DNA of 63,973 nucleotides, counting the filler, from Psammoneis japonica (Eukaryota), in NCBI GenBank assembly GCA_008632985.1. It is 3 parts of 3 records of this genome, joined end to end, with 100 filler letters (N's around TTAATTAATTAA, not from the genome) between each part and the next. Parts side by side here need not be neighbours in the genome. Positions count along the whole stretch, not along the records: positions 1 to 22,713 come from QPGO01000435.1; positions 22,814 to 45,412 come from QPGO01000438.1; positions 45,513 to 63,973 come from QPGO01000476.1. One strand, written 5' to 3'. Under the pieces are notes generated by a model. It was given only the letters and a program-made list of their open reading frames with translations, was not told where the DNA came from and did no database searches. Both the position numbers and the translations under genes were made by a program. Below, in pieces: positions 1 through 63,973 of this stretch (its first letter is position 1; each line of letters starts with the position of its first letter).

Positions 1-1548
1 CTCATGTTACCAACACCGCGAAAGACGGTTGTTTCGCACTGAAAAGAAAAAAAAAATAGAGCAAAAAGAGCAAGGGTAAGCTGAGGGAATATTGAATGGG
101 AAAAAGGACACTCTGATACAACAGAACAACAGTATTGTGTTGTATTCTTACCGATTTGTTTACTATTCCACCAGATTCTGCCAGTAGGATGCCGAAAACG
201 ACGACACCGTTTCTGTCAATGTCGGTCGGTCACGCCTGTCGTGATGCAAGAAATGCCGATACGACAGCAGGTAAGATACGACGTGAAAAAACAACGCCAA
301 GGCAACAACAAACCAAACCAAGCTATCATAATACACCTTACCGTGTTAACGATCACCCCGTATGGTGTTGGGGTGCTATCTGTTGTAATGACTCGGAACC
401 GCGACGTTCCATTTGTTGTGTTGTTGATGGTGGCCCCGTTTCAACGCACGCAAAAAAAAAATTTCGCGCGTGTCGCTGTGGTAAACAAAGAGTTAAGGCA
501 TTCGCACAACCAGCGCACAGTAGCGCAATGTCGGACAGACGACTGTCGTGCTTTTTTTGCGATTTGCGCGACAAATTGCCGTCGACGCCGACGATGACGA
601 TGACATTTTTCTGACTGTCTTACAGAACGACTTTAAAATATGCACTTAATAGCGTTATCAATAATGCTCTTAACAACATCAATACGTAAAGAAAGCTACC
701 CGGACGAGCTCATAATCGTTCGATAATTGAATGCATCAAATGACAGTCAAAAAACAGAGCTCAGTATTGGTATGACGTTTTGCGATTGAACGAAGGCTGC
801 TCCTGGTCTATTTCATGACTTTATATGTTTCGTAAATTTAATAATCTAAATGTCTATAACGCTCAAAGACTCCAGGACACGTCGATGTCGTCGCTATCAT
901 TACGACAACGCACCGCCGTCATGTCGCCGATTTTTAGCGATGCTCGTGTAGCGCGCACGAAGTTTCCAGTAAAAAAAAAAATTCAGAATGTCAAATCGTC
1001 TTGCCATCCATCAGCTCGTTGTGCGAATACGTTAACGCCAATCGCATCAGATTCAAATCTTCAATGATGTAGATAATCGATGAATTGACCCCACAGTCGA
1101 ATTCTCCATACCCGAAAACACAGGAATCGACACTTCATCTGTCAAAAAAGCCCCAGTGGTTGTTGTCGTAGCCTCTAAAATGTGCGCGCATTTTCGCGCA
1201 TTTTTTCGCCGATTTCTCCCTCCACCATGGCGGACCCTACGGCGGGCCACACCGGTGAAGGATGTTCACTCCAGCAATCTCGGATGCCTGACAACATCGT
1301 CAGAGAAGTGCCAGATGTGTCAGCATTGCTTGCAGCGGGAACGGACATGCCTTTTTCGCCTGTTCAAGACATGCCGCGAAATCCGGTGTCGCAGTCCACT
1401 GCCGAAGCACCATCTGTGCCCGCACATGCCCCCCCCTCCAAGTCTTTCTGTGGAGTCGCCAATGGCCAAGAGAGCTCGAGTGTGATTCAAGGTCATTGCC
1501 CATGCCCATGTGATCAATTTGGGAAAGTGTCAAGAAAACATGATGGGT

Positions 1549-1939
1549 GATGCGTTCCAGGTCTAGGTGGGACCTCGCACCACTGAACTGTGACATCGAT
1601 GGTTTTTTGAATCATGTCGTATGTCGCGCACGTAGATTTCTACGTGATTTTTTTCAATGTTTTGTGTCATTTTACGGCACACTTGTTGAGCGATCCGTCC
1701 AACAACTTTTGACATTTTTTGTCACAGCGCGATTCTACAATGTCTTAAGAATCGCGTAGGGCGGGCGCATTTGCAGAAACGTCGAGTGGCAAGAGGCATG
1801 ATTGCACCACAAACTTGGCAGTTTATTTGATGTTGAAGACAAACACATCCATTGGTCAAATTCTCGCACTGCGGAGCTCGCACGCAGAATTCTACGGGCC
1901 CAATGTCACACGGAGTCCCACCCAGGACTGGAACCCGTC
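1549..1939 (+). mobile_element. MITE family 1, copy A (~390 bp non-autonomous TIR element, TpA-eroded)
   Basis: TIRs GATGCGTTCCAG...CTGGAACCCGTC, extending imperfectly to GGTGGGAC. 4-bp TSD GGGT (1545-1548 / 1940-1943). Aligns along its length to the reverse complement of 6244-6632. Confidence 0.9.
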
Positions 1940-2632
1940 GGGTGCAGACGAAGGAGAGGTCAGGCGCCGCGGCGACGGAAGCATTGCAGGAGGACACAAG
2001 TTGGCATTGGCAGAGATTGAAAGAAAGTGGTTGATCCTTGCAAAGCTGGCACATCTGCAATTCATCACATCACATTTGAGGCACGAGATCCGCAGCTCAT
2101 TGTTGCTGAACACGTGTCAGCAACAGCCGCTCTGTTGACTCCACAAAAAAGCTGGCGCGACAATCTGTCATCGCGGTTGAGGAGCTAGACTAGATCAGCA
2201 GCCAAGCAACTGCTGTTAGAAACCACACTCTGTGTGACCATGTTTCATCTGTTTCAGCATGTCACAAAAGAAGAGCTGTTTGTGCAGTGTTTGCAAATTG
2301 GTGCCTCTCTCATTCCGTCATTTCGTGCTTTGCCAAATTTTTGAAAATTCCATGTGGTTTCGAACAAAACAGAAATCCACAATTCTCAATGACAGAAGAT
2401 GGGGCCAATCTGTTTAGATGCACTGTGCCTTCCCTCCCAATGTTGATGAAAGAAACGGGGAAATCGGTGTGAGGATCATTGAGACATCACACCGTAAAGT
2501 GGGAGGCCGGCGGTGGGCACCATTGTGCTGCTGCAGTTTGTTGCGTGCCACTGAGAAATGTGCACATGCAACGATGGATGTTGGCAATGCAAGTTTTGCA
2601 CGCGCATTCCGAGACAAGCGTCATTTTAAGAA

Positions 2633-2702
2633 TTTGCGGCCCACATGCGGGCCGCAAAAATTTGTGATGAGATTTTTGCGGCCCACATGCGGGCCGCAAA
2701 AT
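2633..2702. repeat. Tandem pair of GC-rich hairpins TTTGCGGCCC-ACATGC-GGGCCGCAAA
   Basis: The same ~26-bp inverted-repeat unit occurs twice about 40 bp apart, directly before the truncated 5' LTR. Probably the terminus of another element. Confidence 0.7.
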
Positions 2703-2713
2703 TGCGCAATGAG

Positions 2714-2830
2714 CACAAGATCTAATGAGAGCCGTTGCAACGGCGGGCTTCGCTGAAAGCGACCTCGTTGCCTGGGTCTTTTGCTCACAATTTTGTTGTC
2801 ACTGAAGTCTTCATCTCGTTAGACCTCACA
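2714..2830 (+). repeat. 5' LTR (5'-truncated) of the Gypsy element
   Basis: Matches ~8308-8420 (agagccgttgcaa...ctgaagtcttcatctc...gacctYRca) and ends in CA. Confidence 0.8.
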
Positions 2831-2859
2831 CTGTAATTACAGTCAATTCAAAGAACTGG

Positions 2860-4283
2860 ATGGAGACCAGAATCAATGCAAATAAATTGACTGAACATGA
2901 GAAAAGAGAGCTGCAGGCAAGAGCAGCAGTTTGGGCCATTGAGCATCAGAAGCAAGCGCAACAGCGCAAACAACACAAACAGAATTTGGCGAGCCAAGTG
3001 CATCAGTTGGAGTCAAAGGCAGAGTCCCTGGAAAGGACTGTGTTGAGCAATTGCACCCTGTTTTGCATGATGAGCAAATCATTGAAAGAGCCTTGTGTCA
3101 GCTGTGAAGCAAAGTTTGAGCGCTCTGATTTGGAGGAGAGGCGAAATGGACTCAGTCGCATGATGATGGCAGTGCTCATGGGAGGAAGTGTCCACATTTT
3201 GATGGCACTCATGGTGTTGAAGCCTTGCCATTTGTTGAAGATCATTTTTGTAAAATCGTTGTGAAATTGGAGTTTGCAACCGGAGAAGAGCTGTTTGACA
3301 ATTTTGAGGAAGTGTTGACTGACACAGCTGAGGACAAGTGGGTGAACTTGACTGGTGCCATTGCTGATGCTGACAAGACTGTTGCATGTTTTGATCAGGA
3401 GACAAATCATTTTTATTTGTCTTGTTGTGATGATGAAGCGTGTGACACCATGATTGAGTGTCTGCCAACCTTGAAAAAAGCGTTCAAATCGGAGGCACAG
3501 GCACATGCTGATCACATGGAAACCTTGATTCACTGCACTGACAAGTTGCCAGGAAATGCTCCCCAAGTCAACAAGGCCCAGAAAAAAAGGTGATGTTCTG
3601 CAGTTTTCCTTGTCCCTGGCCTTGGCGTGAGATGTGTGCTGGTGCGGGATGTTCGATGGCCAACGAAAGTCTCGCTGAGATCATCAGTTGTGTGAACAAC
3701 AAAAAATCCTTTGCCAACAAGAGCAGCAACAAGAAGCAAGACAAGAAGAGAAAGGGTGGTGGTCCTTCATCTCAAGCTTCAAGGCGTTCTCAAGGCAACG
3801 GCAACTGAGTCGATCCAGAATCCAGATGTCCAGTGCACACTGACCATGATCATCAGTGGAAGGATTGCACCCTGAAACAGGAGAGCCAAAACTGTTGACC
3901 AAGGTCAGACCATGATGGAGGTTGTGGTGGAGGCCAAGGGAACTGTCAAGGAAGAGGGCAGCAAGGCCAAGGAGGTTGTGGTGACTTCCAAGGTGGTGGT
4001 CAAGGTGGCTGCGGCAACCAAGGCGGTTGTGGAGGCCAAGGTTGCGGCAACTGCAACAATTTCCAGAATTCTCAGGGAAATGGATCCTGTTGTCAAAATT
4101 CAAAATGGCATTCAAAATGGCACCCAAGCCAACGGCGACACCCAAGGCTGTGGAAATCCAGATGGAACAGCTCCTCCTGGTGGCTGGCAAATGGAGTCGT
4201 GCCATTTTCATCAAGGAGGGCCTCGCAAGATGCGTGGTGGAAATGGGTGCAATCAGAGTGGTCGTTTCCCTCAAGGCAAATGA
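2860..4283 (+). pseudogene. Decayed gag-like region of the Gypsy element
   Basis: Broken ORFs between the 5' LTR and the protease, ending in Gly/Gln/Asn-rich low complexity. Assigned mainly by position. Confidence 0.5.
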
Positions 4284-7200
4284 AGTTAGCACAATTGACA
4301 GGGGACGGAAGTGCCCGAGTCAGAGCATGCTGCTCAATCTTTTGTGTTCCATGTGATTGTGACAAAAATGTGTGCTTTGATGTTGATGAAGATGTGGGAG
4401 ACCTGATGAAATCTCATGCCATGAATGAAGAAAATTTGGGCGGCACTTTGGAGTGCGCTGCACCAACCCCAAAAACTGTGACTCCTGAACCATTGAATGT
4501 GGTGCCTGCAATGTCAATGGCAGTGCGTGCAATTCAAAATCAAGAGAGTGAGTGGATTTTGCATGTGTTGTTAGATTCAGGAGGTGCTGACACCATTGTT
4601 CATTCTCGAGTTTTGCCAAAGGGAGCCAATCCGACCATGAATGATGAGGGACAACTGAGTTTCCAGACAGTCGCTGGACAATGTGAATCCTCCCGACATG
4701 TCATTGTGAAGGATCTAGTGTTGCCCAAATTCAACAAGTCCAAACAAGTTGATGGCATCACTGCTCAAGTTTTTGATGCTCCACGCAAATGTGCTGTGAC
4801 ATTGGGCCAAGACTTCCTTTCCAAGGCCGGAACAATGCTTGATTTTTGGTTCAGAATTGTGAAATGGTTGGATGTGTTGATCCCGATGAAGCAATCCAAT
4901 CACTGGAACTTAGCTCAGAATTGGCTGGACATGCTTGATAATCACAAGGAGGATGAAGATGATGAAGACCTCCAAGGTCAAGTCTTCATGTTGCGTGCCA
5001 AGAGTGAGAAGGTGTCAACCACAAAGGTGGCACAATCTCAAACTCATTTGACCCAAGAGCAACATGATGAGCTCCAAACTGTGCTTGAGAAGCATGAAAC
5101 CCTTTTTTACAGAACACTCAGTGGACATCCACACAAGACCGTTCATTTGGAAGTTGATCTCAACGCCGTGCCTTTTCACTCTAAGGCTCACAAAGTGTCC
5201 ATGCAAGACAAAGCTGTTTTCAAGAAAGAACTGCAACACTTGTGCAACATTGGCATCTTGGAACCAGCAGGACCAATGGAATGGGCGGCTGGAACTTTTG
5301 CAGCTCCCAAGAAAGATGGGCAAGTTCAATGGGTGTCCAATTTCCGAGAGTTGAACAAGGTTCTCAAGCAAAAGGTGTGCCCTTTGCCGATCATCCAAGA
5401 TGTTGTTCACCAACATTCAGGATGCAAACATTTGACCAAGTTGGACCTCACGATGTTCTGCTGCCACATTGAACTTGACAAAGAATCCAAAGATTTGCGC
5501 GCCATTGTCTCACTCCGTTTGGGAAATTTTGATGCTGTTGACTGGCCATGGGTTTGAAAACTGCTCCTGACACTGCTCAAGCTGTCATCAAGAAAGTGGC
5601 AAATGGACTTGATGTTGAAACCCACATTGATGACATTGCTCAATTTGACGATTCGTTCAATGCTCACATGCGTCAACTCGACGAGCTGCCATCCAGGCTG
5701 GAAGAAAATGACCTCAAGGTCAATCCGCTCAAGTGTGAGTGGTGCATCCAAGAGATGGAGTTTCCAGGCCATTGGCTTGTGCCTGCAGGAGTTTGACTGT
5801 GGAAGAAGAAAGTGGACACAGTGCTGAAAATGCAACCTCCTCAAACCATGACACAACTGCAATCTTTCATTGGTGCTGTCACTTGCTGTCGCAATGTGTG
5901 GCCCCGTTTCTCTCATGTGCTCACTCCGCTTGTGAAGCTGACAGGCAAGAGCAAACTGGAATGGACTCCTGAGTGTCAACAAGCTTTCAAAGATGTGAGG
6001 ACGTTGATTTTGGACAGCACCCTTTGGGTTTGTCCAGATCACAACAAGCCCTTCCACATTTGTGCTGATTCCTCTGACTGCTGTCAGATGGGAGCCGCAA
6101 TCATGCAAGAAGGGAAGCCAGCAGCATGTTGGTCACGGAAGCTCAGCATGGTGCAACAAAATTGTTGCACCATTGAAAAAGAACTGTTGGTGGTGGCAAT
6201 GTGTTTCAAGGAATTTTGCACCATGTTGCTTGGAGCTGATTGCGACGCGTTCCAGCCCTAGGTGGGACTCCGTGTGACATTTGGCCCGTAGAATTCTACG
6301 TGCGAGCTCCGTAGTACGAGAATTTAATTAATGGATATATTTATCTTCAACATCAAATAAACGGCCAAGTTTGTGGTACAATTATGCCTCTTACCACTCG
6401 ACGTTTTTGCAAATGCACCTGCCCTACGCGATTCTTAAGACATTATAGAATCGCGCTGTAACAAAAAATGTCAAAAGTTTTTGGACGGATCGCTCAATAA
6501 CTGTACCGTAAAATGACACAAAATATCAAAAAATCACGTAGAATTCTACGTGCGCGACATACGACGAGATTCAAAAAACTATCGATGTCACAGTTCAGCA
6601 GTGCGAGGTCCCACCTAGACCTGGAACGCGTCTTGCACTGTTTTTGTCAATCACAAAAATCTCACCTTTTGCACTCTCAATTCTCAACAAGTGCTCAGGT
6701 GGCGACTCTTCTTGGAAGACTTTGCTCCAACCTTTGAGTGCATTTGTGGCAAGGACAATCTGTTGGCTGATTGTTTTTCATTGTTGCCATGCACAGAAAC
6801 TCCTGCGGAAGGGAAGTGAGCTCCAAACAAGGGCAAACTGATTGATCTCAAGGCGATCGACACTGCTGTGTTGCCTCACGAAGAAGAAGAAATGAACAAA
6901 CCAGACCATGCATCTCATTTTTCCTGTTGTCATGAAGAGCCATTGCCCTTCTACTCCTCCTTTGTGGATGATCCCAAATTGTGCGAATCGTTCTTAAACT
7001 GTCCTTCCCTTGATGAAATGCAAAATCTGACGACCATGCAGCAGATCCAAGAACACCAGTTTGCTGATGTGGAATTGAACAACATGTGGCAACAGTGTCG
7101 TGAGCACTTCATTGTTGAACATGTGAATCAGCGCCCTGTGATTTGTTGTTGCACTCATCCAAATGATCCTCCAACCTTGTGGAAAATCTGCACTCTGACT

Positions 7201-8140
7201 GCCTTGTTGCCCGATGTGATGCAGTGGTGTCATGGAATGCCGGGACATGCGGGAGTGCATTGGATGCACTCCACTGTTGGCGTGCATTTTTGTCATCCTG
7301 TCCTGCATCAGATTTGTGAAGAATGTCATTGTGTTGATTGTCAACATTTAAAAACTTTGGGTCCTGGATGTGGGAACCTGCCTGAGCGTGAAGCACCTTC
7401 ACCACCATGGAATGAAGTGGCAGTTGACCTCATTGGTCCCTGGAAGATTAACATCCAGGGCTGTGAGATTGAAGTCAATGCATTGACCTGCACTGATGCT
7501 GTCTCAAACGTTGCTGAACTCACTTGCATTGAAAACAAAACCTCATCTCACATTGCTCAGCAATTTGAAAATTGTTGGTTGTCTTGTTGTCCTTGTCCCA
7601 GCCATTGCATTCATTGCAATGGTGGAGAATTTGTTGGAGAGGACTTTCAATTGATGTTGCAACAGGTGGGAGTGAACAATGTGCCAATGACTTCACGGAC
7701 CTGTTGGGAACATCTCACACACTTTGCTTCATGTTCATCCTCCACAGAACATTGGACAAGCCAATCAATTGGTGGACAATGCATTGGCGATGGCAATGCA
7801 TGCAATGCGATGTGCAGCACCCCATGCTCTCAAGATTTTGCTGGGTGCAATGGCATTTCAACGTGACATGAGACACTAGATCTGCCAGTTCTGGCAGATC
7901 TTGCTGCTGTTCAAGAACATCGCCAAGCAACCATCAATGTAAATCTGGGCAGAGCAAATTCCAAACACACCGATCCTGCAATTTTCAAGTTGGTGGGCAA
8001 ATCCTTGTCAAATCCATTGATCCTGCCAAGCTCAAGCCACAAGCACATGGCCCACATCCCATTGTTCAAGCACGTGCCAATGGCACAATTGTGGTTCAAC
8101 GTGCACCTCATGTGGTGGAATGACTTGACATTTGATGCAT
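4284..8140 (+). pseudogene. Decayed Gypsy pol polyprotein (PR-RT-RNase H-IN)
   Basis: Protease LLDSGG (~4568). RT motifs PKKDG..V.NFRELNK, LDLTMFCCHI (5441) and HIDDI (5623, canonical YIDD). RNase H ADSSD, ACWSRKL, EKELL. Integrase GHAG, AVDLIGPW (~7420), NGGEF. Confidence 0.92.
6244..6632 (-). mobile_element. MITE family 1, copy B (TpA-intact, probably young) inserted in Gypsy RNase H
   Basis: Perfect 12-bp TIR GACGCGTTCCAG / CTGGAACGCGTC and 4-bp TSD TTGC (6240-6243 / 6633-6636). Removing it restores the in-frame RNase H segment [14 protein letters not shown]. Confidence 0.95.
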
Positions 8141-8259
8141 CATCCTGCATCAGACTTTTTCTCCCAACACTTGGGGGTTTCCCTTCTTTTGCCTCAAAAA
8201 CTCTTTTGAATTTTTGAATCTCACATTGTCCTCAGGATTCAAATCATGGAAGGGAAGAG

Positions 8260-8420
8260 TGCAGTGTCACGCACCCCATTTTTCTGACACATGGCATCAA
8301 CGATTCTACAAGATGAGACAAGAGCCGTTGCAATGGGCTTTGCTGAAAGCAACCTCATCACCTTGGTCTTTTGCTCACAATTTTGTCATCACTGAAGTCT
8401 TCATCTCATTGGACCTTGCA
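8260..8420 (+). repeat. 3' LTR of the Gypsy element
   Basis: Begins with TG directly after the PPT, ends in CA, homologous to 2714-2830. Confidence 0.85.
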
Positions 8421-8654
8421 TTGCCGGCATGCATGCCCACGAGAAGCCGGCTGCCAGTCCATCGCGCACAGGACTCGCGGTGTTTTTTTTCTGTGGTGCA
8501 CGTGCAGGGCGCGACACAACCAAATGTCATTGCTGCAAAGCACAAAATTCCTGAGCTTCATCACACTCATTTCAACATGATGCAAGAAATCATGATGCAG
8601 CACATGACACCATCTGTTCCTGGGCCATCTCGACAATTGTCGCCTTTGGCAGCA

Positions 8655-9052
8655 GATGGGTTCCAGTCCCAGCAGGTGGGACTTTTTGTGACATTGGGCC
8701 CGCAGAATTCTACGTACGAGCTCCGGATTACAAGAATCTAATCAATGGATGTTTTTGTCTTCAACATCAAATGAACAACCAAGTTTGTGGTGCAAGTGTG
8801 ACCATTGCCACTTGACATTTTTGCAAACGCGCCTGCCCTGCGCCACTCTCAAGACATTTGCGAATGGCGTAGAAGAAAAAAATGTCAAAAGTTGTTGGAC
8901 AGATCGCTCAATGAGTGTGCCACAAAATGATGCCAAATTTCAGAAAAGTCACGCACCTTTCTACGTGAGCGACATGCGGTGCGATCCAAAAAACTGTCAA
9001 TGTCACAGTTCAGCACTGCAGTGCGAGGTCCCACCTGGAGCTGGAATGCGTC
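8655..9052 (-). mobile_element. MITE family 1, copy C
   Basis: TIRs GATGGGTTCCAG...CTGGAATGCGTC, TSD AGCA (8651-8654 / 9053-9056), internally collinear with copy B. Confidence 0.9.
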
Positions 9053-9594
9053 AGCAGTGTGTCAGGCAACTCTCGCGTTCTTCAGCGGGGGCAAAAAATC
9101 TTGCGGCGCAAGTGGAGGCTGTGTGCTGCTTTCTCAGTTGAGGGTGGCTGACACGCAACTTTTGCCACATTTTTTTCATTGACATGCTTGTTCTCTTTCA
9201 TTTTTTTGTGAAACTTGGTCAGTGTGAGAACCGCTGCAAAACTGTTGATCCCGCAGCTTTGAAATGTGGCGGGCAATGTCACATGTGTTCCACAGCATGG
9301 CAAGGCTGGCAATGAGTGGCGGCACCAAAGTGATGACTGTCAGAAGTGCAGGAAAGAACAAAGCCTTTGGTGTTGCCTTCAGCTGTCTTTGCTGGCACCA
9401 ATGAGTTTCCCAGACAGTTGCTCAAGTGAGGCTCATCCCCCCATGCACTGTGCTGTCTGTCAAGCAGGGCACCACAAACTGACCCAATTGCTTGGCAGCA
9501 GCCTGCCCTCCAGCAACCTGAGGGTTGTTCTGTCATTCACAGAATGATGTGTGTGGACGTCCTGCAATGTGGAAGTTTCAGCACAAGATCTGGA

Positions 9595-10545
9595 GATGCA
9601 CTCCAGCTCCAGGTGGGATCTCATGCTGCTGGACTGTGACACAATCATTTTTTGTCATCCGCTGCATGTTTTGCATGCACATTTGTTCCACACTGCCTGT
9701 TTTGTGAAGCCAAAGGCTTTCTGTTTTCTGCATTTGTGATGACGAAAATGCGCTGGGCACACTCTTTAATGTCTCTGATGAACACACCGGCCATGCTGTC
9801 AACTGTGCACTTGAGGGGGTCATCCCCGTGTTTGTCCTAAAGTTTTGGTGGCTTTTGAACAAGAGTGTTTGTGAGAGATTGTTTTTGAACACAAAATCAT
9901 TTTTTTTGTCACATCGGATTGCTGATCGTGCACAAAAACAAGAACATCAAGAACCACGGTCAAAGCATGACAACAACAAGAATTGTTGACAAATTCTCAA
10001 AATGCAATTTTGGTGGCATTTGAACAAGAATGTTTGTAAGAGATTGTTTTTGAATGCAAAAATTGTTCATGTTGTCACATCTGATCGCCGATCGCGCACG
10101 AAAACGAGAACATGAAGCACCGCAATCGAAGCACAACGATGATGACAATCGTTGACATTTCTCAAAAACATGGCATTTTGTGTGCAAACTTTTCTTGTGT
10201 GTGAGATCTTTGATGCACAAAGAACACAACACAAAGGAGAGTTGGTGCACGGACTGCCTCTGTTGCAGACTTGTGGCTTGCCATTTTTCACTGCTGTGAA
10301 GCACGGTGAAATTCAGGAAAAATCATGCAAAACACGAGCTGTTCAGCCAAATTTGAGCTAAAACAAGTGGCGACTGACCACCCTTAAATTGTGGAGGAGG
10401 AGATTTGTTTGCGAAATTGCCTCTTTTTCTGTTTGCGATCATTTGCACACTTGCTCTGCTTGACAATTTCACTGTGGAGCTCGTCGCACTTGGAACTCTG
10501 CTGGCCGAATGTCACAAAAAGTCCCACCCAGGACTGGAGCTCATC
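9595..10545 (+). mobile_element. MITE family 1, longer variant D (~950 bp)
   Basis: Degenerate TIRs GATGCACTCCAG...CTGGAGCTCATC, TSD TGGA (9591-9594 / 10546-10549), internal duplicated segment (~9858-9957 vs ~10024-10123). Confidence 0.8.
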
Positions 10546-11005
10546 TGGAACATTCTTGCATGGAAGGGTGCAAGCTGGGCATCCGTGTTAAAAAAACAGA
10601 GTTGCTGGCTGTTGACGGCTTTTCCGAACAGCAAAAAATGTTGTGGGCCTCTGCCTTCCCAAAAAACAAGTTTGCCCAGGGGACTGCCCATCTCTCTCAA
10701 CATCAGAGTGGCAATTTGTTTCCAGCTGTGCACTCATCTTCAATGAGACTCTTCATCATTTCCCTGTCTTCTTCCACCGCGGCATTGTGGAGTTTCAAAA
10801 CCAGCTCACAGGAGAAGCTGCAGTCATCAGAATTTGTCAGAAAGAAGAAAGGACAGGCAGGTTGCTCACTTGCACTGTGGGCTCTTCAATGGCTGTTTTG
10901 CAATTGCAGGAATGGAAACCGGGTGCTGCCAGAATTTGGATTGGAAGTTTCAACAAAGTTGCTCAAAAAGATCACGGCGAAGTGTGGGAAATGCGAGCCA
11001 TTTTA

Positions 11006-14000
11006 AATGGAGACCAGGACATTTAAAAAATGGGTGACAGCGCGCACGCGAACAGAAATCCCAAAAATTCCCGATTCAAAAACACCAACCGTCACCATGA
11101 CTGTCAGTCAGTTGCGTCCGTTTCATCCTGGTGGTCTGCATTGTTGCTGTTTGACACATCAGAACCCCATTTCGTGTGCTGTGGGAACAAAAGGCTGCCG
11201 ATCACTGGTGTGTCACGTTCTCGAGAAAGAAGGAATGTCGGTTGATGACTTGTGCACCACTTTGCAGCACAGAGCGACGGTGCATGTTGTGGCATGTGGC
11301 AGAGACGACTTGTTTGTTGCATGTTGACACCAACTGGCACATCTCGGAAACACATGAATCGTGCAAGTGGACCCATGCCATCAGGAAGAGGCAGTGGCGC
11401 AAGTGGCAACCATCACCTGTTTTGTCTTTTGCTTCTAACACAAGTGTCCCACGCATGACACATGGAGCGGGCTTTGTTAAGAATTCATTTGTCACCTTGG
11501 GTCGGAAGTCTGCGTTTCTAAAGAATCTTCTGTGTCGACACTTGTGATTTTGTGAGAAACCGATGGCACATTGCTTGGTTCAAAGCATGAGCATGGACTT
11601 GGGACCACACCTGGTGGTTCCGACAGTGTCGATGACAGCGCCCCACTCGGAACAGATGATGGAGTCACGTGGTTGCTGGTGTGTTGCTTGTTTCAGATGA
11701 TGGATGACGCCAATTGGCTTGTCTCGGAAATGGAGCAATCTTGTCAGTGGACCCACACCATTGGACTGGGAGGTTGTGCGCAGTCAGCGCAGCTGATGGA
11801 TTTGTGGACGGCATCACTGGTGGCAGTGGGAGCCTGGTTGCTGCCAGCACCAGTGGAGGTGGGAGCCTGTGTGGCTGCCAGCACTGGTTGAGGCAGTTGG
11901 AGCGTGTGCACCACCAGCAATTGAGGTGGTTGGATCCTTCTATCTTCTTGCGGTGCCTGCTCTTGTGCTGTGTGCTGCTGGCACTGGTGGCAGTGGCAGC
12001 CTGGTCACTCTGCCAGCACTGGTGGCGGTGGGAGCCTGTGTGGCTGCTGGTGCTGGTCGAGGCGGTTGGAGCGTGTGCACTGCCAGCAATCAAGGCGGTG
12101 TTAGACGTGTTACACTGGCAGATGGTGGTGTGTTTGGCATTGGGTGCGGCGCACCAGTCGGCGCTGGATGTGTTGCACCAGCAGATGGTGGCGTGGGTGG
12201 CAATGGGCACGGCGTAGATGGGGAGCGTGGGCTGCCAGCAACTTCACATTCTTGTTTTGGTTGCGTCTTGCATGAGGCAAATGTGTTGGAGCGGGCAAGG
12301 AAATGCAACAACTCGACGCCCTGGAATTGTCGAGTGTGCGCGGAATTGAATCCGTGATTGCACCGGTGGGAGCGTGGGCTGCTGGTGGCTTCATGTTCTT
12401 GTTTTGATTGTGTCTTGCACGAGGCGAATTTATTGGAGCGGGCAAGGAAATGCAGCAACTCAATGCCCTGGAGTTGTCGAGTGCATGCAGAATTGAAGCC
12501 GTGATTGCACCGGTGGGAGCATGGGCTGCTGGTGGCTTCATGTTCTTGTTTTGATTGTGTCTTGCACGAGGCGAATTTATTGGAGCGGGTGAGGAAACGC
12601 AACAACTCAATGCCCCTGGAATTGTCGAGTGTGTGCCGAATTGAACACGTGATTGAAAGATCCGAAATGTCAAAAGCCTCCACAACATCAAGCGGTTACG
12701 AGAATGGCAGGTGACAAGGTTGTTAGATGCAATGAGATCAAAACAACTCTCTTGTTGTCAGTGAAAAGAAGCAGTTGTTAACAATGCACATTTGTGGTGC
12801 AGGCTTGGGCATGAAATTAGCCTGGAAAGCCATGTGTCACACGATTGTTCAACGGCATGGCACTGTCGAGTTGACCTTGATGCCACGTTAAACATGCCCC
12901 GACAGCTCCGAGACATGGACAGCAAACCTGTCCATCTTTAGCATGTGTGTTTGTCACTTGTTGACATTCTGTCACTGGGATCATCCGAGTCTCATCTACT
13001 CTCTGCTGCACCGACTTGTTGGCCCGAGTCAATTCCCTTGCCTTCGCACTTCGTCAAGTTTTCCGGTGCCTTGCCAAAGCCACAACAGCCCCAGAACCAA
13101 GATCGATCTTCCTTCATTCAACCACATGGATCCCGAAAAGCATCCAATTCTGCAACAATGGAAATTGCAAAATCCATCCTTGACGTTTCAATGTCCACCA
13201 CGTGCGTTGTCTTGGAAGATTCATTCGCAGCATGGCTTGCAGGAAACGCCTCTTGCACCACGCCATTGCTGTGGGGATGTTGACACGGTGATTGCTCACC
13301 ACAGCGCGATAGAAAATAGGAATCCAATGTGGCAGACGGTGTCATTTGGATCTTCGTTGGTCCAAACATGACGTCGTCCAGTGTTCCGTCCCGTTTTAAA
13401 TGCTCGGTCCATCCAGAGCTGCGCTTCAAACGTTGTTCTGGACCCGAAAGTCTTCGACTCATGCATTCAATGTCCAGTCCAAGGATGTCATCTTGATCAC
13501 TGCCATGCACTGGTGCAACACGTCCAACACACCCAACACCGGCTGCACCATGCCCAATGCCACCATCTGCCAGTGCAACACGTCCAACACCATTTAAACC
13601 CAGTGAGGCACCATCCATGAAACGGCCAGCGGTTCCATCAACACTCCTCTCCCCATTTGAAGTCAAAGTGCTACACCATCATCAATTTCATCTCCCGTGC
13701 CAAGTGATGTGCCATCACCCATGCCATCCGCAATGCCAAGTGATGCACCATCACGTGAGCCATCCATGAATCCATTGTCTGCGCCGAGTGGTGCGCCATC
13801 ATCAATGCTGTTGGAACGGCCAAGTGTGGTTCCAAGCAAAGAGCCGCTGTCTGCTCCATGCTCATGCTTTGAACCAAGAAACATGCCACCCGTGTGTGCC
13901 ATCCGGAATTGCAACGTCACGCGTGCCATCCACAAAGCCATTGTCTGCAACAAGCATTGCGCCATCATTGACACGGAAGATTCTTTAGAAACACAGTCTT

Positions 14001-14558
14001 CTGATCCATGGCAACATCTGAATTCTTAACAAAGCCCACTCCACATGTCTTGCGTGGGACAACAAAGAAGTGCATCCAAAGCAACAGGCAAATCAATTGC
14101 TGGTTGATCAACTGATCAAGTGCAGACACACACAACTGCTGGCACGCAACAAGGCACACGGTTGCCACTTACACTGCTGCCTCTTCCCAATGACAAGTCC
14201 ATTGATGTGATTGCTACATTTCCGAGACAAGCCAGTTGGTGTCAACATGCAATAAACGAGTCGTCTCCACCTGCCACGCACTGTCGCTCCGTGCCGAAAA
14301 ATGGTGCATGAGTCATCAAACGACATTCCATCTTTATGGAGAAAGTGACAAGCCAGTAATCAGCAGCCTTTTATCTCCATAGCGGATGAAGTGGAGTTAT
14401 GATGTGTTACACAGCAACAATGCAGACTACGGGATGAGACGGACGCAACAAACTGACGGTCATGGAGGTGACGGTTGGTTGTGTTTTGAATCGGAATTTT
14501 GTGGATTTCTTTGCGCGTGCGCGCTGTCACCCGTTTTTTTAATGTCCTGGTCTCCATT
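11006..14558. mobile_element. Foldback-like element / long inverted repeat carrying Pro/Ser-rich gene fragments
   Basis: ~11006-12200 is homologous in inverted orientation to ~13500-14558. Both outer ends read AATGGAGACCAGGACAT, and the ORF track gives METRTFKKW on + and METRTLKKR on -. No clear TSD. Confidence 0.7.
12222..12650. repeat. Tandem repeat, ~147-bp unit x3
   Basis: Unit starting GGAGCGTGGGCTGC recurs at ~12222, 12369 and 12516. Confidence 0.9.
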
Positions 14559-14856
14559 AGACCGCAGCACGTGGATCCATCCTCAACGGCCGCGAGAACA
14601 CCTTACTTCCGTTGTCGTGGATTTTGTACCAAAACCCACAAAATGTGACCTACTGTACAGTGAGACTACCTCTCAACTTCCGCCTCCGAAGACAGAAGTT
14701 TCAAATTCTGCAAACTCCAGCCAAGCGAGTCTATTTCGCACCGCAATTAACGATGTCACAGATCACACGGAGCAGCTTTTGTCGGGTCGTTGCGCCTGTT
14801 TTGTCTCCACAATCTTCCTTGTTAAGGCTCCAGGGCACAATCAGTTTCAACGGACA

Positions 14857-17666
14857 ATGATGCGGGGAACATCACTTCTTACACTGTTTGTTTTGCAGTG
14901 GTGTAGTTCCCTAGCGGATGCATCTCAGTTGCTGACTCTCTTGCCTTTTGAAAACCCGTCAAGTGTCGCTCATCTGGCCTCTGCAGCTCTAGCTTTGGAC
15001 CATTGCGTACGTTTCTCGCCCTTCATAAATTATGTGATTTCGAAAGTGAATCTATTGCACTTACAACCTTTTTCTTTCGTTTTATTTCAGACAACCCGCA
15101 ATCCAGTGATTGTCAAGGAACTGTCAACCATGTGCAACAGCAACAGTAGCAACATCGAGGATCTGTTTCTAAAAGCCATTGATACAAGTCTCAATGCACC
15201 CACCGCCCTGGCACGGTTCGTGGACACCGACTTGACGGGTACACTCGGCATTGTGGGCCCACCAATTCCTGATATGGTGACTGCTACGGCGGCGTGGGCA
15301 GAATTTTGGAATGTTCCTCAGATACTTTTCAGCGAATACAATGTTCCACCTGGAACCGGGTCTTCTAGTTTAGCTACCGAAAGGAACCTTGTCGGTGATG
15401 TCGATGTGCTGGCCAAGGCACTGATTTCCAAATTTAAGCATCGAGGATATATGCAGCTCCTGTTTGACAGCGGCAACGAGGCTCTCAAGAATATCTTGCG
15501 CACCACCAGGAAGTTTAAAGAAACCAGAGTCAATGTTTTGCCTGACAATTTGTTACCACCAGTGACTGAACAGGAGGGGGCGAAGATACCCCAGGGATCA
15601 AATCGACGCCTTCAATCAATGTCGGGAAGCGGTTCGGGAAGTGGCGATGGTACTGGCCGTGAGGATAGCTATAGCATCCTGGAGGACGCCGCCGAAGAAG
15701 TCGAGGAAGACGGCATGCACACCATTTTTGTTCTTGCTGACAATTTTGAGGTTCTGCAACAACTAGCTGAGCTTGCGATAGAATACAATGTCGTTGGTCC
15801 CGACTGGTTCTGGATCCTCAATGGAGACCTCTTTCCCGGATTGACCCATCTGGACCCGGAGCCCTTGGAGCTTGAAGAGGGTTCAGCCTTAGAGCGTTTA
15901 CTTCGAGGTGCTGCGATCTATACACATCATGATCCCTTTATTTATGAGCCGAAAGGCGATCCATTTCTCGATACGTGGAGAGCCCAAGACTCTAATCAAG
16001 TTGAAAAGATGAACGCGATTCACCCGCAGCGTGGCATGCCCGATTTCACTCCTGCAGAATCGGATTTCTTCCAATCTAATGACCCCGTGCCATATTCATC
16101 CTTTGTCTATGATGCGATTATAACCCATTGTTTGAGAACCTGTAGCAAAGAAGATTTCTTGAAACGTGGAGAATTCAGTTTTGACGGTGCTTCGGGAGAA
16201 GTGGAGATGGTTGATGGGAAAGTTAGCAGTGACGATTCTAGGTTTGGAATTTACAATTTGAGGTCTGATAGAGGAAGGTAAGTTCCTGGAACACGTCAAT
16301 GCTACTTTTAACTATCTTTTCAAAAGGCCTTTTTCGCTTGCGTATTCCCAGGATCGAGGCAGTGCTATCCTCTTTGTACGAAAGCGGAGAGTGGACTGAA
16401 GTCGCCGAATTCCTTTACTATGACGGCACCCCAGATGAGCCGGAGGTGCTGGTAACCGTCATAGAGCCAAACTTTCTTTCCAACTCTGTACAAATGGCAG
16501 GGTTTATGCTTGTGGCTCTATCATATGTTATTTCATTTTCTTCTTTGGTATGGGTTATCTGGAAGAGAAATACCGGTATTCTCAAGGCATCTCAACCCTT
16601 CTTTCTTGGTTTGCTGTGCATTGGGTCCTCGGTACTCATGTCATCAGTTATGTTCGTGTCGTTCGATGAGAGCGATGGATGGTCTCAAACGAAGCTGAAC
16701 AGGGGATGCGCAGCCGTACCATGGTTCTTCACCATAGGCTACATGGTGATGTACTGCGCGATGTATTGCAAACTCTGGAGGATCAAAAAGATTTTTTCTA
16801 TCCGACGAAGAACTGTTACGGTGACCCGGGCAATGATACCTTTTCTTGTACTTGTCACGCTTTGCCTTGTGGTACTAATTGTTTGGCAGTTGGTTGATCC
16901 CTTGTCATGGGTGCGAAGATTTCTTGACCCGGATTCCGCCGGTAGAGAAATTACCTACGGAGACTGTCAGACTGTTGATACAAACTTGGCCGCATGGGTA
17001 GTTCCATTGCTTGCCCTGCTTGCCACGATCACCATAATGACGATGGTTGTCGCATGGAAAACAAGAGAAATACAGTCTGAATATTCTGAATCCATGTGGG
17101 TCTTCTTCGCTGTATTCGCTCACCTTCAGTCATGGTTGGTCGGTCTACCACTCATTTTCGTGCTCGATGACGTGTCCAAGGATGCCGCCTACCTTACTCG
17201 GGTTTTCTTTGTGTTCGTGCTTGCTACTTCTACGCCAATCATGGTGATTTGGCCCAAGATTTATCGGGTACTTCAAGAGAAGTACTTTCCTACTAGACGC
17301 TTGAATACAAGTAGGTCTAGCACTCCGTCAGTGCGATTGCCAAATGATTCTTCCTCCGTCCGTATTACTGGGGTATCTGAACCTTTCAGTGGATCATCGA
17401 GCCATTCATTGAGGCGGGGCATAAGGGGATCAAATCATTCAGCTACAGACCCCACGTCATTGCAGACGAAAATTGATGATCTCGAGATGCAAAATCTGGC
17501 TCTGCGCGAAGAGCTGAAAGCATTGAAAAGCGGCGATAAGAATACGGAAGATGATTCTGTTGCCACTTCAAACACAGTTGATCGAAAAGGTGTACCAGTC
17601 GAGAGCGAGGAGACAGACAATAAGCGTCAACTGGAGTCATTGCACGAGGAGGAAGATAATGATTGA
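14857..17666 (+). CDS. Class C (GABA-B receptor-like, 7tm_3) GPCR; predicted exons 14857-15006, 15091-16277, 16352-17666
   Basis: Signal-peptide-like start MMRGTSLLTLFVLQW, large extracellular domain, seven hydrophobic helices with family motifs (KASQPFFL, KLWR, DPL.W.R, Y.ES), C-terminal coiled coil. Intron 16278-16351 (GTAAGT..CCCAG) joins the two ORFs in frame. Intron 15007-15090 (GTACGT..TTCAG) is in-frame and less certain. TpA content is normal. Confidence 0.88.
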
Positions 17667-18399
17667 ACGCTAGTATTTCTGTTGGGATAAAATGGAACAA
17701 TGGGCACCGCAACCCTTTCGCGACCTTGAATTCTTGGCAATTAAAAGTGGCTTCTTAAGGGACTTTTGCATTGGTTCGGAGCTGTTGCGTTGGAAGTTGT
17801 TATTCCAAAAGAAAAGGAGACGCTGAGTGCTAAGCGCATGAACACCTTGATGGCAAGCTTCCTACTAACGCTCACTCTGCGGATGCTTGCCTTTTAAAAT
17901 CATCATTTGTAAAGTTCCGCCCCATGAGTGTTCTCTACGGTCCTTCATGAAACATGACTGTTCTTCTTGGTTGGAGGGCTTTCAAATCAAAACCTGATCT
18001 GGACGACGATGATTATAATGCGGATGCGTCGTTGTCTCTGAGACTGTCAGACCTTGCTTGCTAGCTCATGGCAAAGTGGCAGTCTCCTTTCGGGTTGTAA
18101 AGGGTGTGACGTGTGTCACCTTGAACTACAGTGCTGTACAGAACAATTGTTGATCTGGGAACATTCCCGAAAATAACTAAATGTGATCATTGCAACTATT
18201 TATTGATAAATGAGGATTAAAAAGAAATACACGAAAATTAACATTGCACAACTTATCAATGACTCTTTCTTTCAAAAATGACTCATTAATGTCCCACGTT
18301 GTCTTCGGACATTTTTGCTCATAATCACTGTAGAACCAATTTGTCTCACTCTAGCTAGAACTGTGTAATTCTCCACGGATTCACCAGGCAACACTCGGG

Positions 18400-21300
18400 C
18401 ATGGCAAAAAGTGTGCATTTGGTCGAAATCGAGCATTGAGTGCAAATTGTGGTGTCTTTGGGGTCCCTTTGGTGATCCGAACACCCACATTTCTCATCTG
18501 ACCATCATGGGTCCATCTCATGGTGGGTGTCAGAAATGTTGTGACGGGGCGCGTCTTGAGGAACAATCGTCACGTGGCACACGCAGCTGCGAAGGTCGCA
18601 CAAACTTGAAAAACACACACATGAAAAAAGCAACTGTGCACTCCCTTTTATGACCATGACACCGATGCGTTGATGATGGCACATTCCATGTGGGAAGACT
18701 GCACTTCCCCACATCTGCAGCTTGCTCAAATTGCAAGAATGTGGCAGCTTCCTTCATTGCTGCATGGAGAGTCTTGAGCTCTTTGTGGTCAACCTTGATG
18801 GCAAGCACCTCTGACCCTCTCAGACCGATCTTTCCTTTTTTGCAGCTGCCCACCTCGCTCATCACAGCTGCAACTTGAAGCTCAACTCTCCTCCGGGGTC
18901 GGGCATGAGATGACATGAGATCACAAGTTGACCATGCGGCCCTTGCTGTGCTGCACCACAGATCTCAATGTGTTTCCTTGTGCACGCCAAAAGCACCCAC
19001 AACTCGCTCCAGCTCTGGGCGGGACCTTGCACTGCTGTGCTGTGACATCAAGAGTTTTTTGGATCGCGGCACGTCGTGCGTGCAGTTTTCTGCGTGACAC
19101 TCTACAAAATTGTTCCATGCTCCCCACTTTGCAAGGCCAAAGGCTTTCTGTTTTCAACATTCATGAGAATGAAAATGCTCTGGGTGCATTCTTTGACCCT
19201 TTCAAACATTGAACTTTCTAAATTGCAAAAAGGGTTCCCCCAGATTTTTGGCGAGTGTGCGCTCCAAAACAAAATCGCGTGAATGAAATGTTGTGCACAT
19301 CTGAAATTACTTCATTCACTGTGTCCAGTGGTTGAAGGGTTGATGTCTGCAGAACATGCTCGGGCAAGCTGTCAATGATGCGCTGCAAGTGTGGAGGAGG
19401 AGAAGCATTCACAAACTTGCCTCTTTTTCTGTTGGCGGTCATTTGTGTTTTCATTGCTTGACAAATTTGCTGCGCAGCTTGCACGCAGAATTCTTTGGGA
19501 CCAATGTCACATGGAGTCCCACCCAGGACTGGAACCCATCCCATTGCCCTCTGTCTGCAGCTGTCAGGTTGACTGGGGCCATCTGGGGGTTGTTTCATTC
19601 TTGAGTGGGCAGCCAACAGAGGGAGAAACCTGGTGGCAAAGTGCCAGACAGTGCCAGAGCAGAAAGTCACTTCTGCCAAACAGCTTGCACTTGTGGCTTT
19701 TGCATGCACTCTGCATGTCACAAGGAGCAACCCCATGGGTTTGGGTGGGTTTCTTGCTTGTGGCTGTGCAGCCACAACAACTCTGCACTTGCAAAAGCTG
19801 CAAGCAATGTGGGGGCACAAGTGCACCATGTGAACCCATCAAAGCCAAAACACAGCTCTTAAAGTGTTGCCTTGCCCTCGCCAAATGCCTCAAATGCCTT
19901 TGTCCTGCAGCTGTTGGGTCAGTCTTTTGGGGACATCGGCGCAACATTGCTTTTTTGGGTGCGCCAACATGGGTTCCAAATTGATGCAGGGAAAAGCACG
20001 CAAGATTGTGACACGAGAAAATGGTCACTTTTGCCAAACCTTGTCATTGAAGCACACACAGCCAACTGCATCAGTTTTCATTCAACATTTTGATGCATGC
20101 ATTGGTGCCAGCTGTCACATTGATGCGTTCATGGTTGGAAATGTGACAAAGCACGTCCAGACATTTGGGAACAAAACAAGAATGAATGGGGTTGCAAGTC
20201 GAGTCCTTGATGGTCTTCACCAAGACGGTGGGCACACCTGCTGCAACAAGCTTTTTGCAGTGGAGCTTGTTGGGAAGATCGCTTGCAGTTGGAAGTTCAC
20301 ATGGCATGCAAATGTTGTCCTCATCAGAGAAAAAGTCATCGCTGTCAAAATCTTCCGGCACATGCCAGATGGTTTTGTCACCTTCGACAACCTGTTCAAT
20401 CTTGTGGCTTTCAGGCTCACTTGTTGTGTGTGACTTCTGCATGTGCCCTGCCAGCAGCCTTTTCAACATCTTCAAACTCGCCCATCTCCTCCATGTCTTT
20501 CAACACAACAGACTTGCCACTTGTTTCCTTTGCTTCATCAGGAGCACCCTTTCTCTTCTTCCAGTTTCTGCAGAGGCAGCGGCCATGATGCAACAATGTT
20601 TTGCAGTGAGATGAATCAATGCATGCTGTGTGCTTGATGCACTTCACCAAATTCATTTTGAGATTGAAGGTTTGATGATTTTGCTCTCAGCAATGCATGC
20701 GGAGCTTTTTTGGGCACATTGATTGCCACAGACACCAAGCGGCCTTTTCACACTCTTTGAACTTGGTCAACTCCACTTCTTGTGACACAACAGACTCACC
20801 ACTTGCTTCCTTTGCTTCACCCTTTCTTTTGTTTCCAGCTTCTGAGGAGGCGATGGCCATGACATCAACAATGTCTTGCAGAAAAACAAGTCAACGCATG
20901 CCATGTGCTTGACACGCTTTGCCAAATTCGTTTTGAGGTTTTGCTGTCAACAATGCATGTGGGGCATTTTTGGGAACACAAATGACCACAGACACCAATG
21001 GAACAAGAGAGACATGTTTCTCTCAAAAATTGCACATGGAGCATTTTCGGGTGCATGACAACCACAGCCGTCAATGGAACAACAGACATTTTTCCCTTGC
21101 GGGTTGCATTTGGAGAAATGTGATCTTGCCAGTGCATGTGGAGCATTTTTGTTTGCTTCATTTTGGGAAAAGTGAGGTTCAAGGAAAAGCATGTCCCCAG
21201 CGAAAAAGGGCCAGATGGAATGGAAGAGAAAGGCTGGGCAGCCTGGGAAAAAAAGAGAATGTTCTGAAAGAGGATGTTCTGAAAGAGGACACCTCAATCA

Positions 21301-22713
21301 CATTTGTTCCCAAGACAGTTGAACAAAAGCACAAAAATGGATTGGCTGCAGAGGCAAACCCACAACAGTTTTTTGACTTGAAACAAAAACAAAAGCAAGA
21401 GAACGGGCATTGCAAATGGCACAATGGCGTCATTGCAATTGATCAATTTCTGTGTGCATGTGCCATGTTGGTCTCATGGTTGCTTGTGCAATTGCTGAGT
21501 TCTTTGCATGCATTTGTGTTCACGAACATGAACAAAATGCTCTTTGAGTCCAGAGCATTGATCCGTTGAATGTGTTGTTGGAGTGCAACATGTCAGATGA
21601 CAGGAATGAAATGTGTTGGCTGAGCATGTGAACATTTGGACAACAATGCAGCCATCACATCATTGTTTGTGTGAAGGTTGCTGTTGTGGCTGCATTTTGC
21701 ATTGTGTCATCATCAGTTTTTGCATCAACCAGTGCAGACTGCAATGTGAGATGGTGAGCTGACGTGCTCATGGGCTTGCTCTCAGCATTCGCTGAAGTGC
21801 GCTGAACTCCACATGATTTTCACTTGCTCAAGTTCAAACACACACTTTTAAATGCAAGCTGTGTGTCACACGCATGGCTGCTGCCAAGGCATTCAGTGCT
21901 GCTCTGTGCGCTGTGGATGTAATCCCCAGACATGCAGCTGCGTCAATCGTCAGGGTTTTGCCAGCATTGATCACCTGGAACAGCCCCCCCCTTGGCAAAG
22001 CAGGGGAAATGCTCAAGGACAGTGTGGTGGCAAGTCTGGCTCCCATGCATCAGAGGCCTGCAGAAAAGGCCTTCAGTCACAAGTCATCGAACCCCACCAT
22101 CTCATGGCATGCGCGTGCGCACCCAGATTGGTGGGCCCCACTCCAGATTGAAATTGATGTTTGCTTGTTGGAAGACAACATTTTTGTTCATTTTCAATTT
22201 GCAGATTGGAGTGTCAGGCATTTGTTGTTCCACGACACATTCCATTTAATTGACATTCATTGACTTGTGTGCCAAAATGCCAAGTCACACGGCACTGTCA
22301 TTCCCTCAACTGGGGACAATTGCATTTCGTTCCAGCTGAAAAATTTTCATTTTCATGTTGAACAAGGCATTTTTGCCAAAATTTCTGCATCTCATCCTCA
22401 TGATGGATGTTGACAATTCCACAAAATTTTCCACCCTTTTCTGCTCTCCCCCAAAACCCTCCTCTCTGAAGAGTCACATTTTCATCTGCGCCGTTCCCGA
22501 GCGATCCTGTTGGGGCATTTGTCCCTTCACTTGTGATCTGTGGTCCAATCCCTGTGGTTTTGGCGAATCTGCGCAGAACCGCGAAAGCAGTGTGACAACA
22601 AGTCCGTGGTTTCTACGTCCTCTGTTCATGCCGCGACAGCCCATGGCGGTGTTCCTCTCCTGCTGTTGCAACCCATGCCCATCTCAAAGTCATGCCAAGT
22701 GAAAGCAATGTCT
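18400..22713. other. TpA-depleted decayed repeat DNA, family not recognised
   Basis: Near-absence of TA, overlapping Cys/His-rich spurious ORFs, nested MITE. No recognisable catalytic motifs. Confidence 0.55.
19001..19540 (+). mobile_element. MITE family 1, copy E (~540 bp)
   Basis: Degenerate left TIR AACTCGCTCCAG, right TIR CTGGAACCCATC, imperfect TSD CCAC/CCAT. Subterminal sequence matches copies A and D. Confidence 0.8.
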
Positions 22714-22813
22714 NNNNNNNNNNNNNNNNNNNNNNNNNNNNNNNNNNNNNNNNNNNNTTAATTAATTAANNNNNNNNNNNNNNNNNNNNNNNNNNNNNNN
22801 NNNNNNNNNNNNN
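22714..22813. other. Artificial scaffold spacer (N44-TTAATTAATTAA-N44)
   Basis: Six-frame-stop 12-mer centred in exactly 100 bp; identical structure at 45413-45512. Confidence 0.95.
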
Positions 22814-23560
22814 TACGATGACACGGAAAATGGCTCTGGTTCCGGATCGGTTCGATTGTTTCAATACAACCGCGGCTCCTCATCCTGGAACCAACTTGGA
22901 CAAACACTCATTGGCCAAGCCGCCAATGATTATTTTGGACGTTCCGTTTCCTTGAATGCGCAGGGAACCATTGTCGGCGTTGGAGCAGATTAAAATGATT
23001 CGGGTGGAAACAATGCGGGTCAAGTGTCGGTGTTTGAATACAATTCTGCCTCGTCAAAATGGGATTTGTTGGGCAATCCAATCAATGGCCAAGTCGTCAA
23101 TGGTCGGTTTGGATGGTCGGTTTCTCTTGACGACAGCGGTTTGATCGTGGCCGCGGGTGCACGTTGGGGAAGCAACGAGAGAGTTTTGGTTTATTCGTAC
23201 AACCGCTCGACTTTGACATGGAATCAACGTGGCCAAACTCTCTTGACACAACAGCCCGGCAATGAATTTGGTTGGTCCGTGTCGTTGAGTGGCAATGGAA
23301 ACGTCTTGGCGGTCGGAAGCATTTGGCATGACGTCAATGGATTGATCAATGCGGGTCAAGTTCGAATCTTTCAGCACGACAGCAATGCAGACGAATGGAA
23401 GCAAGTTGGCAATCCTTTAAATGGCGAGGCTGAAGAAGATCGTTTTGGATGGTCCGTTTCCTTGTCGGCCGACGGAAGCGTCGTTGGAGTTGGTGCACAT
23501 TTGGCTGACGTCAATGGCGACGAGTCCGGATCGCGTGCATTCACGGTAAATGACAATTAG
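22814..23560 (+). pseudogene. 3' part (FG-GAP blades 4-7) of a second copy of the receptor-like kinase
   Basis: Starts with the same sequence as 37965-37999. Four W..G..I.G....FG.SVSL..G..VAVG repeats. In-frame TAA at 22991-22993 (real lesion or sequencing error). Confidence 0.75.
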
Positions 23561-25360
23561 AAAATGTATTTGTACATCCTCTTGTATCAATCACACTGTA
23601 TTTTTTGTAGTTTAGTTCATTTGGTAGACCGTACATTTGCGTCGTTTGGCTCGTGTCATTGTGTGCTGTTTTTCGCGTTTGTTCCAAAAATCAAAAAAGT
23701 CTGTCTGTCGTGCGATTCCGCTAGTCTATCACGAACCACACATCACACACACACACATCACACATCGGCTCGCGGTCTTGAACAACCATGACGCTATCAA
23801 CAGCACTACGAATCATCATGTAACAACAACAACAACGATGTCATAACGTTTGGAGGATTATCCGCCTCGTGAGTAGAACACATCAACAATGAGAGTTGTT
23901 TTGAACAAACTGTGTTGTTGTTGCATGAGTCGAATGCTGCCGCTTGTGAAAATCATTGACACGCTGCTGCTGCCACGCACGCTACAATATTGTTGTTGTA
24001 CATGTCTACGCACTCTCATACTCATCACTCCTTCTCTTTCACACTCTCTCTCTCTCTCTCTCTTGACTACACGTAATGATTCACTTAAGTGTTGTCAAGA
24101 CACACAAGTCCTTTGAGGGCTTGACTGCAGCTACCGGGGAGCATGCCCACAGAGTATGGAATCAGCAGCAGAGCCGGAACCAGTCAATCAAAAGTCGAAC
24201 AACTGTCTCAGCAAGCACTCATAGGCATGGTGGAGCGAAGGTATTGTACGAGNNNNNNNNNNNNNNNNNNNNNNNNNNNNNNNNNNNNNNNNNNNNNNNN
24301 NNNNNNNNNNNNNNNNNNNNNNNNNNNNNNNNNNNNNNNNNNNNNNNNNNNNNNNNNNNNNNNNNNNNNNNNNNNNNNNNNNNNNNNNNNNNNNNNNNNN
24401 NNNNNNNNNNNNNNNNNNNNNNNNNNNNNNNNNNNNNNNNNNNNNNNNNNNNNNNNNNNNNNNNNNNNNNNNNNNNNNNNNNNNNNNNNNNNNNNNNNNN
24501 NNNNNNNNNNNNNNNNNNNNNNNNNNNNNNNNNNNNNNNNNNNNNNNNNNNNNNNNNNNNNNNNNNNNNNNNNNNNNNNNNNNNNNNNNNNNNNNNNNNN
24601 NNNNNNNNNNNNNNNNNNNNNNNNNNNNNNNNNNNNNNNNNNNNNNNNNNNNNNNNNNNNNNNNNNNNNNNNNNNNNNNNNNNNNNNNNNNNNNNNNNNN
24701 NNNNNNNNNNNNNNNNNNNNNNNNNNNNNNNNNNNNNNNNNNNNNNNNNNNNNNNNNNNNNNNNNNNNNNNNNNNNNNNNNNNNNNNNNNNNNNNNNNNN
24801 NNNNNNNNNNNNNNNNNNNNNNNNNNNNNNNNNNNNNNNNNNNNNNNNNNNNNNNNNNNNNNNNNNNNNNNNNNNNNNNNNNNNCGATGAGGAAATCAAC
24901 ATCCAAACAACCACAACCGAAGGGGGGTGCACGGTGCCGGTACTGCTACTACTACTACTACTGCTACTGCTGTACGAACTATATAACAACAATGACACGG
25001 ATGATTATGACTTTGGAAATGTCGATATCTTTGTTTCGACCATTCCATCGACACCCGTCAATATTAACGATGACAACGACAAGAAGGATGACGAAGAGTA
25101 TTAGTAGTATCAACAATGGCACTAATAACAATGGCGCGGTGGTGGAAATATCATTTCATCCTATGGAGACTTGAAAGCACGATTTGCCGATAAACTCAAC
25201 AAAAAAAAGGGACCGCTTGGCTGCTTGTGGGATGTCTTTGTTCCTCCCTAATACTACTGCGAATAATAAGGACAAGGACAATGAAAACTACAATGACCTT
25301 GGAGATGCCGATAGAGGAAGGGGTTCCTTTGATACCACATGCGTGGCGGAATATAAAAAT

Positions 25361-26268
25361 GTACAATTGCAAGAACGAAACTGAATCCTCGAGACGGTTG
25401 GGAAGCGATGGAGGATGAATTCATGAATCATGAGCGCTGCTCCGACTCGACTGTTGTTGCAAATAATATATTGTCGGCCTATACTGTGCAACCCGTCTGG
25501 AAGACACTCTCTGCTATGGGGTGTTTGTCTTGGAATCGGTAGAGCCTGAACCATGGTCTCTCAAAATTCAAACTCCTGTCTCGGCAAACAATGCAGGCAC
25601 GGTGGAGCAAGCGTACTGGATGCAACGAACGATTCGTGACGTGGTCTTGGAATTTCTGCGCTCTCTTCATTTCGCCAGATGCTTTTTTTGGATTTCCAAG
25701 AAACTCTCTAGACTGACTGCTCTCCACTCTCTAGCTGTAGCTCTAGAGATCCCTACATAAAGAGTAACACGTCCCCAGCTGCTAGTAGAGCCACTCTCTC
25801 ACATGACAGTACAACTTGCAAGAACGAAACTGAATCCTCGAGACGGTTGGGAAGCGATGGAGGATGAATTCATGAATCATGAGCGCTGCTCCGACTCGAC
25901 TGTTGTTGCAAATGATATATTGTCGGCCTATACTCTGCAACCCGTCTGGAAGACACTCTCTGCATTGCTAAGGAGTAGTTGTCTTGGAGTCGGTAGAGGC
26001 TGAACCATGGTCTCTCAAAAATTCAAACTCCTGTCTCGGCAAACAATGCAGGCACGGTGGAGCAAGCGTACTGGATGCAACGAACGATTCGTGACGTGGT
26101 CTTGGAATTTCTGCGCTCTCTTCATTTCGCCAGATGCTTTTTTTGGATTTCCAAGAAACTCTCTAGACTGACTGCTCTCCACTCTCTAGCTGTAGCTCTA
26201 GAGATCCCTACATAAAGAGTAACACGTCCCCAGCTGCCAGTAGAGCCACTCTCTTGCACGACAGTACA
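25361..26268. repeat. Near-identical tandem duplication, ~450-bp unit x2 (also at ~40462-41380)
   Basis: TTGCAAGAACGAAACTGAATCCTCGAGACGG recurs at ~25367 and ~25816. Normal TpA content; looks like a duplicated gene fragment. Confidence 0.9.
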
Positions 26269-26678
26269 ATAGAGAGAGAGAGTGCTTTGGATTTTAAGAG
26301 AGATAATAGAGGACGCACACAGCATGCTATGCTAGCTAGCTGCTTTCCGTCCCAGCTTCGTGGCACCACGTGTAAAAATTAACCCCCCATTTTTAACCAA
26401 ATGCCCACCTCGATCGACTGGCAGTAACCAGATACGAAGTTCAGCACACTTTTGGGGGCCTAGAGAATGGGGGTGAACGTTAGTTACTAACTAACCAATC
26501 ACTGAATGCTGACTTTGCACTTGCCCGTGTGACAAAGGTGCACCACGAAAAGTTAGTTTTATTTTGAAATACCGAGATACCATGAACAACACATGCCCAT
26601 TGCATTCTTGCAAGACATTGTTTTTTAAAGACTGGGAGACCGATGATGCTCATGTCTTGTGCACTTTGTAGCTCTGCT

Positions 26679-27650
26679 CTAGCTAGCTGGGGTCAAAGTC
26701 CAACTGTTTTTTTGGATCAACGATTCGATTCGAATGGGTCGAATTTCATTCCCGAGTCGTCGTGACTCGTTCATACGGTGCGTGTCTAGTGTTTTCCAAT
26801 CAACCAGTTCATGCTTGTACCAGTCCGGGAATCCGTCATGTTGATGGGTGAAGTGGATTTCGCTGTCGCCATGAAACCTGCATGCGGCAACCGCGGCATT
26901 CATGCCGGTTCCGCATCGCTTCCAGTCGCGGTGCCGCCACATGCCTGCAACTCTTTTTTTGTGGGAGCCTTGTTTGCCTGTAAAGCGCTGCTCAATCAGA
27001 GCTGTCATTGGACGTGCAACCGATTCGTTTGGGTTGCCGGGGCCGTGTGTGTCGTCACAGTGAATGTCCGCATACCGCGCAAGTCGGAGCTGATCGCCTC
27101 GCATCATGGTCTGGCTGCAGCTGGTCCGTGCCACCGCCAAGTTCTTCCAAGCTGCAGACTGAACAACGCAGTTCAAAATTTTGTCCTCAGCAATGCGAGA
27201 TAGAGCATCCGCAGGCAGCTTGTCGTGAGCTGATGCAAACTCAGTGAGCAAATTTTGGGTGCATCGCTCCTTGTGTGCCACCAGAGCGACGTCAACTGCC
27301 TCTGATCTCACAACGAATTTTGGATTGGGAGGTTTGTGCTCCTCCCAAGATGAACAATGCTGCAGTGACCAAATGACATGCTTGGCCGACTTTGGCGTGA
27401 CGTCTCTTTTTGACACTTTCCAAGAAGTGCCGGTCGACCTGGTCTGCGTCAAGTGAGGCGGCCCCGACAGAGCCGGCGATTCGTCCACCCATCTTTTGCA
27501 TGCACTCCACTCAGTGACAAAGTGCCATCCACCTTGGGTGGTGTGATGGTTTGGGCCAACAAGTCTCCCATGGAGACTAGAGACACCATCGTGTGGGTCT
27601 CTTCTTTGCATTGTGACAGCCTCGAGGGATCGTTTTTGGGGTGCACCCAC
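26679..27650 (-). mobile_element. Crypton-like tyrosine-recombinase (Ndc10 domain II-like) transposon relic, copy 1
   Basis: Motifs MMRGDQLR..YAD, TGKQ and GMWRHRDWKRCG..AA..CRF resemble the RG..R / GK / RH.D..C pattern of Crypton/Ndc10-type recombinases. Flanking TpA-depleted zone ~26600-29340. Confidence 0.65.
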
Positions 27651-29441
27651 CTCACTGTCAAAAGAAAAGAGGTTTTTGAAATCAAACGCTCACTTGTGGC
27701 GGTCGACAAGTGGAGTCGTTTCGAAACATGTTGACATTCGAGTGGGAAGAAAGAACATTTCGACAAGTGGATTTTGTGTCATGCCCTGTTCTGAAGGTTC
27801 TTGTCTTCACCAACCACAGGCCTGTCCGGGGTCCGGGAACCGGTTCCAGGGGTGGTTCCGGCGCCGGCCTCCTGCGGGCAGGAACTGCTGAGGACTCCCC
27901 CCGGATGGCTCGGTCAACCCGTGATGTCAGGGGAAAGCGTGCCCCCCAATCAGCGGTGGTTGTTCCTGCCAACCGAGGTCGCGCGACCCACCACTCGAGA
28001 CTTGTGACTCAAAGTCACGAGCGCTCGTGCCATTGAGACGACTCTCTCTCTCTCTCTCTCTCTAGAGTGGCCAGTGGCCTGCTCTCGCTCTCTCTGGAGG
28101 CAGAGCCAAAGCAGAGAACAGAGAGCAGGTCCAGAGAGCAGAGGCCACTGCTGTTGTTGCCATGGTGACTGCTGTTGCCATCTCTGCTGCTGTTGTGGCT
28201 CTGCCTCCTCTGCCAGTTTGCTGCTCTGTCATTGCACGAGCACTCACGAGCCATCGCATCCATGCCAAGCTCATCTCATCACTGTGTTGCATTGGTGACC
28301 ACTCATTGCAGCTTTTCAAAGGCCACACTTGACAAAAACCAGAGCTGTGCACTTTGTGAAGAAATGCTGCAGATGTTTGGTTGGCCAGCTGCAGATCCGC
28401 AGCACACCAATGTGAAACATGATGCTGGTCAATTTCGGTTGACCCAGAGTTTTCAAACAAGCTGCCCATCACTTTTTTTTGCCTGGCTGCCCCCAACTCT
28501 GACTTTTCATTTTTGAGTCTCACTGCTGCTGGGTTTGTTTTGCACGTGGCTCCTTCAGTGTTTGCCAGTGCTTTGTCAAATCTTTCATGCCAGCCCTTGT
28601 TGGTGAGTTTCCTGCTTGAGCCTGGTTGGAGATCCGGGATTCCAGGAAACACAGCCTTGTGCACTTGCAGCAAAATGTCCAAATCTTGATTTGTTGTGCC
28701 ATTTGCACATGCCTTCCAAGCAGTGTCACATCATCCACCCACGACTTCTTTGTTCTTGAATCTCAACCCACAAATTTGCCAGCATGTCTTGTTCTCTGAT
28801 TTTTCACTTCAGCACAGCTCTCTCCAACTCAAAACACTTTGCTGAGCACATCACAGTTGCTCTGTTGGAAGTCTCAAAAGGTCCCCTGGTGCCAAACTGG
28901 TGCAGCATCTCTTGCTTGGGCAATGGCAGCCCAGAGCTGGTCTTCAGCCATCTCATCACACTCGGTCACCACTGCAAGTCCAATCTCTTTGGCCAAAACT
29001 TTCTCTTGCACCACCACCTTTTTGCACTTCAACACAGTGGGTGCCAGAAATCTGGCTGCTGGCGGGTGGTGTCGCGACAAAGCAAAAGGCATGCTCCAAT
29101 GTTTTGTGCACAGAGCTTCTGTTGTGATGGTCCAAAAAATGACAAATGTTCAGACACCCATGACACCCTGTCAATGTCATCGTCAGCTCCCGCGGGTTTT
29201 TGACAAGTTCTCCGTGCAGTGTCAGTTGTCACTGCGGTGATGGTCTGTGCGCTAATCCGGAGCACATCACTGCCATGCCAATTTCGAATGATTGCGGTTG
29301 ATGATTCGTTCGATTCGAGTCCGGGTTCTGAGCTCACCGATCATGGATTTACCGCACTGGATGGAGCCGCGGCCGTCGCAAAACAACACCATGATGCCTC
29401 TTTACCTCTCTTGTTGATACTACTGTAATTGCATTGTCATC

Positions 29442-32016
29442 ATGGCTTCGTGGTATACAGAAACAACAATATTGTCGTCGCTGTTGTCTGCTGCTTACGT
29501 CATAACAACACCGATGCCGTTCAAGCATACCGGTCAAGCCCGGAAGCTTTTTCCAATTTCTAACCTATCTCTACGCGGAACGCAAGTTTATTCTTGTCAT
29601 CTTGATTCACTTTGTTTGTACCATGGTAATTTGGGGTGAGTAGAGTATATTGTATGATTGAGTTGTGTGTGTGTGTGTGTGTGATTTGCTATACTCATCT
29701 CAAACATACCGCCGCACCTCTATACCGTACTCCCTAACATAATACTACAGCACACTTCTTTGTGGTCAAGTTTCATCAACAAGAAAACAAAGTACCCGAG
29801 GACGCAAATCGATATTGGTGGAAACGTCTCGCTCCGCCACTCGAGTTTGGAGCCATGCATGCCATTTTGTTTCAAATGGCATTCCTACCGCTCACCATGG
29901 CTCGGCTCTCCATTGCGGCAGCCTCCAAAACATCTCTCAATACGTACTTTCCCTTCAACAAGAGTCAGCGCATTCATATTCATTTGGGATACGTCTTTGG
30001 GAGCATTGTTGTGATTGCCACGATTTTCTTTTTTGCCTTTTTTGGATTGCTTTGTTCCGATGGCGAACAAGCGTTTTGTGACAAGTTTACGTCGGAAATC
30101 ATGATTACGGGGTACATTACCGTGGCCTTTGTCTTGATTATCCTCTCTACATCATTCTTTCGAGATTACATGCCATACGAAGTCTTTTATGGCATTCATC
30201 ATTTGGTATTTGCCATGTACCTGGTGGTCTTGTTGCATACGATCGATATCAACGTTCGAAAGGACGGACAGAATCGGAGTCAAACCTTCAAGTGGTTTTC
30301 GGCGACACTCTTGTACTACGTTTCGGACCGCCTTGCCATGCGGCTTAATCATCGCTACAAGACGCGTGTCTTCAAGCCAAAATTGTCAAGAATACAAAGT
30401 CGAGTATGATTTTGCTACAGCTCAGACGTCCGTCCTTGTTTCAATACGAACCGGGTCAGTACGCGCATCTTCGGTTTCCCGACATTGATTCGTATTGGCA
30501 TCCCTTTTCGATTGGAAGCAGTCCGGATTCCAACGTGTTGGAGTTTTATATTGAAGTCTATGACGACAAATCGTGGACGGGAAAACTCTGTCAATTGTTG
30601 GGTAATGACGTTAGCCACGAGAATGTTCGTGTTCAAGTCACGGGCCCGTACGGAACACGCTTGGGTGATACTCATCGATACTCTCATGCCATGGCTATTG
30701 GCAGTGGTTCTGGTGTCGTTCCCATTTTGGGACTCTACAAAAAGCACATTTGTCAGCTACTCCGATTGGACCCACAAACATACTTTGAAGAACAAGCTCA
30801 AATGCATTCGCAACTCAAGCGTATGGAACGAGCGCGAGAACAAACACGTGGATCGTGGCTCAACTACTTTTTGCGGTGTTCACCTCAACCGACCCGACAC
30901 GAAATGGGCGTCATTTCGGGAATCTTTGATTCGAGCGATGCCGAAACCAAGGACTTGCGAGAGGCGGCCAAGCGTGCGTCTTTACCGATTTATGGCGTCA
31001 ATATATTGATGCAACTGGTTGTCTTGGGAGTAATCATGTTGGGATTGACCTTGTCGTGGAATACCATGCCGTTTGAACTCTACGACGGCATGCGAGAAGT
31101 GTTGATTGTTGGCTCGATTGTGTTTCAAGGCGCCTTTGCCGTTGTGTCGATTGGATACTGGGACCGCGGCTCGTTGCTGGCGTATGTTGATGTTTTGATT
31201 GTCATTGCTGGTGCCGTGGCCAATTGGTATTGGTTTGAGTACGACAAGTGGGCCAACTTTGAAGCGGCAGAGCATGTGTATTACATCTTGTTGTTTGGAT
31301 ACATGACGGCGCGGTTGTGGCATTCGGCCGTCAAGCCACGATACTGTTCATTGCGGAGCAGCTTGGAACGACAACACACGAGTTCAGCATTGGACAAGCT
31401 GCACTTTGTTTGGATTACGCGTTCATCCACCAACGTTTTGAAGATTGCACCCACAATCATGCAAGAATGGAATGCGCTTGTTGCGGCGTGGGGATTGGAG
31501 AATGCCGTCAAGGTGTGTCAGGTTTCTATTTACGTTACCGACAAGGACAAGGCCGCCGTGGGCTATCTCAAGCAGGAGTTGTCCAAGACGCCCCTTTACA
31601 AGCAAGGTGCATTCCATTATGAGCGTCCTGACATTTCCAAATTGTTGGAAGAGCATGCCATGGAACGCATTTATGATGAGAGTCGTCCCACCTCGTCTAC
31701 CCTCTTGTGCTTTTGCGGATCTCCCAAGCTATCATCAGTGATAAGCAAAGCCAAGACCATTGTGGATATATCAACAATGATTACGGGAAACAAGTACCAC
31801 CAAATGGATTTCGTTTCCGAGAGTTACAGTGCCTACACGAAGCGTCCGTCGTCGTCGAACAATAGCAACGCGGTAGTTGTCGCTGCCTCGGCAAAGACGC
31901 CACAGTACAGTGTCTTTATGGATTCACCCAGCTTTATGGAGAAGCAACATTCGGGAGATGAATTGGATACGACGGATACCTTTGAAGACAATGAGGACCA
32001 CCTTATTTCCATTTGA
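29442..32016 (+). CDS. NADPH oxidase / ferric reductase superfamily protein (algal NOX/RBOH-like); start approximate
   Basis: Exon ending YLYAERKFILVILIHFVCTMVIW, then intron 29636-29750 (GTGAGT..TACAG). Haem-ligand His in TM helices (HIHLG, HHL..H), FAD motif WHPFSI, NADPH motifs GPYG, GSGSGVVP, FVW, CFCGS. Apparent 1-nt frameshifts near 29524 and 30372. Confidence 0.85.
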
Positions 32017-32299
32017 GACTACAGAGGATCGTGGACGGCACGCAACTTTAGAATTGTTTTAGTTTACCTTGCGCATTTATAATTTATAACTACCTCAGCA
32101 TACATTGATTGTCTTCAGCCTGTGATTCATAACTACCCCAGCATGCATTGATCGATTTCAGCTTTTGTGTGTTAGTCTTTTCAATTGAGAACTAGATGCA
32201 TTTACAATGCCTCCAGTTCCATTTGAGATGTGCATCTGGCTTTTAGAGGCACATGCTGGGAAGCCATTTTGCTTCATTTTTCCTTGAGCAACTTCCACA

Positions 32300-33150
32300 A
32301 GAAGCTCGAAAATGCCCAACCTGGCCTGATTGCGAAACTTCTGCGTGCAGCCAAGATGGAAGACTGCAATGGATCTCCAACTCCTGCCCTTCCCATCTCT
32401 GTTGGCAGTGACACAGAAGGCCCACCATTCGATGAACCTTGTGACTGCCGATCTGTGGTTGGCATGTTGATGCATCCAGTGCCCAACAGCTGTCTGGACA
32501 TCATCTGCACTGCCCATCAATTTGCTTGGTTCTCCTGTGCTCCAAAAGCCTCCCATGCCATTGCTGTCCAATGCATTCTTTGACACTTGAAGGACACGAC
32601 TGACAAAGGGCTCATCCCAGCCCCAACCATGGATCAACGACTTGATTGTCATGTTGATGCCAATTTTGTGGGTCTCTTCCATGTTGAGGATGATCAGGTT
32701 CCTGCTTCTGTTAAGTCTCGCACAGGATGTCCAAGCTGCAGCGGCCCCTCATGGTTTTGTCTCTGCTGTTGGAGGCAGAGAATGTTTCTCTCCCAATCAA
32801 TGCATGGCCTCATTCCCCTTTGTGAGATCTTGAAGGAAATCAATGCACATGCTTTTGGTCAGCTGGACAGGAAGAATGGCATCACCACACATGCCAAGGC
32901 TTTCCAACCCACCAACGATGGAACCAATTCACCCCCATTGCCTCTGCCAGCATCAGCTTGCTCACACGCCAAAACTGTCCCCACAAACCAAGCACACCAT
33001 CGTGCCTTGTCACCAGTTTTGTGCTGAAGTTGAGGCTTTGGAGATCAAGATTGAGCCTGTCAGCTCTGCTGCACAGCTTGCTGACCAGTTTGCTGGGGGT
33101 TTGACTGCTGCTGATCTGTTCTGCACTTTTGTGGGGCCCTCATGGGCTGG
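32300..33150 (+). pseudogene. Ty1/Copia RT-RNase H remnant
   Basis: CRSVVGMLMH (canonical YRS.VG.L.Y), PKASH..AV, HLKDT.DKGL, LDCHVDA (canonical YVDA), SRTG, TKH...CH, QLADQF. Confidence 0.85.
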
Positions 33151-34271
33151 CGACTGTTTGTCCTGCTTCTCTTGATTTTGCAGGCAGGCTGGGAGAAAAT
33201 GAGTCAATTTGCTGCTGTTCTGTTGCTTTCCCCAAACAACAATGGCAAGTCTGCCACCCGTGGCAGAATGTGCAATCAAGGAATTGCTGCGGCAACATGA
33301 AGAAAACGCAGCAAGCCACCAAGGAAGAAGAGTGTCCGTCAACGGCTGTTTTGGAGGTCCTGCTTCACTTGAGCTGCACCAATGTAAAAGTGATGCAGGC
33401 TTCACACTTTTTCATCTTGCAGTCTTCTTTGCAAACATCCTTTTGAAATGCCTGGCACCACGTGCAAAGCTTTTGGGTCCATCAGGAATGAACCGCTCTC
33501 ACAGCTCTTTTTGTGCTCGATCGACGACAATGGGGCGAACAACCCAAGGTCCAAATTGTCATGGGTCTTTTTGGCAAATGCAAATGACTGTGCACCGGAG
33601 TGGAGTGGCTTTCCATGAGACAACAAACGCCAACGTTGGAAAACAGGGTGGGTCTTTTTTCAACAATGGCAGACTTGACAACATGCATTGATTGACCAAG
33701 GTGGCAAAACACGCCACGTGTGCACCAACAACAGCATCATCATTTCTGCTCGACAACAACAGGGGATGATTTCGATTGGTGTTGTTGGTTTGGTTGTTGA
33801 TGTTGAAGTGAAGTGCGGCATTGGCGGCCTCTCTTTTTGGCACGCACCGGCCGGCTGGCACGCACCGGTGTGACTGCACCTATGTGGGTGACAGACGGAC
33901 GGACCAACCGGATGGCCACATAGTACGCCCGCCTAAAACCAACATGCGTGCAGCGCAACGCTTGAACCGCACGATCGTTCATCGCGGGAATAAGCATGCA
34001 AGCAGTTGGAAGTTGAAGTTATTGGTTATTGTTCTGTTGTTCTTCTGTTATCCCATTGCTTCATTTAATTCGTTCCTGCCCTTGTCTCACGGGCAAGCGT
34101 CGCTGTTCTACAGCATAATCGATCTCGCCTTGTTGCCATTGTGTTGGTGCCTGTCTCCTTTGCAGTTGCGTTTCTGCTGAGCAGAGGAACCACCTCTTGT
34201 CTCGCGTCTCACCGATCCGGACTCCGCAATTTTGATTCTGCATCTCGCAGAAAGACACAAAAACAGCAGAC

Positions 34272-37200
34272 ATGCTTGGTGACATCATCGCCGGCATAGA
34301 AGCGGCTTTCAACTTGTGCGCCGTGATTTACAAGAGCTATGAAACGGTAAAGATCATGCCGGATTTGGCCAAGACCCTCAAGGACCGCGTACAAATATTC
34401 AAACCGCGACTCGAGAAACTCGTTAGGGAATGCCAGGCATCAGGCACATCACAGAAGGTAATTCCGCTTTTGCATATTCAAAGCTTGAACACGGTGTTGG
34501 GTGACATTCAAAAGTACATGAAGAAGCTTCAGGATGACTCTAAACTACGAAAGTTGAAGAATCGGGTGTTTTATCAGAGTCTCCTGGATGAATATGAAGA
34601 GCTCAACACCAAGCTCAATCGTTGTCGGGATGATCTTAAATTTGACTTTGAGTTTGATGTCGATGCCGAGAGAAAAGCGTTTGAGAATGAAACGAAAGGT
34701 CTCCTACAGTGTCTTATTGATCATCAGGGTCAAGAGCACCGTATTCTGCGCGAGATGCTTTCTGAAGTCCTCAGGTTCATCAAGGGTCACAAAGCGCTAA
34801 ATCTCAATGAACAAAACAGTCCTGCTATTGTGACCGCTTCTGCATTTATGGACAATAGTGACTCTGCAACTCTACGAGCTATCATTGATGAGCAGAGTGC
34901 CATTGAATATGAACTCCCGCCATCGGAGGTCGTTTTAGAAGATATCGAGCTTGGAGCAGGCACCTTTGGTGTCGTATACAAGGCAACATACAATAATCAA
35001 GATGTTGCCATCAAGAAGCCTCATCGTCGAGAATCGGATGTTTTGGCGGAACTCATGAACCAAGAAAGATGCAGCGGCTCGCCTTTTGTTGCCCTTATAC
35101 ACGGCTTTGTTTATGTCAATGAGATTCGGTCTATTGTTATGGAGTTCATGCCATGTGGTACTCTAGGAGGTCTACTACGCCACGCAATGGGAAGGGATGG
35201 GATTGTGTCCATCAGCAAGGACCAGCAAAGTCTCGAGGCCACACTAGCTGCGTACACAGTAATTCAGCTCTTTCACAAGGTTAGTGAGGGAATGCGATTC
35301 ATCAGTCAACGTAATGTGATACACCGCGACCTCAAGCCGGAGAATATTCTTCTAAGTCAAACTCTTGACCCCAAGATTGGGGATTTTGGGTCTGCTCGAG
35401 AGCTCGCAAACAGCGCGACTCACCTTTCGGGATCCGCTGCTGGATCTGTATACTATATGGCTCCGGAAGTATTGACGGTCCTTAAAGCTGACAAAGGACA
35501 ATACTCCTATCCTGCCGACCAGTACAGTTTTGGAATGATCATGGTTAAATGCTGCCATGGTCTGTTTGGTCAGCAGTCTCGTGTGGACCGGCACGACGAG
35601 GACGCGCCTCTTCCAGAGATTCCTCTTCCTGATGCGTTCCCTTCTTCGGTAACAGATATCAAGAACAATTGCATTGCTTCAGACCCATTGATGCGCTATG
35701 GTCGTGGCACCGCTTCAGAATCACTTCTATCAGAAGCGTTCGAGAAGGTACTGCAGCAATTGGATAGCTCTGTCTCTTATCCAAAGATTGATGGGTATTA
35801 TGGTGACGACGTTGCAGAGGTGGCAAATATTGCTCGGATCGCTTTTGAGAGTAAGACGCATCGTGGGGTATCTGGCATTATAACTTCGTCCTCATCGCTG
35901 ATCCCAACACCCGGCATGGAGAAGAAGCCATTGAAGGACGGAGAGCCGAGCTACTCCACCGCGTCCTTGTCACATTCGTCTACATCCGCGAAAGAACCGG
36001 TTCCTCGTGCAAGGAAGGAGAAGAAAAAGAAGAAACCGACTGCTGATCTCCGAGTTCAAAAAGAGCAAAGTGCATCGTCTCGCAGAAAAAAGCGTCCTGA
36101 TCTCCGAGTTCAAAAAGAGCAAAGTGCATCGTCTCGCAGGAAAAAGCGTCCAACTCGTTCCGGCAGCTCGAAAGAAAAAGGACAACCAGCGCAAACTGGA
36201 TCATCAGCAATTGCTTCAAGTGGTCACAATGACAGTGCTGAAAGAGAACGGGGCGTTAAGGACGAGACGCAAAATACAAGCGAATATCATAGCCGCACCA
36301 GTCGGGAGAGGTCCGTCAACAGCACAGCCACAGCAAGCCTTGCGCTATCGGCTGCCGCGTATGTCGCGCCAGATGCTTTCACAGTGACGTCTGGAGACCA
36401 AGCTGCACAACCCGAAGAACCGGACAGAGATGACCGCGTCACAGTTACTTCAGATTCCAACAAAGTGATGGAGATGGATCCAGCACAAGTCGTAGAGGCG
36501 GTTCCTGCTACTTCTGATGGTGGTGGTGGCGGACAGAATGAGAAAGCAAATGACACAACGCGAATTAGTGACGAGGATGAGAATGCTGAAGATGAGCTTC
36601 ATCGCAAGTACCTTCGCAAACGATTCATTATTCCGGGCGTTGTATTGTTGGCGATTGCAGCGATTGTCAGTATTGTTGTTTGCAGTAAAGCCGTGGGACA
36701 CAGGTGGTGGAGGGAGCCCCACTTTCCCCCCTACTGTTTCCCCTACTGTTGCACCCGCCACAGAGACTACCGAACGAGCCACCGGTTTGGTCATGAGTTT
36801 GATTGGTATTGATACCGAGTTTGATGAAAATGATTCCGAGTTGTGGGCTACGGCAACCAAAGCATTCGTCGAGGATTATTACAACACTCGTCGTCGTCGT
36901 CGTGGCCTTGGCTATCTCCAGACCCCTCGTATATTACAAGTATCGAATATACAGAATGTCGAGACGTCTTTGGATGTTACTAACACCATTGTGGTTGAAG
37001 ATGGCAATGGTGGAGAACCACCCTTCGAGTCACATACAACCAAGCTATCACGTATACTTTTGAAGACAGCAGCAACGAAAACATTTCCATGGATGCCATG
37101 GTGACCGAACCATTCAAGACGTCTGATAGTCGATCGGCCTACCAAAAAGACCTCCAGGCGGCGGGCACCAGTGCTGGAAGCAACATTTTTGACAATTTGA

Positions 37201-38697
37201 TTGGCACTAGTGAAGTTTCAACCAGCACAGCTGCTCCGACACCGTCACCTACAAATAGCATTCCAATTACGGAACTACCAACACAAGATCCCGCGTCGCC
37301 ACCGTCGACTCCGGGTCCAACGACTCTCAATCCAACATCGTTGCCGACGACAAACCCTACTCCTCGTCCAACTCTCAATCCAACACCTCGTCCTACACTC
37401 AATCCAACGCCTCGTCCAACTCTCAATCCAACTCCACGCCCCACTCCATCACCAGCTCCAACAACACCCAATCCCACCAGTGGTGGTGGCAGCAGTAGTT
37501 TGCCGCCAAACGGTCCATGGAATCCCGTTGGACAAACTTTGCACGGCAAGGCTGCAGATGATTTTTTTGGCGATTCCGTGTCCTTGTCTCGTGATGGCAG
37601 GGTCATGGCTGTTGGAGCGGAGCAATCTTCTTCCAATCCCGGCTATGTTGTTGTGCAACGATACAATCCAAACACCCAACAATGGGAACAAATTGGCCAA
37701 GAATTGATTGGACAAGCCGGCGGTGACGAGTTTGGAGAGTCTGTTTCGTTAAATGGCGATGGCACGATTCTTGCAGTTGGAGCGGATGACAATGACAGTG
37801 GTGGAACAAATGCCGGTCACGTTCGTGTGTTTGAATACAACTCGGCATTGGATCGTTGGGTCCAACTCGGCAGTGACATTCTTGGACAAGACGCTGGTGA
37901 TTGTTTTGGTTATTCCGTGTCGCTCTCGGACGCGGGAGACATTCTTGCCGTGGGAGCTTACGGTGATGACACGGAAAATGGCTCTGGTTCCGGATCGGTN
38001 NNNNNNNNNNNNNNNNNNNNNNNNNNNNNNNNNNNNNNNNNNNNNNNNNNNNNNNNNNNNNNNNNNNNNNNNNNNNNNNNNNNNNNNNNNNNNNNNNNNN
38101 NNNNNNNNNNNNNNNNNNNNNNNNNNNNNNNNNNNNNNNNNNNNNNNNNNNNNNNNNNNNNNNNNNNNNNNNNNNNNNNNNNNNNNNNNNNNNNNNNNNN
38201 NNNNNNNNNNNNNNNNNNNNNNNNNNNNNNNNNNNNNNNNNNNNNNNNNNNNNNNNNNNNNNNNNNNNNNNNNNNNNNNNNNNNNNNNNNNNNNNNNNNN
38301 NNNNNNNNNNNNNNNNNNNNNNNNNNNNNNNNNNNNNNNNNNNNNNNNNNNNNNNNNNNNNNNNNNNNNNNNNNNNNNNNNNNNNNNNNNNNNNNNNNNN
38401 NNNNNNNNNNNNNNNNNNNNNNNNNNNNNNNNNNNNNNNNNNNNNNNNNNNNNNNNNNNNNNNNNNNNNNNNNNNNNNNNNNNNNNNNNNNNNNNNNNNN
38501 NNNNNNNNNNNNNNNNNNNNNNNNNNNNNNNNNNNNNNNNNNNNNNNNNNNNNNNNNNNNNNNNNNNNNNNNNNNNNNNNNNNNNNNNNNNNNNNNNNNN
38601 NNNNNNNNNNNNNNNNNNNNNNNNNNNNNNNNNNNNNNNNNNNNNNNNNNNNNNNNNNNNNNNNNNNNNNNNNNNNNNNNNNNNNNNNNNNNNNNNN
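34272..38697 (+). CDS. Putative type II receptor-like kinase: MLKL/HeLo-like helical bundle - kinase - TM - SEA-like domain - Pro/Thr stalk - FG-GAP beta-propeller; 3' end in N gap, inferred from the duplicate
   Basis: Kinase motifs GAGTFG, VAIK, HRDLKPEN, DFG, APE. TM helix at ~36625-36690 preceded by RKYLRKR. Three ORFs joined by apparent 1-nt frameshifts at ~36680 and ~37020. (TPRPTLNP)n stalk. Three FG-GAP repeats before the gap and four more in the duplicate at 22814-23560. Confidence 0.75.
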
Positions 38698-41600
38698 NNN
38701 NNNNNNNNNNNNNNNNNNNNNNNNNNNNNNNNNNNNNNNNNNNNNNNNNNNNNNNNNNNNNNNNNNNNNNNNNNNNNNNNNNNTGGCTCGTGTCATTGTG
38801 TGCTGTTTTTCGCGTTTGTTCCAAAAATCAAAAAAGTCTGTCTGTCGTGCGATTCCGCTAGTCTATCACGAACCACACATCACACACACACACATCACAC
38901 ATCGGCTCGCGGTCTTGAACAACCATGACGCTACACCAACAGCACTACGAATCAACAACAACAACAACAACAACAACAACGACACCATGACGTTTGGAGG
39001 ATTATCCGCCTCGGACTCCATACAAGAGAAGCTCTGTGCCCATTCTTATTGCTACTATTACGCGTAATGATTCACTTAAGTATTGTCGAGGCTTGCCCGA
39101 ATAATCTCAAGAAAGATCTCGTCTTTATGCAGAACGGCTACCTTGACGACTTTTTCGAGTCCAAGGGTCTGATCATGGACAACACACACACACACAAGTC
39201 CTTTGAGGGCTTGACTGCAGCCACCGGGGAGCATGCCCACAGAGTATGGAATCAGCAGCAGAGCCGGAACCAGTCAATCAAAAGTCAAGCAACTGTCTCA
39301 GCAAGCACTCATAGGAATGGTGGAGCGAAGGTATTGTACGAGTATACTGGATGCAACCAAAGAACGATTTCTGTGATGCGGTTTGTTCGGTCGCTTCTAT
39401 TCGGATATGCTGCTGGAGAAACGCGTTGCTGCTGCTGCCACTGCTCCTACAAAGGACAATAGCGAGTCGCTCGTGGCATGCGCAGCGAAATAAGCTCCTT
39501 TTGTTGGATGTGCATCCTTGATGAATATGACGTTGGAGAGAAACCAATGGTGCTGCCACGCACGCTGTTGTTGTTGTTGTCATGCATGTCTACGTACTCT
39601 CTCAAACGAAATTAAAAATGGCCTCCATCCACACTAGTTTGGGCGTGCGACTCTGTGAATGTTGCTGAGCTCTTTCGAGATGTGGGCTTTGAACAACGCG
39701 TCGGTTATTATGCAGTGATGTGTTTTGAATGTACGTGTTTGATGTTGTTTCCATGTATTGCTGATTCATAACCATCTGCAGCGACCTGGGTGGTAATGTA
39801 TGGATTTTTTGGAAAAGAGTTGCAACTCGTATAAAGTGGATTGGAAACCACGTGTGTCTCGCGGTCGGACAGTTCTCCAGCACAAACCATGGCGGCGCCT
39901 GTTGGATATCATACAGTGAACAAGTAGCGGGTGGAACGGGCTTGTTGGGAACTGCTGTGGTGGGACTAGACGAAAAAGCGCGATGAGGAAATCAACATCC
40001 AAACAACCACAACCGAAGGGGGGTGCACGGTGCCGGTACTGCTACTACTACTACTACTGCTACTACTGTACGAACTATATAACAACAATGACACGGATGA
40101 TTATGACTTTGGAAATGTCGATATCTTTGTTTCGACCATTCCATCGACACCCGTCAATATTAACGATGACAACGACAAGAAGGATGACGAAGAGTATTAG
40201 TAGTATCAACAATGGCACTAATAACAATGGCGCGGTGGTGGAAATATCATTTCATCCTATGGAGACTTGAAAGCACGATTTGCCGATAAACTCAACAAAA
40301 AAAAAAGGGACCGCTTGGCTGCTTGTGGGATGTCTTTGTTCCTCCCTAATACTACTGCGAATAATAAGGACAAGGACAATGAAAACCACTACCATGACCT
40401 TGGAGATGTCGATAAAGGAAGGGGTTCCTTTGATACCGCATACGTGGCAGAATATAAAAATGTACAATTGCAAGAACGAAACTGAATCCTCGAGACGGTT
40501 GGGAAGCGATGGAGGATGAAGTCGTGAATCCTGAGCGCTGCTCNNNNNNNNNNNNNNNNNNNNNNNNNNNNNNNNNNNNNNNNNNNNNNNNNNNNNNNNN
40601 NNNNNNNNNNNNNNNNNNNNNNNNNNNNNNNNNNNNNNNNNNNNNNNNNNNNNNNNNNNNNNNNNNNNNNNNNNNNNNNNNNNNNNNNNNNNNNNNNNNN
40701 NNNNNNNNNNNNNNNNNNNNNNNNNNNNNNNNNNNNNNNNNNNNNNNNNNNNNNNNNNNNNNNNNNNNNNNNNNNNTTCATTTCGCCAGATGCTTTTTTT
40801 GGATTTCCAAGAAACTCTCTAGACTGACTGCTCTCCACTCTCTAGCTGTAGCTCTAGAGATCCCTACATAAAGAGTAACACGTCCCCAGCTGCTAGTAGA
40901 GCCACTCTCTCACATGACAGTACAACTTGCAAGAACGAAACTGAATCCTCGAGACGGTTGGGAAGCGATGGAGGATGAATTCATGAATCATGAGCGCTGC
41001 TCCGACTCGACTGTTGTTGCAAATGATATATTGTCGGCCTATACTCTGCAACCCGTCTGGAAGACACTCTCTGCATTGCTAAGGAGTAGTTGTCTTGGAG
41101 TCGGTAGAGGCTGAACCATGGTCTCTCAAAAATTCAAACTCCTGTCTCGGCAAACAATGCAGGCACGGTGGAGCAAGCGTACTGGATGCAACGAACGATT
41201 CGTGACGTGGTCTTGGAATTTCTGCGCTCTCTTCATTTCGCCAGATGCTTTTTTTGGATTTCCAAGAAACTCTCTAGACTGACTGCTCTCCACTCTCTAG
41301 CTGTAGCTCTAGAGATCCCTACATAAAGAGTAACACGTCCCCAGCTGCCAGTAGAGCCACTCTCTTGCACGACAGTACAATAGAGAGAGAGAGTGCTTTG
41401 GATTTTAAGAGAGATAATAGAGGACGCACACAGCATGCTATGCTAGCTAGCTGCTTTCCGTCCCAGCTTCGTGGCACCACGTGTAAAAATTAACCCCCCA
41501 TTTTTAACCAAATGCCCACCTCGATCGACTGGCAGTAACCAGATACGAAGTTCAGCACACTTTTGGGGGCCTAGAGAATGGGGGGTGAACGTTAGTTACT

Positions 41601-41789
41601 AACTAACCAATCACTGAATGCTGACTTTGCACTTGCCCGTGTGACAAAGGTGCACCACGAAAAGTTAGTTTATTTTGAAATACCGAGATACCATGAACAA
41701 CACATGCCCATTGCATTCTTGCAAGACATTGTTTTTTAAAGACTGGGAGACCGATGATGCTCATGTCTTGTGCACTTTGTAGCTCTGCT

Positions 41790-42761
41790 CTAGCTAGCTG
41801 GGGTCAAAGTCCAACTGTTTTTTTGGATCAACGATTCGATTCGAATGGGTCGAATTTCATTCCCGAGTCGTCGTGACTCGTTCACGGTGCGTGTCTAGTG
41901 TTTTCCAATCAACCAGTTCATGCTTGTACCAGTCCGGGAATCCGTCATGTTGATGGGTGAAGTGGATTTCGCTGTCGCCATGAAACCTGCATGCGGCAAC
42001 CGCGGCATTCATGCCGGTTCCGCATCGCTTCCAGTCGCGGTGCCGCCACATGCCTGCAACTCTTTTTTTGTGGGAGCCTTGTTTGCCTGTAAAGCGCTGC
42101 TCAATCAGAGCTGTCATTGGACGTGCAACCGATTCGTTTGGGTTGCCGGGGCCGTGTGTGTCGTCACAGTGAATGTCCGCATACCGCGCAAGTCGGAGCT
42201 GATCGCCTCGCATCATGGTCTGGCTGCAGCTGGTCCGTGCCACCGCCAAGTTCTTCCAAGCTGCAGACTGAACAACGCAGTTCAAAATTTTGTCCTCAGC
42301 AATGCGAGATAGAGCATCCGCAGGCAGCTTGTCGTGAGCTGATGCAAACTCAGTGAGCAAATTTTGGGTGCATCGCTCCTTGTGTGCCACCAGAGCGACG
42401 TCAACTGCCTCTGATCTCACAACGAATTTTGGATTGGGAGGTTTGTGCTCCTCCCAAGATGAACAATGCTGCAGTGACCAAATGACATGCTTGGCCGACT
42501 TTGGCGTGACGTCTCTTTTTGACACTGCTTCCAAGAAGTGCCGGTCGACCTGGTCTCGCGTCAAGTGAGGCGGCCCCGACAGAGCCGGCGATTCGTCCAC
42601 CCATCTTTTGCATGCACTCCACTCAGTGACAAAGTGCCATCCACCTTGGGGGTGTGATGGTTTGGGCCAACAAGTCTCCCATGGAGACTAGAGACACCAT
42701 CGTGTGGGTCTCTTCTTTGCATTGTGACAGCCTCGAGGGATCGTTTTTGGGGTGCACCCAC
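41790..42761 (-). mobile_element. Crypton-like recombinase relic, copy 2
   Basis: Near-identical to 26679-27650. Confidence 0.65.
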
Positions 42762-44556
42762 CTCACTGTCAAAAGAAAAGAGGTTTTTGAAATCAAACGC
42801 TCACTTGTGGCGGTCGACAAGTGGAGTCGTTTCGAAACATGTTGACATTCGAGTGGGAAGAAAGAACATTTCGACAAGTGGATTTTGTGTCATGCCCTGT
42901 TCTGAAGGTTCTTGTCTTCACCAACCACAGGCCTGTCCGGGGTCCGGGAACCAGTTCCAGGGGTGGTTCCGGCGCCGGCCTCCTGCGGGCAGGAACTGCT
43001 GAGGACTCCCCCGGATGGCTCGGTCAACCCGTGATGTCAGGGGAAAGCGTGCCCCCCAATCAGCGGTGGTTGTTCCTGCCAACCGAGGTCGCGCGACCCG
43101 CCACTCGAGACTTGTGACTCAAAGTCACGAGCGCTCGTGCCATTGAGACGACTCTCTCTCTCTCTCTCTCTCTAGAGTGGCCAGTGGCCTGCTCTCGCTC
43201 TCTCTGGAGGCAGAGCCAAAGCAGAGAACAGAGAGCAGGTCCAGAGAGCAGAGGCCACTGCTGTTGTTGCCATGGTGACTGCTGTTGCCATCTCTGCTGC
43301 TGTTGTGGCTCTGCCTCCTCTGCCAGTTTGCTGCTCTGTCATTGCACGAGCACTCACGAGCCATCGCATCCATGCCAAGCTCATCTCATCACTGTGTTGC
43401 ATTGGCGACCACTCATTGCAGCTTTTCAAAGGCCACACTTGACAAAAGCCAGAGCTGTGCACTTTGTGAAGAAATGCTGCAGATGTTTGGTTGGCCAGCT
43501 GCAGATCCGCAGCACACCAATGTGAAACATGATGCTGGTCAATTTTGGTTGACCCAGAGTTTTCAAACAAGCTGCCCATCACTTTTTTTTGCCTGGCTGC
43601 CCCCAACTCTGACTTTTCATTTTTGAGTCTCACTGCAGTTGCTGGGTTTGTTTTGCACGTGGCTCCTTCAGTGTTTTGCCAGTGCTTTGTCAAATCTTTC
43701 ATGCCAGCCCTTGTTGGTGAGTTTCCTGCTTGAGCCTGGTTGGAGATCCGGGATTCCAGGAAACACAGCCTTGTGCACTTGCAGCAAAATGTCCAAATCT
43801 TGATTTGTTGTGCCATTTGCACATGCCTTCCAAGCAGTGTCACATCATCCACCCACGACTTCTTTGTTCTTGAATCTCAACCCACAAATTTGCCAGCATG
43901 TCTTGTTCTCTGATTTTTCACTTCAGCACAGCTCTCTCCAACTCAAAACACTTTGCTGAGCACATCACAGTTGCTCTGTTGGAAGTCTCAAAAGGTCCCC
44001 TGGTGCCAAACTGGTGCAGCATCTCTTGCTTGGGCAATGGCAGCCCAGAGCTGGTCTTCAGCCATCTCATCACACTCGGTCACCACTGCAAGTCCAATCT
44101 CTTTGGCCAAAACTTTCTCTTGCACCACCACCTTTTTGCACTTCAACACAGTGGGTGCCAGAAATCTGGCTGCTGGCGGGTGGTGTCGCGACAAAGCAAA
44201 AGGCATGCTCCAATGTTTTGTGCACAGAGCTTCTGTTGTGATGGTCCAAAAAATGACAAATGTTCAGACACCCATGACACCCTGTCAATGTCATCGTCAG
44301 CTCCCGCGGGTTTTTGACAAGTTCTCCGTGCAGTGTCAGTTGTCACTGCGGTGATGGTCTGTGCGCTAATCCGGAGCACATCACCTGCCATGCCAATTTC
44401 GAATGATTGCGGTTGATGATTCGTTCGATTCGAGTCCGGGTTCTGAGCTCACCGATCATGGATTTACCGCACTGGATGGAGCCGCGGCCGTCGCAAAACA
44501 ACACCATGATGCCTCTTTACCTCTCTTGTTGATACTACTGTAATTGCATTGTCATC

Positions 44557-45412
44557 ATGGCTTCGTGGTATACAGAAACAACAATATTGTCGTCGCTGTT
44601 GTCTGCTGCTTACGTCATAACAACACCGATGCCGTTCAAGCATACCGGTCAAGCCCGGAAGCTTTTTCCAATTTCTAACCTATCTCTACGCGGAACGCAA
44701 GTTTATTCTTGTCATCTTGATTCACTTTGTTTGTACCATGGTAATTTGGGGTGAGTAGAGTATATTGTATGATTGAGTTGTGTGTGTGTGTGTGTGATTT
44801 GCTATACTCATCTCAAACATACCGCCGCACCTCTATACCGTACTCCCTAACATAATACTACAGCACACTTCTTGTGGTCAAGTTTCATCAACAAGAAAAC
44901 AAAGTACCCGAGGACGCAAATCGATATTGGTGGAAACGTCTCGCTCCGCCACTCGAGTTTGGAGCCATGCATGCCATTTTGTTTCAAATGGCATTCCTAC
45001 CGCTCACCATGGCTCGGCTCTCCATTGCGGCAGCCTCCAAAACATCTCTCAATACGTACTTTCCCTTCAACAAGAGTCAGCGCATTCATATTCATTTGGG
45101 ATACGTCTTTGGAGCATTGTTGTGATTGCCACGATTTTCTTTTTTGCCTTTTTTGGATTGCTTTGTTCCGATGGCGAACAAGCGTTTTTGACAAGTTTAC
45201 GTCGGAAATCATGATTACGGGGTACATTACCGTGGCCTTTGTCTTGATTATCCTCTCTACATCATTCTTTCGAGATTACATGCCATACGAAGTCTTTTAT
45301 GGCATTCATCATTTGGTATTTGCCATGTACCTGGTGGTCCTTGTTGCATACGATCGATATCAACGTTCGAAAGGACGGACAGAATCGGAGTCAAACCTTC
45401 AAGTGGTTTTCG
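44557..45412 (+). CDS. 5' part of the second NADPH oxidase copy, truncated by scaffold end
   Basis: Near-identical to 29442-30302 with extra 1-nt indels. Confidence 0.7.
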
Positions 45413-45512
45413 NNNNNNNNNNNNNNNNNNNNNNNNNNNNNNNNNNNNNNNNNNNNTTAATTAATTAANNNNNNNNNNNNNNNNNNNNNNNNNNNNNNNN
45501 NNNNNNNNNNNN
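45413..45512. other. Artificial scaffold spacer (N44-TTAATTAATTAA-N44)
   Basis: Same structure as 22714-22813. Confidence 0.95.
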
Positions 45513-47908
45513 CGAGCGCCCCATGCTCGGCGACTGCATTTTCATACACGGCAAGGTCACTCTGGTCCTTCGCTTTCTCTGTGCTGGCTTGCTTGTATGC
45601 AATCTGCTCCACCACAGTCTGAGCAACTTTCGCCGGAAAGTATTCGCTCACAAAAAGCAAAGCACTCTGCATCATGGCCGGTTCCAAGAGAAACTGTCGC
45701 AAGAGCGTGTTTGCAAAAACAAGAGCATCGCCAAAGTGCTCGTCATAGTGCGTCAGCCACAAGACTGCCTTGATTTTGCGAAGGGGCGCTGCTCTCGGTC
45801 CGTCACTGTCGTTGCTCAGGTGCATGGCAACGACCCGTTTCAAAATCACCAAGTCTTGCCCCGTTTCAAAATACTGTCGCGTGTCCTTGAGCATGCCTCG
45901 TCGTTCCGCGTCGCCATGGACACGACAGAGAAACTCTGGATAGCAATCCAAGAGCGTTTCAACTGGCAGCATTGACGCGTAGAGGGCCAGCATGCGCCAC
46001 AAGTCACTCCTCGTAGCCAAAAAGCGAACATACTCCAACAACACCTTGTTCTTGACACGCTCTAGCCCTTCTACTTCAATGTGATTGGTGCTGTGTTCGA
46101 TAGAATCCAAATAGATAGTCAAGTGAGTTAGGAAGCGCAACTTGGTCACGTCGGTATTTTCGTCCAACTGCATTTCTTCCTTGGCCAGGTAGTTTGCCAC
46201 GGCGGACTTGCCAGAGATAAAGGCGGCTTGAGCCGACAAGTAGGCATTGTTTGCCTCGGACGAGTAGGATGCCACAGTGGCGCAAATGCTTGCTTCCGTC
46301 ATGTTTGCAAGAGACGCGTTGCGCTGCAACTGTTCCCTTTCTTCCTCTTCGTACTCGGTTCCCGGAAACGGAAAACGTTTTCCGATTTTGCGACGATTGT
46401 TGTTGCACCGGTATAGTAAGGAATCTTCGATTCGTCCCAAGACGGCTCCAAACATGATTTGCATGCGTTGTTCCCAAGTTGTCACAACCGGACTCGACAG
46501 AGCACTGGTCGTGTCGTCGCTCAGAAGAGCATAAATGACGGCCTCGTACTGGACCGACGAACCGGTTGACGTCATTTTGTTGGATAGAATCCCCGACAAG
46601 TTCCAACAGTTGCGTTTCCACAGAGCACGGTTGAGATTGCCTTGTTCGGTACGATCCATGGCTTCAGTATTGAGATTGGGTGTCGAGCGGACGCCGTGAG
46701 GGATACCACCCGTCCAAGCGGCGGCACGCCAGGGCTGTCCGCACGCTCGACACAACTCGACAGCCTTGTCCAATTGACCTGCAAGCAACAGAGAGAAACA
46801 TGCACGGAGGAGCGTAACATCATCCTTTTCATCATTGTCGTACAAGGGGTCAATGGGCGTGACTGAGAAGGATGGCTGACAGGCTTCTCGTACCAACAGG
46901 GGCGCGTCCGGGTGAAGCGTGTCTACCTTTTCAGCAAGCTTCTTGGATCCTTGCTCTAAGCGTGACAGGGACGCAGACCACATGGTGGATTGACTCTTGG
47001 AGGGCATGGCGACTTGAGACAAGAGAAAGGATTGGCACTGCTGCAACCACTCGAGGATAAGTTTTCGTCGACTCAACACCATGGTCGCCCTGTACTCAAG
47101 TCCTCGAGTAGCACCATCGGACTCTTGTGTATTTCCAGAGCCAATTCACTTGTAATCTTTTCAATCTCTTGTTGATACTCAGCTTGATGAGCAGTATCGT
47201 CCGCAAACAAGAGCGACGGCAGTCCCAGAGACCGGAGCTTGACAAGCAGAGCCCAGAAATTGCCCTCTCGCATGTCATTTTCAGCAGAAGAATCGAGACA
47301 CACTGCCGACAAAGCTTGTAAAAAGTCTCTGTCCACTCGAGTCTCATCCGAAACAAGAGTGACATCCACAGGATCCACCATGATGCTGGCTTGTTCTTGT
47401 TGTAGTTCCAACCGCTTTACGACATTTCGCCGTGCAGTGCAGTACGTAAGAAGTGCATCGTGGTATCGGCGGTACTCATAGTGATCATCGCCTCTTGTTG
47501 TAGCTGTTGTTGGTCGTAATGCTGGCGGATGCTGCCACGGAGTTTGCACTCCAACCACTTCGACGGGCTCAATATCAGTGTCTGCTTCTGGAGTGGTCAC
47601 TGTTTCTGCTAATTCCAACGGAGAAGGCTGTCGCTGTTGTTTCTTGGAATTGCTCATGACGGGCGTTTCGGTCCCGTTGTTGCCTCGTTTCTGCGGAGTA
47701 AACGTTGCTGCTGCAGTAGGAGATGACAGCCGATTCGTCCAATCCATCACGTCGTCCTCCTCTTCTTCCATAAAGTCTTCTTCTTCGTCGTCGTAGTATC
47801 GTGGAGCTAAATCAACAGTTCCAACCAACGGCACGCCCACTCGTTGATGTGAGACGTTATAGCACGGAAGGCTTTTGCCGCGGCATCTTCTTCGGGTGTT
47901 CCTTCCAT
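45513..47908 (-). CDS. NUP107: Nuclear pore complex protein Nup107/Nup84, 3'-truncated by scaffold end
   Basis: Signature LL.AG.LD.A.ELC..CGQPWRAA..GG, GN.NR.LWK..C, YE..IYA.LS. Probable ATG at 47908 (MEGTPEED). Apparent 1-nt frameshifts near 47838 and 47082. Confidence 0.8.
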
Positions 47909-48045
47909 ACTGACTGTAGCGTAACTTATAGAGAGCGCCGTTGTTTCTTATTGTACTGGTTAAAGGGTGGTGGTGATAATGCTGTTACTGTGCTTCTGCG
48001 GCTGCCGTTCGTCATTGAGCTCTGCAGAAAAATATCCGCGATAAT

Positions 48046-51000
48046 CGGCAATTTTTTCATGTTCGTGGCCGGTTAAAGGAAAAGAGAAAAAAAGAGGGGA
48101 ATCAACCGTTGAACACACACACACACAATTGACCATGCAACCATGGCCAGAGTTGCACTGGCTTCTTTTGATCCAGGGTGGTTGCTGCAGGTGCAAAGAG
48201 TGGGGCACATTGCAGTTGCAGGAGGGTGACAATGTGGCGCTGAGTGTGTGCCACCAGGCTGAGCAGCCCAGCTTGGGTGTCAGCCAAGCCCTGCCAGGCC
48301 AGCTGCCCTGGCTCCAGCTGCTCTTCCCAGTGTGCGTGAGTTGTTGAAGGAGCACCACATTGACTCAAAGGCTGTGTTTTAAGCGGGGCAGAGAGAAAAA
48401 ACTGTTGTCTTGGCTGGTGCTTGCTTCAGACCCTGCATCATGAGCGCAAGATCCTCTTGAGAAATGAGCAAGAACAGCCATTTTTGGCGCCTCTCTTTGG
48501 TTGCCCACTTGGCATTGCCAACAAATCTTGAACCAAACTTCACTCACAGTTTCTTCACTCTTCAACCACAAAACCAGGTTCAACTTTTTGTTGGCTTCTT
48601 TGTGGCTGGGGTCGCTGTTGCAGGCACAAATGGTGGGCACATGCCATGTGGCTGCTTGGCAACAAGAATGTGATGCCAAGCATGTGCTGCACACCAAGGA
48701 GCCAAGCAGCCCAGCCCAGCTTTGAATGGAGCCCCAGGACAGCAGCCAACTCTGGGTGATCTCAGCATGGTGTGCTTGTTTGGGCTGTGCTGCACTCACC
48801 CCACAGTGCTCTGTGTTGTGGTGGCTTGTTGTGCAAGCCGTGTGGCTGAAGAGCCAGCAGCCAGCCAGGGCCCATCTTGCAAAGGCCACAAATGTTGACC
48901 CTGTGCAAAGCTGTGTGAGGGGGCAGGCACAGGGATTTGCAATGATGGCTTCACAGCCATTGGCCCCAAGTTGGCATTTGATTGGGAGCCAGTGCTGAGG
49001 GGCTGTGAAGTGTGGGGTTGGGAGCCCCAGCCAGCTCGCACTCTCTTTGTTGTCACAAAGTGCTGCCACAGCTGTCTTTGCATTGCAACCAGCCAGGTGT
49101 GGTTGACCCCAAGTTGGCACTTGATTTGGGGTGACTGCCAAGGAGCTGTGAAGTGTGGGGTTGGGCAGTCCAGCCAGCTCACACTCTTTGCTGACAGCAG
49201 AAAGCGCTGTCCGCAGCTGTCCTTGTGCACACATGGCCAGAGCAGCCTTGGCACATCCTGCTGACAAAACTGACAAAGACAGCGACTCTTGTGGTTGAGC
49301 CACTCAGCACGCAGGAGATCTGGGCACACTCCTGGGAAGTCAAACAGGAAGGAGGGCTCAGCATTGCCGCCAGTGCCAGGCACAAATGTCAGCTTGTCTT
49401 GAGAGAGATTCGAGCCCACACAGCCCCGCGTGGGCATCTTTGCTGGCAAAATGGAAAGCATTCTTGAGCACATTCTGGCATGTGGGCAGCACTGTCACCA
49501 AGAGGGCTGCTCTGCAGAGGAAGAGGGAAACAGGCAACAACATTTTGCAAGAACTGTTTTGTGTCAATGGTCGGGTGGGATGTGGCAGCATCTGGACTTT
49601 GATGGAGCATTTGGCGGACAAAGCTTGAGCACAGAGAGTTGTCCACTCAAGCTCCACAAGTGGCACTTTCCAAAGGTGACACCACACATGGGCCATGTGT
49701 TCATGCATCAACATGCCTCAAGCTGCAAGTCACACAAAAAAACCACCACCACCTTTCAACCAACCACCATCATGGACAGAACAGGTCAAGAGGTTCAAAA
49801 CAAGAGCGATTCATTGACTCTCTTCTGGTTCCATGCATTCAAGAGCTTCTTGTCCTTCTCAAATGTTTGTTGTGCATTGTTGTCTCTTTTAATTCAAGTG
49901 CAAAGAGGAGTCACTTTTCTTGTTTCCATCTCTTGAGATGTTGTTGGTTGTTGAGTGATGCAACTTTTGTTGTCACATTTTTGGAAATGTTGGCAAACCC
50001 GATCACTGCTTGATTGTCAACCCATTTGCTGTTTTAAGTCTCCATGGCATAAAATGCCATAATTCCAGAGCCCTCAATTGTTTCATCAAACGCAGTGCTT
50101 TGAAACACGTCCAACATCAACTCGACTCAGTTGAAATCCCAGTTTGTGGGCGATGAAAAATCACGAATGTCAAACAAATGGCTACTTTCGACATCAAGAT
50201 CCCCGAGTTCAATCCAAATGTGACGGTACGCCTCACAGCTTATGGCCATGACACATACAAGCATGCCTCATTGTTGTCATCGCGTCGAGTACTCGTATCG
50301 AAAATGCCGATAGATCAAAGTTCAGGAAAAGGATGGAATACAAATTCATTTGTGTATTCATTAGTGGCATTGGCGTAATGATATTTACGGCAGAAGCAAT
50401 CTAAAATCCTTATTCATCATTGACATTTCTGTATTGCTCAGATTTTGAAATCTGACCACTACCGTTAAGCATTTAGCTGTCTTTGTATGGAAGTGGAAAT
50501 GACACTTAACGATTTACACTAACCATTTAGCTTTCTTTGTGTCGAAGTGGAAATGACACTTAACGATTTACACTAACCATTTAGCTTACTTTGGCTCGAA
50601 GTCAGACAAAGAGATNNNNNNNNNNNNNNNNNNNNNNNNNNNNNNNNNNNNNNNNNNNNNNNNNNNNNNNNNNNNNNNNNNNNNNNNNNNNNNNNNNNNN
50701 NNNNNNNNNNNNNNNNNNNNNNNNNNNNNNNNNNNNNNNNNNNNNNNNNNNNNNNNNNNNNNNNNNNNNNNNNNNNNNNNNNNNNNNNNNNNNNNNNNNN
50801 NNNNNNNNNNNNNNNNNNNNNNNNNNNNNNNNNNNNNNNNNNNNNNNNNNNNNNNNNNNNNNNNNNNNNNNNNNNNNNNNNNNNNNNNNNNNNNNNNNNN
50901 NNNNNNNNNNNNNNNNNNNNNNNNNNNNNNNNNNNNNNNNNNNNNNNNNNNNCGTGAGTTGTTGAAGGAGCACCACATTGACTCAAAGGCTGTGTTTTAA

Positions 51001-54000
51001 GCGGGCAGAGAGAAAAAACTGTTGTCTTGGCTGGTGCTTGCTTCAGACCCTGCATCATGAGCTCAAGCTCCTCTTGAGAAATGAGCGAGAACAGCCATTT
51101 TTGGCGCCTCTCTTTGGTTGCCCACTTGGCATTGCCAACAAATCTTGAACCAAACTTCACTCACAGTTTCTTCACTCTTCAACCACAAAACCAGGTTCAA
51201 CTTTTTGTTGGCTTCTTTGTGGCTGGGGTCGCTGTTGCAGGCACAAATGGTGGGCACATGCCATGTGGCTGCTTGGCAACAAGAGTGTGATGCCAAGCAT
51301 GTGCTGCACACCAAGGAGCCAAGCAGCCCAGCCCAGCTTTGAATGGAGCCCCAGGACAGCAGCCAACTCTGGGTGATCTCAGCATGGTGTGCTTGTTTGG
51401 GCTGTGCTGCACTCACCCCACAGTGCTCTGTGTTGTGGTGGCTTGTTGTGCAAGCCGTGTGGCTGAAGAGCCAGCAGCCAGCCAGGGCCCATCTTGCAAA
51501 GGCCACACATGTTGACCCTGTGCAAAGCTGTGTGAGGGGGCAGGCACAGGGATTTGCAATGATGGCTTCACAGCCATTGGCCCCAAGTTGGCATTTGATT
51601 GGGAGCCAGTGCTGAGGGGCTGTGAAGTGTGGGGTTGGGAGCCCAGCCAGCTCGCACTCTCTTTGTTGTCACAAAGTGCTGCCACAGCTGTCTTTGCATT
51701 GCAACCAGCCAGGTGCGGTTGACCCCAAGTTGGCACTTGATTGGAGTGACTGCCAAGAGCTGTGAAGTGTGGGGTTGGGCAGTCCAGCCAGCTCACACTC
51801 TTTGCTGACAGCAGAAAGCACTGTCGCAGCTGTCCTTGCGCACACATGGCCAGAGCAGCCTTGGCACATCCTGCTGACAAAACTGACAAAGACAGCGACT
51901 CTTGTGGTTGAGCCACTCAGCACGCAGGAGATCTGGGCACACTCCTGGGAAGTCAAACAGGAAGGAGGGCTGAGCATTGCCGCCAGTGCCAGGCACAAAT
52001 GTCAGCTTGTCTTGAGAGAGATTCGAGCCCACACAGCCCCGCGTTGGGCATCTTTGCTGGCAAAATGGAAAGCATTCTTGAGCACATTCTGGCATGTGGG
52101 CAGCACTGTCACCAAGAGGGCTGCTCTGCAGAGGAAGAGGGAAACAGGCAACAACATTTTGCAAGAACTGTTTTGTGTCAATGGTCGGGTGGGATGTGGC
52201 AGCATCTGGACTTTGATGGAGCATTTGGCGGACAAAGCTTGAGCACAGAGAGTTGTCCACTCAAGCTCCACAAGTGGCACTTTCCAAAGGTGACACCACA
52301 CATGGGCCATGTGTTCATGCATCAACATGCCTCAAGCTGCAAGTCACACAAAAAAACCACCACCAACCTTTCAGCCAACCACCATCATGGACAGAACAGG
52401 TCAAGAGGTTCAAAACAAGAGCGATTCATTGACTCTCTTCTGGTTCCATGCATTCAAGAGCTTCTTGTCCTTCTCAAATGTTTGTTGTGCATTGTTGTCT
52501 CTTTTAATTCAAGTGCAAAGAGGAGTCACTTTTCTTGTTTCCATCTCTTGAGATGTTGTTGGTTGTTGAGTGATGCAACTTTTGTTGTCACATTTTTGGA
52601 AATGTTGGCAAACCCGATCACTGCTTGATTGTCAACCCATTTGCTGTTTTAAGTCTCCATGGCATAAAATGCCATAATTCCAGAGCCCTCAATTGTTTCA
52701 TCAAACGCAGTGCTTTGAAACACGTCCAACATCAACTCGACTCAGTTGAAATCCCAGTTTGTGGGCGATGAAAAATCACGAATGTCAAACAAATGGCTAC
52801 TTTCGACATCAAGATCCCCGAGTTCAATCCAAATGTGACGGTACGCCTCACAGCTTATGGCCATGACACATACAAGCATGCCTCATTGTCATCGCGTCGA
52901 GCACTCGTATCGAAAATGCCGATAGATCAAAGTTCAGGAAAAGGATGGAATACAAATTCATTTGTGTATTCATTAGTGGCATTGGCGTAATGATATTTAC
53001 GGCAGAAGCAATCTAAAATCCTTATTCATCATTGACATTTCTGTATTGCTCAGATTTTGAAATCTGACCACTACCGTTAAGCATTTAGCTGTCTTTGTAT
53101 GGAAGTGGAAATGACACTTAACGATTTACACTAACCATTTAGCTTTCTTTGTGTCGAAGTGGAAATGACACTTAACGATTTACACTAACCATTTAGCTTA
53201 CTTTGGCTCGAAGTCAGACAAAGAGATTGGGCTATGGGCTTGTGGTTAACCAGCCACGAGCATGAAATCTTTACCGGTGGCGGCAATTTTTTCATGTTCG
53301 TGGCCGGTTAAAGGAAAAGAGAAAAAAAGAGGGGAATCAACCGTTGAACACACACACACAATTGACCATGCAACCATGGCCAGAGTTGCACTGGCTTCTT
53401 TTGATCCAGGGTGGTTGCTGCAGGTGCAAAGAGTGGGGCACATTGCAGTTGCAGGAGGGTGACAATGTGGCACTGAGTGTGTGCCACCAGGCTGAGCAGC
53501 CCAGCTTGGGTGTCAGCCAAGCCCTGCCAGGCCAGCTGCCCTGGCTCCAGCTGCTCTTCCCAGTGTGCGTGAGTTGTTGAAGGAGCACCACATTGACTCA
53601 AAGGCTGTGTTTTAAGTGGGGCAGAGAGAAAAAACTGTTGTCTTGGCTGGTGCTTGCTTCAGACCCTGCATCATGAGCGCAAGCTCCTCTTGAGAAATGA
53701 GCGAGAATGGCCATTTTTGGCGCCTCTCTTTGGTTGCCCACTTGGCATTGCCAACAAATCTTGAACCAAACTTCACTCACAGTTTCTTCACTCTTCAACC
53801 ACAAAACCAGGTTCAACTTTTTNNNNNNNNNNNNNNNNNNNNNNNNNNNNNNNNNNNNNNNNNNNNNNNNNNNNNNNNNNNNNNNNNNNNNNNNNNNNNN
53901 NNNNNNNNNNNNNNNNNNNNNNNNNNNNNNNNNNNNNNNNNNNNNNNNNNNNNNNNNNNNNNNNNNNNNNNNNNNNNNNNNNNNNNNNNNNNNNNNNNNN

Positions 54001-56671
54001 NNNNNNNNNNNNNNNNNNNNNNNNNNNNNNNNNNNNNNNNNNNNNNNNNNNNNNNNNNNNNNNNNNNNNNNNNNNNNNNNNNNNNNNNNNNNNNNNNNNN
54101 NNNNNNNNNNNNNNNNNNNNNNNNNNNNNNNNNNNNNNNNNNNNNNNNNNNNNNNNNNNNNNNNNNNNNNNNNNNNNNNNNNNNNNNNNNNNNNNNNNNN
54201 NNNNNNNNNNNNNNNNNNNNNNNNNNNNNNNNNNNNNNNNNNNNNNNNNNNNNNNNNNNNNNNNNNNNNNNNNNNNNNNNNNNNNNNNNNNNNNNNNNNN
54301 NNNNNNNNNNNNNNNNNNNNNNNNNNNNNNNNNNNNNNNNNNNNNNNNNNNNNNNNNNNNNNNNNNNNNNNNNNNNNNNNNNNNNNNNNNNNNNNNNNNN
54401 NNNNNNNNNNNNNNNNNNNNNNNNNNNNNNNNNNNNNNNNNNNNNNNNNNNNNNNNNNNNNNNNNNNNNNNNNNNNNNNNNNNNNNNNNNNNNNNATGTG
54501 TCATGGCCATAAGCTGTGAGGCGCACCGTCACATTTGGATTGAACTCGGGGATCTTGATGTCGAAAGAGCCATTTGTTTGACATTCGTGATTTTTCATCG
54601 CCCACAAACTGGGATTTCAACTGAGTCGAGTTGATGTTGGACGTGTTTCAAAGCACTGCGTTTGATGAAACAATTGAGGGCTCTGGAATTATGGCATTTT
54701 ATGCCATGGAGACTTAAAACAGTAAATGGGTTGACAGTCAAGCAGTGATCGGGTTTGCCAACATTTCCAAAAATGTGACAAGCAACAAAAATTGCATCAC
54801 TCAACAACCAACAACATCTCAAGAGACAGAAACAAGAAAAGTGACTCCTCTTTGCACTTAAATTAAAAGAGACAACAATGCACAACAAACATTTGAAAGG
54901 ACAAGAACAAGCTTGAATGCATGGAACCAGAAGAGAGTCAATGAATCGCTCTTGTTTTGAACCTCTTGACCTGTTCTGTCCATGATGGTGGTTGGCTGAA
55001 AGGTTGGTGGTGGTTTTTTTGTGTGACTTGCAGCTTGAGGCATGTTGATGCATGAACACATGGCCCATGTGTGGTGTCACCTTTGGAAAGTGCCACTTGT
55101 GGAGCTTGAGTGGACAACTCTCTGTGCTCAAGCTTTGTCCGCCAAATGCTCCATCAAAGTCCAGATGATGCTGCCACATCCCACCCGACCATTGACACAA
55201 AACAGTTCTTGCAAAATGTTGTTGCCCATTTCCCTCTTCCTCTGCAGAGCAGCCCTCTTGGTGACAGTGCTGCCCACATGCCAGAATGTGCTCAAGAATG
55301 CTTTCCATTTTGCCAGCAAAGATGCCCAACGCGGGGCTGTGTGGGCTCGAATCTCTCTCAAGACAAGCTGACATTTGTGCCTGGCACTGGCGGCAATGCT
55401 CAGCCCTCCTTCCTGTTTGACTTCCCAGGAGTGTGCCCAGATCTCCTGCGTGCTGAGTGGCTCAACCACAAGAGTCGCTGTCTTTGTCAGTTTTGTCAGC
55501 AGGATGTGCCAAGGCTGCTCTGGCCATGTGTGCGCAAGGACAGCTGCGACAGCGCTTTCTGCTGTCAGCAAAGAGTGTGAGCTGGCTGGACTGCCCAACC
55601 CCACACTTCACAGCTCCTTGGCAGTCACTCTAAATCACGTGCCAACTTGGGGTCAACCACACCTGGCTGGCTGCAATGCAAAGACAGCTGTGGCAGTGCT
55701 TTGTGGCAGAGTGTGAGCTCCTGGCTGGGCTCCCAACCCCACACTTCACAGCCCCTCAGCAATGGCTCCCAACCAAATGACAACTTGGGACCAATGGCTG
55801 TGAAGTGCCATTGTTTCAAATTCCTGTGCCTGGCCCCTCACACAGCTTTGCACAGGGTCAACATGTGTGTGTGGCCTTTGCAAGATGGGCCCCTGGCTGG
55901 CTGCTGACTCAGCCACGGCTTGCAACAAGAAGCCACCACAACACAGAGCATTGTGGGGTGAGTGCAGCACAGCTTGAACAAGCAAACCATGCTGAGATCA
56001 CCCAGAGTTGGCTGCTGTCCTGGGGCTCCATTCAAAGCTGAGCTGGGCTGCTTGGCTCCTTGGTGTGCAGCACATGCTTGGCATCACATTCTTGTTGCCA
56101 AGCAGCCACATGGCATGTGCCCACCATTTGTGTCTGCAACAGCGACCCCAGCCACAAAGAAAAAGTTGAACCTGGTTTTGTGGTTGAAGAGTGAAGAAAC
56201 TGTGAGTGAAGTTGGGTTCAAGATTTGTTGGCAATGCCAAGTGGGCAGCCAAAGAGAGGCACCAAAAATGGCTGTTCTTGCTCATTTCTCAAGAGGAGCT
56301 TGCACTCATGATGCAGGGTCTGAAGCAAGCACCAGTCAAGATGACAGTTTTTTCTCTCTGCCCCACTTGAAACACAGCCTTTGAGTCAATGTGGTGCTCC
56401 TTCAACAATTCGCACACACACTGGGATGAGCAGAGCTGGAGCCAGGGCAGCTGGCCTGGCAGGGCTTGGCTGACACCCAAGCTGGGCTGCTCAGCTTGGT
56501 GGCACACACTCAGTGTCACATCTCTTTGCACCTGCAGCAACCACCCTGGACCAAAAGAAGCCAGTGCAACTCTGGCCCTGGTTGCATGGTCAATTGTGTG
56601 TGTGTTCAATGGTCGAATCCCCTCTTTTTTTCTCTTTTCCTTCAACCGGCCACGAACATGAAAAATTGCCG
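48046..56671. mobile_element. Array of a ~2.6-kb non-autonomous TIR element: three direct units (from 48046, ~50660 within the gap, and 53281) plus one inverted, more diverged unit (~54497-56671)
   Basis: Left TIR CGGCAATTTTTTCATGTTCGTGGCCGGTT at 48046 and 53281, reverse complement ending at 56671. Right TIR AACCAGCCACGAGCATGAAATCTTTACCG at 53248-53276. Subterminal 54-bp tandem at ~50490-50590 and ~53102-53200. Confidence 0.8.
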
Positions 56672-57274
56672 AATTCTTCGGATTCTTGGAATTGTCATTG
56701 AGGACATGAGAGGTTGTGGGGACATCCTAAAAAATCGATAAATTCCCTGCGACGGGTGCGTGGCACGGTTTTTCAGGAGAGCTCGAAAGTTCTGAAAAAT
56801 TGGGATTGCCGGCGTGGCATGTTCAAAAATGCATTCAGTTGCACACAAAGACAATTTGTCGTGAATTCTACACGAAAAAGTCACATTGGGGAAAACACAT
56901 CAAACAACAAGTGAGTTTGTGTGATGCGCTGTCATGGCGATAAATTGGAAAAAAAGAGTGTCCGAGCACCTCACCACAGCCCCAAAAATGGCATGAGACA
57001 TCAAACACAACGGTCATCCGCGTCACTGGTGCGGCGGCCATGCTGCTCAGCCGCCACAATGCCAGCCCTGGCGGCAGGGCCCTGTGCACGTACAGGCAAT
57101 GCAGCATGCAACAGCACACACCCACACCCACAAAGAAAGACAAGTGGTCAATGCTCCCCGCAGGCCTGGTTCAGGATTTTCTGCTGTGCGAGAAACGCAC
57201 ACTGGCAGTGCGACACGCGCCTCATTCAATCATTGCCAAAAAGCGGCGACATGGTGGTGGTGCATTGTTGCAGC

Positions 57275-60200
57275 GATGGCAATGACAGTGCACTCCCCAG
57301 CATTCGGGAGTGAAGCAAGAGGTCTGCACATGTCATGTGGACAATTTTGTGTTGTGCAGATGTCTGCACAATCAGTGCGTTGCATGCATTTCTGCGCAAC
57401 ATCTCTTGCACTACAAATTCGGAAACAATTGCGCGATTTCTCGCCCAAAGCAATGATTGGAGCTTTGCGCAGATGTCCATTGAAGCAAAAGAGGGGAAGG
57501 AAAGACACCAGCAAACACCACAGCCTTGAACGGATCGAGCGCCAATGGCGGCGTTCTTCGCTGCAGCTCGTCGCCGCCTGCCGAGGCTGCAGCAGCTGCT
57601 GCAATTTTGAACAAAGAGCAACACATGCCTGCACTGCCACCAGCATGGCTGCCACCCCTCCTGGTGGTGCCATGGGTGCCAGTGCACCTCCAGCACCCCC
57701 AAAAACCTGTCAAGAAAAATGGACAGCTGACAGCGACCACCTTGGCAGGGCATGTTCCGAGCTCCTGCCACCAATGCCACAACCCCGTTGGACTCAGACG
57801 CCACTCTGGATCATGTGCTGGCACCCAGCAACGTCATGCCCAAAGCATTTTTGGCTCTGGCCAACGACAGCGCCGGTGGGTTGCAAGTCACCTGCCTGCA
57901 CCGCCCTTCAGCCTGCACCCATGACCCATTTGCCACGTCACCCTGGGGTGGAGGAGTCTTCTGCTTCCAAGGGAGTGCACCACCCGGGAACTTCATCAGT
58001 GTCCCCAGCGTGCCTGATGACCCCTTTGAGATGGCAGGACCACAAGCAGTTCCAACAGTTGCCAACATGGCGGCGTTGGAAGGGGCGCTTCTCAACAAAG
58101 AGGATTTGACCCCCCCCTCAAACTGACAGCGCACCCCGGACACCGAGACTGCCATGGTTCGAACCATGGCTCAATCCCCACACACTTGCATGTGTCTGGT
58201 GCTCACCCACAATCTGACCCCTCTGCAAGCCTGGAGAGAGCCAGGGGGCACCATTCAGAATGACGGCAGAGCCAGGAACCTGGCGCCACTCATCGACTGG
58301 TTGCAAGTTGCCCTCACCTCCAACACAGCCGCTGCGCTTGATCCTGTCCACTGCATGGATGATCGAGTTGCCACCTTGCCACCATTGGCAGTGGATGCTG
58401 GGTTGCAAGAACATTGGTGGAAAATCCTCCAACAAGACCTGCCAGCCTTGGACACTTGCTGCGAGTTCTGCATGTGAATGTGAGCTTGTCAAAATGCACA
58501 GTTTTGCGCACCCAAACAAATTTTCCTCCACATGCACGTGAAGGTCTGCAGAAAAGTGAGCAAACACACTGAAAACATTTTCAATGCTGACAAAAAAAAT
58601 GGCTGTTTGATGGCTCGAACAGGCAACTGCCGAAGTGCTTCTCAAAAGTGGTCCAGATTGCATGATCCACAGATGCACACTGTCAATCAACATGAGTGCA
58701 CTGTTGAGTGAACAGAGCTTGCCATCCAACAAATGGAGTCGCTGTGCACAAAATGGAACACTCCATCTGTGCCACATTGTCTGCATGGGTTTGTGCACTT
58801 TCAGTCATGTCTCGCACACAAAAAAGTGGGTGCCCGCCAAAGCAAGCTCTTTTGCCTCAAAAATGTGTTGAGATGATGGGGATCTTGCCATTTGCTTCCA
58901 CACTTGTGGCCCTCTTTCTTTGCTGTCTGTCCTGAATGGCATCCCACTCAAACAGAGCTCCATCAGCAAAGGAAGTTGACGACACATTGCTGGAGAAGGT
59001 GCACTCTTTTTTGTCAGAATGGCAACACTTTCTGGCTCCTGGTAACTTTGTTCTGTGTTGGAGGTCTCTGACTGGCTGTTGGGGAGACCATTTTGAAAAA
59101 TGGGTGCAGCCCACCAATGGGGCATTGCAAGATGAATCCCGCTGTCTGCTGGCATGTTCAATTGCACCTTCAGAGCCAGCTGCCACTTCTGCTGCCAGTG
59201 GAGCATCACACTGTGTTTTAAAGAGAATGAACAAAACAAGACGCCATTGCAAAGAACACACGAGCAAGGCTGTTCCTGAGCTTGTGGTGATGTGCAACTT
59301 GGAGCACCCTGGGCAAAAACAGGGTCGTCCTTTTCAGGCCAGACACAGCTGTCACAGCTGTTGCCTTCCCAAGCAATGCAGAAAATCTTGGTCCTGATTT
59401 CTTGCCATGCCCACCTGGTTGGTCTCTCTTCCACAATTTCATCCAACTTCAGTTGTCGTGGACTGACCCTCATTGTGATTTCAAATCCACCAAACTTGTC
59501 CACTGCAAGTTGCACGGCCAGGTGCGCTGTGACAAATTGGCCGGGTGGTTGTTCAGGTGGCTTGGCTTTGGGTGATTCAAGTCCTCCTTCATGTCTTGGA
59601 GGCATGATGAAAGTGTTGCTCAAGAGAAAATAAAGAATGCACCCTTGTCAGGAATGTCTTGCATGAACTTGATGATTTTGGGAGCAAACTTGGGTGGAGT
59701 CAATGTGTGCTTCACCCTGTCACTCAGCAGCTGGACCAGTCATTTGCAGACAGTGTTGGAGTCACATCACACTCACATCGGCACAAAAAGCTCATCTCCC
59801 CCACTTGCATTCAAAAGAGAGTTTGCAGCTTGCCTTCTGGTCCTTGATGGTCCATGTGAAAGTTGGCAAACAGAAGGTCGAGGGCAAGTGTGTGGTTGAC
59901 AACCTTCTGCTCCACAAATTCACAGAGCTCTTTGTTGTCCATTGGAGCTGCTGCATCATCATGTCCCTGTCTTTTCACTTGCTGCTGGACTTAAAACAAC
60001 ATCCTGGACTGTTCCAAGATGGCGTCAATGATCAAAAAGCAGATTTTTCCAAGAGCACAAGACACAGAATGTGGCAGCCATGGAGGCTGCCCATCTTCAG
60101 CTCTGCCAGAATCCAAGCCAGCCATTCACAGAGAATGAAGTGGAGCTCATTGAGTTTCTCTTTGCATTCTTTGTTGGTGGTTTCTTCCAACAGCTCATCA

Positions 60201-60876
60201 AGGTGCATCTTGATTTGCATGTTCTTGATGATTCTTGGACTGAAAGACAGTGAGGCATTTTGGCCTGCTTGCAGTCACACTCCCCAGACACAATCGCAAT
60301 GATTTGCGGAACATGTGCTCTGCTTCATTTTGAGTTCACACCATCAGCAGGGAAATGAACAGCACTGCATCAGCAGCTGATGGCGAACATGCTGGTGGCC
60401 CTCATCAACAGCCCTGATGTGGTGCTTGACTTGCCCCTTGGAGTGGACTTTTGCACCAGGCTCCAGCTGGACCACCTTGCTTGTGCCCCATGCCTGGTGC
60501 AATGTGTGTCCCTGGATCACAATGGTCCAGAAGCTGGGCCCCTGGCTTTGGATTGTGCTGCTGAATCCAGCCAGCAGCTTGATCAGCATCCCAAGCAGGG
60601 TTCCTTGGCAGGACTCACCTCACAGGTGTGCCAGCTTGGGTCCGTTTTTGCTGAGTTGGATGCCGGGCGGGTCAAGCCAGGCCAGGTTCAAGGCATCAAC
60701 ATTGACCGGCCGCTTGCTGCCATTGTCGATCGCACCGCACATGATGATGGCGATGACAGCGCACTCCCCAGCGTTTGGGAGTGAAGAGGTCTCCACAACA
60801 TGCAGACAATTTTACATTGCGCAGAAATCTGCGCGCAATCAGTGGGCAGCATGTTTCTGCGCAATGTCTCTCGTAA
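57275..60876 (+). repeat. Diverged ~140-bp direct repeats at ~57275-57415 and ~60746-60876
   Basis: GATGGCRATGACAGYGCACTCCCCAGCRTTYGGGAGTGAAG...GACAATTTT...AATCAGTG...TTTCTGCGCAA in both. The core also occurs inverted at ~62606-62625. Confidence 0.7.
57640..58480 (+). pseudogene. Decayed transposon ORF, possibly ORF1 of a diatom tyrosine-recombinase (DIRS/Ngaro-like) retroelement
   Basis: Fragments LHRPS...SPW.G.VF.FQG and LTP.QAW..L..LIDWL.VALT recall ORF1 of diatom YR retroelements. This is from memory and unverified; no RT or recombinase found downstream. Confidence 0.3.
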
Positions 60877-62127
60877 CTTCCGACCCAACTCCCTGAATGA
60901 AGGGAGAAAGAGTTCAGATGCAATGCTCAGGTCTGCTCTCTAGCTGCCAGAGAGCAGGCATGTAGACCTCGGTGTCAAGAGGGCCAGAAACTGCACAAGA
61001 GCCAAGCACGTGCATTCCCACACAGATGCAGCACAAAAACACAAAGCGGCGCTCCATCACGACTCCTCGCGACACACCACCTGACAACAATCCATCAAAA
61101 TGGCGCCATCCACATCTTTCTGCAGCTCCTCTTTCACTTGCCTGATTTCTCCAAAAGGGCCCAGGGGCAGCTCGCACACTTGTGTCATGACAGAACAGTG
61201 CAAACACAAGTTGTTTTTTCATTCCAAAATCTCAGAATGGTGCAGTGCAACAGGGGTTGTCAAAGCAAACTCGCATGTTGGCTGCATCAGCCAAATCAAC
61301 ACCTTGTTTGCTGTTCACTCTGGAGCAACAACAGAGATGCAGCACCCTGACAAAATGCGCTCTGCACTCGACAAATTGCGAAGCTCAAAATTCTTGTTGG
61401 AAGACACTCTGGATCTGCTTTAGAGACTTGACACAATGACTCATTTGTCCTGTCATTCACCCTCTTAATTTGTTGCATTGGCCAACAACTGGGGTGAGTG
61501 AGTCACATTTTCCAGGTCACAAACTGCAGCACAGCCAAAAGAAGCAATCTGTGCCTTTGGAACCATCATGATGCACTGGTCTGCCAAACAAAACTCCACA
61601 TCACCACCCAAAGATGGGGGGAGAACTCTTGTCAAAAGTGTGCAATGATGTGTTTGATCTGTTGAGAGCTTGCCCAGCTTAAGACATCACAGCTCCAAGT
61701 TGCCACATTTGTTGTGAACTCTTCCTGATGCTGTGTCTGTGGCTTGGCTTCGTTGTTGAATTGCCGTGGCCATCGCACTTCAGAAATGACACTTGACAAG
61801 AAAAAGTGTCTCTGGGACACCTCACGACAACGGAGACCCTGCAGAACAAAAGAACAATGCAGAAAGAGAAAACACATGCAAGTTGGATGGTNNNNNNNNN
61901 NNNNNNNNNNNNNNNNNNNNNNNNNNNNNNNNNNNNNNNNNNNNNNNNNNNNNNNNNNNNNNNNNNNNNNNNNNNNNNNNNNNNNNNNNNNNNNNNNNNN
62001 NNNNNNNNNNNNNNNNNNNNNNNNNNNNNNNNNNNNNNNNNNNNNNNNNNNNNNNNNNNNNNNNNNNNNNNNNNNNNNNNNNNNNNNNNNNNNNNNNNNN
62101 NNNNNNNNNNNNNNNNNNNNNNNNNNN

Positions 62128-62160
<33 letters not shown>
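62128..62160. repeat. (CA)n microsatellite at gap edge
   Basis: Direct reading. Other short SSRs at ~24044 (CT)n, ~24945 (CTA)n, ~28022 (CT)n, ~29664 (GT)n. Confidence 0.9.
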
Positions 62161-62162
<2 letters not shown>

Positions 62163-63215
62163 GCCTCAATGAAACACACAGCATGAGTGCATGAATGTGG
62201 CAATGCATGAGGTCGGTTGTGATGCAACAAAAGCAATGTTGACAATGCGAACCTCCAGCAAGAATTTTCACCATCAGCTGCCCACATGAACCTGTGCGCT
62301 CTCAAGCTTGTCACACACCTTGTGCTGTGGCGTGCGATGTTCCGTTGAGAGTGCACTGCAAAGTGCCTCAGAAACAACCACATTTTTGAAATCGGCAAAA
62401 CGCCATTGTTCGTGTCATTTTGCGTGTTGTTTTGCGTTGAGAGCCAGAAAACACTCCCAAAATCTGTTCTGCAGGAAAAATGCACTGAACCCTCACAGAT
62501 TTGGGTTGCACCAGGCCACGTGGAAAATGAGCGGGCCGAGAACTGTGGCGCACCCACTCAAATTTTATGCACATGAAGCTCACCAGTGTCTGAGCATTTT
62601 CTTTCTTCCGAATGCTGGGGAGTGGATGACAGTGACATGTCTCGCTCAGAATCTTTTGTCATCACAAGAAAACCAGATCTGTGTTTAAAGTGCTGTCACT
62701 CCATTGCCAGCCAGGCCGGCACCGGCCGCCAACCCACACTTCCAGCACACCGTCAAGTGCGGCAGAAGCTGACTCTAGGATCAGCCGGAGTGGGCATCAC
62801 CGTGAGATGATGCCCCTCCGAAACAGCTGGCAACTGAGCAAGTGCCGTGAAGCACGTCATGCTTTGCCTTCTTGAGGCTGTCTTTCAGGTGTGGTTTGTC
62901 CATGGCAACCCAATTCATGATCCATGAAGTGGAGTGGGACATGTGATTGTTGACTGAATCTGAGAGCACTTCTCTGTCCTCAGTGACAGAAAATGAAGAT
63001 GACTGGGTGGAAGAAAACAACAACTCCTTGCTGCTGTCTAAATGGCAGATGAGTGTCCATGCAGAGACCATTGCAGGAGCCGAAAGACTGGTGTCGTGAT
63101 GTCGGCACTGCTGTTGTTGTTCTTGTGAGCCAAGTGGCTCAAAAGCAAACTGCATTGCGCGACGCACACGGAACTGAGAGCACACATGATCATGTGTGAC
63201 AAACTAAAATCTTGC

Positions 63216-63973
63216 TCAAATCCTGTCACTCCCCAGTTTGCTTGAGGGGTCAACAGCGACAGATTCGAAGTCGGATTGGTTGAAAGCCTCAGGATCGAAG
63301 TTCCAAAACATTAGAGGATGAAGGAGGTTCCAGATTTGGGAGCAGCCCCAATGCTTGCTGAGGATGTCAGCCGGGTTGCGGGAGCCTTCGACAAAATGAA
63401 GCTCAAGGAAACCGGAGGCAATCGCCTCACTCACATGATGGAACAAGAGGGCGGTGTGTCGCTTGTGTAACTTGGAGTGCAGGATGGCAGCACCGTCCAC
63501 AACCAACTTGTTGTTTTCCAGGAAGATCATCATTTGCAGGGCACGGAGAGACACTGCTCCAGAACAGACACTGTCGACGGGCACGTCTGTGAGGTGTCCA
63601 TCGGCAACAAGCCTTGCTTTGTGCTGTCCGTCATGTTTGACGTCACAGACGAGATGCACCCGGATCTTCTTGTGTCCTGATGGAGCACTGGAATCGTTGT
63701 GGTGGTCCGCAGTCATGAAGACCTCGCACTCATCAAGCTGAGTCATCTCGGTCCGTGCATCTCCCCAACTTGCGGTTGCCGTTGTGCTCATCAAGGGCCA
63801 TGGCATGCCTGTGGTCCCGTGGCACTTCATGCCCACACTTGCATCGTGGCGCAGTGTGAAAGGAGCACAACTTGCTTGGTTGGCCATGCGGAACAGCTTT
63901 CTTCTGATGAAGGGCCATCTTGCAAAAGCGTCTCCATCCTTCGGTTTCTAGAAGGCCGTGCTCACACGCGTAG
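63216..63973 (-). pseudogene. Ty1/Copia RT/RNase H remnant with internal deletion
   Basis: GHKKIRVHLVCDVKHDGQHKARLVADGHLT..SVCSGAVSLR fused directly to C-terminal RNase H KLHKRH.AL.FH.V.EAIA...NPADILSKHWGC. Confidence 0.88.

Follow-up and report, generated by a model that had tools for sequence, protein, structure and literature searches.

Transposon-derived DNA of the diatom Psammoneis japonica carries a probable signature of targeted TpA-to-TpG/CpA hypermutation

The question raised by this locus is why its transposon-derived DNA is almost free of the dinucleotide TA, while the genes beside it are not. An initial annotation of the window, i.e., the whole 63,973-nt stretch analyzed here (filler included), tentatively ascribed the loss to an undescribed, repeat-restricted conversion of TpA to TpG and CpA. 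Over the whole window, TA occurred 1137 times (observed/expected [o/e] 0.30), TG and CA 5911 and 5682 times (o/e 1.6 each), and CG 2315 times (o/e 0.67). A two-state HMM on TA density separated TA-poor from TA-normal DNA and gave nine TA-depleted segments (Table 1) of 36,418 nt in total, ~60% of the non-N bases. These hold 126 TA (0.35%; o/e 0.06), where ~1,500 would be expected at the genic TA frequency, with o/e values of 0.43 for CG and 1.72 for each of TG and CA. In contrast, the 24,501 nt of non-depleted, genic DNA hold 1011 TA (o/e 0.58), with CG at 1.00 and TG and CA at 1.24. Per dinucleotide, the losses of TA (0.038) and CG (0.028) sum to 0.066, which matches the gain of TG+CA (0.061). 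The TA-poor blocks described in the initial annotation are therefore real, and its counts of one TA in 48121-49880 and six in 16501-16560 were obtained again. Most of its block list stood; however, depletion is only partial at 1.1-1.9 kb, the block at 41.9-44.5 kb had been missed, and the islands 6259-6616, 50035-50587 and 52650-53309 within the depleted blocks are TA-normal. Two host genes served as controls: the receptor gene (Pfam 7tm_3, E 5.9e-29; a spliced contig omits 15007-15090 and 16276-16349) and the NADPH-oxidase/ferric-reductase gene, whose best named relatives are from diatoms. Both have normal TA, supporting that the loss is confined to transposon-derived DNA.

Table 1. Coordinates of TA-depleted blocks, mobile-element features and control genes in the window
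Feature	Position	Strand	Composition or evidence
MITE copy, same family as 6243-6632, partly hypermutated	1549-1940	+	90.6% identical to 6243-6632
TA-depleted block, 5' part of degraded Ty3/Gypsy	1894-6258		20 TA in 4365 nt; o/e 0.07, CG 0.45, TG+CA 1.68
Gypsy gag-protease-RT reading frame	3899-5554	+	Open only because TAA/TAG are absent
RT core, HIDD replacing the YxDD box	5542-5793	+	Pfam RVT_1 E 1.4e-6, 28.6 bits (cut-off 29.6)
Gypsy RNase H domain	5797-6258	+	Pfam RT_RNaseH_2 E 1.3e-19
Young MITE copy with TIRs, inserted in Gypsy, TA-normal	6243-6632	-	28 TA; o/e 0.91 for 6259-6616
TA-depleted block, Gypsy 3' part and unclassified repeats	6617-14169		44 TA in 7553 nt; o/e 0.09, CG 0.53, TG+CA 1.74
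Gypsy integrase frame	6820-7863	+	39 relatives at E<=1e-5; those with names are from diatoms
Older MITE copy, more hypermutated	8649-9053	-	Young copy's 28 TA sites: 4 kept, 12 CA, 6 TG
Control: single-copy host receptor gene (ANF_receptor + 7tm_3)	14170-18366	+	171 TA; o/e 0.57, CG 0.86
TA-depleted block, unclassified repeat	18367-22758		9 TA in 4392 nt; o/e 0.03, CG 0.38; Pfam search gave no match
TA-depleted block, little CpG loss	26819-29349		6 TA; o/e 0.04, CG 0.60
Control: host NADPH-oxidase/ferric-reductase gene	29350-32244	+	TA o/e 0.63, CG 1.09
TA-depleted block, possible Copia remnant, unconfirmed	32245-33880		2 TA; o/e 0.02
Duplicate of 26819-29349	41928-44464		TA o/e 0.04
TA-depleted repeat unit, most CpG-eroded	48075-50034		2 TA; o/e 0.02, CG 0.16; also found at 50953-53227 (99%); inverted copy at 54496-56672 (93%)
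TA-depleted repeat unit, second copy	50588-52649		2 TA; o/e 0.02, CG 0.19
TA-depleted block reaching the window end	53310-63972		37 TA in 10,663 nt; o/e 0.06, CG 0.38
Probable Copia-type RT fragment	63219-63947	-	Weak Pfam RVT_2, E 0.069; GHKK, VCDVK and SVCS strings

Conserved protein positions show what the missing TA sites became. A phmmer search with the Gypsy frame 3899-5554 found 945 relatives at E<=1e-10. At the nine columns of the protease-RT alignment (34 relatives) where Tyr is the majority residue, the window has Cys at five, His at two, Ser and Phe at one each, and Tyr at none; at the seven aligned Tyr-majority columns of the integrase (16 relatives) it has Cys at five and His and Phe at one each. 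Pooled, the 16 columns hold 10 Cys, 3 His, 2 Phe, 1 Ser and no Tyr. In the same protease-RT alignment, Arg was retained at one of nine columns (otherwise Gln at four, His at three and Lys at one), Leu at 21 of 25, Val at 7 of 8 and Trp at 3 of 3. The altered motifs quoted in the initial annotation were found, namely HIDD in the RT core at 5623, FCC at 5456, CRS and HVDA at 32.45-32.65 kb within the block 32245-33880, and the strings of the minus-strand fragment at 63.57-63.68 kb. Of its three retroelements, Gypsy is upheld by RVT_1 and RT_RNaseH_2, but the Copia element at 63.2-63.9 kb matched RVT_2 only weakly and a Pfam search with the candidate at 32.4 kb gave no match. The summed contig depth over the Gypsy block 1894-6258 was 147-1334, versus ~34-54 on the single-copy gene.

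The direction of change was also read from repeat copies within the window. The young MITE has inverted ends seen in the alignment, a contig lacking the insert joins 6243 to 6652, and its summed depth was 80,888, compared with ~34-54 for unique DNA. Among 46 differences between this copy and 1549-1940, 18 were TA to TG/CA and none the reverse. At four sites the three MITE copies read TA, TG and CA, respectively, so that a TA ancestor is needed if each arose by a single step; at six further sites, TA in the young copy faces CA or TG in both others, and these are not polarisable because the three-copy tree is unrooted. Likewise, the repeat 11006-11411 differs from its TA-normal copy 14160-14558 by eight TA to TG/CA changes and none in reverse. 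Both retroelements and a DNA transposon are thus affected.

For a polarised spectrum, we turned to 35 metagenomic loci of a related Gypsy family, whose host is a eukaryote. In the integrase region, TA-normal copies of this family contain 37-75 TA and hypermutated copies 1-8, i.e., the distribution among copies is all-or-little. Compared with a consensus of 11 TA-normal copies, the copy L010 reads TG or CA at 38 of ~40 TA sites (A>G 23/40, T>C 15/38), versus transitions at 6 of 477 A/T positions elsewhere (A>G 2/256, T>C 4/221), 2 of 27 at CpG and 3 of 425 at other C/G; four TA-normal control copies showed 0-2 changes of 43-46 in each class. When five hypermutated copies were each compared with the nearest normal copy, 336 of 405 TA sites had become TG or CA and 47 were kept, with transitions at 244/3990 non-TA A/T positions, 63/339 CpG and 216/3380 other C/G positions. 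Note that L001, L005 and L012 are not fully independent, because 67-72% of their TG/CA outcomes are common to them; L010 shares 50-62% with them. Together with the Tyr columns and the MITE, L010 confirms the direction TA to TG/CA, and the pooled spectrum shows an excess at TA over other A:T to G:C changes.

That no mutation process operated, the blocks being foreign or ancestral DNA of intrinsically odd composition or the pattern an assembly or sequencing artefact, has a vanishingly small probability. As a draft scaffold, the window contains N runs, and the matching DNA run may be its own source. However, neither a YxDD box nor any Tyr can be encoded without TA, and relatives have Tyr there; TA-normal and TA-free copies coexist within one family; two metagenome assemblies that were deposited separately (JGI and ENA records) both contain contigs with this signature; and run X1 yielded contigs identical (0 differences) to four TA-free stretches.

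Both DNA strands are affected, as had been proposed, and the changes are interleaved without strand runs. TA-depleted DNA contains 3995 TG versus 3827 CA, and strand runs tests gave z of -1.8 to +1.3 in nine blocks and, for four copies, -1.7 to +1.0 when restricted to sites known to be ancestrally TA. On the sense strand of the pooled metagenome copies, A>G (193) was in modest excess over T>C (143). Among animal enzymes, APOBEC changes C in single-stranded DNA in strand-coordinated runs, and ADAR acts on RNA with a preference for U before the edited A. AID/APOBEC and ADAR, which restrict retroelements and viruses, are alike in being deaminase-type editing against mobile elements, but the diatom changes concern A:T pairs in DNA, on both strands and without runs. 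An RNA-level process, in which ADAR-like A-to-I hyperediting of retroelement transcripts is fixed by reverse transcription, would suit the Gypsy and probable Copia elements, and ADAR mostly prefers U 5' of the edited A according to the discussion of a 2026 preprint on the alga Bigelowiella natans (bioRxiv 10.64898/2026.01.13.699255). Nevertheless, we regard it as very improbable: it predicts A>G alone on the sense strand, because only sense RNA is copied, whereas T>C was nearly as common; His as well as Cys stands at Tyr columns; the signature extends to a MITE that bears terminal inverted repeats; and the B. natans changes, as described there, appear while cells grow vegetatively, in DNA that is integrated.

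The loss is specific to TpA. In the pooled copies, A>G occurred at 336/814 TA, 74/1337 AA, 119/1459 CA and 51/1198 GA. These values tell against error-prone patch repair of the Pol eta type (WA to WG), which the initial annotation had named as a candidate and which would be set off in methylated repeats by T:G mismatches from 5mC deamination. The Pol eta hotspot includes TA, and CpG decay is found in the same blocks. However, AA is spared (o/e of AA/TT 1.27/1.22 in the depleted blocks), TA loss is near-complete despite little CpG loss in 26819-29349 (TA 0.04, CG 0.60), and L010 has 38 TA changes against 2 of 27 CpG transitions, leaving this origin with a very slight chance.

Flanking bases further graded the loss in the order RTAY > RTAR/YTAY > YTAR. 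Residual TA density in the window relative to genic DNA was 0.9% for RTAY, 6.9% for RTAR/YTAY and 27% for YTAR, and the metagenome copies kept TA at 1/106 RTAY, 4/72 RTAR, 19/131 YTAY and 23/97 YTAR sites. The TG:CA outcome was 75:32 for YTAY, 26:40 for RTAR (Fisher p 1.2e-4) and 49:44 for RTAY. By 3' base, A>G reached 39/59 before C, 22/44 before T, 17/38 before A and 10/37 before G; by 5' base, T>C reached 28/51 after G, 6/23 after A, 12/46 after C and 8/49 after T. The rule is statistical, not absolute, since RTAR became TG at 26/66 sites and most YTAR was converted.

Deamination of A in TAY and modification of T in RTA are not separable by sequence, because they are the same event on opposite strands. 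The base 5-formyluracil mispairs with G, and 5hmU pairs normally with A. The chief rival lies in thymine chemistry, where a TET/JBP-type dioxygenase acting on silenced transposons would oxidise the T of 5'-RTA-3' to 5hmU/5fU and mispairing with G would give T>C, i.e., TA to CA, or TG on the other strand. The context data fit T after R equally well, and 5fU could supply the mispairing. Dinoflagellates make 5hmU with a TET/JBP homologue; the mark lies mostly in repeats, where it helps silence transposons, and older work found thymine replaced preferentially in TA and TC (PMC11572971). This is likewise a base modification of SAR protists aimed at transposons and preferring the thymine of TA, but it is described as an epigenetic mark, and the available text mentions no T>C mutational footprint. 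Moreover, the pooled copies show no TC to CC excess (T>C outside TA 110/1850), although the dinoflagellate mark is reported at TC too; the normal pairing of 5hmU is unfavorable; and our literature search turned up no diatom with reported 5hmU. Overall, we consider thymine oxidation unlikely, though a more serious contender than the other alternatives.

The CpG reduction suspected in the initial annotation was also present (CG o/e 0.16-0.60 across the depleted blocks). A 5mC-type decay of CpG to TpG/CpA is supported as a second, partly uncoupled process on the same DNA, as seen from 26819-29349 against 48075-50034 (Table 1). Deamination of 5mC also yields TpG/CpA, but it removes CpG, not TpA, and the extent of one loss does not follow that of the other across blocks and copies. 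The segments 25666-30301 and 40777-45412 are 99.46% identical; all five substitutions fall in the TA-poor block and four are CpG transitions, while the TA-normal duplicated DNA (25666-26818, 29350-30301 and partners) has zero substitutions and no TA depletion. Fungal RIP, in turn, changes CpA to TpA (C>T), lowers G+C and is triggered by duplication before meiosis. It resembles the diatom process in inactivating mobile DNA, in its dinucleotide preference, its near-saturation and its sharp contrast with adjoining genes, but its direction is opposite, the diatom process removing TpA and raising G+C. As the initial annotation held, neither RIP nor 5mC deamination alone suffices. Its term "repeat-restricted" is right in that the loss is confined to transposon DNA, but is not borne out in the sense of RIP: the TA-normal part of the 99.5% duplication was spared, the young MITE is TA-normal, and the main target in B. 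natans, as reported in the preprint, is single-copy (10.64898/2026.01.13.699255).

That preprint means that the process is not undescribed, contrary to the initial annotation. Its available text reports de novo TpA to TpG/CpA hypermutation of integrated viral (NCLDV, virophage) DNA in B. natans mutation-accumulation lines: of the 231 single-nucleotide mutations in two viral regions integrated there, 230 were A>G or T>C, nearly all at TpA, at a rate of ~6e-7 versus 3.5e-10 and in some lines only (10.64898/2026.01.13.699255). TpA-poor, CpA+TpG-rich clusters of that genome are enriched for RT and DDE domains, and its authors propose an ADAT2-like DNA deaminase, citing a claimed DNA activity of amphioxus ADAT2 (10.64898/2026.01.13.699255). 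On that account, the two systems agree in changes that are almost all A>G or T>C at TpA, in having both TG and CA outcomes, in sparing all but foreign or mobile DNA, in being active in some lineages but not in others, and in the RT/DDE-rich, TpA-poor footprint. They differ in host (a chlorarachniophyte, Rhizaria, versus a diatom, Stramenopiles), in extent (de novo and far from saturation, with 3.3% TpA in the NCLDV region, versus saturated here) and in main target (single-copy virus versus multi-copy LTR elements, a MITE and unclassified repeats). Flanking bases and strand runs were analyzed here, and no such analysis was seen in the available preprint text. So far, the signature appears to be reported only in that preprint on an unrelated alga, and our literature search found no report of TA hypermutation in diatoms.

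TadA and ADAT2-3 target A34 after the conserved U33, which precedes C in bacterial tRNA-Arg (motif U-A-C); they are RNA enzymes, and the DNA activity of TadA-derived adenine base editors is engineered. TAC is likewise the most converted context here, but the diatom change is at the DNA level. We infer an enzymatic process, an adenine deaminase rather than a thymine modifier, and its mode of targeting; a DNA adenine deaminase is the most likely candidate enzyme. Taken together, the diatom transposon DNA has very probably undergone targeted, DNA-level TpA to TpG/CpA hypermutation of the same kind as in B. natans, with separate CpG decay. The candidate enzyme would be brought to silenced or foreign DNA and would deaminate the adenine of 5'-TAY-3' on either strand to inosine, which would pair with C, so that after replication the site would read TG, or CA from the opposite strand. 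Converted sites would no longer be targets, and TA loss would therefore become near-complete. In this way, all Tyr codons and many Ile, Leu and Val codons would be lost and the element would be inactivated.

Over the whole window, 1137 TA dinucleotides were counted, with an observed/expected ratio (o/e) of 0.30; TG and CA each stood at 1.6 and CG at 0.67. The deficit was local: 200-bp bins held 5-15 TA over genes versus 0-2 along long blocks, and genic segments with a TA o/e of 0.57-0.63 lay beside nine depleted segments, which we called with a two-state hidden Markov model (HMM) on TA density. The depleted class (36,418 nt) contained 126 TA (o/e 0.06), with CG at 0.43 and TG and CA at 1.72 each, versus 1011 TA (o/e 0.58) in the remaining 24,501 nt, where CG was 1.00 and TG and CA were 1.24 each. 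Note that AA and TT were not depleted within the blocks (o/e 1.27 and 1.22, respectively), and that, per dinucleotide, the losses of TA (0.038) and CG (0.028) together approximated the gain of TG plus CA (0.061). The G+C content was 0.50 in depleted DNA versus 0.47 elsewhere. The initial annotation, which had described transposon-derived blocks almost free of TA, gave one TA in 48121-49880 and six in 16501-16560, and both counts were exact. The depletion was confirmed by the HMM, but the annotation had overlooked a block at 41.9-44.5 kb as well as three TA-normal islands (6259-6616, 50035-50587 and 52650-53309).

Features of the window and the segments called as TA-depleted
Feature	Position	Strand	Evidence or remark
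Degraded Ty3/Gypsy element	~3.9-7.9 kb	+	Pfam domains, protein relatives
Gypsy protease-RT frame	3899-5554		945 relatives at E<=1e-10
RVT_1	5542-5793		Pfam E 1.4e-6, slightly below curated cut-off
RT_RNaseH_2	5797-6258		Pfam E 1.3e-19
Gypsy integrase frame	6820-7863		39 integrase relatives, named ones from Cylindrotheca and Ditylum
MITE family	1549-1940, 6243-6632, 8649-9053		~400 bp, inverted ends
Class-C GPCR-like gene	14383-17666		adjacent ANF_receptor-like and 7tm_3 ORFs, two short introns
Oxidase gene	30349-32013		51% identity to an Asterionellopsis glacialis protein
Protein kinase ORF	34236-36812		858 aa; weak N-terminal MLKL_N four-helix match (E 5.7e-5, under curated cut-off)
Copia-type RT	63.2-63.9 kb		weak RVT_2, E 0.069
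Nine depleted segments	1894-6258, 6617-14169, 18367-22758, 26819-29349, 32245-33880, 41928-44464, 48075-50034, 50588-52649, 53310-63972		two-state HMM, 36,418 nt

Among the three retroelements that had been proposed for the blocks, the Gypsy element was borne out by its domains, the Copia element at 63.2-63.9 kb has a weak profile match, and profile scans of ORFs gave no support for the supposed Copia element at 32.4 kb. A transposable element (TE) class was obtained by profile for only some depleted blocks, the others being unclassified repeats; when 134 ORFs (95 aa or longer) from the TE blocks were scanned against Pfam, one had a real TE domain. Self-BLAST of the window returned no LTR pair, and no convincing terminal repeats were found for the blocks at 18-22.7, 26.4-29.8 and 31.9-34.2 kb. 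Note that in TA-free DNA TAA and TAG are absent and only TGA stops are left, so that long spurious ORFs arise in six frames, and most long ORFs of the TE blocks are of this kind; 53 stop-to-stop ORFs in the window reach 200 aa or more, many of them overlapping inside depleted blocks. Summed contig depth over the depleted segments within 1-20 kb was 147 to 80,888, versus 34-54 over a single-copy receptor gene. The MITE copies, at 13,828 to 80,888 on the same scale, span TA-normal to strongly TA-depleted states, and their depth suggests a family of over a thousand copies. One contig links 6243 to 6652 with the MITE insert absent, indicating that the copy at 6243-6632 was inserted later into the Gypsy element.

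The diatom origin assumed in the initial annotation was confirmed by the oxidase gene, whose named relatives are diatoms (Asterionellopsis glacialis, followed by Ditylum, Seminavis and Grammatophora), although none of the named database species is a close relative. Nup107, whose best match had 38% identity, did not place the host. As for the GPCR-like gene, a 1926-nt contig from sequencing run X2 aligned to 14757-15006, 15091-16275 and 16350-16840, with gaps of 84 and 74 nt; X2, which is marked 'DNA?', therefore behaves as cDNA/RNA data. Between 10 and 14.5 kb, the TA-poor repeats are likewise covered by X2 contigs, which differ from them by ~5%.

The direction of change was read from conserved proteins and from repeat copies. 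The peptide strings that the initial annotation had quoted, in which Tyr codons appeared as Cys or His, were all located in the window. In an alignment of the protease-RT frame with 34 relatives, nine columns are Tyr in at least half of the sequences, and the window has Cys at five of these, His at two, Ser and Phe at one each, and no Tyr; other conserved residues were largely retained (Leu 21/25, Val 7/8, Gly 10/12, Trp 3/3). At seven aligned Tyr-majority columns of the integrase (16 ordinary relatives), the window has Cys five times, His once and Phe once, so that Tyr was replaced by Cys or His at 13 of 16 columns in total. A TAY to TGY change gives Cys, and TAY to CAY gives His. Because TA is required for the YxDD box and for any Tyr, no TA-free retroelement can encode them. 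Of the conserved Arg columns, one of nine was retained in RT (the others reading Gln four times, His three times and Lys once) and one of seven in integrase, and this loss is due to the CpG process.

The MITE copies gave the same polarity. The young copy (TA o/e 0.91) has 28 TA, at which the copy at 1549-1940 reads CA 12 times, TG six times and TA ten times; among the 46 differences between the two, 18 were TA to TG/CA and none was the reverse. The copy at 8649-9053 retains four of the 28, and four sites have TA in one copy, TG in another and CA in the third, indicating a TA ancestor given one change per copy. The lineage-specific spectrum of the three copies was not used for polarising, the three-taxon tree being unrooted. 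Likewise, alignment of the repeat at 11006-11411 to a TA-normal relative (14160-14558) showed eight TA to TG/CA changes and none in reverse. This direction excludes fungal RIP, which converts C to T at CpA (or CpG), makes TpA and lowers G+C, in contrast to the destruction of TA and the higher G+C of depleted DNA observed here. Deamination of 5mC (CpG to TpG/CpA) does share the CG deficit and the Arg to Gln/His/Cys replacements, but as a second process it accounts for no more than the CpG loss.

Outside the window, a single family was found to include both affected and spared copies. Among the RT and integrase relatives with a length of 150 aa or more, 11 of 183 contain under 1% Tyr. Five such Tyr-poor integrases have, among 34 residues at Tyr-majority columns, 13 Cys, 13 His and one Tyr, with Cys in some copies and His in others at the same column, and they retain Arg at 48/84 positions. 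Public databases contain Tyr-free 'proteins' that are translated hypermutated transposons (P0019, P0020, P0032, P0034 and P0047). Scanning metagenome contigs with P0034 yielded 35 loci of one Gypsy family (L001-L035), which share no DNA with the window and therefore belong to another organism, a eukaryote. In the integrase region, twelve copies were TA-normal (37-75 TA, o/e 0.50-0.61), L012/L013 were intermediate (23 TA, o/e 0.27), and L001/L002, L005 and L010/L011 had 1-8 TA (o/e 0.01-0.09). We compared L010 with the consensus of 11 normal copies. At TA, A>G had occurred at 23/40 sites and T>C at 15/38, versus 2/256 and 4/221 elsewhere; transitions affected 2/27 CpG positions and 3/425 other C/G positions. 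In total, L010 carries 38 TA-site transitions, six other A/T transitions, five C/G transitions and seven transversions, so that 95% of its TA sites were changed at a background of 1.3% A/T transitions. In four normal control copies, 0-2 of 43-46 sites were changed per TA class. Since most copies of one family have lost either hardly any or almost all of their TA, and the background in L010 is ~1%, these results point to hypermutation in bursts rather than gradual decay.

A polarised spectrum, which had been suggested as a check, was obtained from this family by comparing each of five hypermutated copies with its nearest normal copy, and TA to TG/CA changes (336/405, with TA kept at 47) were in proportion far more frequent than non-TA A/T transitions (244/3990); CpG transitions were 63/339 and other C/G transitions 216/3380. 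Pooled A>G per adenine was 336/814 when the preceding base was T, versus 74/1337 for A, 119/1459 for C and 51/1198 for G. Polymerase eta, one of the candidates put forward initially, would act as WA>WG and needs AA and TA both to be hit, so the contrast between AA and TA excludes it. ADAR-type RNA editing fixed by retrotransposition was also rejected, given that T>C on the sense strand occurred 143 times beside 193 A>G, and that the MITE, a DNA transposon, is affected besides retroelements. The same coding-strand counts (A>G above T>C), together with half-mutated L012, in which sense-strand TA after a purine was converted far more fully than the complement sites, hint that strand or transcription has a mild influence in the L001-L035 family.

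In the depleted DNA of the window, TG (3995) and CA (3827) indicate that both strands were changed about equally, and the two outcomes are interleaved. Strand-coordinated clusters were sought and found absent by runs tests in the nine blocks (z -1.8 to +1.3), and four copies tested at sites where TA is known to be ancestral gave no strand runs either (z -1.7 to +1.0). The flanking bases had a clear effect. The density of surviving TA in the window relative to genic DNA was 0.9% for RTAY, 6.9% for RTAR/YTAY and 27% for YTAR; TTAA was the most over-represented surviving tetranucleotide and ATAT was absent. In the metagenome copies, TA was retained at 1/106 RTAY, 4/72 RTAR, 19/131 YTAY and 23/97 YTAR sites. 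The TG:CA outcome was 75:32 in YTAY and 26:40 in RTAR (Fisher p 1.2e-4), with 49:44 in RTAY, and A>G by 3' base was 39/59 before C, 22/44 before T, 17/38 before A and 10/37 before G. Change is therefore favoured at an A before a pyrimidine or, equally, at a T after a purine. The losses of TA and CpG were uncoupled, as seen in segments 26819-29349 (TA 0.04, CG 0.60) and 48075-50034 (TA 0.02, CG 0.16), and in L010, where nearly all TA sites are gone with few CpG transitions.

Fungal RIP is moreover triggered by duplication. The blocks at 26.8-29.3 kb and 41.9-44.5 kb are duplicates with 99.5% identity, and all five substitutions of this duplication lie inside the TA-poor block, four of them CpG transitions. 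Its TA-normal DNA (25666-26818, 29350-30301 and their partners) has no substitutions and keeps normal TA, although the duplication is perhaps very recent or an assembly effect; duplication by itself may not be the trigger, or may have yet to act. Near-identical segmental or tandem duplications (25666-30301/40777-45412, 99.5%; 48335-50615/50953-53227/54496-56672, 99% and 93%), some of which adjoin N runs, could be real or could be two alleles assembled in series. Note that the filler joins at 22714-22813 and 45413-45512 have an identical N pattern (44 N, 12 bases, 44 N). In the 93% pair (48045-50256/54496-56672), 8-9 of 83 differences were adjacent double CA/TG-type differences, which matches an independent resolution of TA or CG sites once the copies had separated.

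The core of the initial annotation, namely A:T to G:C change at TpA on both strands of mobile DNA with CpG decay alongside, was right. Its view that the process was undescribed has to be given up, because a 2026 preprint shows the same process in the chlorarachniophyte Bigelowiella natans (bioRxiv 10.64898/2026.01.13.699255). In B. natans mutation-accumulation lines, 231/302 nuclear single-nucleotide mutations fell in integrated single-copy NCLDV and virophage DNA, 230/231 of these were A>G or T>C, almost exclusively at TpA, and the rate was ~6e-7 versus 3.5e-10, in 11/15 lines; the genome has 124 TpA-poor, CpA+TpG-rich clusters, RT and DDE domains are enriched in low-TpA CDS, and a DNA deaminase resembling ADAT2 is proposed (bioRxiv 10.64898/2026.01.13.699255). 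The present case shares changes that are almost only A>G/T>C, a mutated base inside TpA giving TpG/CpA, restriction to foreign or mobile DNA with normal adjacent genes, and a non-constitutive action in which copies are hit hard or spared (o/e 0.01-0.09 versus 0.50-0.61). The mobile DNA of the window has very probably undergone the same kind of targeted DNA hypermutation.

As to chemistry, the flanks in these sequences would fit either base of the pair. Adenine deamination in TAY is the candidate that we favour over thymine oxidation in RTA, with a confidence that falls a little short of even. Oxidation of thymine in RTA may be considered unlikely, and it does have a precedent within this supergroup: the TEs of dinoflagellates carry 5hmU made by a TET/JBP enzyme, and thymine was reported in older work to be replaced mainly where it stands in TA and TC (PMC11572971). 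Returning to adenine deamination, we tentatively raise the possibility, on which we are rather doubtful, that diatoms and chlorarachniophytes share an old defence enzyme that would act on chromosomal double-stranded DNA, recognize near-palindromic RTAY in silenced mobile DNA and deaminate adenine on either strand.

A full-text literature search returned the B. natans preprint as the single description of this signature, and no paper on diatoms that describes a loss of TpA from TEs; a term search of the available text of diatom TE, chromatin and DNMT papers (PMC4504042, PMC9998398, PMC2806351) gave no TpA loss, and the accessible text of the preprint makes no mention of diatoms and contains no flank or strand-run analysis (bioRxiv 10.64898/2026.01.13.699255). 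As far as this search reaches, it is new that the process has reached saturation in a diatom, that ordinary LTR elements and a MITE are among its targets, and that an environmental family provides a second case in which affected and spared copies coexist; also new are the RTAY/TAC context, the absence of strand runs, and the exclusion of the polymerase eta and RNA-editing routes. The extended target (RTAY most, YTAR least, TAC best for A>G) is a testable constraint on candidate enzymes, and mixed-state multi-copy families, such as the MITE with a depth >1000x single-copy, are natural substrates in which to catch new events. A direct route to the gene is opened by setting the footprint against the gene content of diatoms and other SAR lineages. 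If a shared enzyme does exist, it would represent a eukaryotic DNA adenine deaminase of natural origin, which could be found by matching the presence of genes in SAR genomes to the TA-loss footprint and could be used as a natural adenine base editor, and its action would be the mirror image of fungal RIP, erasing transposons through the loss of every Tyr codon. The process is not peculiar to one species, and it targets ordinary transposons besides integrated viruses.

Follow-up and report, generated by a model that had tools for sequence, protein, structure and literature searches.

The locus described here raises the question of why copies of one small repeat differ almost only at the dinucleotide TpA, in which direction the difference arose and by what kind of process. 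The window, by which we mean the whole stretch of 63,973 nucleotides analysed (three parts from the Psammoneis japonica assembly GCA_008632985.1, joined with filler letters), holds five copies of this repeat, as the original prediction had said and nhmmer confirmed: A, B and C, plus the split and older D and E. The repeat first noticed at 6302-6416 is real, and its extent is longer than had been thought, covering 6244-6632 in B and 1549-1939 in A.

6244..6632, + strand: MITE copy B, 389 bp, nearly uneroded; boundaries placed where numerous contigs have loose ends (6244 and 6632/6633)
6240..6243 and again 6633-6636, + strand: target-site duplication of B, TTGC
1549..1939, - strand: MITE copy A, partly eroded; 10 of B's 28 TpA and 24 of its 28 CpG left
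8655..9052, + strand: MITE copy C, strongly eroded, about 80% identity to B; 4 of 28 TpA and 13 of 28 CpG left
18998..19545, - strand: MITE copy D, old and split (19405-19545 and 18998-19115), found by nhmmer
9587..10555, - strand: MITE copy E, old and split (10465-10555 and 9587-9690), found by nhmmer
5183..6243, no strand given: left flank of B, no TA in 1,061 nt
6633..6951, no strand given: right flank of B, no TA in 319 nt

Copy B has inverted ends of 25 nt (6244-6268 and 6608-6632) whose reverse complements agree at 23 of 25 positions, and copies A and C terminate in the same inverted ends. The 4-bp target-site duplication differs from copy to copy, being TTGC for B, ACCC for A and AGCA for C, and stop codons break all three forward reading frames. 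The family is abundant: 2,970 contig pieces of one public run (X1), whose contig depths are k-mer sums and not copy numbers, align to B, and many different flanking sequences start at 6244 and at 6632/6633 in these contigs. With its inverted ends, variable 4-bp duplication, small size, non-coding sequence and high copy number, the element at 6244-6632 is a MITE. Its superfamily is not named by a 4-bp duplication of this non-specific kind. A single contig piece of a second public run (X2) matches the MITE, a 32-letter pattern taken from its conserved core found no matches in a metagenome scan, and an Rfam search of the window gave none either.

B has inserted into the RNase H region of a Ty3/Gypsy element that is now degraded and whose parts are as follows.

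3899..7866, + strand: degraded Ty3/Gypsy-type pol region, host of copy B, with RT/RNase H matches
about 4560-4823, + strand: protease-like stretch of the pol region, weak match
5542-5793, + strand: reverse transcriptase, with Ty3 and MLV RT matches
5797-6243, + strand: RNase H (RT_RNaseH_2), interrupted by the MITE
about 7448-7678, + strand: integrase-like stretch, weak match
2715..2833, paired with 8308-8423, + strand: candidate LTR remnant, 81.5% identity over 119 columns, the only direct repeat found

The pol region matches Pfam RT_RNaseH_2 with E=1.3e-19, and its reverse transcriptase matches that of yeast Ty3 (4ol8) with E=6.8e-5 and that of MLV with E of about 4e-11; matches to protease, RVT_1 and rve follow in the expected order with E=0.03-0.1, below Pfam cut-offs. 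B itself carries 28 TpA (o/e 0.90) and 28 CpG (o/e 1.56), and its edges are sharp, with 28 TA within 389 nt against none in both flanks. Four contigs of run X1 join the Gypsy flanks without the MITE. That B arrived after its host had been eroded, as had been proposed, is the most economical reading of the TA-free flanks and of these four contigs.

A recount of 6302-6416 against the reverse complement of A reproduced the earlier figures exactly: B has 11 TpA, of which 10 are TG (7) or CA (3) in A, only three other differences occur (6328, 6363 and 6407), and five of six CpG are retained in A. Changed letters are concentrated at TA (10/22 versus 3/93 elsewhere, Fisher's test, p=1.8e-6). Over the whole MITE, 35 of 389 columns differ between B and A, 18 of these differences being TA in B versus TG (12) or CA (6) in A, so that changed letters amount to 18/56 at TA versus 17/333 elsewhere (p=3.8e-8). 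Copy C has lost 24 of B's 28 TpA, 18 to TG or CA and six to other states, and in copies D and E TA is absent at every alignable TA site of B. The excess at TpA thus persists when all five copies are considered, and also in the contigs of run X1, where, among the rows listed (40 of 86), 16 of the 21 that lie within the element are TA to TG or CA. Neither of the two outcomes named beforehand as refuting the proposal, ancestral TG/CA states or a TpA excess that vanishes with all copies aligned, was thus observed. The TpA lost from A are not significantly clustered along the element (12/16 in the first half, 6/12 in the second, p=0.24). The claim that TpA loss outpaces CpG decay likewise stood, both in A (18/28 versus 4/28 lost, p=2.7e-4) and in C (24/28 versus 15/28, p=0.019). 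Deamination of 5-methylcytosine at CpG is present in the same blocks and also yields TG and CA, but it cannot remove TpA and, by these counts from A, is here the slower process.

Taken alone, the comparison of A with B is symmetric as to direction. It would therefore fit a history in which B had acquired its TpA through C to T changes in CpA while the TG and CA of A were ancestral, as under the repeat-induced point mutation (RIP) known from ascomycete fungi, and A and C do share their state at 6 of the 10 sites at which neither agrees with B. At the remaining four they show opposite states (CA versus TG), and across the five copies both TG and CA occur at seven of B's 28 TA sites. In contigs of run X1, T>C and A>G are both present at the same TA at 6336-6339, and at 6358, 6384, 6459, 6498, 6504 and 6581 the contigs show the state opposite to A or C. 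TA is the ancestral and TG/CA the derived state, a TA ancestor giving sites with both TG and CA by single steps; this is the direction that had been proposed. A CG ancestor for the CA/TG pairs was considered and rejected, since no window copy has CG at B's TA sites. Over 21 repeat pairs, 51 adjacent double differences set CA against TG, and 64 are of any other kind.

The Gypsy element bears on the same point. Where Ty3 has the catalytic YLDD of the YxDD motif, the window has HIDD, with CAC as the His codon, and AY of MLV stands opposite AC. Tyr makes up 2 of 1,133 residues of the pol region, versus 2.1-5.4% in five host ORFs, and the eroded pol holds 2.4-9.2% Cys and 2.0-6.6% His, versus 1.3-1.9% and 0.9-3.2% in host ORFs. 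The Tyr codons of the element have become His and Cys codons, which speaks against the RIP direction, as does the remaining repeat DNA, which is almost TA-free instead of TA-rich. Like the process seen here, RIP disables mobile DNA in place through transitions at a single dinucleotide, affecting both strands, and leaves sharply bounded blocks of skewed dinucleotide composition next to normal genes. According to the available text of PMC7296669, however, RIP turns the C of CpA into T, which adds TpA and reduces GC, whereas here TpA is destroyed and CA and TG are created. RIP is also triggered by duplication, whereas here a duplicate of 4.6 kb and 99.5% identity (25666-30301 and 40777-45412) has 112 versus 111 TA and no TA-type difference; this duplicate may, however, have arisen very recently or be an artefact of assembly. 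Fungal RIP was accordingly rejected as a candidate, eroded bins having a TpA o/e of 0.00-0.10 with TA ancestral, not an excess of TpA, and the duplicate showing no TA-type difference, and we regard the RIP direction as highly improbable.

Erosion is organised in blocks. TpA o/e is 0.00-0.10 in eroded bins, 0.5-0.7 in bins of host genes and 0.30 over the whole window; eroded bins contain TG and CA in about equal number, and most of them have a CpG o/e of 0.16-0.4, versus about 0.8-1.3 in host-gene bins. With the thresholds of the Bigelowiella natans preprint (rho TpA of at most 0.43 and rho CA+TG of at least 1.52), 34 of 62 bins of 1 kb qualify, most of them in stretches of at least three. Block edges are abrupt: TA density falls from about 39 per kb to 1-3 per kb over a single bin, as between 26001-27000 and 27001-29000. 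Erosion is confined to blocks of mobile or foreign origin and host DNA is spared, the Gypsy element and the MITEs being the only parts identified as mobile. A second, unrelated repeat provides another before/after pair:

14160..14558, - strand: TA-bearing copy of a second repeat, 11 TA; its partner at 11006-11411 has 1 TA, at 80% identity

One eroded block has 32 TAA or TAG stops versus 249 TGA. Since eroded DNA is almost devoid of TAA and TAG stops, long false ORFs abound in it, and since eroded proteins are depleted in Tyr and enriched in Cys and His, their transposon domains are hidden from profile searches: a Pfam search of 41 stop-to-stop ORFs from the other TA-free blocks recognised none. 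Low-GC bins and one repeat family proved to be artefacts of N runs and do not mark AT-rich islands.

These blocks could also be explained with no targeting at all, if a bias from TpA to TG and CA acted genome-wide, purifying selection spared the genes and B were very recent. The low TpA of the window as a whole agrees with this, as do the host ORFs, which are TpA-poor (0.53-0.58) and show CA/TG of 1.2-1.5 at codon positions 2-3 and 3-1, and a weak genome-wide component of TpA loss is possible. Yet TpA in host ORFs is at this same level in all three codon-position classes, largely synonymous ones included (Gypsy, 0.02-0.09), and TpA is kept in the stretches between host ORFs (rho 0.40-0.96); both points speak against an untargeted bias, as does the steep change in TA density at the block edges. 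The B lineage, moreover, gained several non-TA changes and yet retained its TpA. The process in B. natans is local, at 1000-fold over background, in the available text of the preprint (bioRxiv 10.64898/2026.01.13.699255). We consider an untargeted bias quite unlikely, and targeted erosion the better account of the blocks.

The changes also have a context and a strand. Residual TA in depleted bins falls into 7 RTAY, 40 mixed and 52 YTAR sites, versus 271, 386 and 129 in normal bins (p=9e-18). At sites of mixed context, 21 of 27 changes among window copies fall on the strand reading TAY (p=0.006; the copies share ancestry, so that events are not independent), as do 10 of 10 mixed-context variant rows of run X1 among those listed. 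These counts indicate that erosion prefers 5'-TAY. MITE transposition has no RNA stage. Both DNA strands are targeted, because TG and CA are about equally frequent in eroded bins and the signature is borne by a MITE, which has no RNA stage.

Editing of Gypsy RNA or cDNA before integration, by an ADAR-like A-to-I activity, could have made the element TA-free at the moment of insertion, the MITE pattern then being unrelated. The host of B is indeed a retroelement, and the B. natans preprint, in its available text, notes that ADAR-type enzymes prefer U before the edited A (bioRxiv 10.64898/2026.01.13.699255). Editing of sense RNA, however, would give TG only, and on the coding strand of 3001-6000 the skew (TG-CA)/(TG+CA) is just +0.02 to +0.15. 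Other Gypsy copies in run X1 have TA or CG at 8 of the 19 flank variant places listed where this copy has TG or CA, and the candidate LTR pair differs at 4 adjacent CA-versus-TG pairs, next to 5 CpG-type and 1 TA-type differences. The editing of retroelements in animals by ADAR and APOBEC, as described in the available part of PMC4866542, resembles the present case in that deaminase-made clusters of transitions are fixed in genomic copies; there RNA or cDNA is edited during replication, on one strand, whereas here both strands and a DNA transposon are affected. ADAR-type RNA editing was rejected on these grounds (TG about equal to CA, and a DNA transposon family affected), and editing before integration seems to us barely credible.

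As to the chemistry of the change, A to G on one strand is indistinguishable from T to C on the other. Hydroxymethyluracil occurs at TpA in dinoflagellates. With the same targeting, the mutated base might be the thymine of 5'-RTA-3', oxidised to 5-hydroxymethyluracil or modified further and then miscoding or faultily repaired; all the counts fit this route as well as an adenine route, and the available text of PMC11804724 describes TET-type enzymes that oxidise thymine at TpA. What speaks against thymine is that a path from hydroxymethyluracil to T to C transitions finds no supporting evidence here, and that the T-A context suits the natural substrate of tRNA adenine deaminases, which is U33-A34. 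The B. natans authors, moreover, found an ADAT2-like candidate, as far as the available text of their preprint goes (bioRxiv 10.64898/2026.01.13.699255). We judge the thymine route unlikely.

The joint reading that we favour, and consider likely, is that mobile and repeated DNA in this genome undergoes a block-confined process from TA to TG or CA, that B is a late arrival and that an enzyme of the TadA/ADAT type is responsible. Copy B would have inserted, with its TTGC duplication, into the RNase H region of an already dead Ty3/Gypsy element. Integrated mobile or repeated DNA would be subject, block by block and at the DNA level, to transitions turning 5'-TA-3' into TG or CA, in which the A of one strand or the other goes from A:T to G:C and 5'-TAY-3' is favoured. 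With time an affected block would be stripped of almost every TpA, CpG being lost from the same blocks at a slower pace; B would keep its TpA most simply by having arrived after its host element was stripped, and A, C, D and E would be progressively worn copies. The data show the signature, its direction, its occurrence on both strands, its restriction to blocks and the favoured TAY motif, whereas the enzyme is inferred. The agent may be an adenine deaminase of the TadA/ADAT kind, as proposed for the B. natans signature, which would act on adenine in a T-A context, convert it to hypoxanthine (read as G) and be recruited to silenced or foreign chromatin. The window ORFs scanned with Pfam include no match to a deaminase family. 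As to tempo, the original prediction that erosion accumulates after insertion is supported as to direction, from TA to TG or CA, a steady, clock-like pace being less certain: derived non-TA changes, polarised by C, number about 6 in B and about 9 in A, so that B is not clearly younger than A by this measure. Activation may instead take place locus by locus or in bursts.

The signature of the window matches the TpA-only hypermutation of B. natans. In mutation-accumulation lines of that alga, the available text of the preprint reports, 230 of 231 mutations in two viral insertions were A>G or T>C, all at TpA (Mettrop et al., bioRxiv 10.64898/2026.01.13.699255). As far as that text goes, both cases have in common that TpA changes only to TpG or CpA, that the process is restricted to particular regions of foreign origin which are TpA-depleted and CA+TG-enriched (the thresholds given there being those that 34 of the 62 bins pass here), and that copy number is no trigger, the giant-virus region being single copy there and the 99.5% duplicate untouched here; there are also hints of a switch-like, not constant, activity (same preprint). 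The cases differ, within the same text, in that hypermutation was measured directly there, mainly in giant-virus and virophage insertions, whereas here it is comparative only; in that transposons are implicated there only via Pfam enrichment among TpA-poor genes; in that the viral region there has a TpA rho of 0.45, versus 0.00-0.10 over about half of the window; and in that here CpG is co-depleted and 5'-TAY preferred, the available part of the preprint being silent on the wider context. The targets here are the Gypsy element, the MITE family and unidentified repeats. The organism is apparently another one, intron-poor, with long uninterrupted host ORFs whose best protein matches reach only 36-44% identity (named fungi and oomycetes, 25-27%), a protein-atlas search returning nothing beyond generic Nup84 clusters; the genes of B. 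natans are intron-rich, and its proteins are presumably present in the protein database searched.

Textbook cases of self-mutation of genomic parasites, RIP and cytosine methylation, both work via cytosine. For the destruction of TpA by A:T to G:C transitions, the sole report in the literature that we searched is the 2026 B. natans preprint, on viral insertions in one alga. What is new here is the same signature in transposons, near completion and in an apparently different organism, together with a natural series of copies of known polarity, action on both DNA strands and a wider motif, TAY, which narrows the search for the enzyme. We put forward tentatively, as something close to but short of an even proposition, that a second eukaryote, seemingly no relative of Bigelowiella and belonging to a little-sampled lineage, has a genome-scale, adenine-directed counterpart of RIP, acting block by block, on both strands and at TAY through a DNA deaminase derived from TadA/ADAT, and governed by a per-locus switch and not a clock. 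If true, eukaryotes would widely defend their genomes by TpA erosion in a way that has escaped notice, and its action could be read directly from the MITE family, of which a single public run already yields thousands of contig pieces. A per-locus switch, if true, would also explain how an active MITE subfamily keeps its TpA. The four odd letters of B are those of a minority subfamily among the contigs of run X1, and at 6599-6600 B has CA where A has TG, a possible trace of erosion in B itself.

The stretch 6302-6416 lies within a longer, 389-bp element (copy B, 6244-6632), which has 25-nt terminal inverted repeats that match at 23 of 25 positions and a 4-bp target duplication, TTGC. The window holds five copies of this element.

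MITE copies in the window
6244-6632, copy B, nearly uneroded, duplication TTGC
1549-1939, copy A, minus strand (inverted relative to B), eroded, duplication ACCC
8655-9052, copy C, eroded, duplication AGCA
18998-19545, copy D, old and split
9587-10555, copy E, old and split

We used a public sequencing run whose contigs contain 96% of the sampled words of one unique window gene stretch. The contigs supplied 2,970 pieces aligning to the element, many differing flanks starting exactly at 6244 and 6632/6633, and four contigs in which the flanks are joined without it; the element is therefore a MITE of very high abundance that inserted at 6244-6632. Judging from protein matches, the surrounding DNA is a degraded Ty3/Gypsy-type element: an ORF that stops at the insertion point matches RT_RNaseH_2 (E=1.3e-19), the stretch preceding it resembles yeast Ty3 reverse transcriptase (4ol8, E=6.8e-5), and weak protease, RVT_1 and integrase matches are arranged in Gypsy order. 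The pol region is bracketed by a 119-column direct repeat (2715-2833 and 8308-8423, ~5.6 kb apart), possibly LTR remnants; of the 15 substitutions between its two units, 10 fall on TA, CG, CA or TG steps.

The original prediction was that A and B differ almost only at TpA. Its counts for 6302-6416 were reproduced exactly: B has 11 TpA, 10 of which are TG or CA in A, with three other differences and five of six CpG kept (TpA excess, p=1.8e-6). Over the whole element 35 of 389 columns differ. Eighteen of B's 28 TpA are affected, A having TG at 12 and CA at 6; the remaining 17 differences fall among the 333 letters outside TpA (p=3.8e-8). Copy C retains 4 of the 28, and D and E none at alignable sites. 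Copy B itself is probably not fully pristine, as 6599-6600 (CA in B and C, TG in A) looks like a family TpA eroded in B too. An unrelated repeat forms a second such pair, with 11 TA at 14160-14558 and one at 11006-11411 (80% identity; 8 TA-type and 10 CpG-type differences, 4 CA-versus-TG doubles).

Since the older state cannot be read from two copies alone, we tested the reverse polarity, TG/CA ancestral, which is the direction of fungal repeat-induced point mutation (RIP, CpA to TpA). Among the five copies, both TG and CA occur at 7 of the 28 sites (6259, 6297, 6315, 6383, 6498, 6580, 6616); a TA ancestor reaches either by a single change, whereas two changes separate TG from CA. A CpG ancestor is excluded, since no copy has CG at any of B's TpA sites. 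In the run contigs, T>C and A>G are both common at 6336-6339, and at 6358, 6384, 6459, 6498, 6504 and 6581 the contigs commonly carry CA where A or C has TG, or the reverse. Among the contig differences listed (40 of 86), 16 of the 21 within the element are TA to TG/CA; in four of the other five B is in the minority (0.6-12% of depth), and in one B has CpA where CpG stands elsewhere. Moreover, independently of the MITE copies, Tyr accounts for 2 of the 1,133 residues of the Gypsy pol pieces, compared with 2.1-5.4% in five host ORFs, while Cys (2.4-9.2% versus 1.3-1.9%) and His (2.0-6.6% versus 0.9-3.2%) are raised; the catalytic YLDD of Ty3 aligns to HIDD (His codon CAC) and a conserved AY of MLV reverse transcriptase to AC. 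Across 21 window repeat pairs, 51 adjacent double differences are CA versus TG and 64 are of all other kinds together. The RIP direction is therefore rejected, and TA is the ancestral state.

Erosion is confined to blocks, and 1-kb bins are bimodal in TpA. Observed/expected ratios in host-gene bins are 0.5-0.7 for TpA, 1.1-1.3 for CA+TG and 0.8-1.35 for CpG, against 0.00-0.10, 1.4-1.9 and mostly 0.16-0.4 in repeat bins; 34 of 62 bins fall within the cluster thresholds used for Bigelowiella natans. Host ORFs have TpA of 0.53-0.58, equal at codon positions 1-2, 2-3 and 3-1, with 0.40-0.96 between them; in the Gypsy each of the three classes stands at 0.02-0.09. These values speak against a bias that acts genome-wide and is countered by selection. 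Eroded bins contain TG and CA in similar amounts, and the affected elements include a DNA transposon, so the changes arise on DNA, on either strand, and not on sense RNA.

A segmental duplication (24885-30301 and 39981-45412, ~15.1 kb apart, 97-100% identical) includes TA-normal and TA-free parts; it may have formed very recently or be an artefact of the assembly. One 4.6-kb piece (99.5% identity) has 112 and 111 TA and no TA-type difference, so duplication alone is not the trigger. Outside Gypsy and MITEs, 0 of 41 ORFs in TA-free blocks had a Pfam match. The complex at 48045-56727 is built of tandem 2.6-kb units plus an inverted copy, at 89-99% identity, and is mostly TA-free; its TA-bearing islands at 49890-50615 and 52505-53309, which include a 54-bp tandem repeat, may likewise have inserted late, once the DNA was eroded.

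Surviving TpA show a context preference: RTAY, mixed and YTAR number 7, 40 and 52 in depleted bins and 271, 386 and 129 in normal bins (p=9e-18), so the favoured target is 5'-TAY-3', equivalent to 5'-RTA-3' on the other strand. Depleted relative to normal bins, TAT stands at 0.03, TAC 0.05, TAG 0.11 and TAA 0.18. This predicts which strand changes where only one reads TAY, and the TAY strand was indeed the one changed at 21 of 27 such places in the window's copies (p=0.006; shared ancestry makes these cases non-independent) and in all 10 such contig differences listed. None of B's five YTAR sites is among the listed contig differences.

TpA decays faster than CpG, as proposed: A has lost 18 of 28 TpA against 4 of 28 CpG (p=2.7e-4), and C 24 against 15 of 28 (p=0.019). 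Along B, A, C and old repeats, TpA ratios run 0.90, 0.38, 0.22 and ~0.03, and CpG ratios 1.56, 1.19, 0.78 and ~0.3. B's edges are sharp, with no TA in the preceding 1,061 nt or the following 319 nt and 28 inside. The simplest reading is that B inserted late, when the Gypsy had already lost its TA. Of the proposal that erosion accumulates over time and outpaces CpG decay, the second part held, and the first may not follow a simple clock: polarised by C, B has ~6 derived non-TA changes and A ~9, and in the run contigs B's odd letters mark a minority subfamily. B's lineage thus changed elsewhere while retaining TpA, which suggests erosion by a per-locus switch or in bursts. Clustering of lost sites within A was non-significant (p=0.24).

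The observation is thus confirmed and its interpretation as a whole supported: integrated mobile DNA undergoes A:T to G:C transitions that are specific to TpA, hit both strands and are confined to blocks. Adenine would be deaminated enzymatically in a T-A context, which is that of tRNA adenine deaminase substrates (U33-A34). A route through modified thymine, instead of adenine as target, gives an identical sequence outcome and is a less probable alternative; adenine deamination is the reading we infer. Our full-text literature search for the TpA signature returned a single report, on B. natans (10.64898/2026.01.13.699255). According to the available text of that preprint, mutation-accumulation lines gained 231 mutations in two viral insertions, 230 of which were A>G or T>C changes, all lying at TpA, at ~1000 times background and in some lines only; 124 clusters are TpA-poor and CA+TG-rich, TpA-poor genes are enriched in reverse-transcriptase and DDE domains, and the candidate deaminase is ADAT2-like (10.64898/2026.01.13.699255). 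The window has the same signature, but its targets are transposons, erosion is nearly complete, CpG loss accompanies TpA loss, and there is a TAY preference that the available text does not mention. It adds a new case to a type of process that so far has a single, very recent description.

Host genes appear as long uninterrupted ORFs.

Host-gene ORFs
14386-17666
30406-32016
34272-37999
45457-47840

They include a 631-aa ORF (identity unassigned), a class C 7TM receptor, a NOX-type reductase, an FG-GAP/Kelch protein, Nup84/107 and a protein kinase with an MLKL_N-like head (below Pfam's cut-off). Their closest homologues are unnamed protein records at 36-44% identity, which places the host, on protein similarity, in a poorly sampled eukaryotic lineage; given these matches and the uninterrupted ORFs, the organism seems to be other than B. 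natans, whose proteins are in the database searched and whose genes are intron-rich.

N runs (total 3,071 bases)
22714-22813
24253-24884
38000-38783
40544-40776
45413-45512
50616-50952
53823-54495
61892-62127

Low-GC bins and a 332-copy repeat family (D1) were rejected as products of these N runs. Six-frame stops are 249 TGA against 32 TAA+TAG in 2000-6243, and 204 against 18 in 57000-61800. TGA being the near-sole stop in TA-free DNA, long ORFs there are artefacts; the window has 38 ORFs of at least 200 aa, many inside TA-free blocks.

What the first reader, a model, noticed from the sequence alone, without database searches (positions are those of the whole stretch)
34272..38697. Candidate cell-death immune receptor: MLKL/HeLo-like bundle and intact kinase fused to an extracellular 7-bladed FG-GAP propeller
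Seen: the first ~140 aa are amphipathic helices (MLGDIIAGIEAAFNLCAVIYKSYETVK...LKDRVQIF...L..VL.DI..Y.KK...L..LN.KLNRC..DL.F). They are followed by a kinase with all catalytic motifs, a disordered linker, a basic patch plus one TM helix, an SEA-like segment, a TPRPTLNP stalk, and seven FG-GAP-like repeats when both copies are combined. Established: the MLKL four-helix bundle and related HeLo/RPW8 domains execute membrane-disrupting cell death; animal MLKL is a soluble pseudokinase; typical receptor kinases have the ectodomain at the N-terminus. Inference: the N-terminal pattern resembles an MLKL-type bundle plus brace, and the positive-inside rule gives type II topology. Sensor, kinase and executioner would then be one inverted-topology polypeptide, an architecture I do not recognise.
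Basis: partly seen in the sequence, partly recalled or inferred. Interest (0 to 1): 0.85.

Follow-up and report, generated by a model that had tools for sequence, protein, structure and literature searches.

The report
Inverted receptor kinase with MLKL-like head
One long gene of a probable diatom-like alga appears to encode a membrane protein with a seven-bladed sensor outside the cell, an intact-looking kinase inside, and at its tip a helical domain that weakly resembles the membrane-breaking head of the cell-death protein MLKL.

Summary
From the ATG at 34272 there is a 200-residue all-helical N-terminal region and a kinase with every catalytic motif. After these come a 300-residue charged linker, one hydrophobic helix, a Pro/Thr stalk and FG-GAP_2 repeats that run into an assembly gap.

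- **Frameshifts.** Contigs of two public DNA runs lack one base at 36679 and carry an extra T behind 37020, at full depth. These are exactly the two frame switches, so the frame is continuous.
- **Gap.** Its content is represented by a near-identical fragment at 22814-23560. This fragment supplies blades 4-7 and the stop, but carries an in-frame TAA in blade 4.
- **N-terminal domain.** It matches Pfam MLKL_N just below threshold (E 1e-5, 25.5 bits against a cut-off of 27). Its nearest language-model neighbours are MLKL_N/RPW8 clusters. The 3D fold could not be tested because both models had pLDDT near 51.
- **Relatives.** Only two related clusters exist among 1.84 billion representatives. One has the same head, kinase and membrane helix but an LRR-type ectodomain.

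Best reading: a type II receptor kinase with an MLKL-like head. Executioner function is inferred only. No RNA evidence was found.

The parts
34272..34646 (+). N-terminal helical domain, residues 1-125: four predicted helices, the MLKL_N-like candidate four-helix bundle
   Evidence: Pfam MLKL_N covers residues 13-122 with E 1e-5 and 25.5 bits against a cut-off of 27. Helices are predicted at 2-26, 30-56, 66-93 and 98-121. Atlas neighbours carry MLKL_N/RPW8. The start position is shared by P0001 and P0002.
34647..34871 (+). Brace-like helices, residues 126-200, including the most conserved stretch of the family (residues 121-144)
   Evidence: Helices are predicted at 130-150 and 156-171. Invariant columns 122-144 are seen in the 3-sequence alignment.
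34947..35702 (+). Protein kinase domain (TKL/Raf-like) with all catalytic motifs
   Evidence: Pfam Pkinase E 2.5e-36 and PK_Tyr_Ser-Thr E 2.6e-31. The best solved relatives are B-Raf/Raf, E 7.7e-20. Motif positions are given.
35712..36623 (+). Charged, Ser/Thr/Pro-rich linker, residues 481-784, with a 54-base tandem repeat at 36043-36151 that encodes basic clusters
   Evidence: Composition is 50 K/R, 47 D/E and 81 S/T/P in 304 residues. Tandem repeat: 2.0 copies, 98% matches.
36624..36681 (+). Single transmembrane helix, residues 785-803. It contains the surplus base of the window at 36679.
   Evidence: This is the only hydropathy peak (2.97, 19-residue window) in the 1478-residue read-through. 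One base is left out at 36679 in the contigs of both runs, at full depth.
36682..37220 (+). The window lacks a T behind 37020.
   Evidence: No Pfam family. Atlas best hit 0.88 to an unnamed cluster; SEA appears only at rank 9 with 0.80. A T is put in behind 37020 in both runs at full depth.
37221..37517 (+). Pro/Thr-rich stalk with 24-base repeats
   Evidence: Tandem repeats at 37323-37446. Translation. The runs' contigs lack 6 bases at 37491, which keeps the frame.
37518..37999 (+). FG-GAP_2 repeats 1-3; the third is cut by the gap
   Evidence: Pfam FG-GAP_2 E 3.3e-17, 3 stretches. Repeat starts are given.
38000..38783 (.). Assembly gap of 784 N that hides repeats 4-7 and the stop
   Evidence: N run. 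Loose ends of the runs' contigs at 37999 and 38784 match the window at 22852 and 23617-23646.
22814..23560 (+). Near-identical duplicate fragment that represents the gap content: the end of repeat 3, repeats 4-7 and the stop at 23558-23560. It has an in-frame TAA at 22991-22993.
   Evidence: 35 of 38 bases are identical to 37962-37999. Pfam FG-GAP_2 E 7.8e-17. Repeats and the TAA are shown. The downstream block 23647-30301 matches 38784-45412 at 93-99.5%.

Best explanation
The locus encodes one protein of about 1478 residues: a single-pass type II (N-in, C-out) receptor-like kinase.

**Outside the cell:** a juxtamembrane domain of unknown family, a Pro/Thr-rich stalk and a seven-bladed FG-GAP_2 propeller that would bind a ligand.

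**Inside the cell:** a long charged linker, a catalytically competent TKL-type kinase and, at the extreme N-terminus, a four-helix domain plus two brace-like helices. This N-terminal part is a distant member of the MLKL_N/HeLo/RPW8 group.

**Shown here:** the continuous frame, the domain order, the kinase motifs, the single hydrophobic helix, the seven repeats, and a rare family with a swapped (LRR-type) ectodomain.

**Inferred:**
- The topology.
- Ligand-driven clustering activates the kinase, and phosphorylation releases the N-terminal bundle from the brace/kinase.
- The bundle, held at the inner face of the same membrane by the linker, then acts on that membrane (ion leak or lysis) or otherwise signals.
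For: **Continuity of the frame.**
- Contigs of runs X1 and X2 differ from the window by one base fewer at 36679 and an added T behind 37020, both at full depth. These are exactly the two frame switches.
- The read-through is open except for one TAA, which comes from the duplicate fragment.
- By my own arithmetic, 202 stop-free codons in frame 1 between the two switches have a chance of about 6e-5.

**Domains.**
- Pkinase E 2.5e-36; FG-GAP_2 E 3e-17 and 8e-17.
- All catalytic motifs are present. E260 is invariant in the family.

**N-terminal domain.**
- MLKL_N E 1e-5 in the window protein, matched in 2 of 3 members; HeLo 0.026 in 1 of 3. The next-best Pfam families are a thousand times weaker.
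- Atlas hits score 0.93. Ranks 2 and 3 carry MLKL_N (26% and 22% of members). Rank 8 carries MLKL_N 62% with RPW8 16%. RPW8 appears at 0.89. All 10 of the ten best hits that have a family share one family or clan.
- Four helices are predicted within residues 1-121 and two more before the kinase. This is the order described for MLKL (abstracts; passages of 10.1101/681015).

**Topology.**
- One hydropathy peak at 785-803, with a basic cluster on the kinase side.
- The ecto part is rich in S/T/P and has 6 N-x-S/T sites.

**Family.**
- P0002, P0004 and P0008 have the same head, kinase and helix, followed by a Pro-rich stalk and an LRR-type ectodomain.
- P0001 and P0002 start at the same residue as the window protein.
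Against: - The MLKL_N match is below Pfam's curated cut-off (25.5 against 27 bits).
- A profile of the three heads found no MLKL among solved structures at E up to 10.
- Both AlphaFold2 models have pLDDT near 51. Foldseek gave 0 matches at E <= 0.001, so the four-helix-bundle fold is not shown.
- Atlas recognition (2279) is just under the 2300 mark, and a third of shuffled proteins also get ten concordant hits.
- The kinase is active-looking and the protein is membrane-anchored, unlike animal and plant MLKLs.
- The only available sequence for blades 4-7 carries an in-frame TAA.
- The runs that corrected the frame are DNA of one sample and may be the source of the assembly.
- No listed contig piece lies on 36073-36109, inside the 54-base repeat.
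Confidence: 0.5

Rival explanations
1. It is an inverted-topology receptor kinase, but the N-terminal helical region is only a regulatory or dimerisation module (coiled-coil-like). It has no membrane-acting role. Signalling is by phosphorylation of other proteins.
For: - The MLKL_N hit is sub-threshold.
- No MLKL was found among solved structures with the family profile.
- The fold is unresolved.
- Helical, charged sequences easily collect weak matches. Mitofilin, EPS8_2nd and RIN1 also appear, at E 0.01-0.04.
- The kinase looks active, so it needs no executioner to give an output.
Against: - MLKL_N stands about a thousand-fold above the other weak matches and recurs in 2 of 3 members.
- The independent atlas search points to the same clan.
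- Helix number, helix lengths and the position directly before a kinase fit MLKL.
- Helix 1 is the most hydrophobic helix of the domain (mean 0.95).
Confidence: 0.3
2. The locus is a decaying or mis-assembled copy, either a pseudogene or a chimera of paralogues. The protein as reconstructed here is not made.
For: - There is an in-frame TAA at 22991-22993 in the only sequence available for blade 4.
- The window differs from the runs' contigs at three indel sites within 900 bases.
- The propeller region has about ten times the depth of the kinase region, with many variant contigs, so paralogues could be mixed.
- The scaffold starts and ends with the same 7.5-kb block.
- No RNA holder is listed. 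This is no evidence either way.
Against: - The 5' 1.97 kb (34100-36072) is identical in the runs' contigs, and the two frameshifts vanish there.
- 1289 codons are open before the TAA.
- Loose ends on both sides of the gap continue exactly into the fragment.
- Related proteins keep the same order of parts.
Confidence: 0.15
3. Kinase and propeller are two separate genes. One is a tail-anchored kinase that ends at 36812. The other is a secreted FG-GAP protein that starts downstream.
For: In the window as given, frame 0 stops at 36810-36812. Frame 1 holds ATG codons before a hydrophobic stretch.
Against: - The stop at 36810 is out of frame once the surplus base at 36679 is removed, as in both runs.
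- Relatives continue from the helix into a Pro-rich stalk and an ectodomain within one protein.
Confidence: 0.03

Closest known systems
Animal MLKL (necroptosis effector)
   Same: An N-terminal four-helix region is followed by two brace helices and then a kinase fold. Here the helices lie at 2-121 and 130-171 with the kinase from about 221. The first 125 residues of MLKL form the killer bundle and helix 6 of the brace restrains it (abstracts listed). Pfam MLKL_N gives a weak match.
   Different: MLKL is soluble, is a pseudokinase and is switched on by RIPK3. This protein has every catalytic motif, a membrane helix and a 676-residue ecto part. No sequence match to solved MLKL chains was found.
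Plant MLKLs (AtMLKL1-3; wheat Pm13)
   Same: HeLo-type bundle, brace, kinase-like domain, then a C-terminal extension. An immune role has been shown in plants (10.1101/681015, passages read; the Pm13 abstract in the listing). Atlas neighbours include streptophyte MLKL_N/RPW8 clusters.
   Different: According to the passages read, plant MLKLs lack the canonical phosphoryl-transfer residues and carry a serine-rich tail. That paper contains no occurrence of the word 'transmembrane'. Here the extension is a linker, a membrane helix and a propeller.
Bacterial receptor Ser/Thr kinases of the PknB/PknD type (recalled, no call)
   Same: The order is the same: cytosolic kinase first, one membrane helix, extracellular sensor last. 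As I recall, the PknD sensor is a beta-propeller.
   Different: They are prokaryotic, have no N-terminal helical bundle, and use a different propeller family (NHL, recalled). No homology was tested here.
Plant and oomycete LRR receptor-like kinases
   Same: A surface receptor with a TKL-type kinase. The relative P0004/P0008 has an LRR-type ectodomain.
   Different: These are type I proteins, with the ectodomain first and the kinase last (abstracts). Here the order is reversed and a head domain is added.
Fungal HeLo/HELL and plant RPW8/CC-R domains
   Same: They are N-terminal helical membrane-targeting cell-death domains of the same wider group. HeLo matches at E 0.026 in 1 of 3 members. RPW8 clusters score 0.89 in the atlas.
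   Different: They are activated by amyloid templating or by NLR oligomerisation (abstracts), not by a kinase and ectodomain fused in cis.

Membership tests
MLKL_N / HeLo-like / RPW8 group (Pfam PF22215 and relatives) | Sequence match to the family profile | tested here: inconclusive
   E 1e-5 with 25.5 bits for the head alone, and 23.1 bits in the whole protein, against a curated cut-off of 27. The match is seen in 2 of 3 members. HeLo gives 0.026 in 1 of 3. Atlas neighbours carry MLKL_N/RPW8. No solved MLKL was hit by the profile.
MLKL_N / HeLo-like / RPW8 group (Pfam PF22215 and relatives) | Four-helix-bundle fold | tested here: inconclusive
   Four helices are predicted in residues 2-121. 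However, pLDDT was 51.8 and 50.7, and Foldseek found 0 matches at E <= 0.001.
MLKL_N / HeLo-like / RPW8 group (Pfam PF22215 and relatives) | Position at the extreme N-terminus | tested here: met
   The first in-frame ATG after a stop is at 34272. P0001 and P0002 start at the same alignment column.
MLKL_N / HeLo-like / RPW8 group (Pfam PF22215 and relatives) | Membrane permeabilisation or cell death on activation | not testable with these tools
   Needs expression of residues 1-125 or 1-200.
MLKL proper (animal or plant) | Pseudokinase domain lacking catalytic residues | tested here: not met
   GAGTFG, VAIK, HRDLKPEN, DFG and APE are all present.
MLKL proper (animal or plant) | Soluble cytosolic protein without a membrane helix | tested here: not met
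   Hydrophobic helix at 785-803, followed by a 676-residue ecto part.
Eukaryotic protein kinase, TKL-like | Pfam kinase domain above cut-off, with catalytic motifs | tested here: met
   Pkinase scores 125.9 bits against a cut-off of 31.7. The best solved relatives are B-Raf/Raf. Motifs are listed. Activity itself was not tested.
FG-GAP_2 beta-propeller | FG-GAP_2 repeats above cut-off, seven in number | tested here: met
   62.8 and 61.6 bits against a cut-off of 23. Seven FGxSVSL units are counted. Four of them come only from the duplicate fragment. The fold was not modelled.
SEA domain | Match to the SEA profile | tested here: not met
   No Pfam family at E <= 0.1 in 36688-37101. The atlas shows SEA only at rank 9 with a score of 0.80. 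The segment could be scanned only in pieces because of the frame break.
Type II single-pass membrane protein | One membrane helix, no cleavable signal, positive side towards the N-terminal part | tested here: met
   One hydropathy peak. Five K/R in the eight residues before it, against one K after it. Net charge is +1 against 0 over 15 residues on each side. The N-terminus carries acidic residues. This rests on hydropathy only; no dedicated predictor and no experiment were used.

The most novel reading that the evidence does not exclude
A cell-surface receptor that carries its own necroptosis-type executioner. Ligand binding to the propeller (or, in the relative, to LRRs) would activate the fused kinase, which would release an MLKL-like bundle already tethered under the plasma membrane. 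Perception, switch and membrane attack would then be one polypeptide. This would be a candidate molecular basis for pathogen- or stress-triggered cell death in diatom-like algae. The ectodomains would be exchangeable, as in immune receptor families.
Probability: 0.22. Interest if true: 0.85.

Novelty: new variant of a known kind. Interest (0 to 1): 0.62.

Why it matters
[quoted passage not shown] In those lineages they are switched on by separate receptors and kinases or by NLRs. Here a candidate bundle sits in one frame with an active-looking kinase, a membrane helix and an extracellular propeller, and a relative carries LRRs instead.

If the head is a true executioner, three things follow:
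- It would be the shortest known path from surface perception to membrane damage.
- It would extend this domain group to algae of the stramenopile type.
- It would give a concrete gene for the long-discussed programmed cell death of phytoplankton.

In six full-text searches I found no paper describing such a fusion or an MLKL-like protein in diatoms or stramenopiles. Subscription journals are not covered by these searches.

Tried and rejected
**Structure of the head.**
- A single-sequence AlphaFold2 model and a 3-sequence-alignment model of residues 1-200 had pLDDT 51.8 and 50.7.
This is meaningless at that confidence.
- The other structural libraries were not tried for the same reason.

**Self-association.** Complex prediction on two copies of the head returned no verdict (score 0.01, mark 0.32). 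This is no evidence either way.

**Searches for more relatives.**
- The search for homologous proteins, residues 1-210, near lengths: none.
- The same tool with the 3-sequence profile, longer lengths: only P0002.
- Metagenome contigs with the profile: 541 pattern matches, none confirmed.
- Metagenome contigs with P0004: 31 loci, all generic kinase matches of 26-50% identity over the kinase only.

**Ectodomain search.** It returned 4028 FG-GAP_2 proteins. The best 120 are mostly bacterial or unnamed. None of the 120 rows shows PF00069 or PF07714, although one row's list is cut. It therefore says nothing about kinase fusions.

**Expression.** No RNA holder is listed among the 3 runs found. This is no evidence on expression.

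**Other attempts.**
- No whole genome is held for the window.
- Earlier findings of the scan: nothing by place, sequence or words.
- An intron explanation for the two frame switches was considered and dropped. The region between them is open in frame 1 for 202 codons, and DNA contigs themselves remove both shifts.
Full report
**What is in the sequence**

Reading stop to stop with the standard code, a frame-0 ORF runs 34236-36812 with its first ATG at 34272. A frame-1 ORF runs 36496-37104. Frame 0 is open again from 36999 until a run of 784 N at 38000-38783.

The window looks eukaryotic and is a draft. It has ten N runs, and no whole genome is held. At 22714-22813 and 45413-45512, two N runs of 44 flank the same 12-base six-frame stop linker. 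The window is therefore a chain of scaffolds, and the gene lies on the piece 22814-45412.

**The frameshifts**

Two public DNA runs of one sample (X1 and X2, stored as contigs) hold 0.91 and 0.90 of the sampled words of 34100-37999. I laid them on 34100-39300.

- Their contigs are identical to the window over 34100-36072.
- They lack one base at 36679 (depth with/all 134.8/134.8 and 247.6/247.6).
- They have an extra T behind 37020 (148.5/148.5 and 223.6/223.6).
- They lack six bases at 37491, which keeps the frame.

The first two sites are exactly where the frame goes 0 to 1 and back. With them applied, the frame is continuous from 34272 to the gap.

Two caveats apply. The runs may be the assembly's own source. 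No listed contig piece covers 36073-36109, inside a 54-base tandem repeat.

**The gap**

- Loose ends of the contigs behind 37999 and before 38784 occur in the window at 22852 and at 23617-23646.
- 37962-37999 matches 22814-22851 in 35 of 38 bases.
- Downstream, 23647-30301 matches 38784-45412 at 93-99.5%.

The fragment 22814-23560 is therefore a near-identical copy of what the gap hides. Between the two loose-end anchors the fragment holds 795 bases where the window has 784 N. Joined, the frame gives 1478 residues ending at the stop 23558-23560, with one in-frame TAA at 22991-22993.

**Anatomy (residue numbers of the read-through; window coordinates in 'parts')**

- **Residues 1-200:** all helical, with helices predicted at 2-26, 30-56, 66-93, 98-121, 130-150 and 156-171.
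- **Residues 226-477:** Pfam Pkinase, E 2.5e-36. The motifs GAGTFG, VAIK, HRDLKPEN, DFG and APE are present, and a glutamate at 260 is invariant in the family. The nearest solved kinases are B-Raf and Raf, E 7.7e-20.
- **Residues 481-784:** a charged, S/T/P-rich linker with a duplicated basic 18-residue unit.
- **Residues 785-803:** the only hydropathy peak, preceded by a basic cluster.
- **After the helix:** a roughly 180-residue segment without a Pfam family, then a Pro/Thr stalk with 24-base repeats.
- **Propeller:** seven units of 53-59 residues, each with FGxSVSL, matched by Pfam FG-GAP_2 at E 3.3e-17 and 7.8e-17.

The 'SEA-like' label is not supported. There is no Pfam hit, the atlas best is 0.88 to an unnamed cluster, and SEA appears only at rank 9 with 0.80.

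**Is the head MLKL-like?**

For:
- Pfam MLKL_N matches residues 13-122 at E 5.5e-5 in the whole protein and 1e-5 in the head alone.
- It is matched in 2 of 3 family members, and HeLo at 0.026 in 1 of 3.
- Other weak families are about a thousand times worse.
- The language-model atlas puts the head next to clusters carrying MLKL_N (26%, 22%, 62%, 57% of members), RPW8 and MCAfunc. All ten best family-bearing hits fall in one clan.
- The number and spacing of helices and the position directly before a kinase are those described for MLKL (abstracts listed; passages of 10.1101/681015).

Against:
- The score (25.5 bits) is under Pfam's cut-off of 27.
- Atlas recognition (2279) is just under its mark.
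- A profile of the three heads hits no MLKL chain in the PDB at E up to 10.
- Both structure models are of low confidence, and their fold search is empty.

I put homology to the MLKL_N/HeLo/RPW8 group at roughly 0.7 to 0.75. Executioner function is much lower.

**Relatives**

A full HMMER scan of 1.84 billion representatives with the head found 2 proteins.

- **P0001** is a 310-residue fragment.
- **P0002** has 700 residues. Its cluster has 7 members. Of the three whose sequences I read, P0004 and P0008 (786 residues each) show, as P0002 does, the same head and a kinase that keeps DFG and APE, and all three have HCD and a changed glycine loop. A membrane helix, a Pro-rich stalk and an LRR-type cap and repeats then follow. 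P0003 is a 582-residue fragment that starts after the head.
- Identity to the window protein is 40-47%.

The order head-kinase-helix-ectodomain is therefore conserved while the ectodomain differs. Further searches added nothing.

The propeller region has about ten times the depth of the kinase region in the runs, with many variants. Many FG-GAP_2 paralogues therefore exist in that genome.

**Mechanism**

Shown: the architecture. Inferred from the positive-inside rule, from the need of a kinase for cytosolic ATP and from the extracellular character of FG-GAP_2 and Pro/Thr stalks: N-in, C-out.

The most likely working model has three steps.
1. Ligand-induced clustering of the propeller.
2. Trans-phosphorylation by the kinase.
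3. Release of the N-terminal bundle, which the 300-residue linker keeps within reach of the inner face of the same membrane.

Whether the bundle then permeabilises the membrane, as in MLKL, or only regulates the kinase is open. The basic clusters of the linker could bind acidic lipids. They also look like nuclear-targeting signals, so release of the cytosolic part by cleavage is a remote alternative that I did not test.

**Comparison and novelty**

It works like an MLKL joined in cis to a receptor. It is not an MLKL proper, because the kinase is intact and the protein is membrane-anchored.

Its order of parts is that of bacterial PknB/PknD-type receptor kinases (recalled). It is the reverse of plant and oomycete receptor-like kinases (abstracts).

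Six full-text searches found no description of such a fusion or of MLKL-like proteins in diatoms or stramenopiles:
- 58 papers hold both terms; none of the 15 listed is relevant.
- 31 papers hold at least three of the four terms; none of the 15 listed contains 'stramenopiles'.
- nothing relevant.

I rate it a new variant of a known kind. The taxon is only suggested: a diatom cluster is the nearest neighbour, and I recall the LRR cap of P0004 as diatom-like.

**Verdict**

Interest is 0.62. It is limited by the unresolved fold, the TAA in the only copy of blade 4, and the lack of RNA evidence.

Noticed in passing
window 22714-22813 and 45413-45512: Two N runs of 44 flank the 12-base string TTAATTAATTAA, which gives stops in all six frames. 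The same pattern occurs at both places, so the window is a chain of separate scaffolds. Neighbourhood across these points is not genomic.
   Followed up: partly
window 22814-30301 and 37962-45412: The scaffold that carries the gene begins and ends with the same 7.5-kb block, at 93-99.5% identity with an offset of about 15.1 kb. This may be a tandem duplication of a 15-kb unit, two alleles laid in series, or an assembly wrap-around. It was not resolved.
   Followed up: partly
window 29738-32013 (+): A ferric-reductase / NADPH-oxidase-like gene (Ferric_reduct, FAD_binding_8, NAD_binding_6) lies just upstream on the same strand. It is split into two overlapping frames at about 30349-30406, which may be another indel of the assembly or an intron. 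The duplicated block ends inside it at 30301.
   Followed up: no
window 14383-17663 (+): A class C GPCR-like gene (7tm_3, E 5.9e-29) sits in the second of two abutting long ORFs (14383-16278 and 16272-17663). This again looks like a frame break.
   Followed up: no
window 48045-56672: A repeat cluster. There are direct copies at 99% (48335-50615 against 50953-53227) and an inverted copy at 93-95% (54496-56672). Its long ORFs have no Pfam family.
   Followed up: no
window 36778-36885 and 37580-38100: The runs hold a second version of 36778-36885 with 9 differences in 108 bases, at about 40% of the local depth. They also show roughly tenfold depth with many variants over the FG-GAP repeats. Paralogues or alleles of the ectodomain therefore exist in that genome.
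   Followed up: no
proteins P0082 and P0115: Two FG-GAP_2 proteins in the public collection also carry PF16903 and PF04451. I recall these as giant-virus major capsid domains. This suggests FG-GAP_2 repeats fused to a capsid protein.
   Followed up: no
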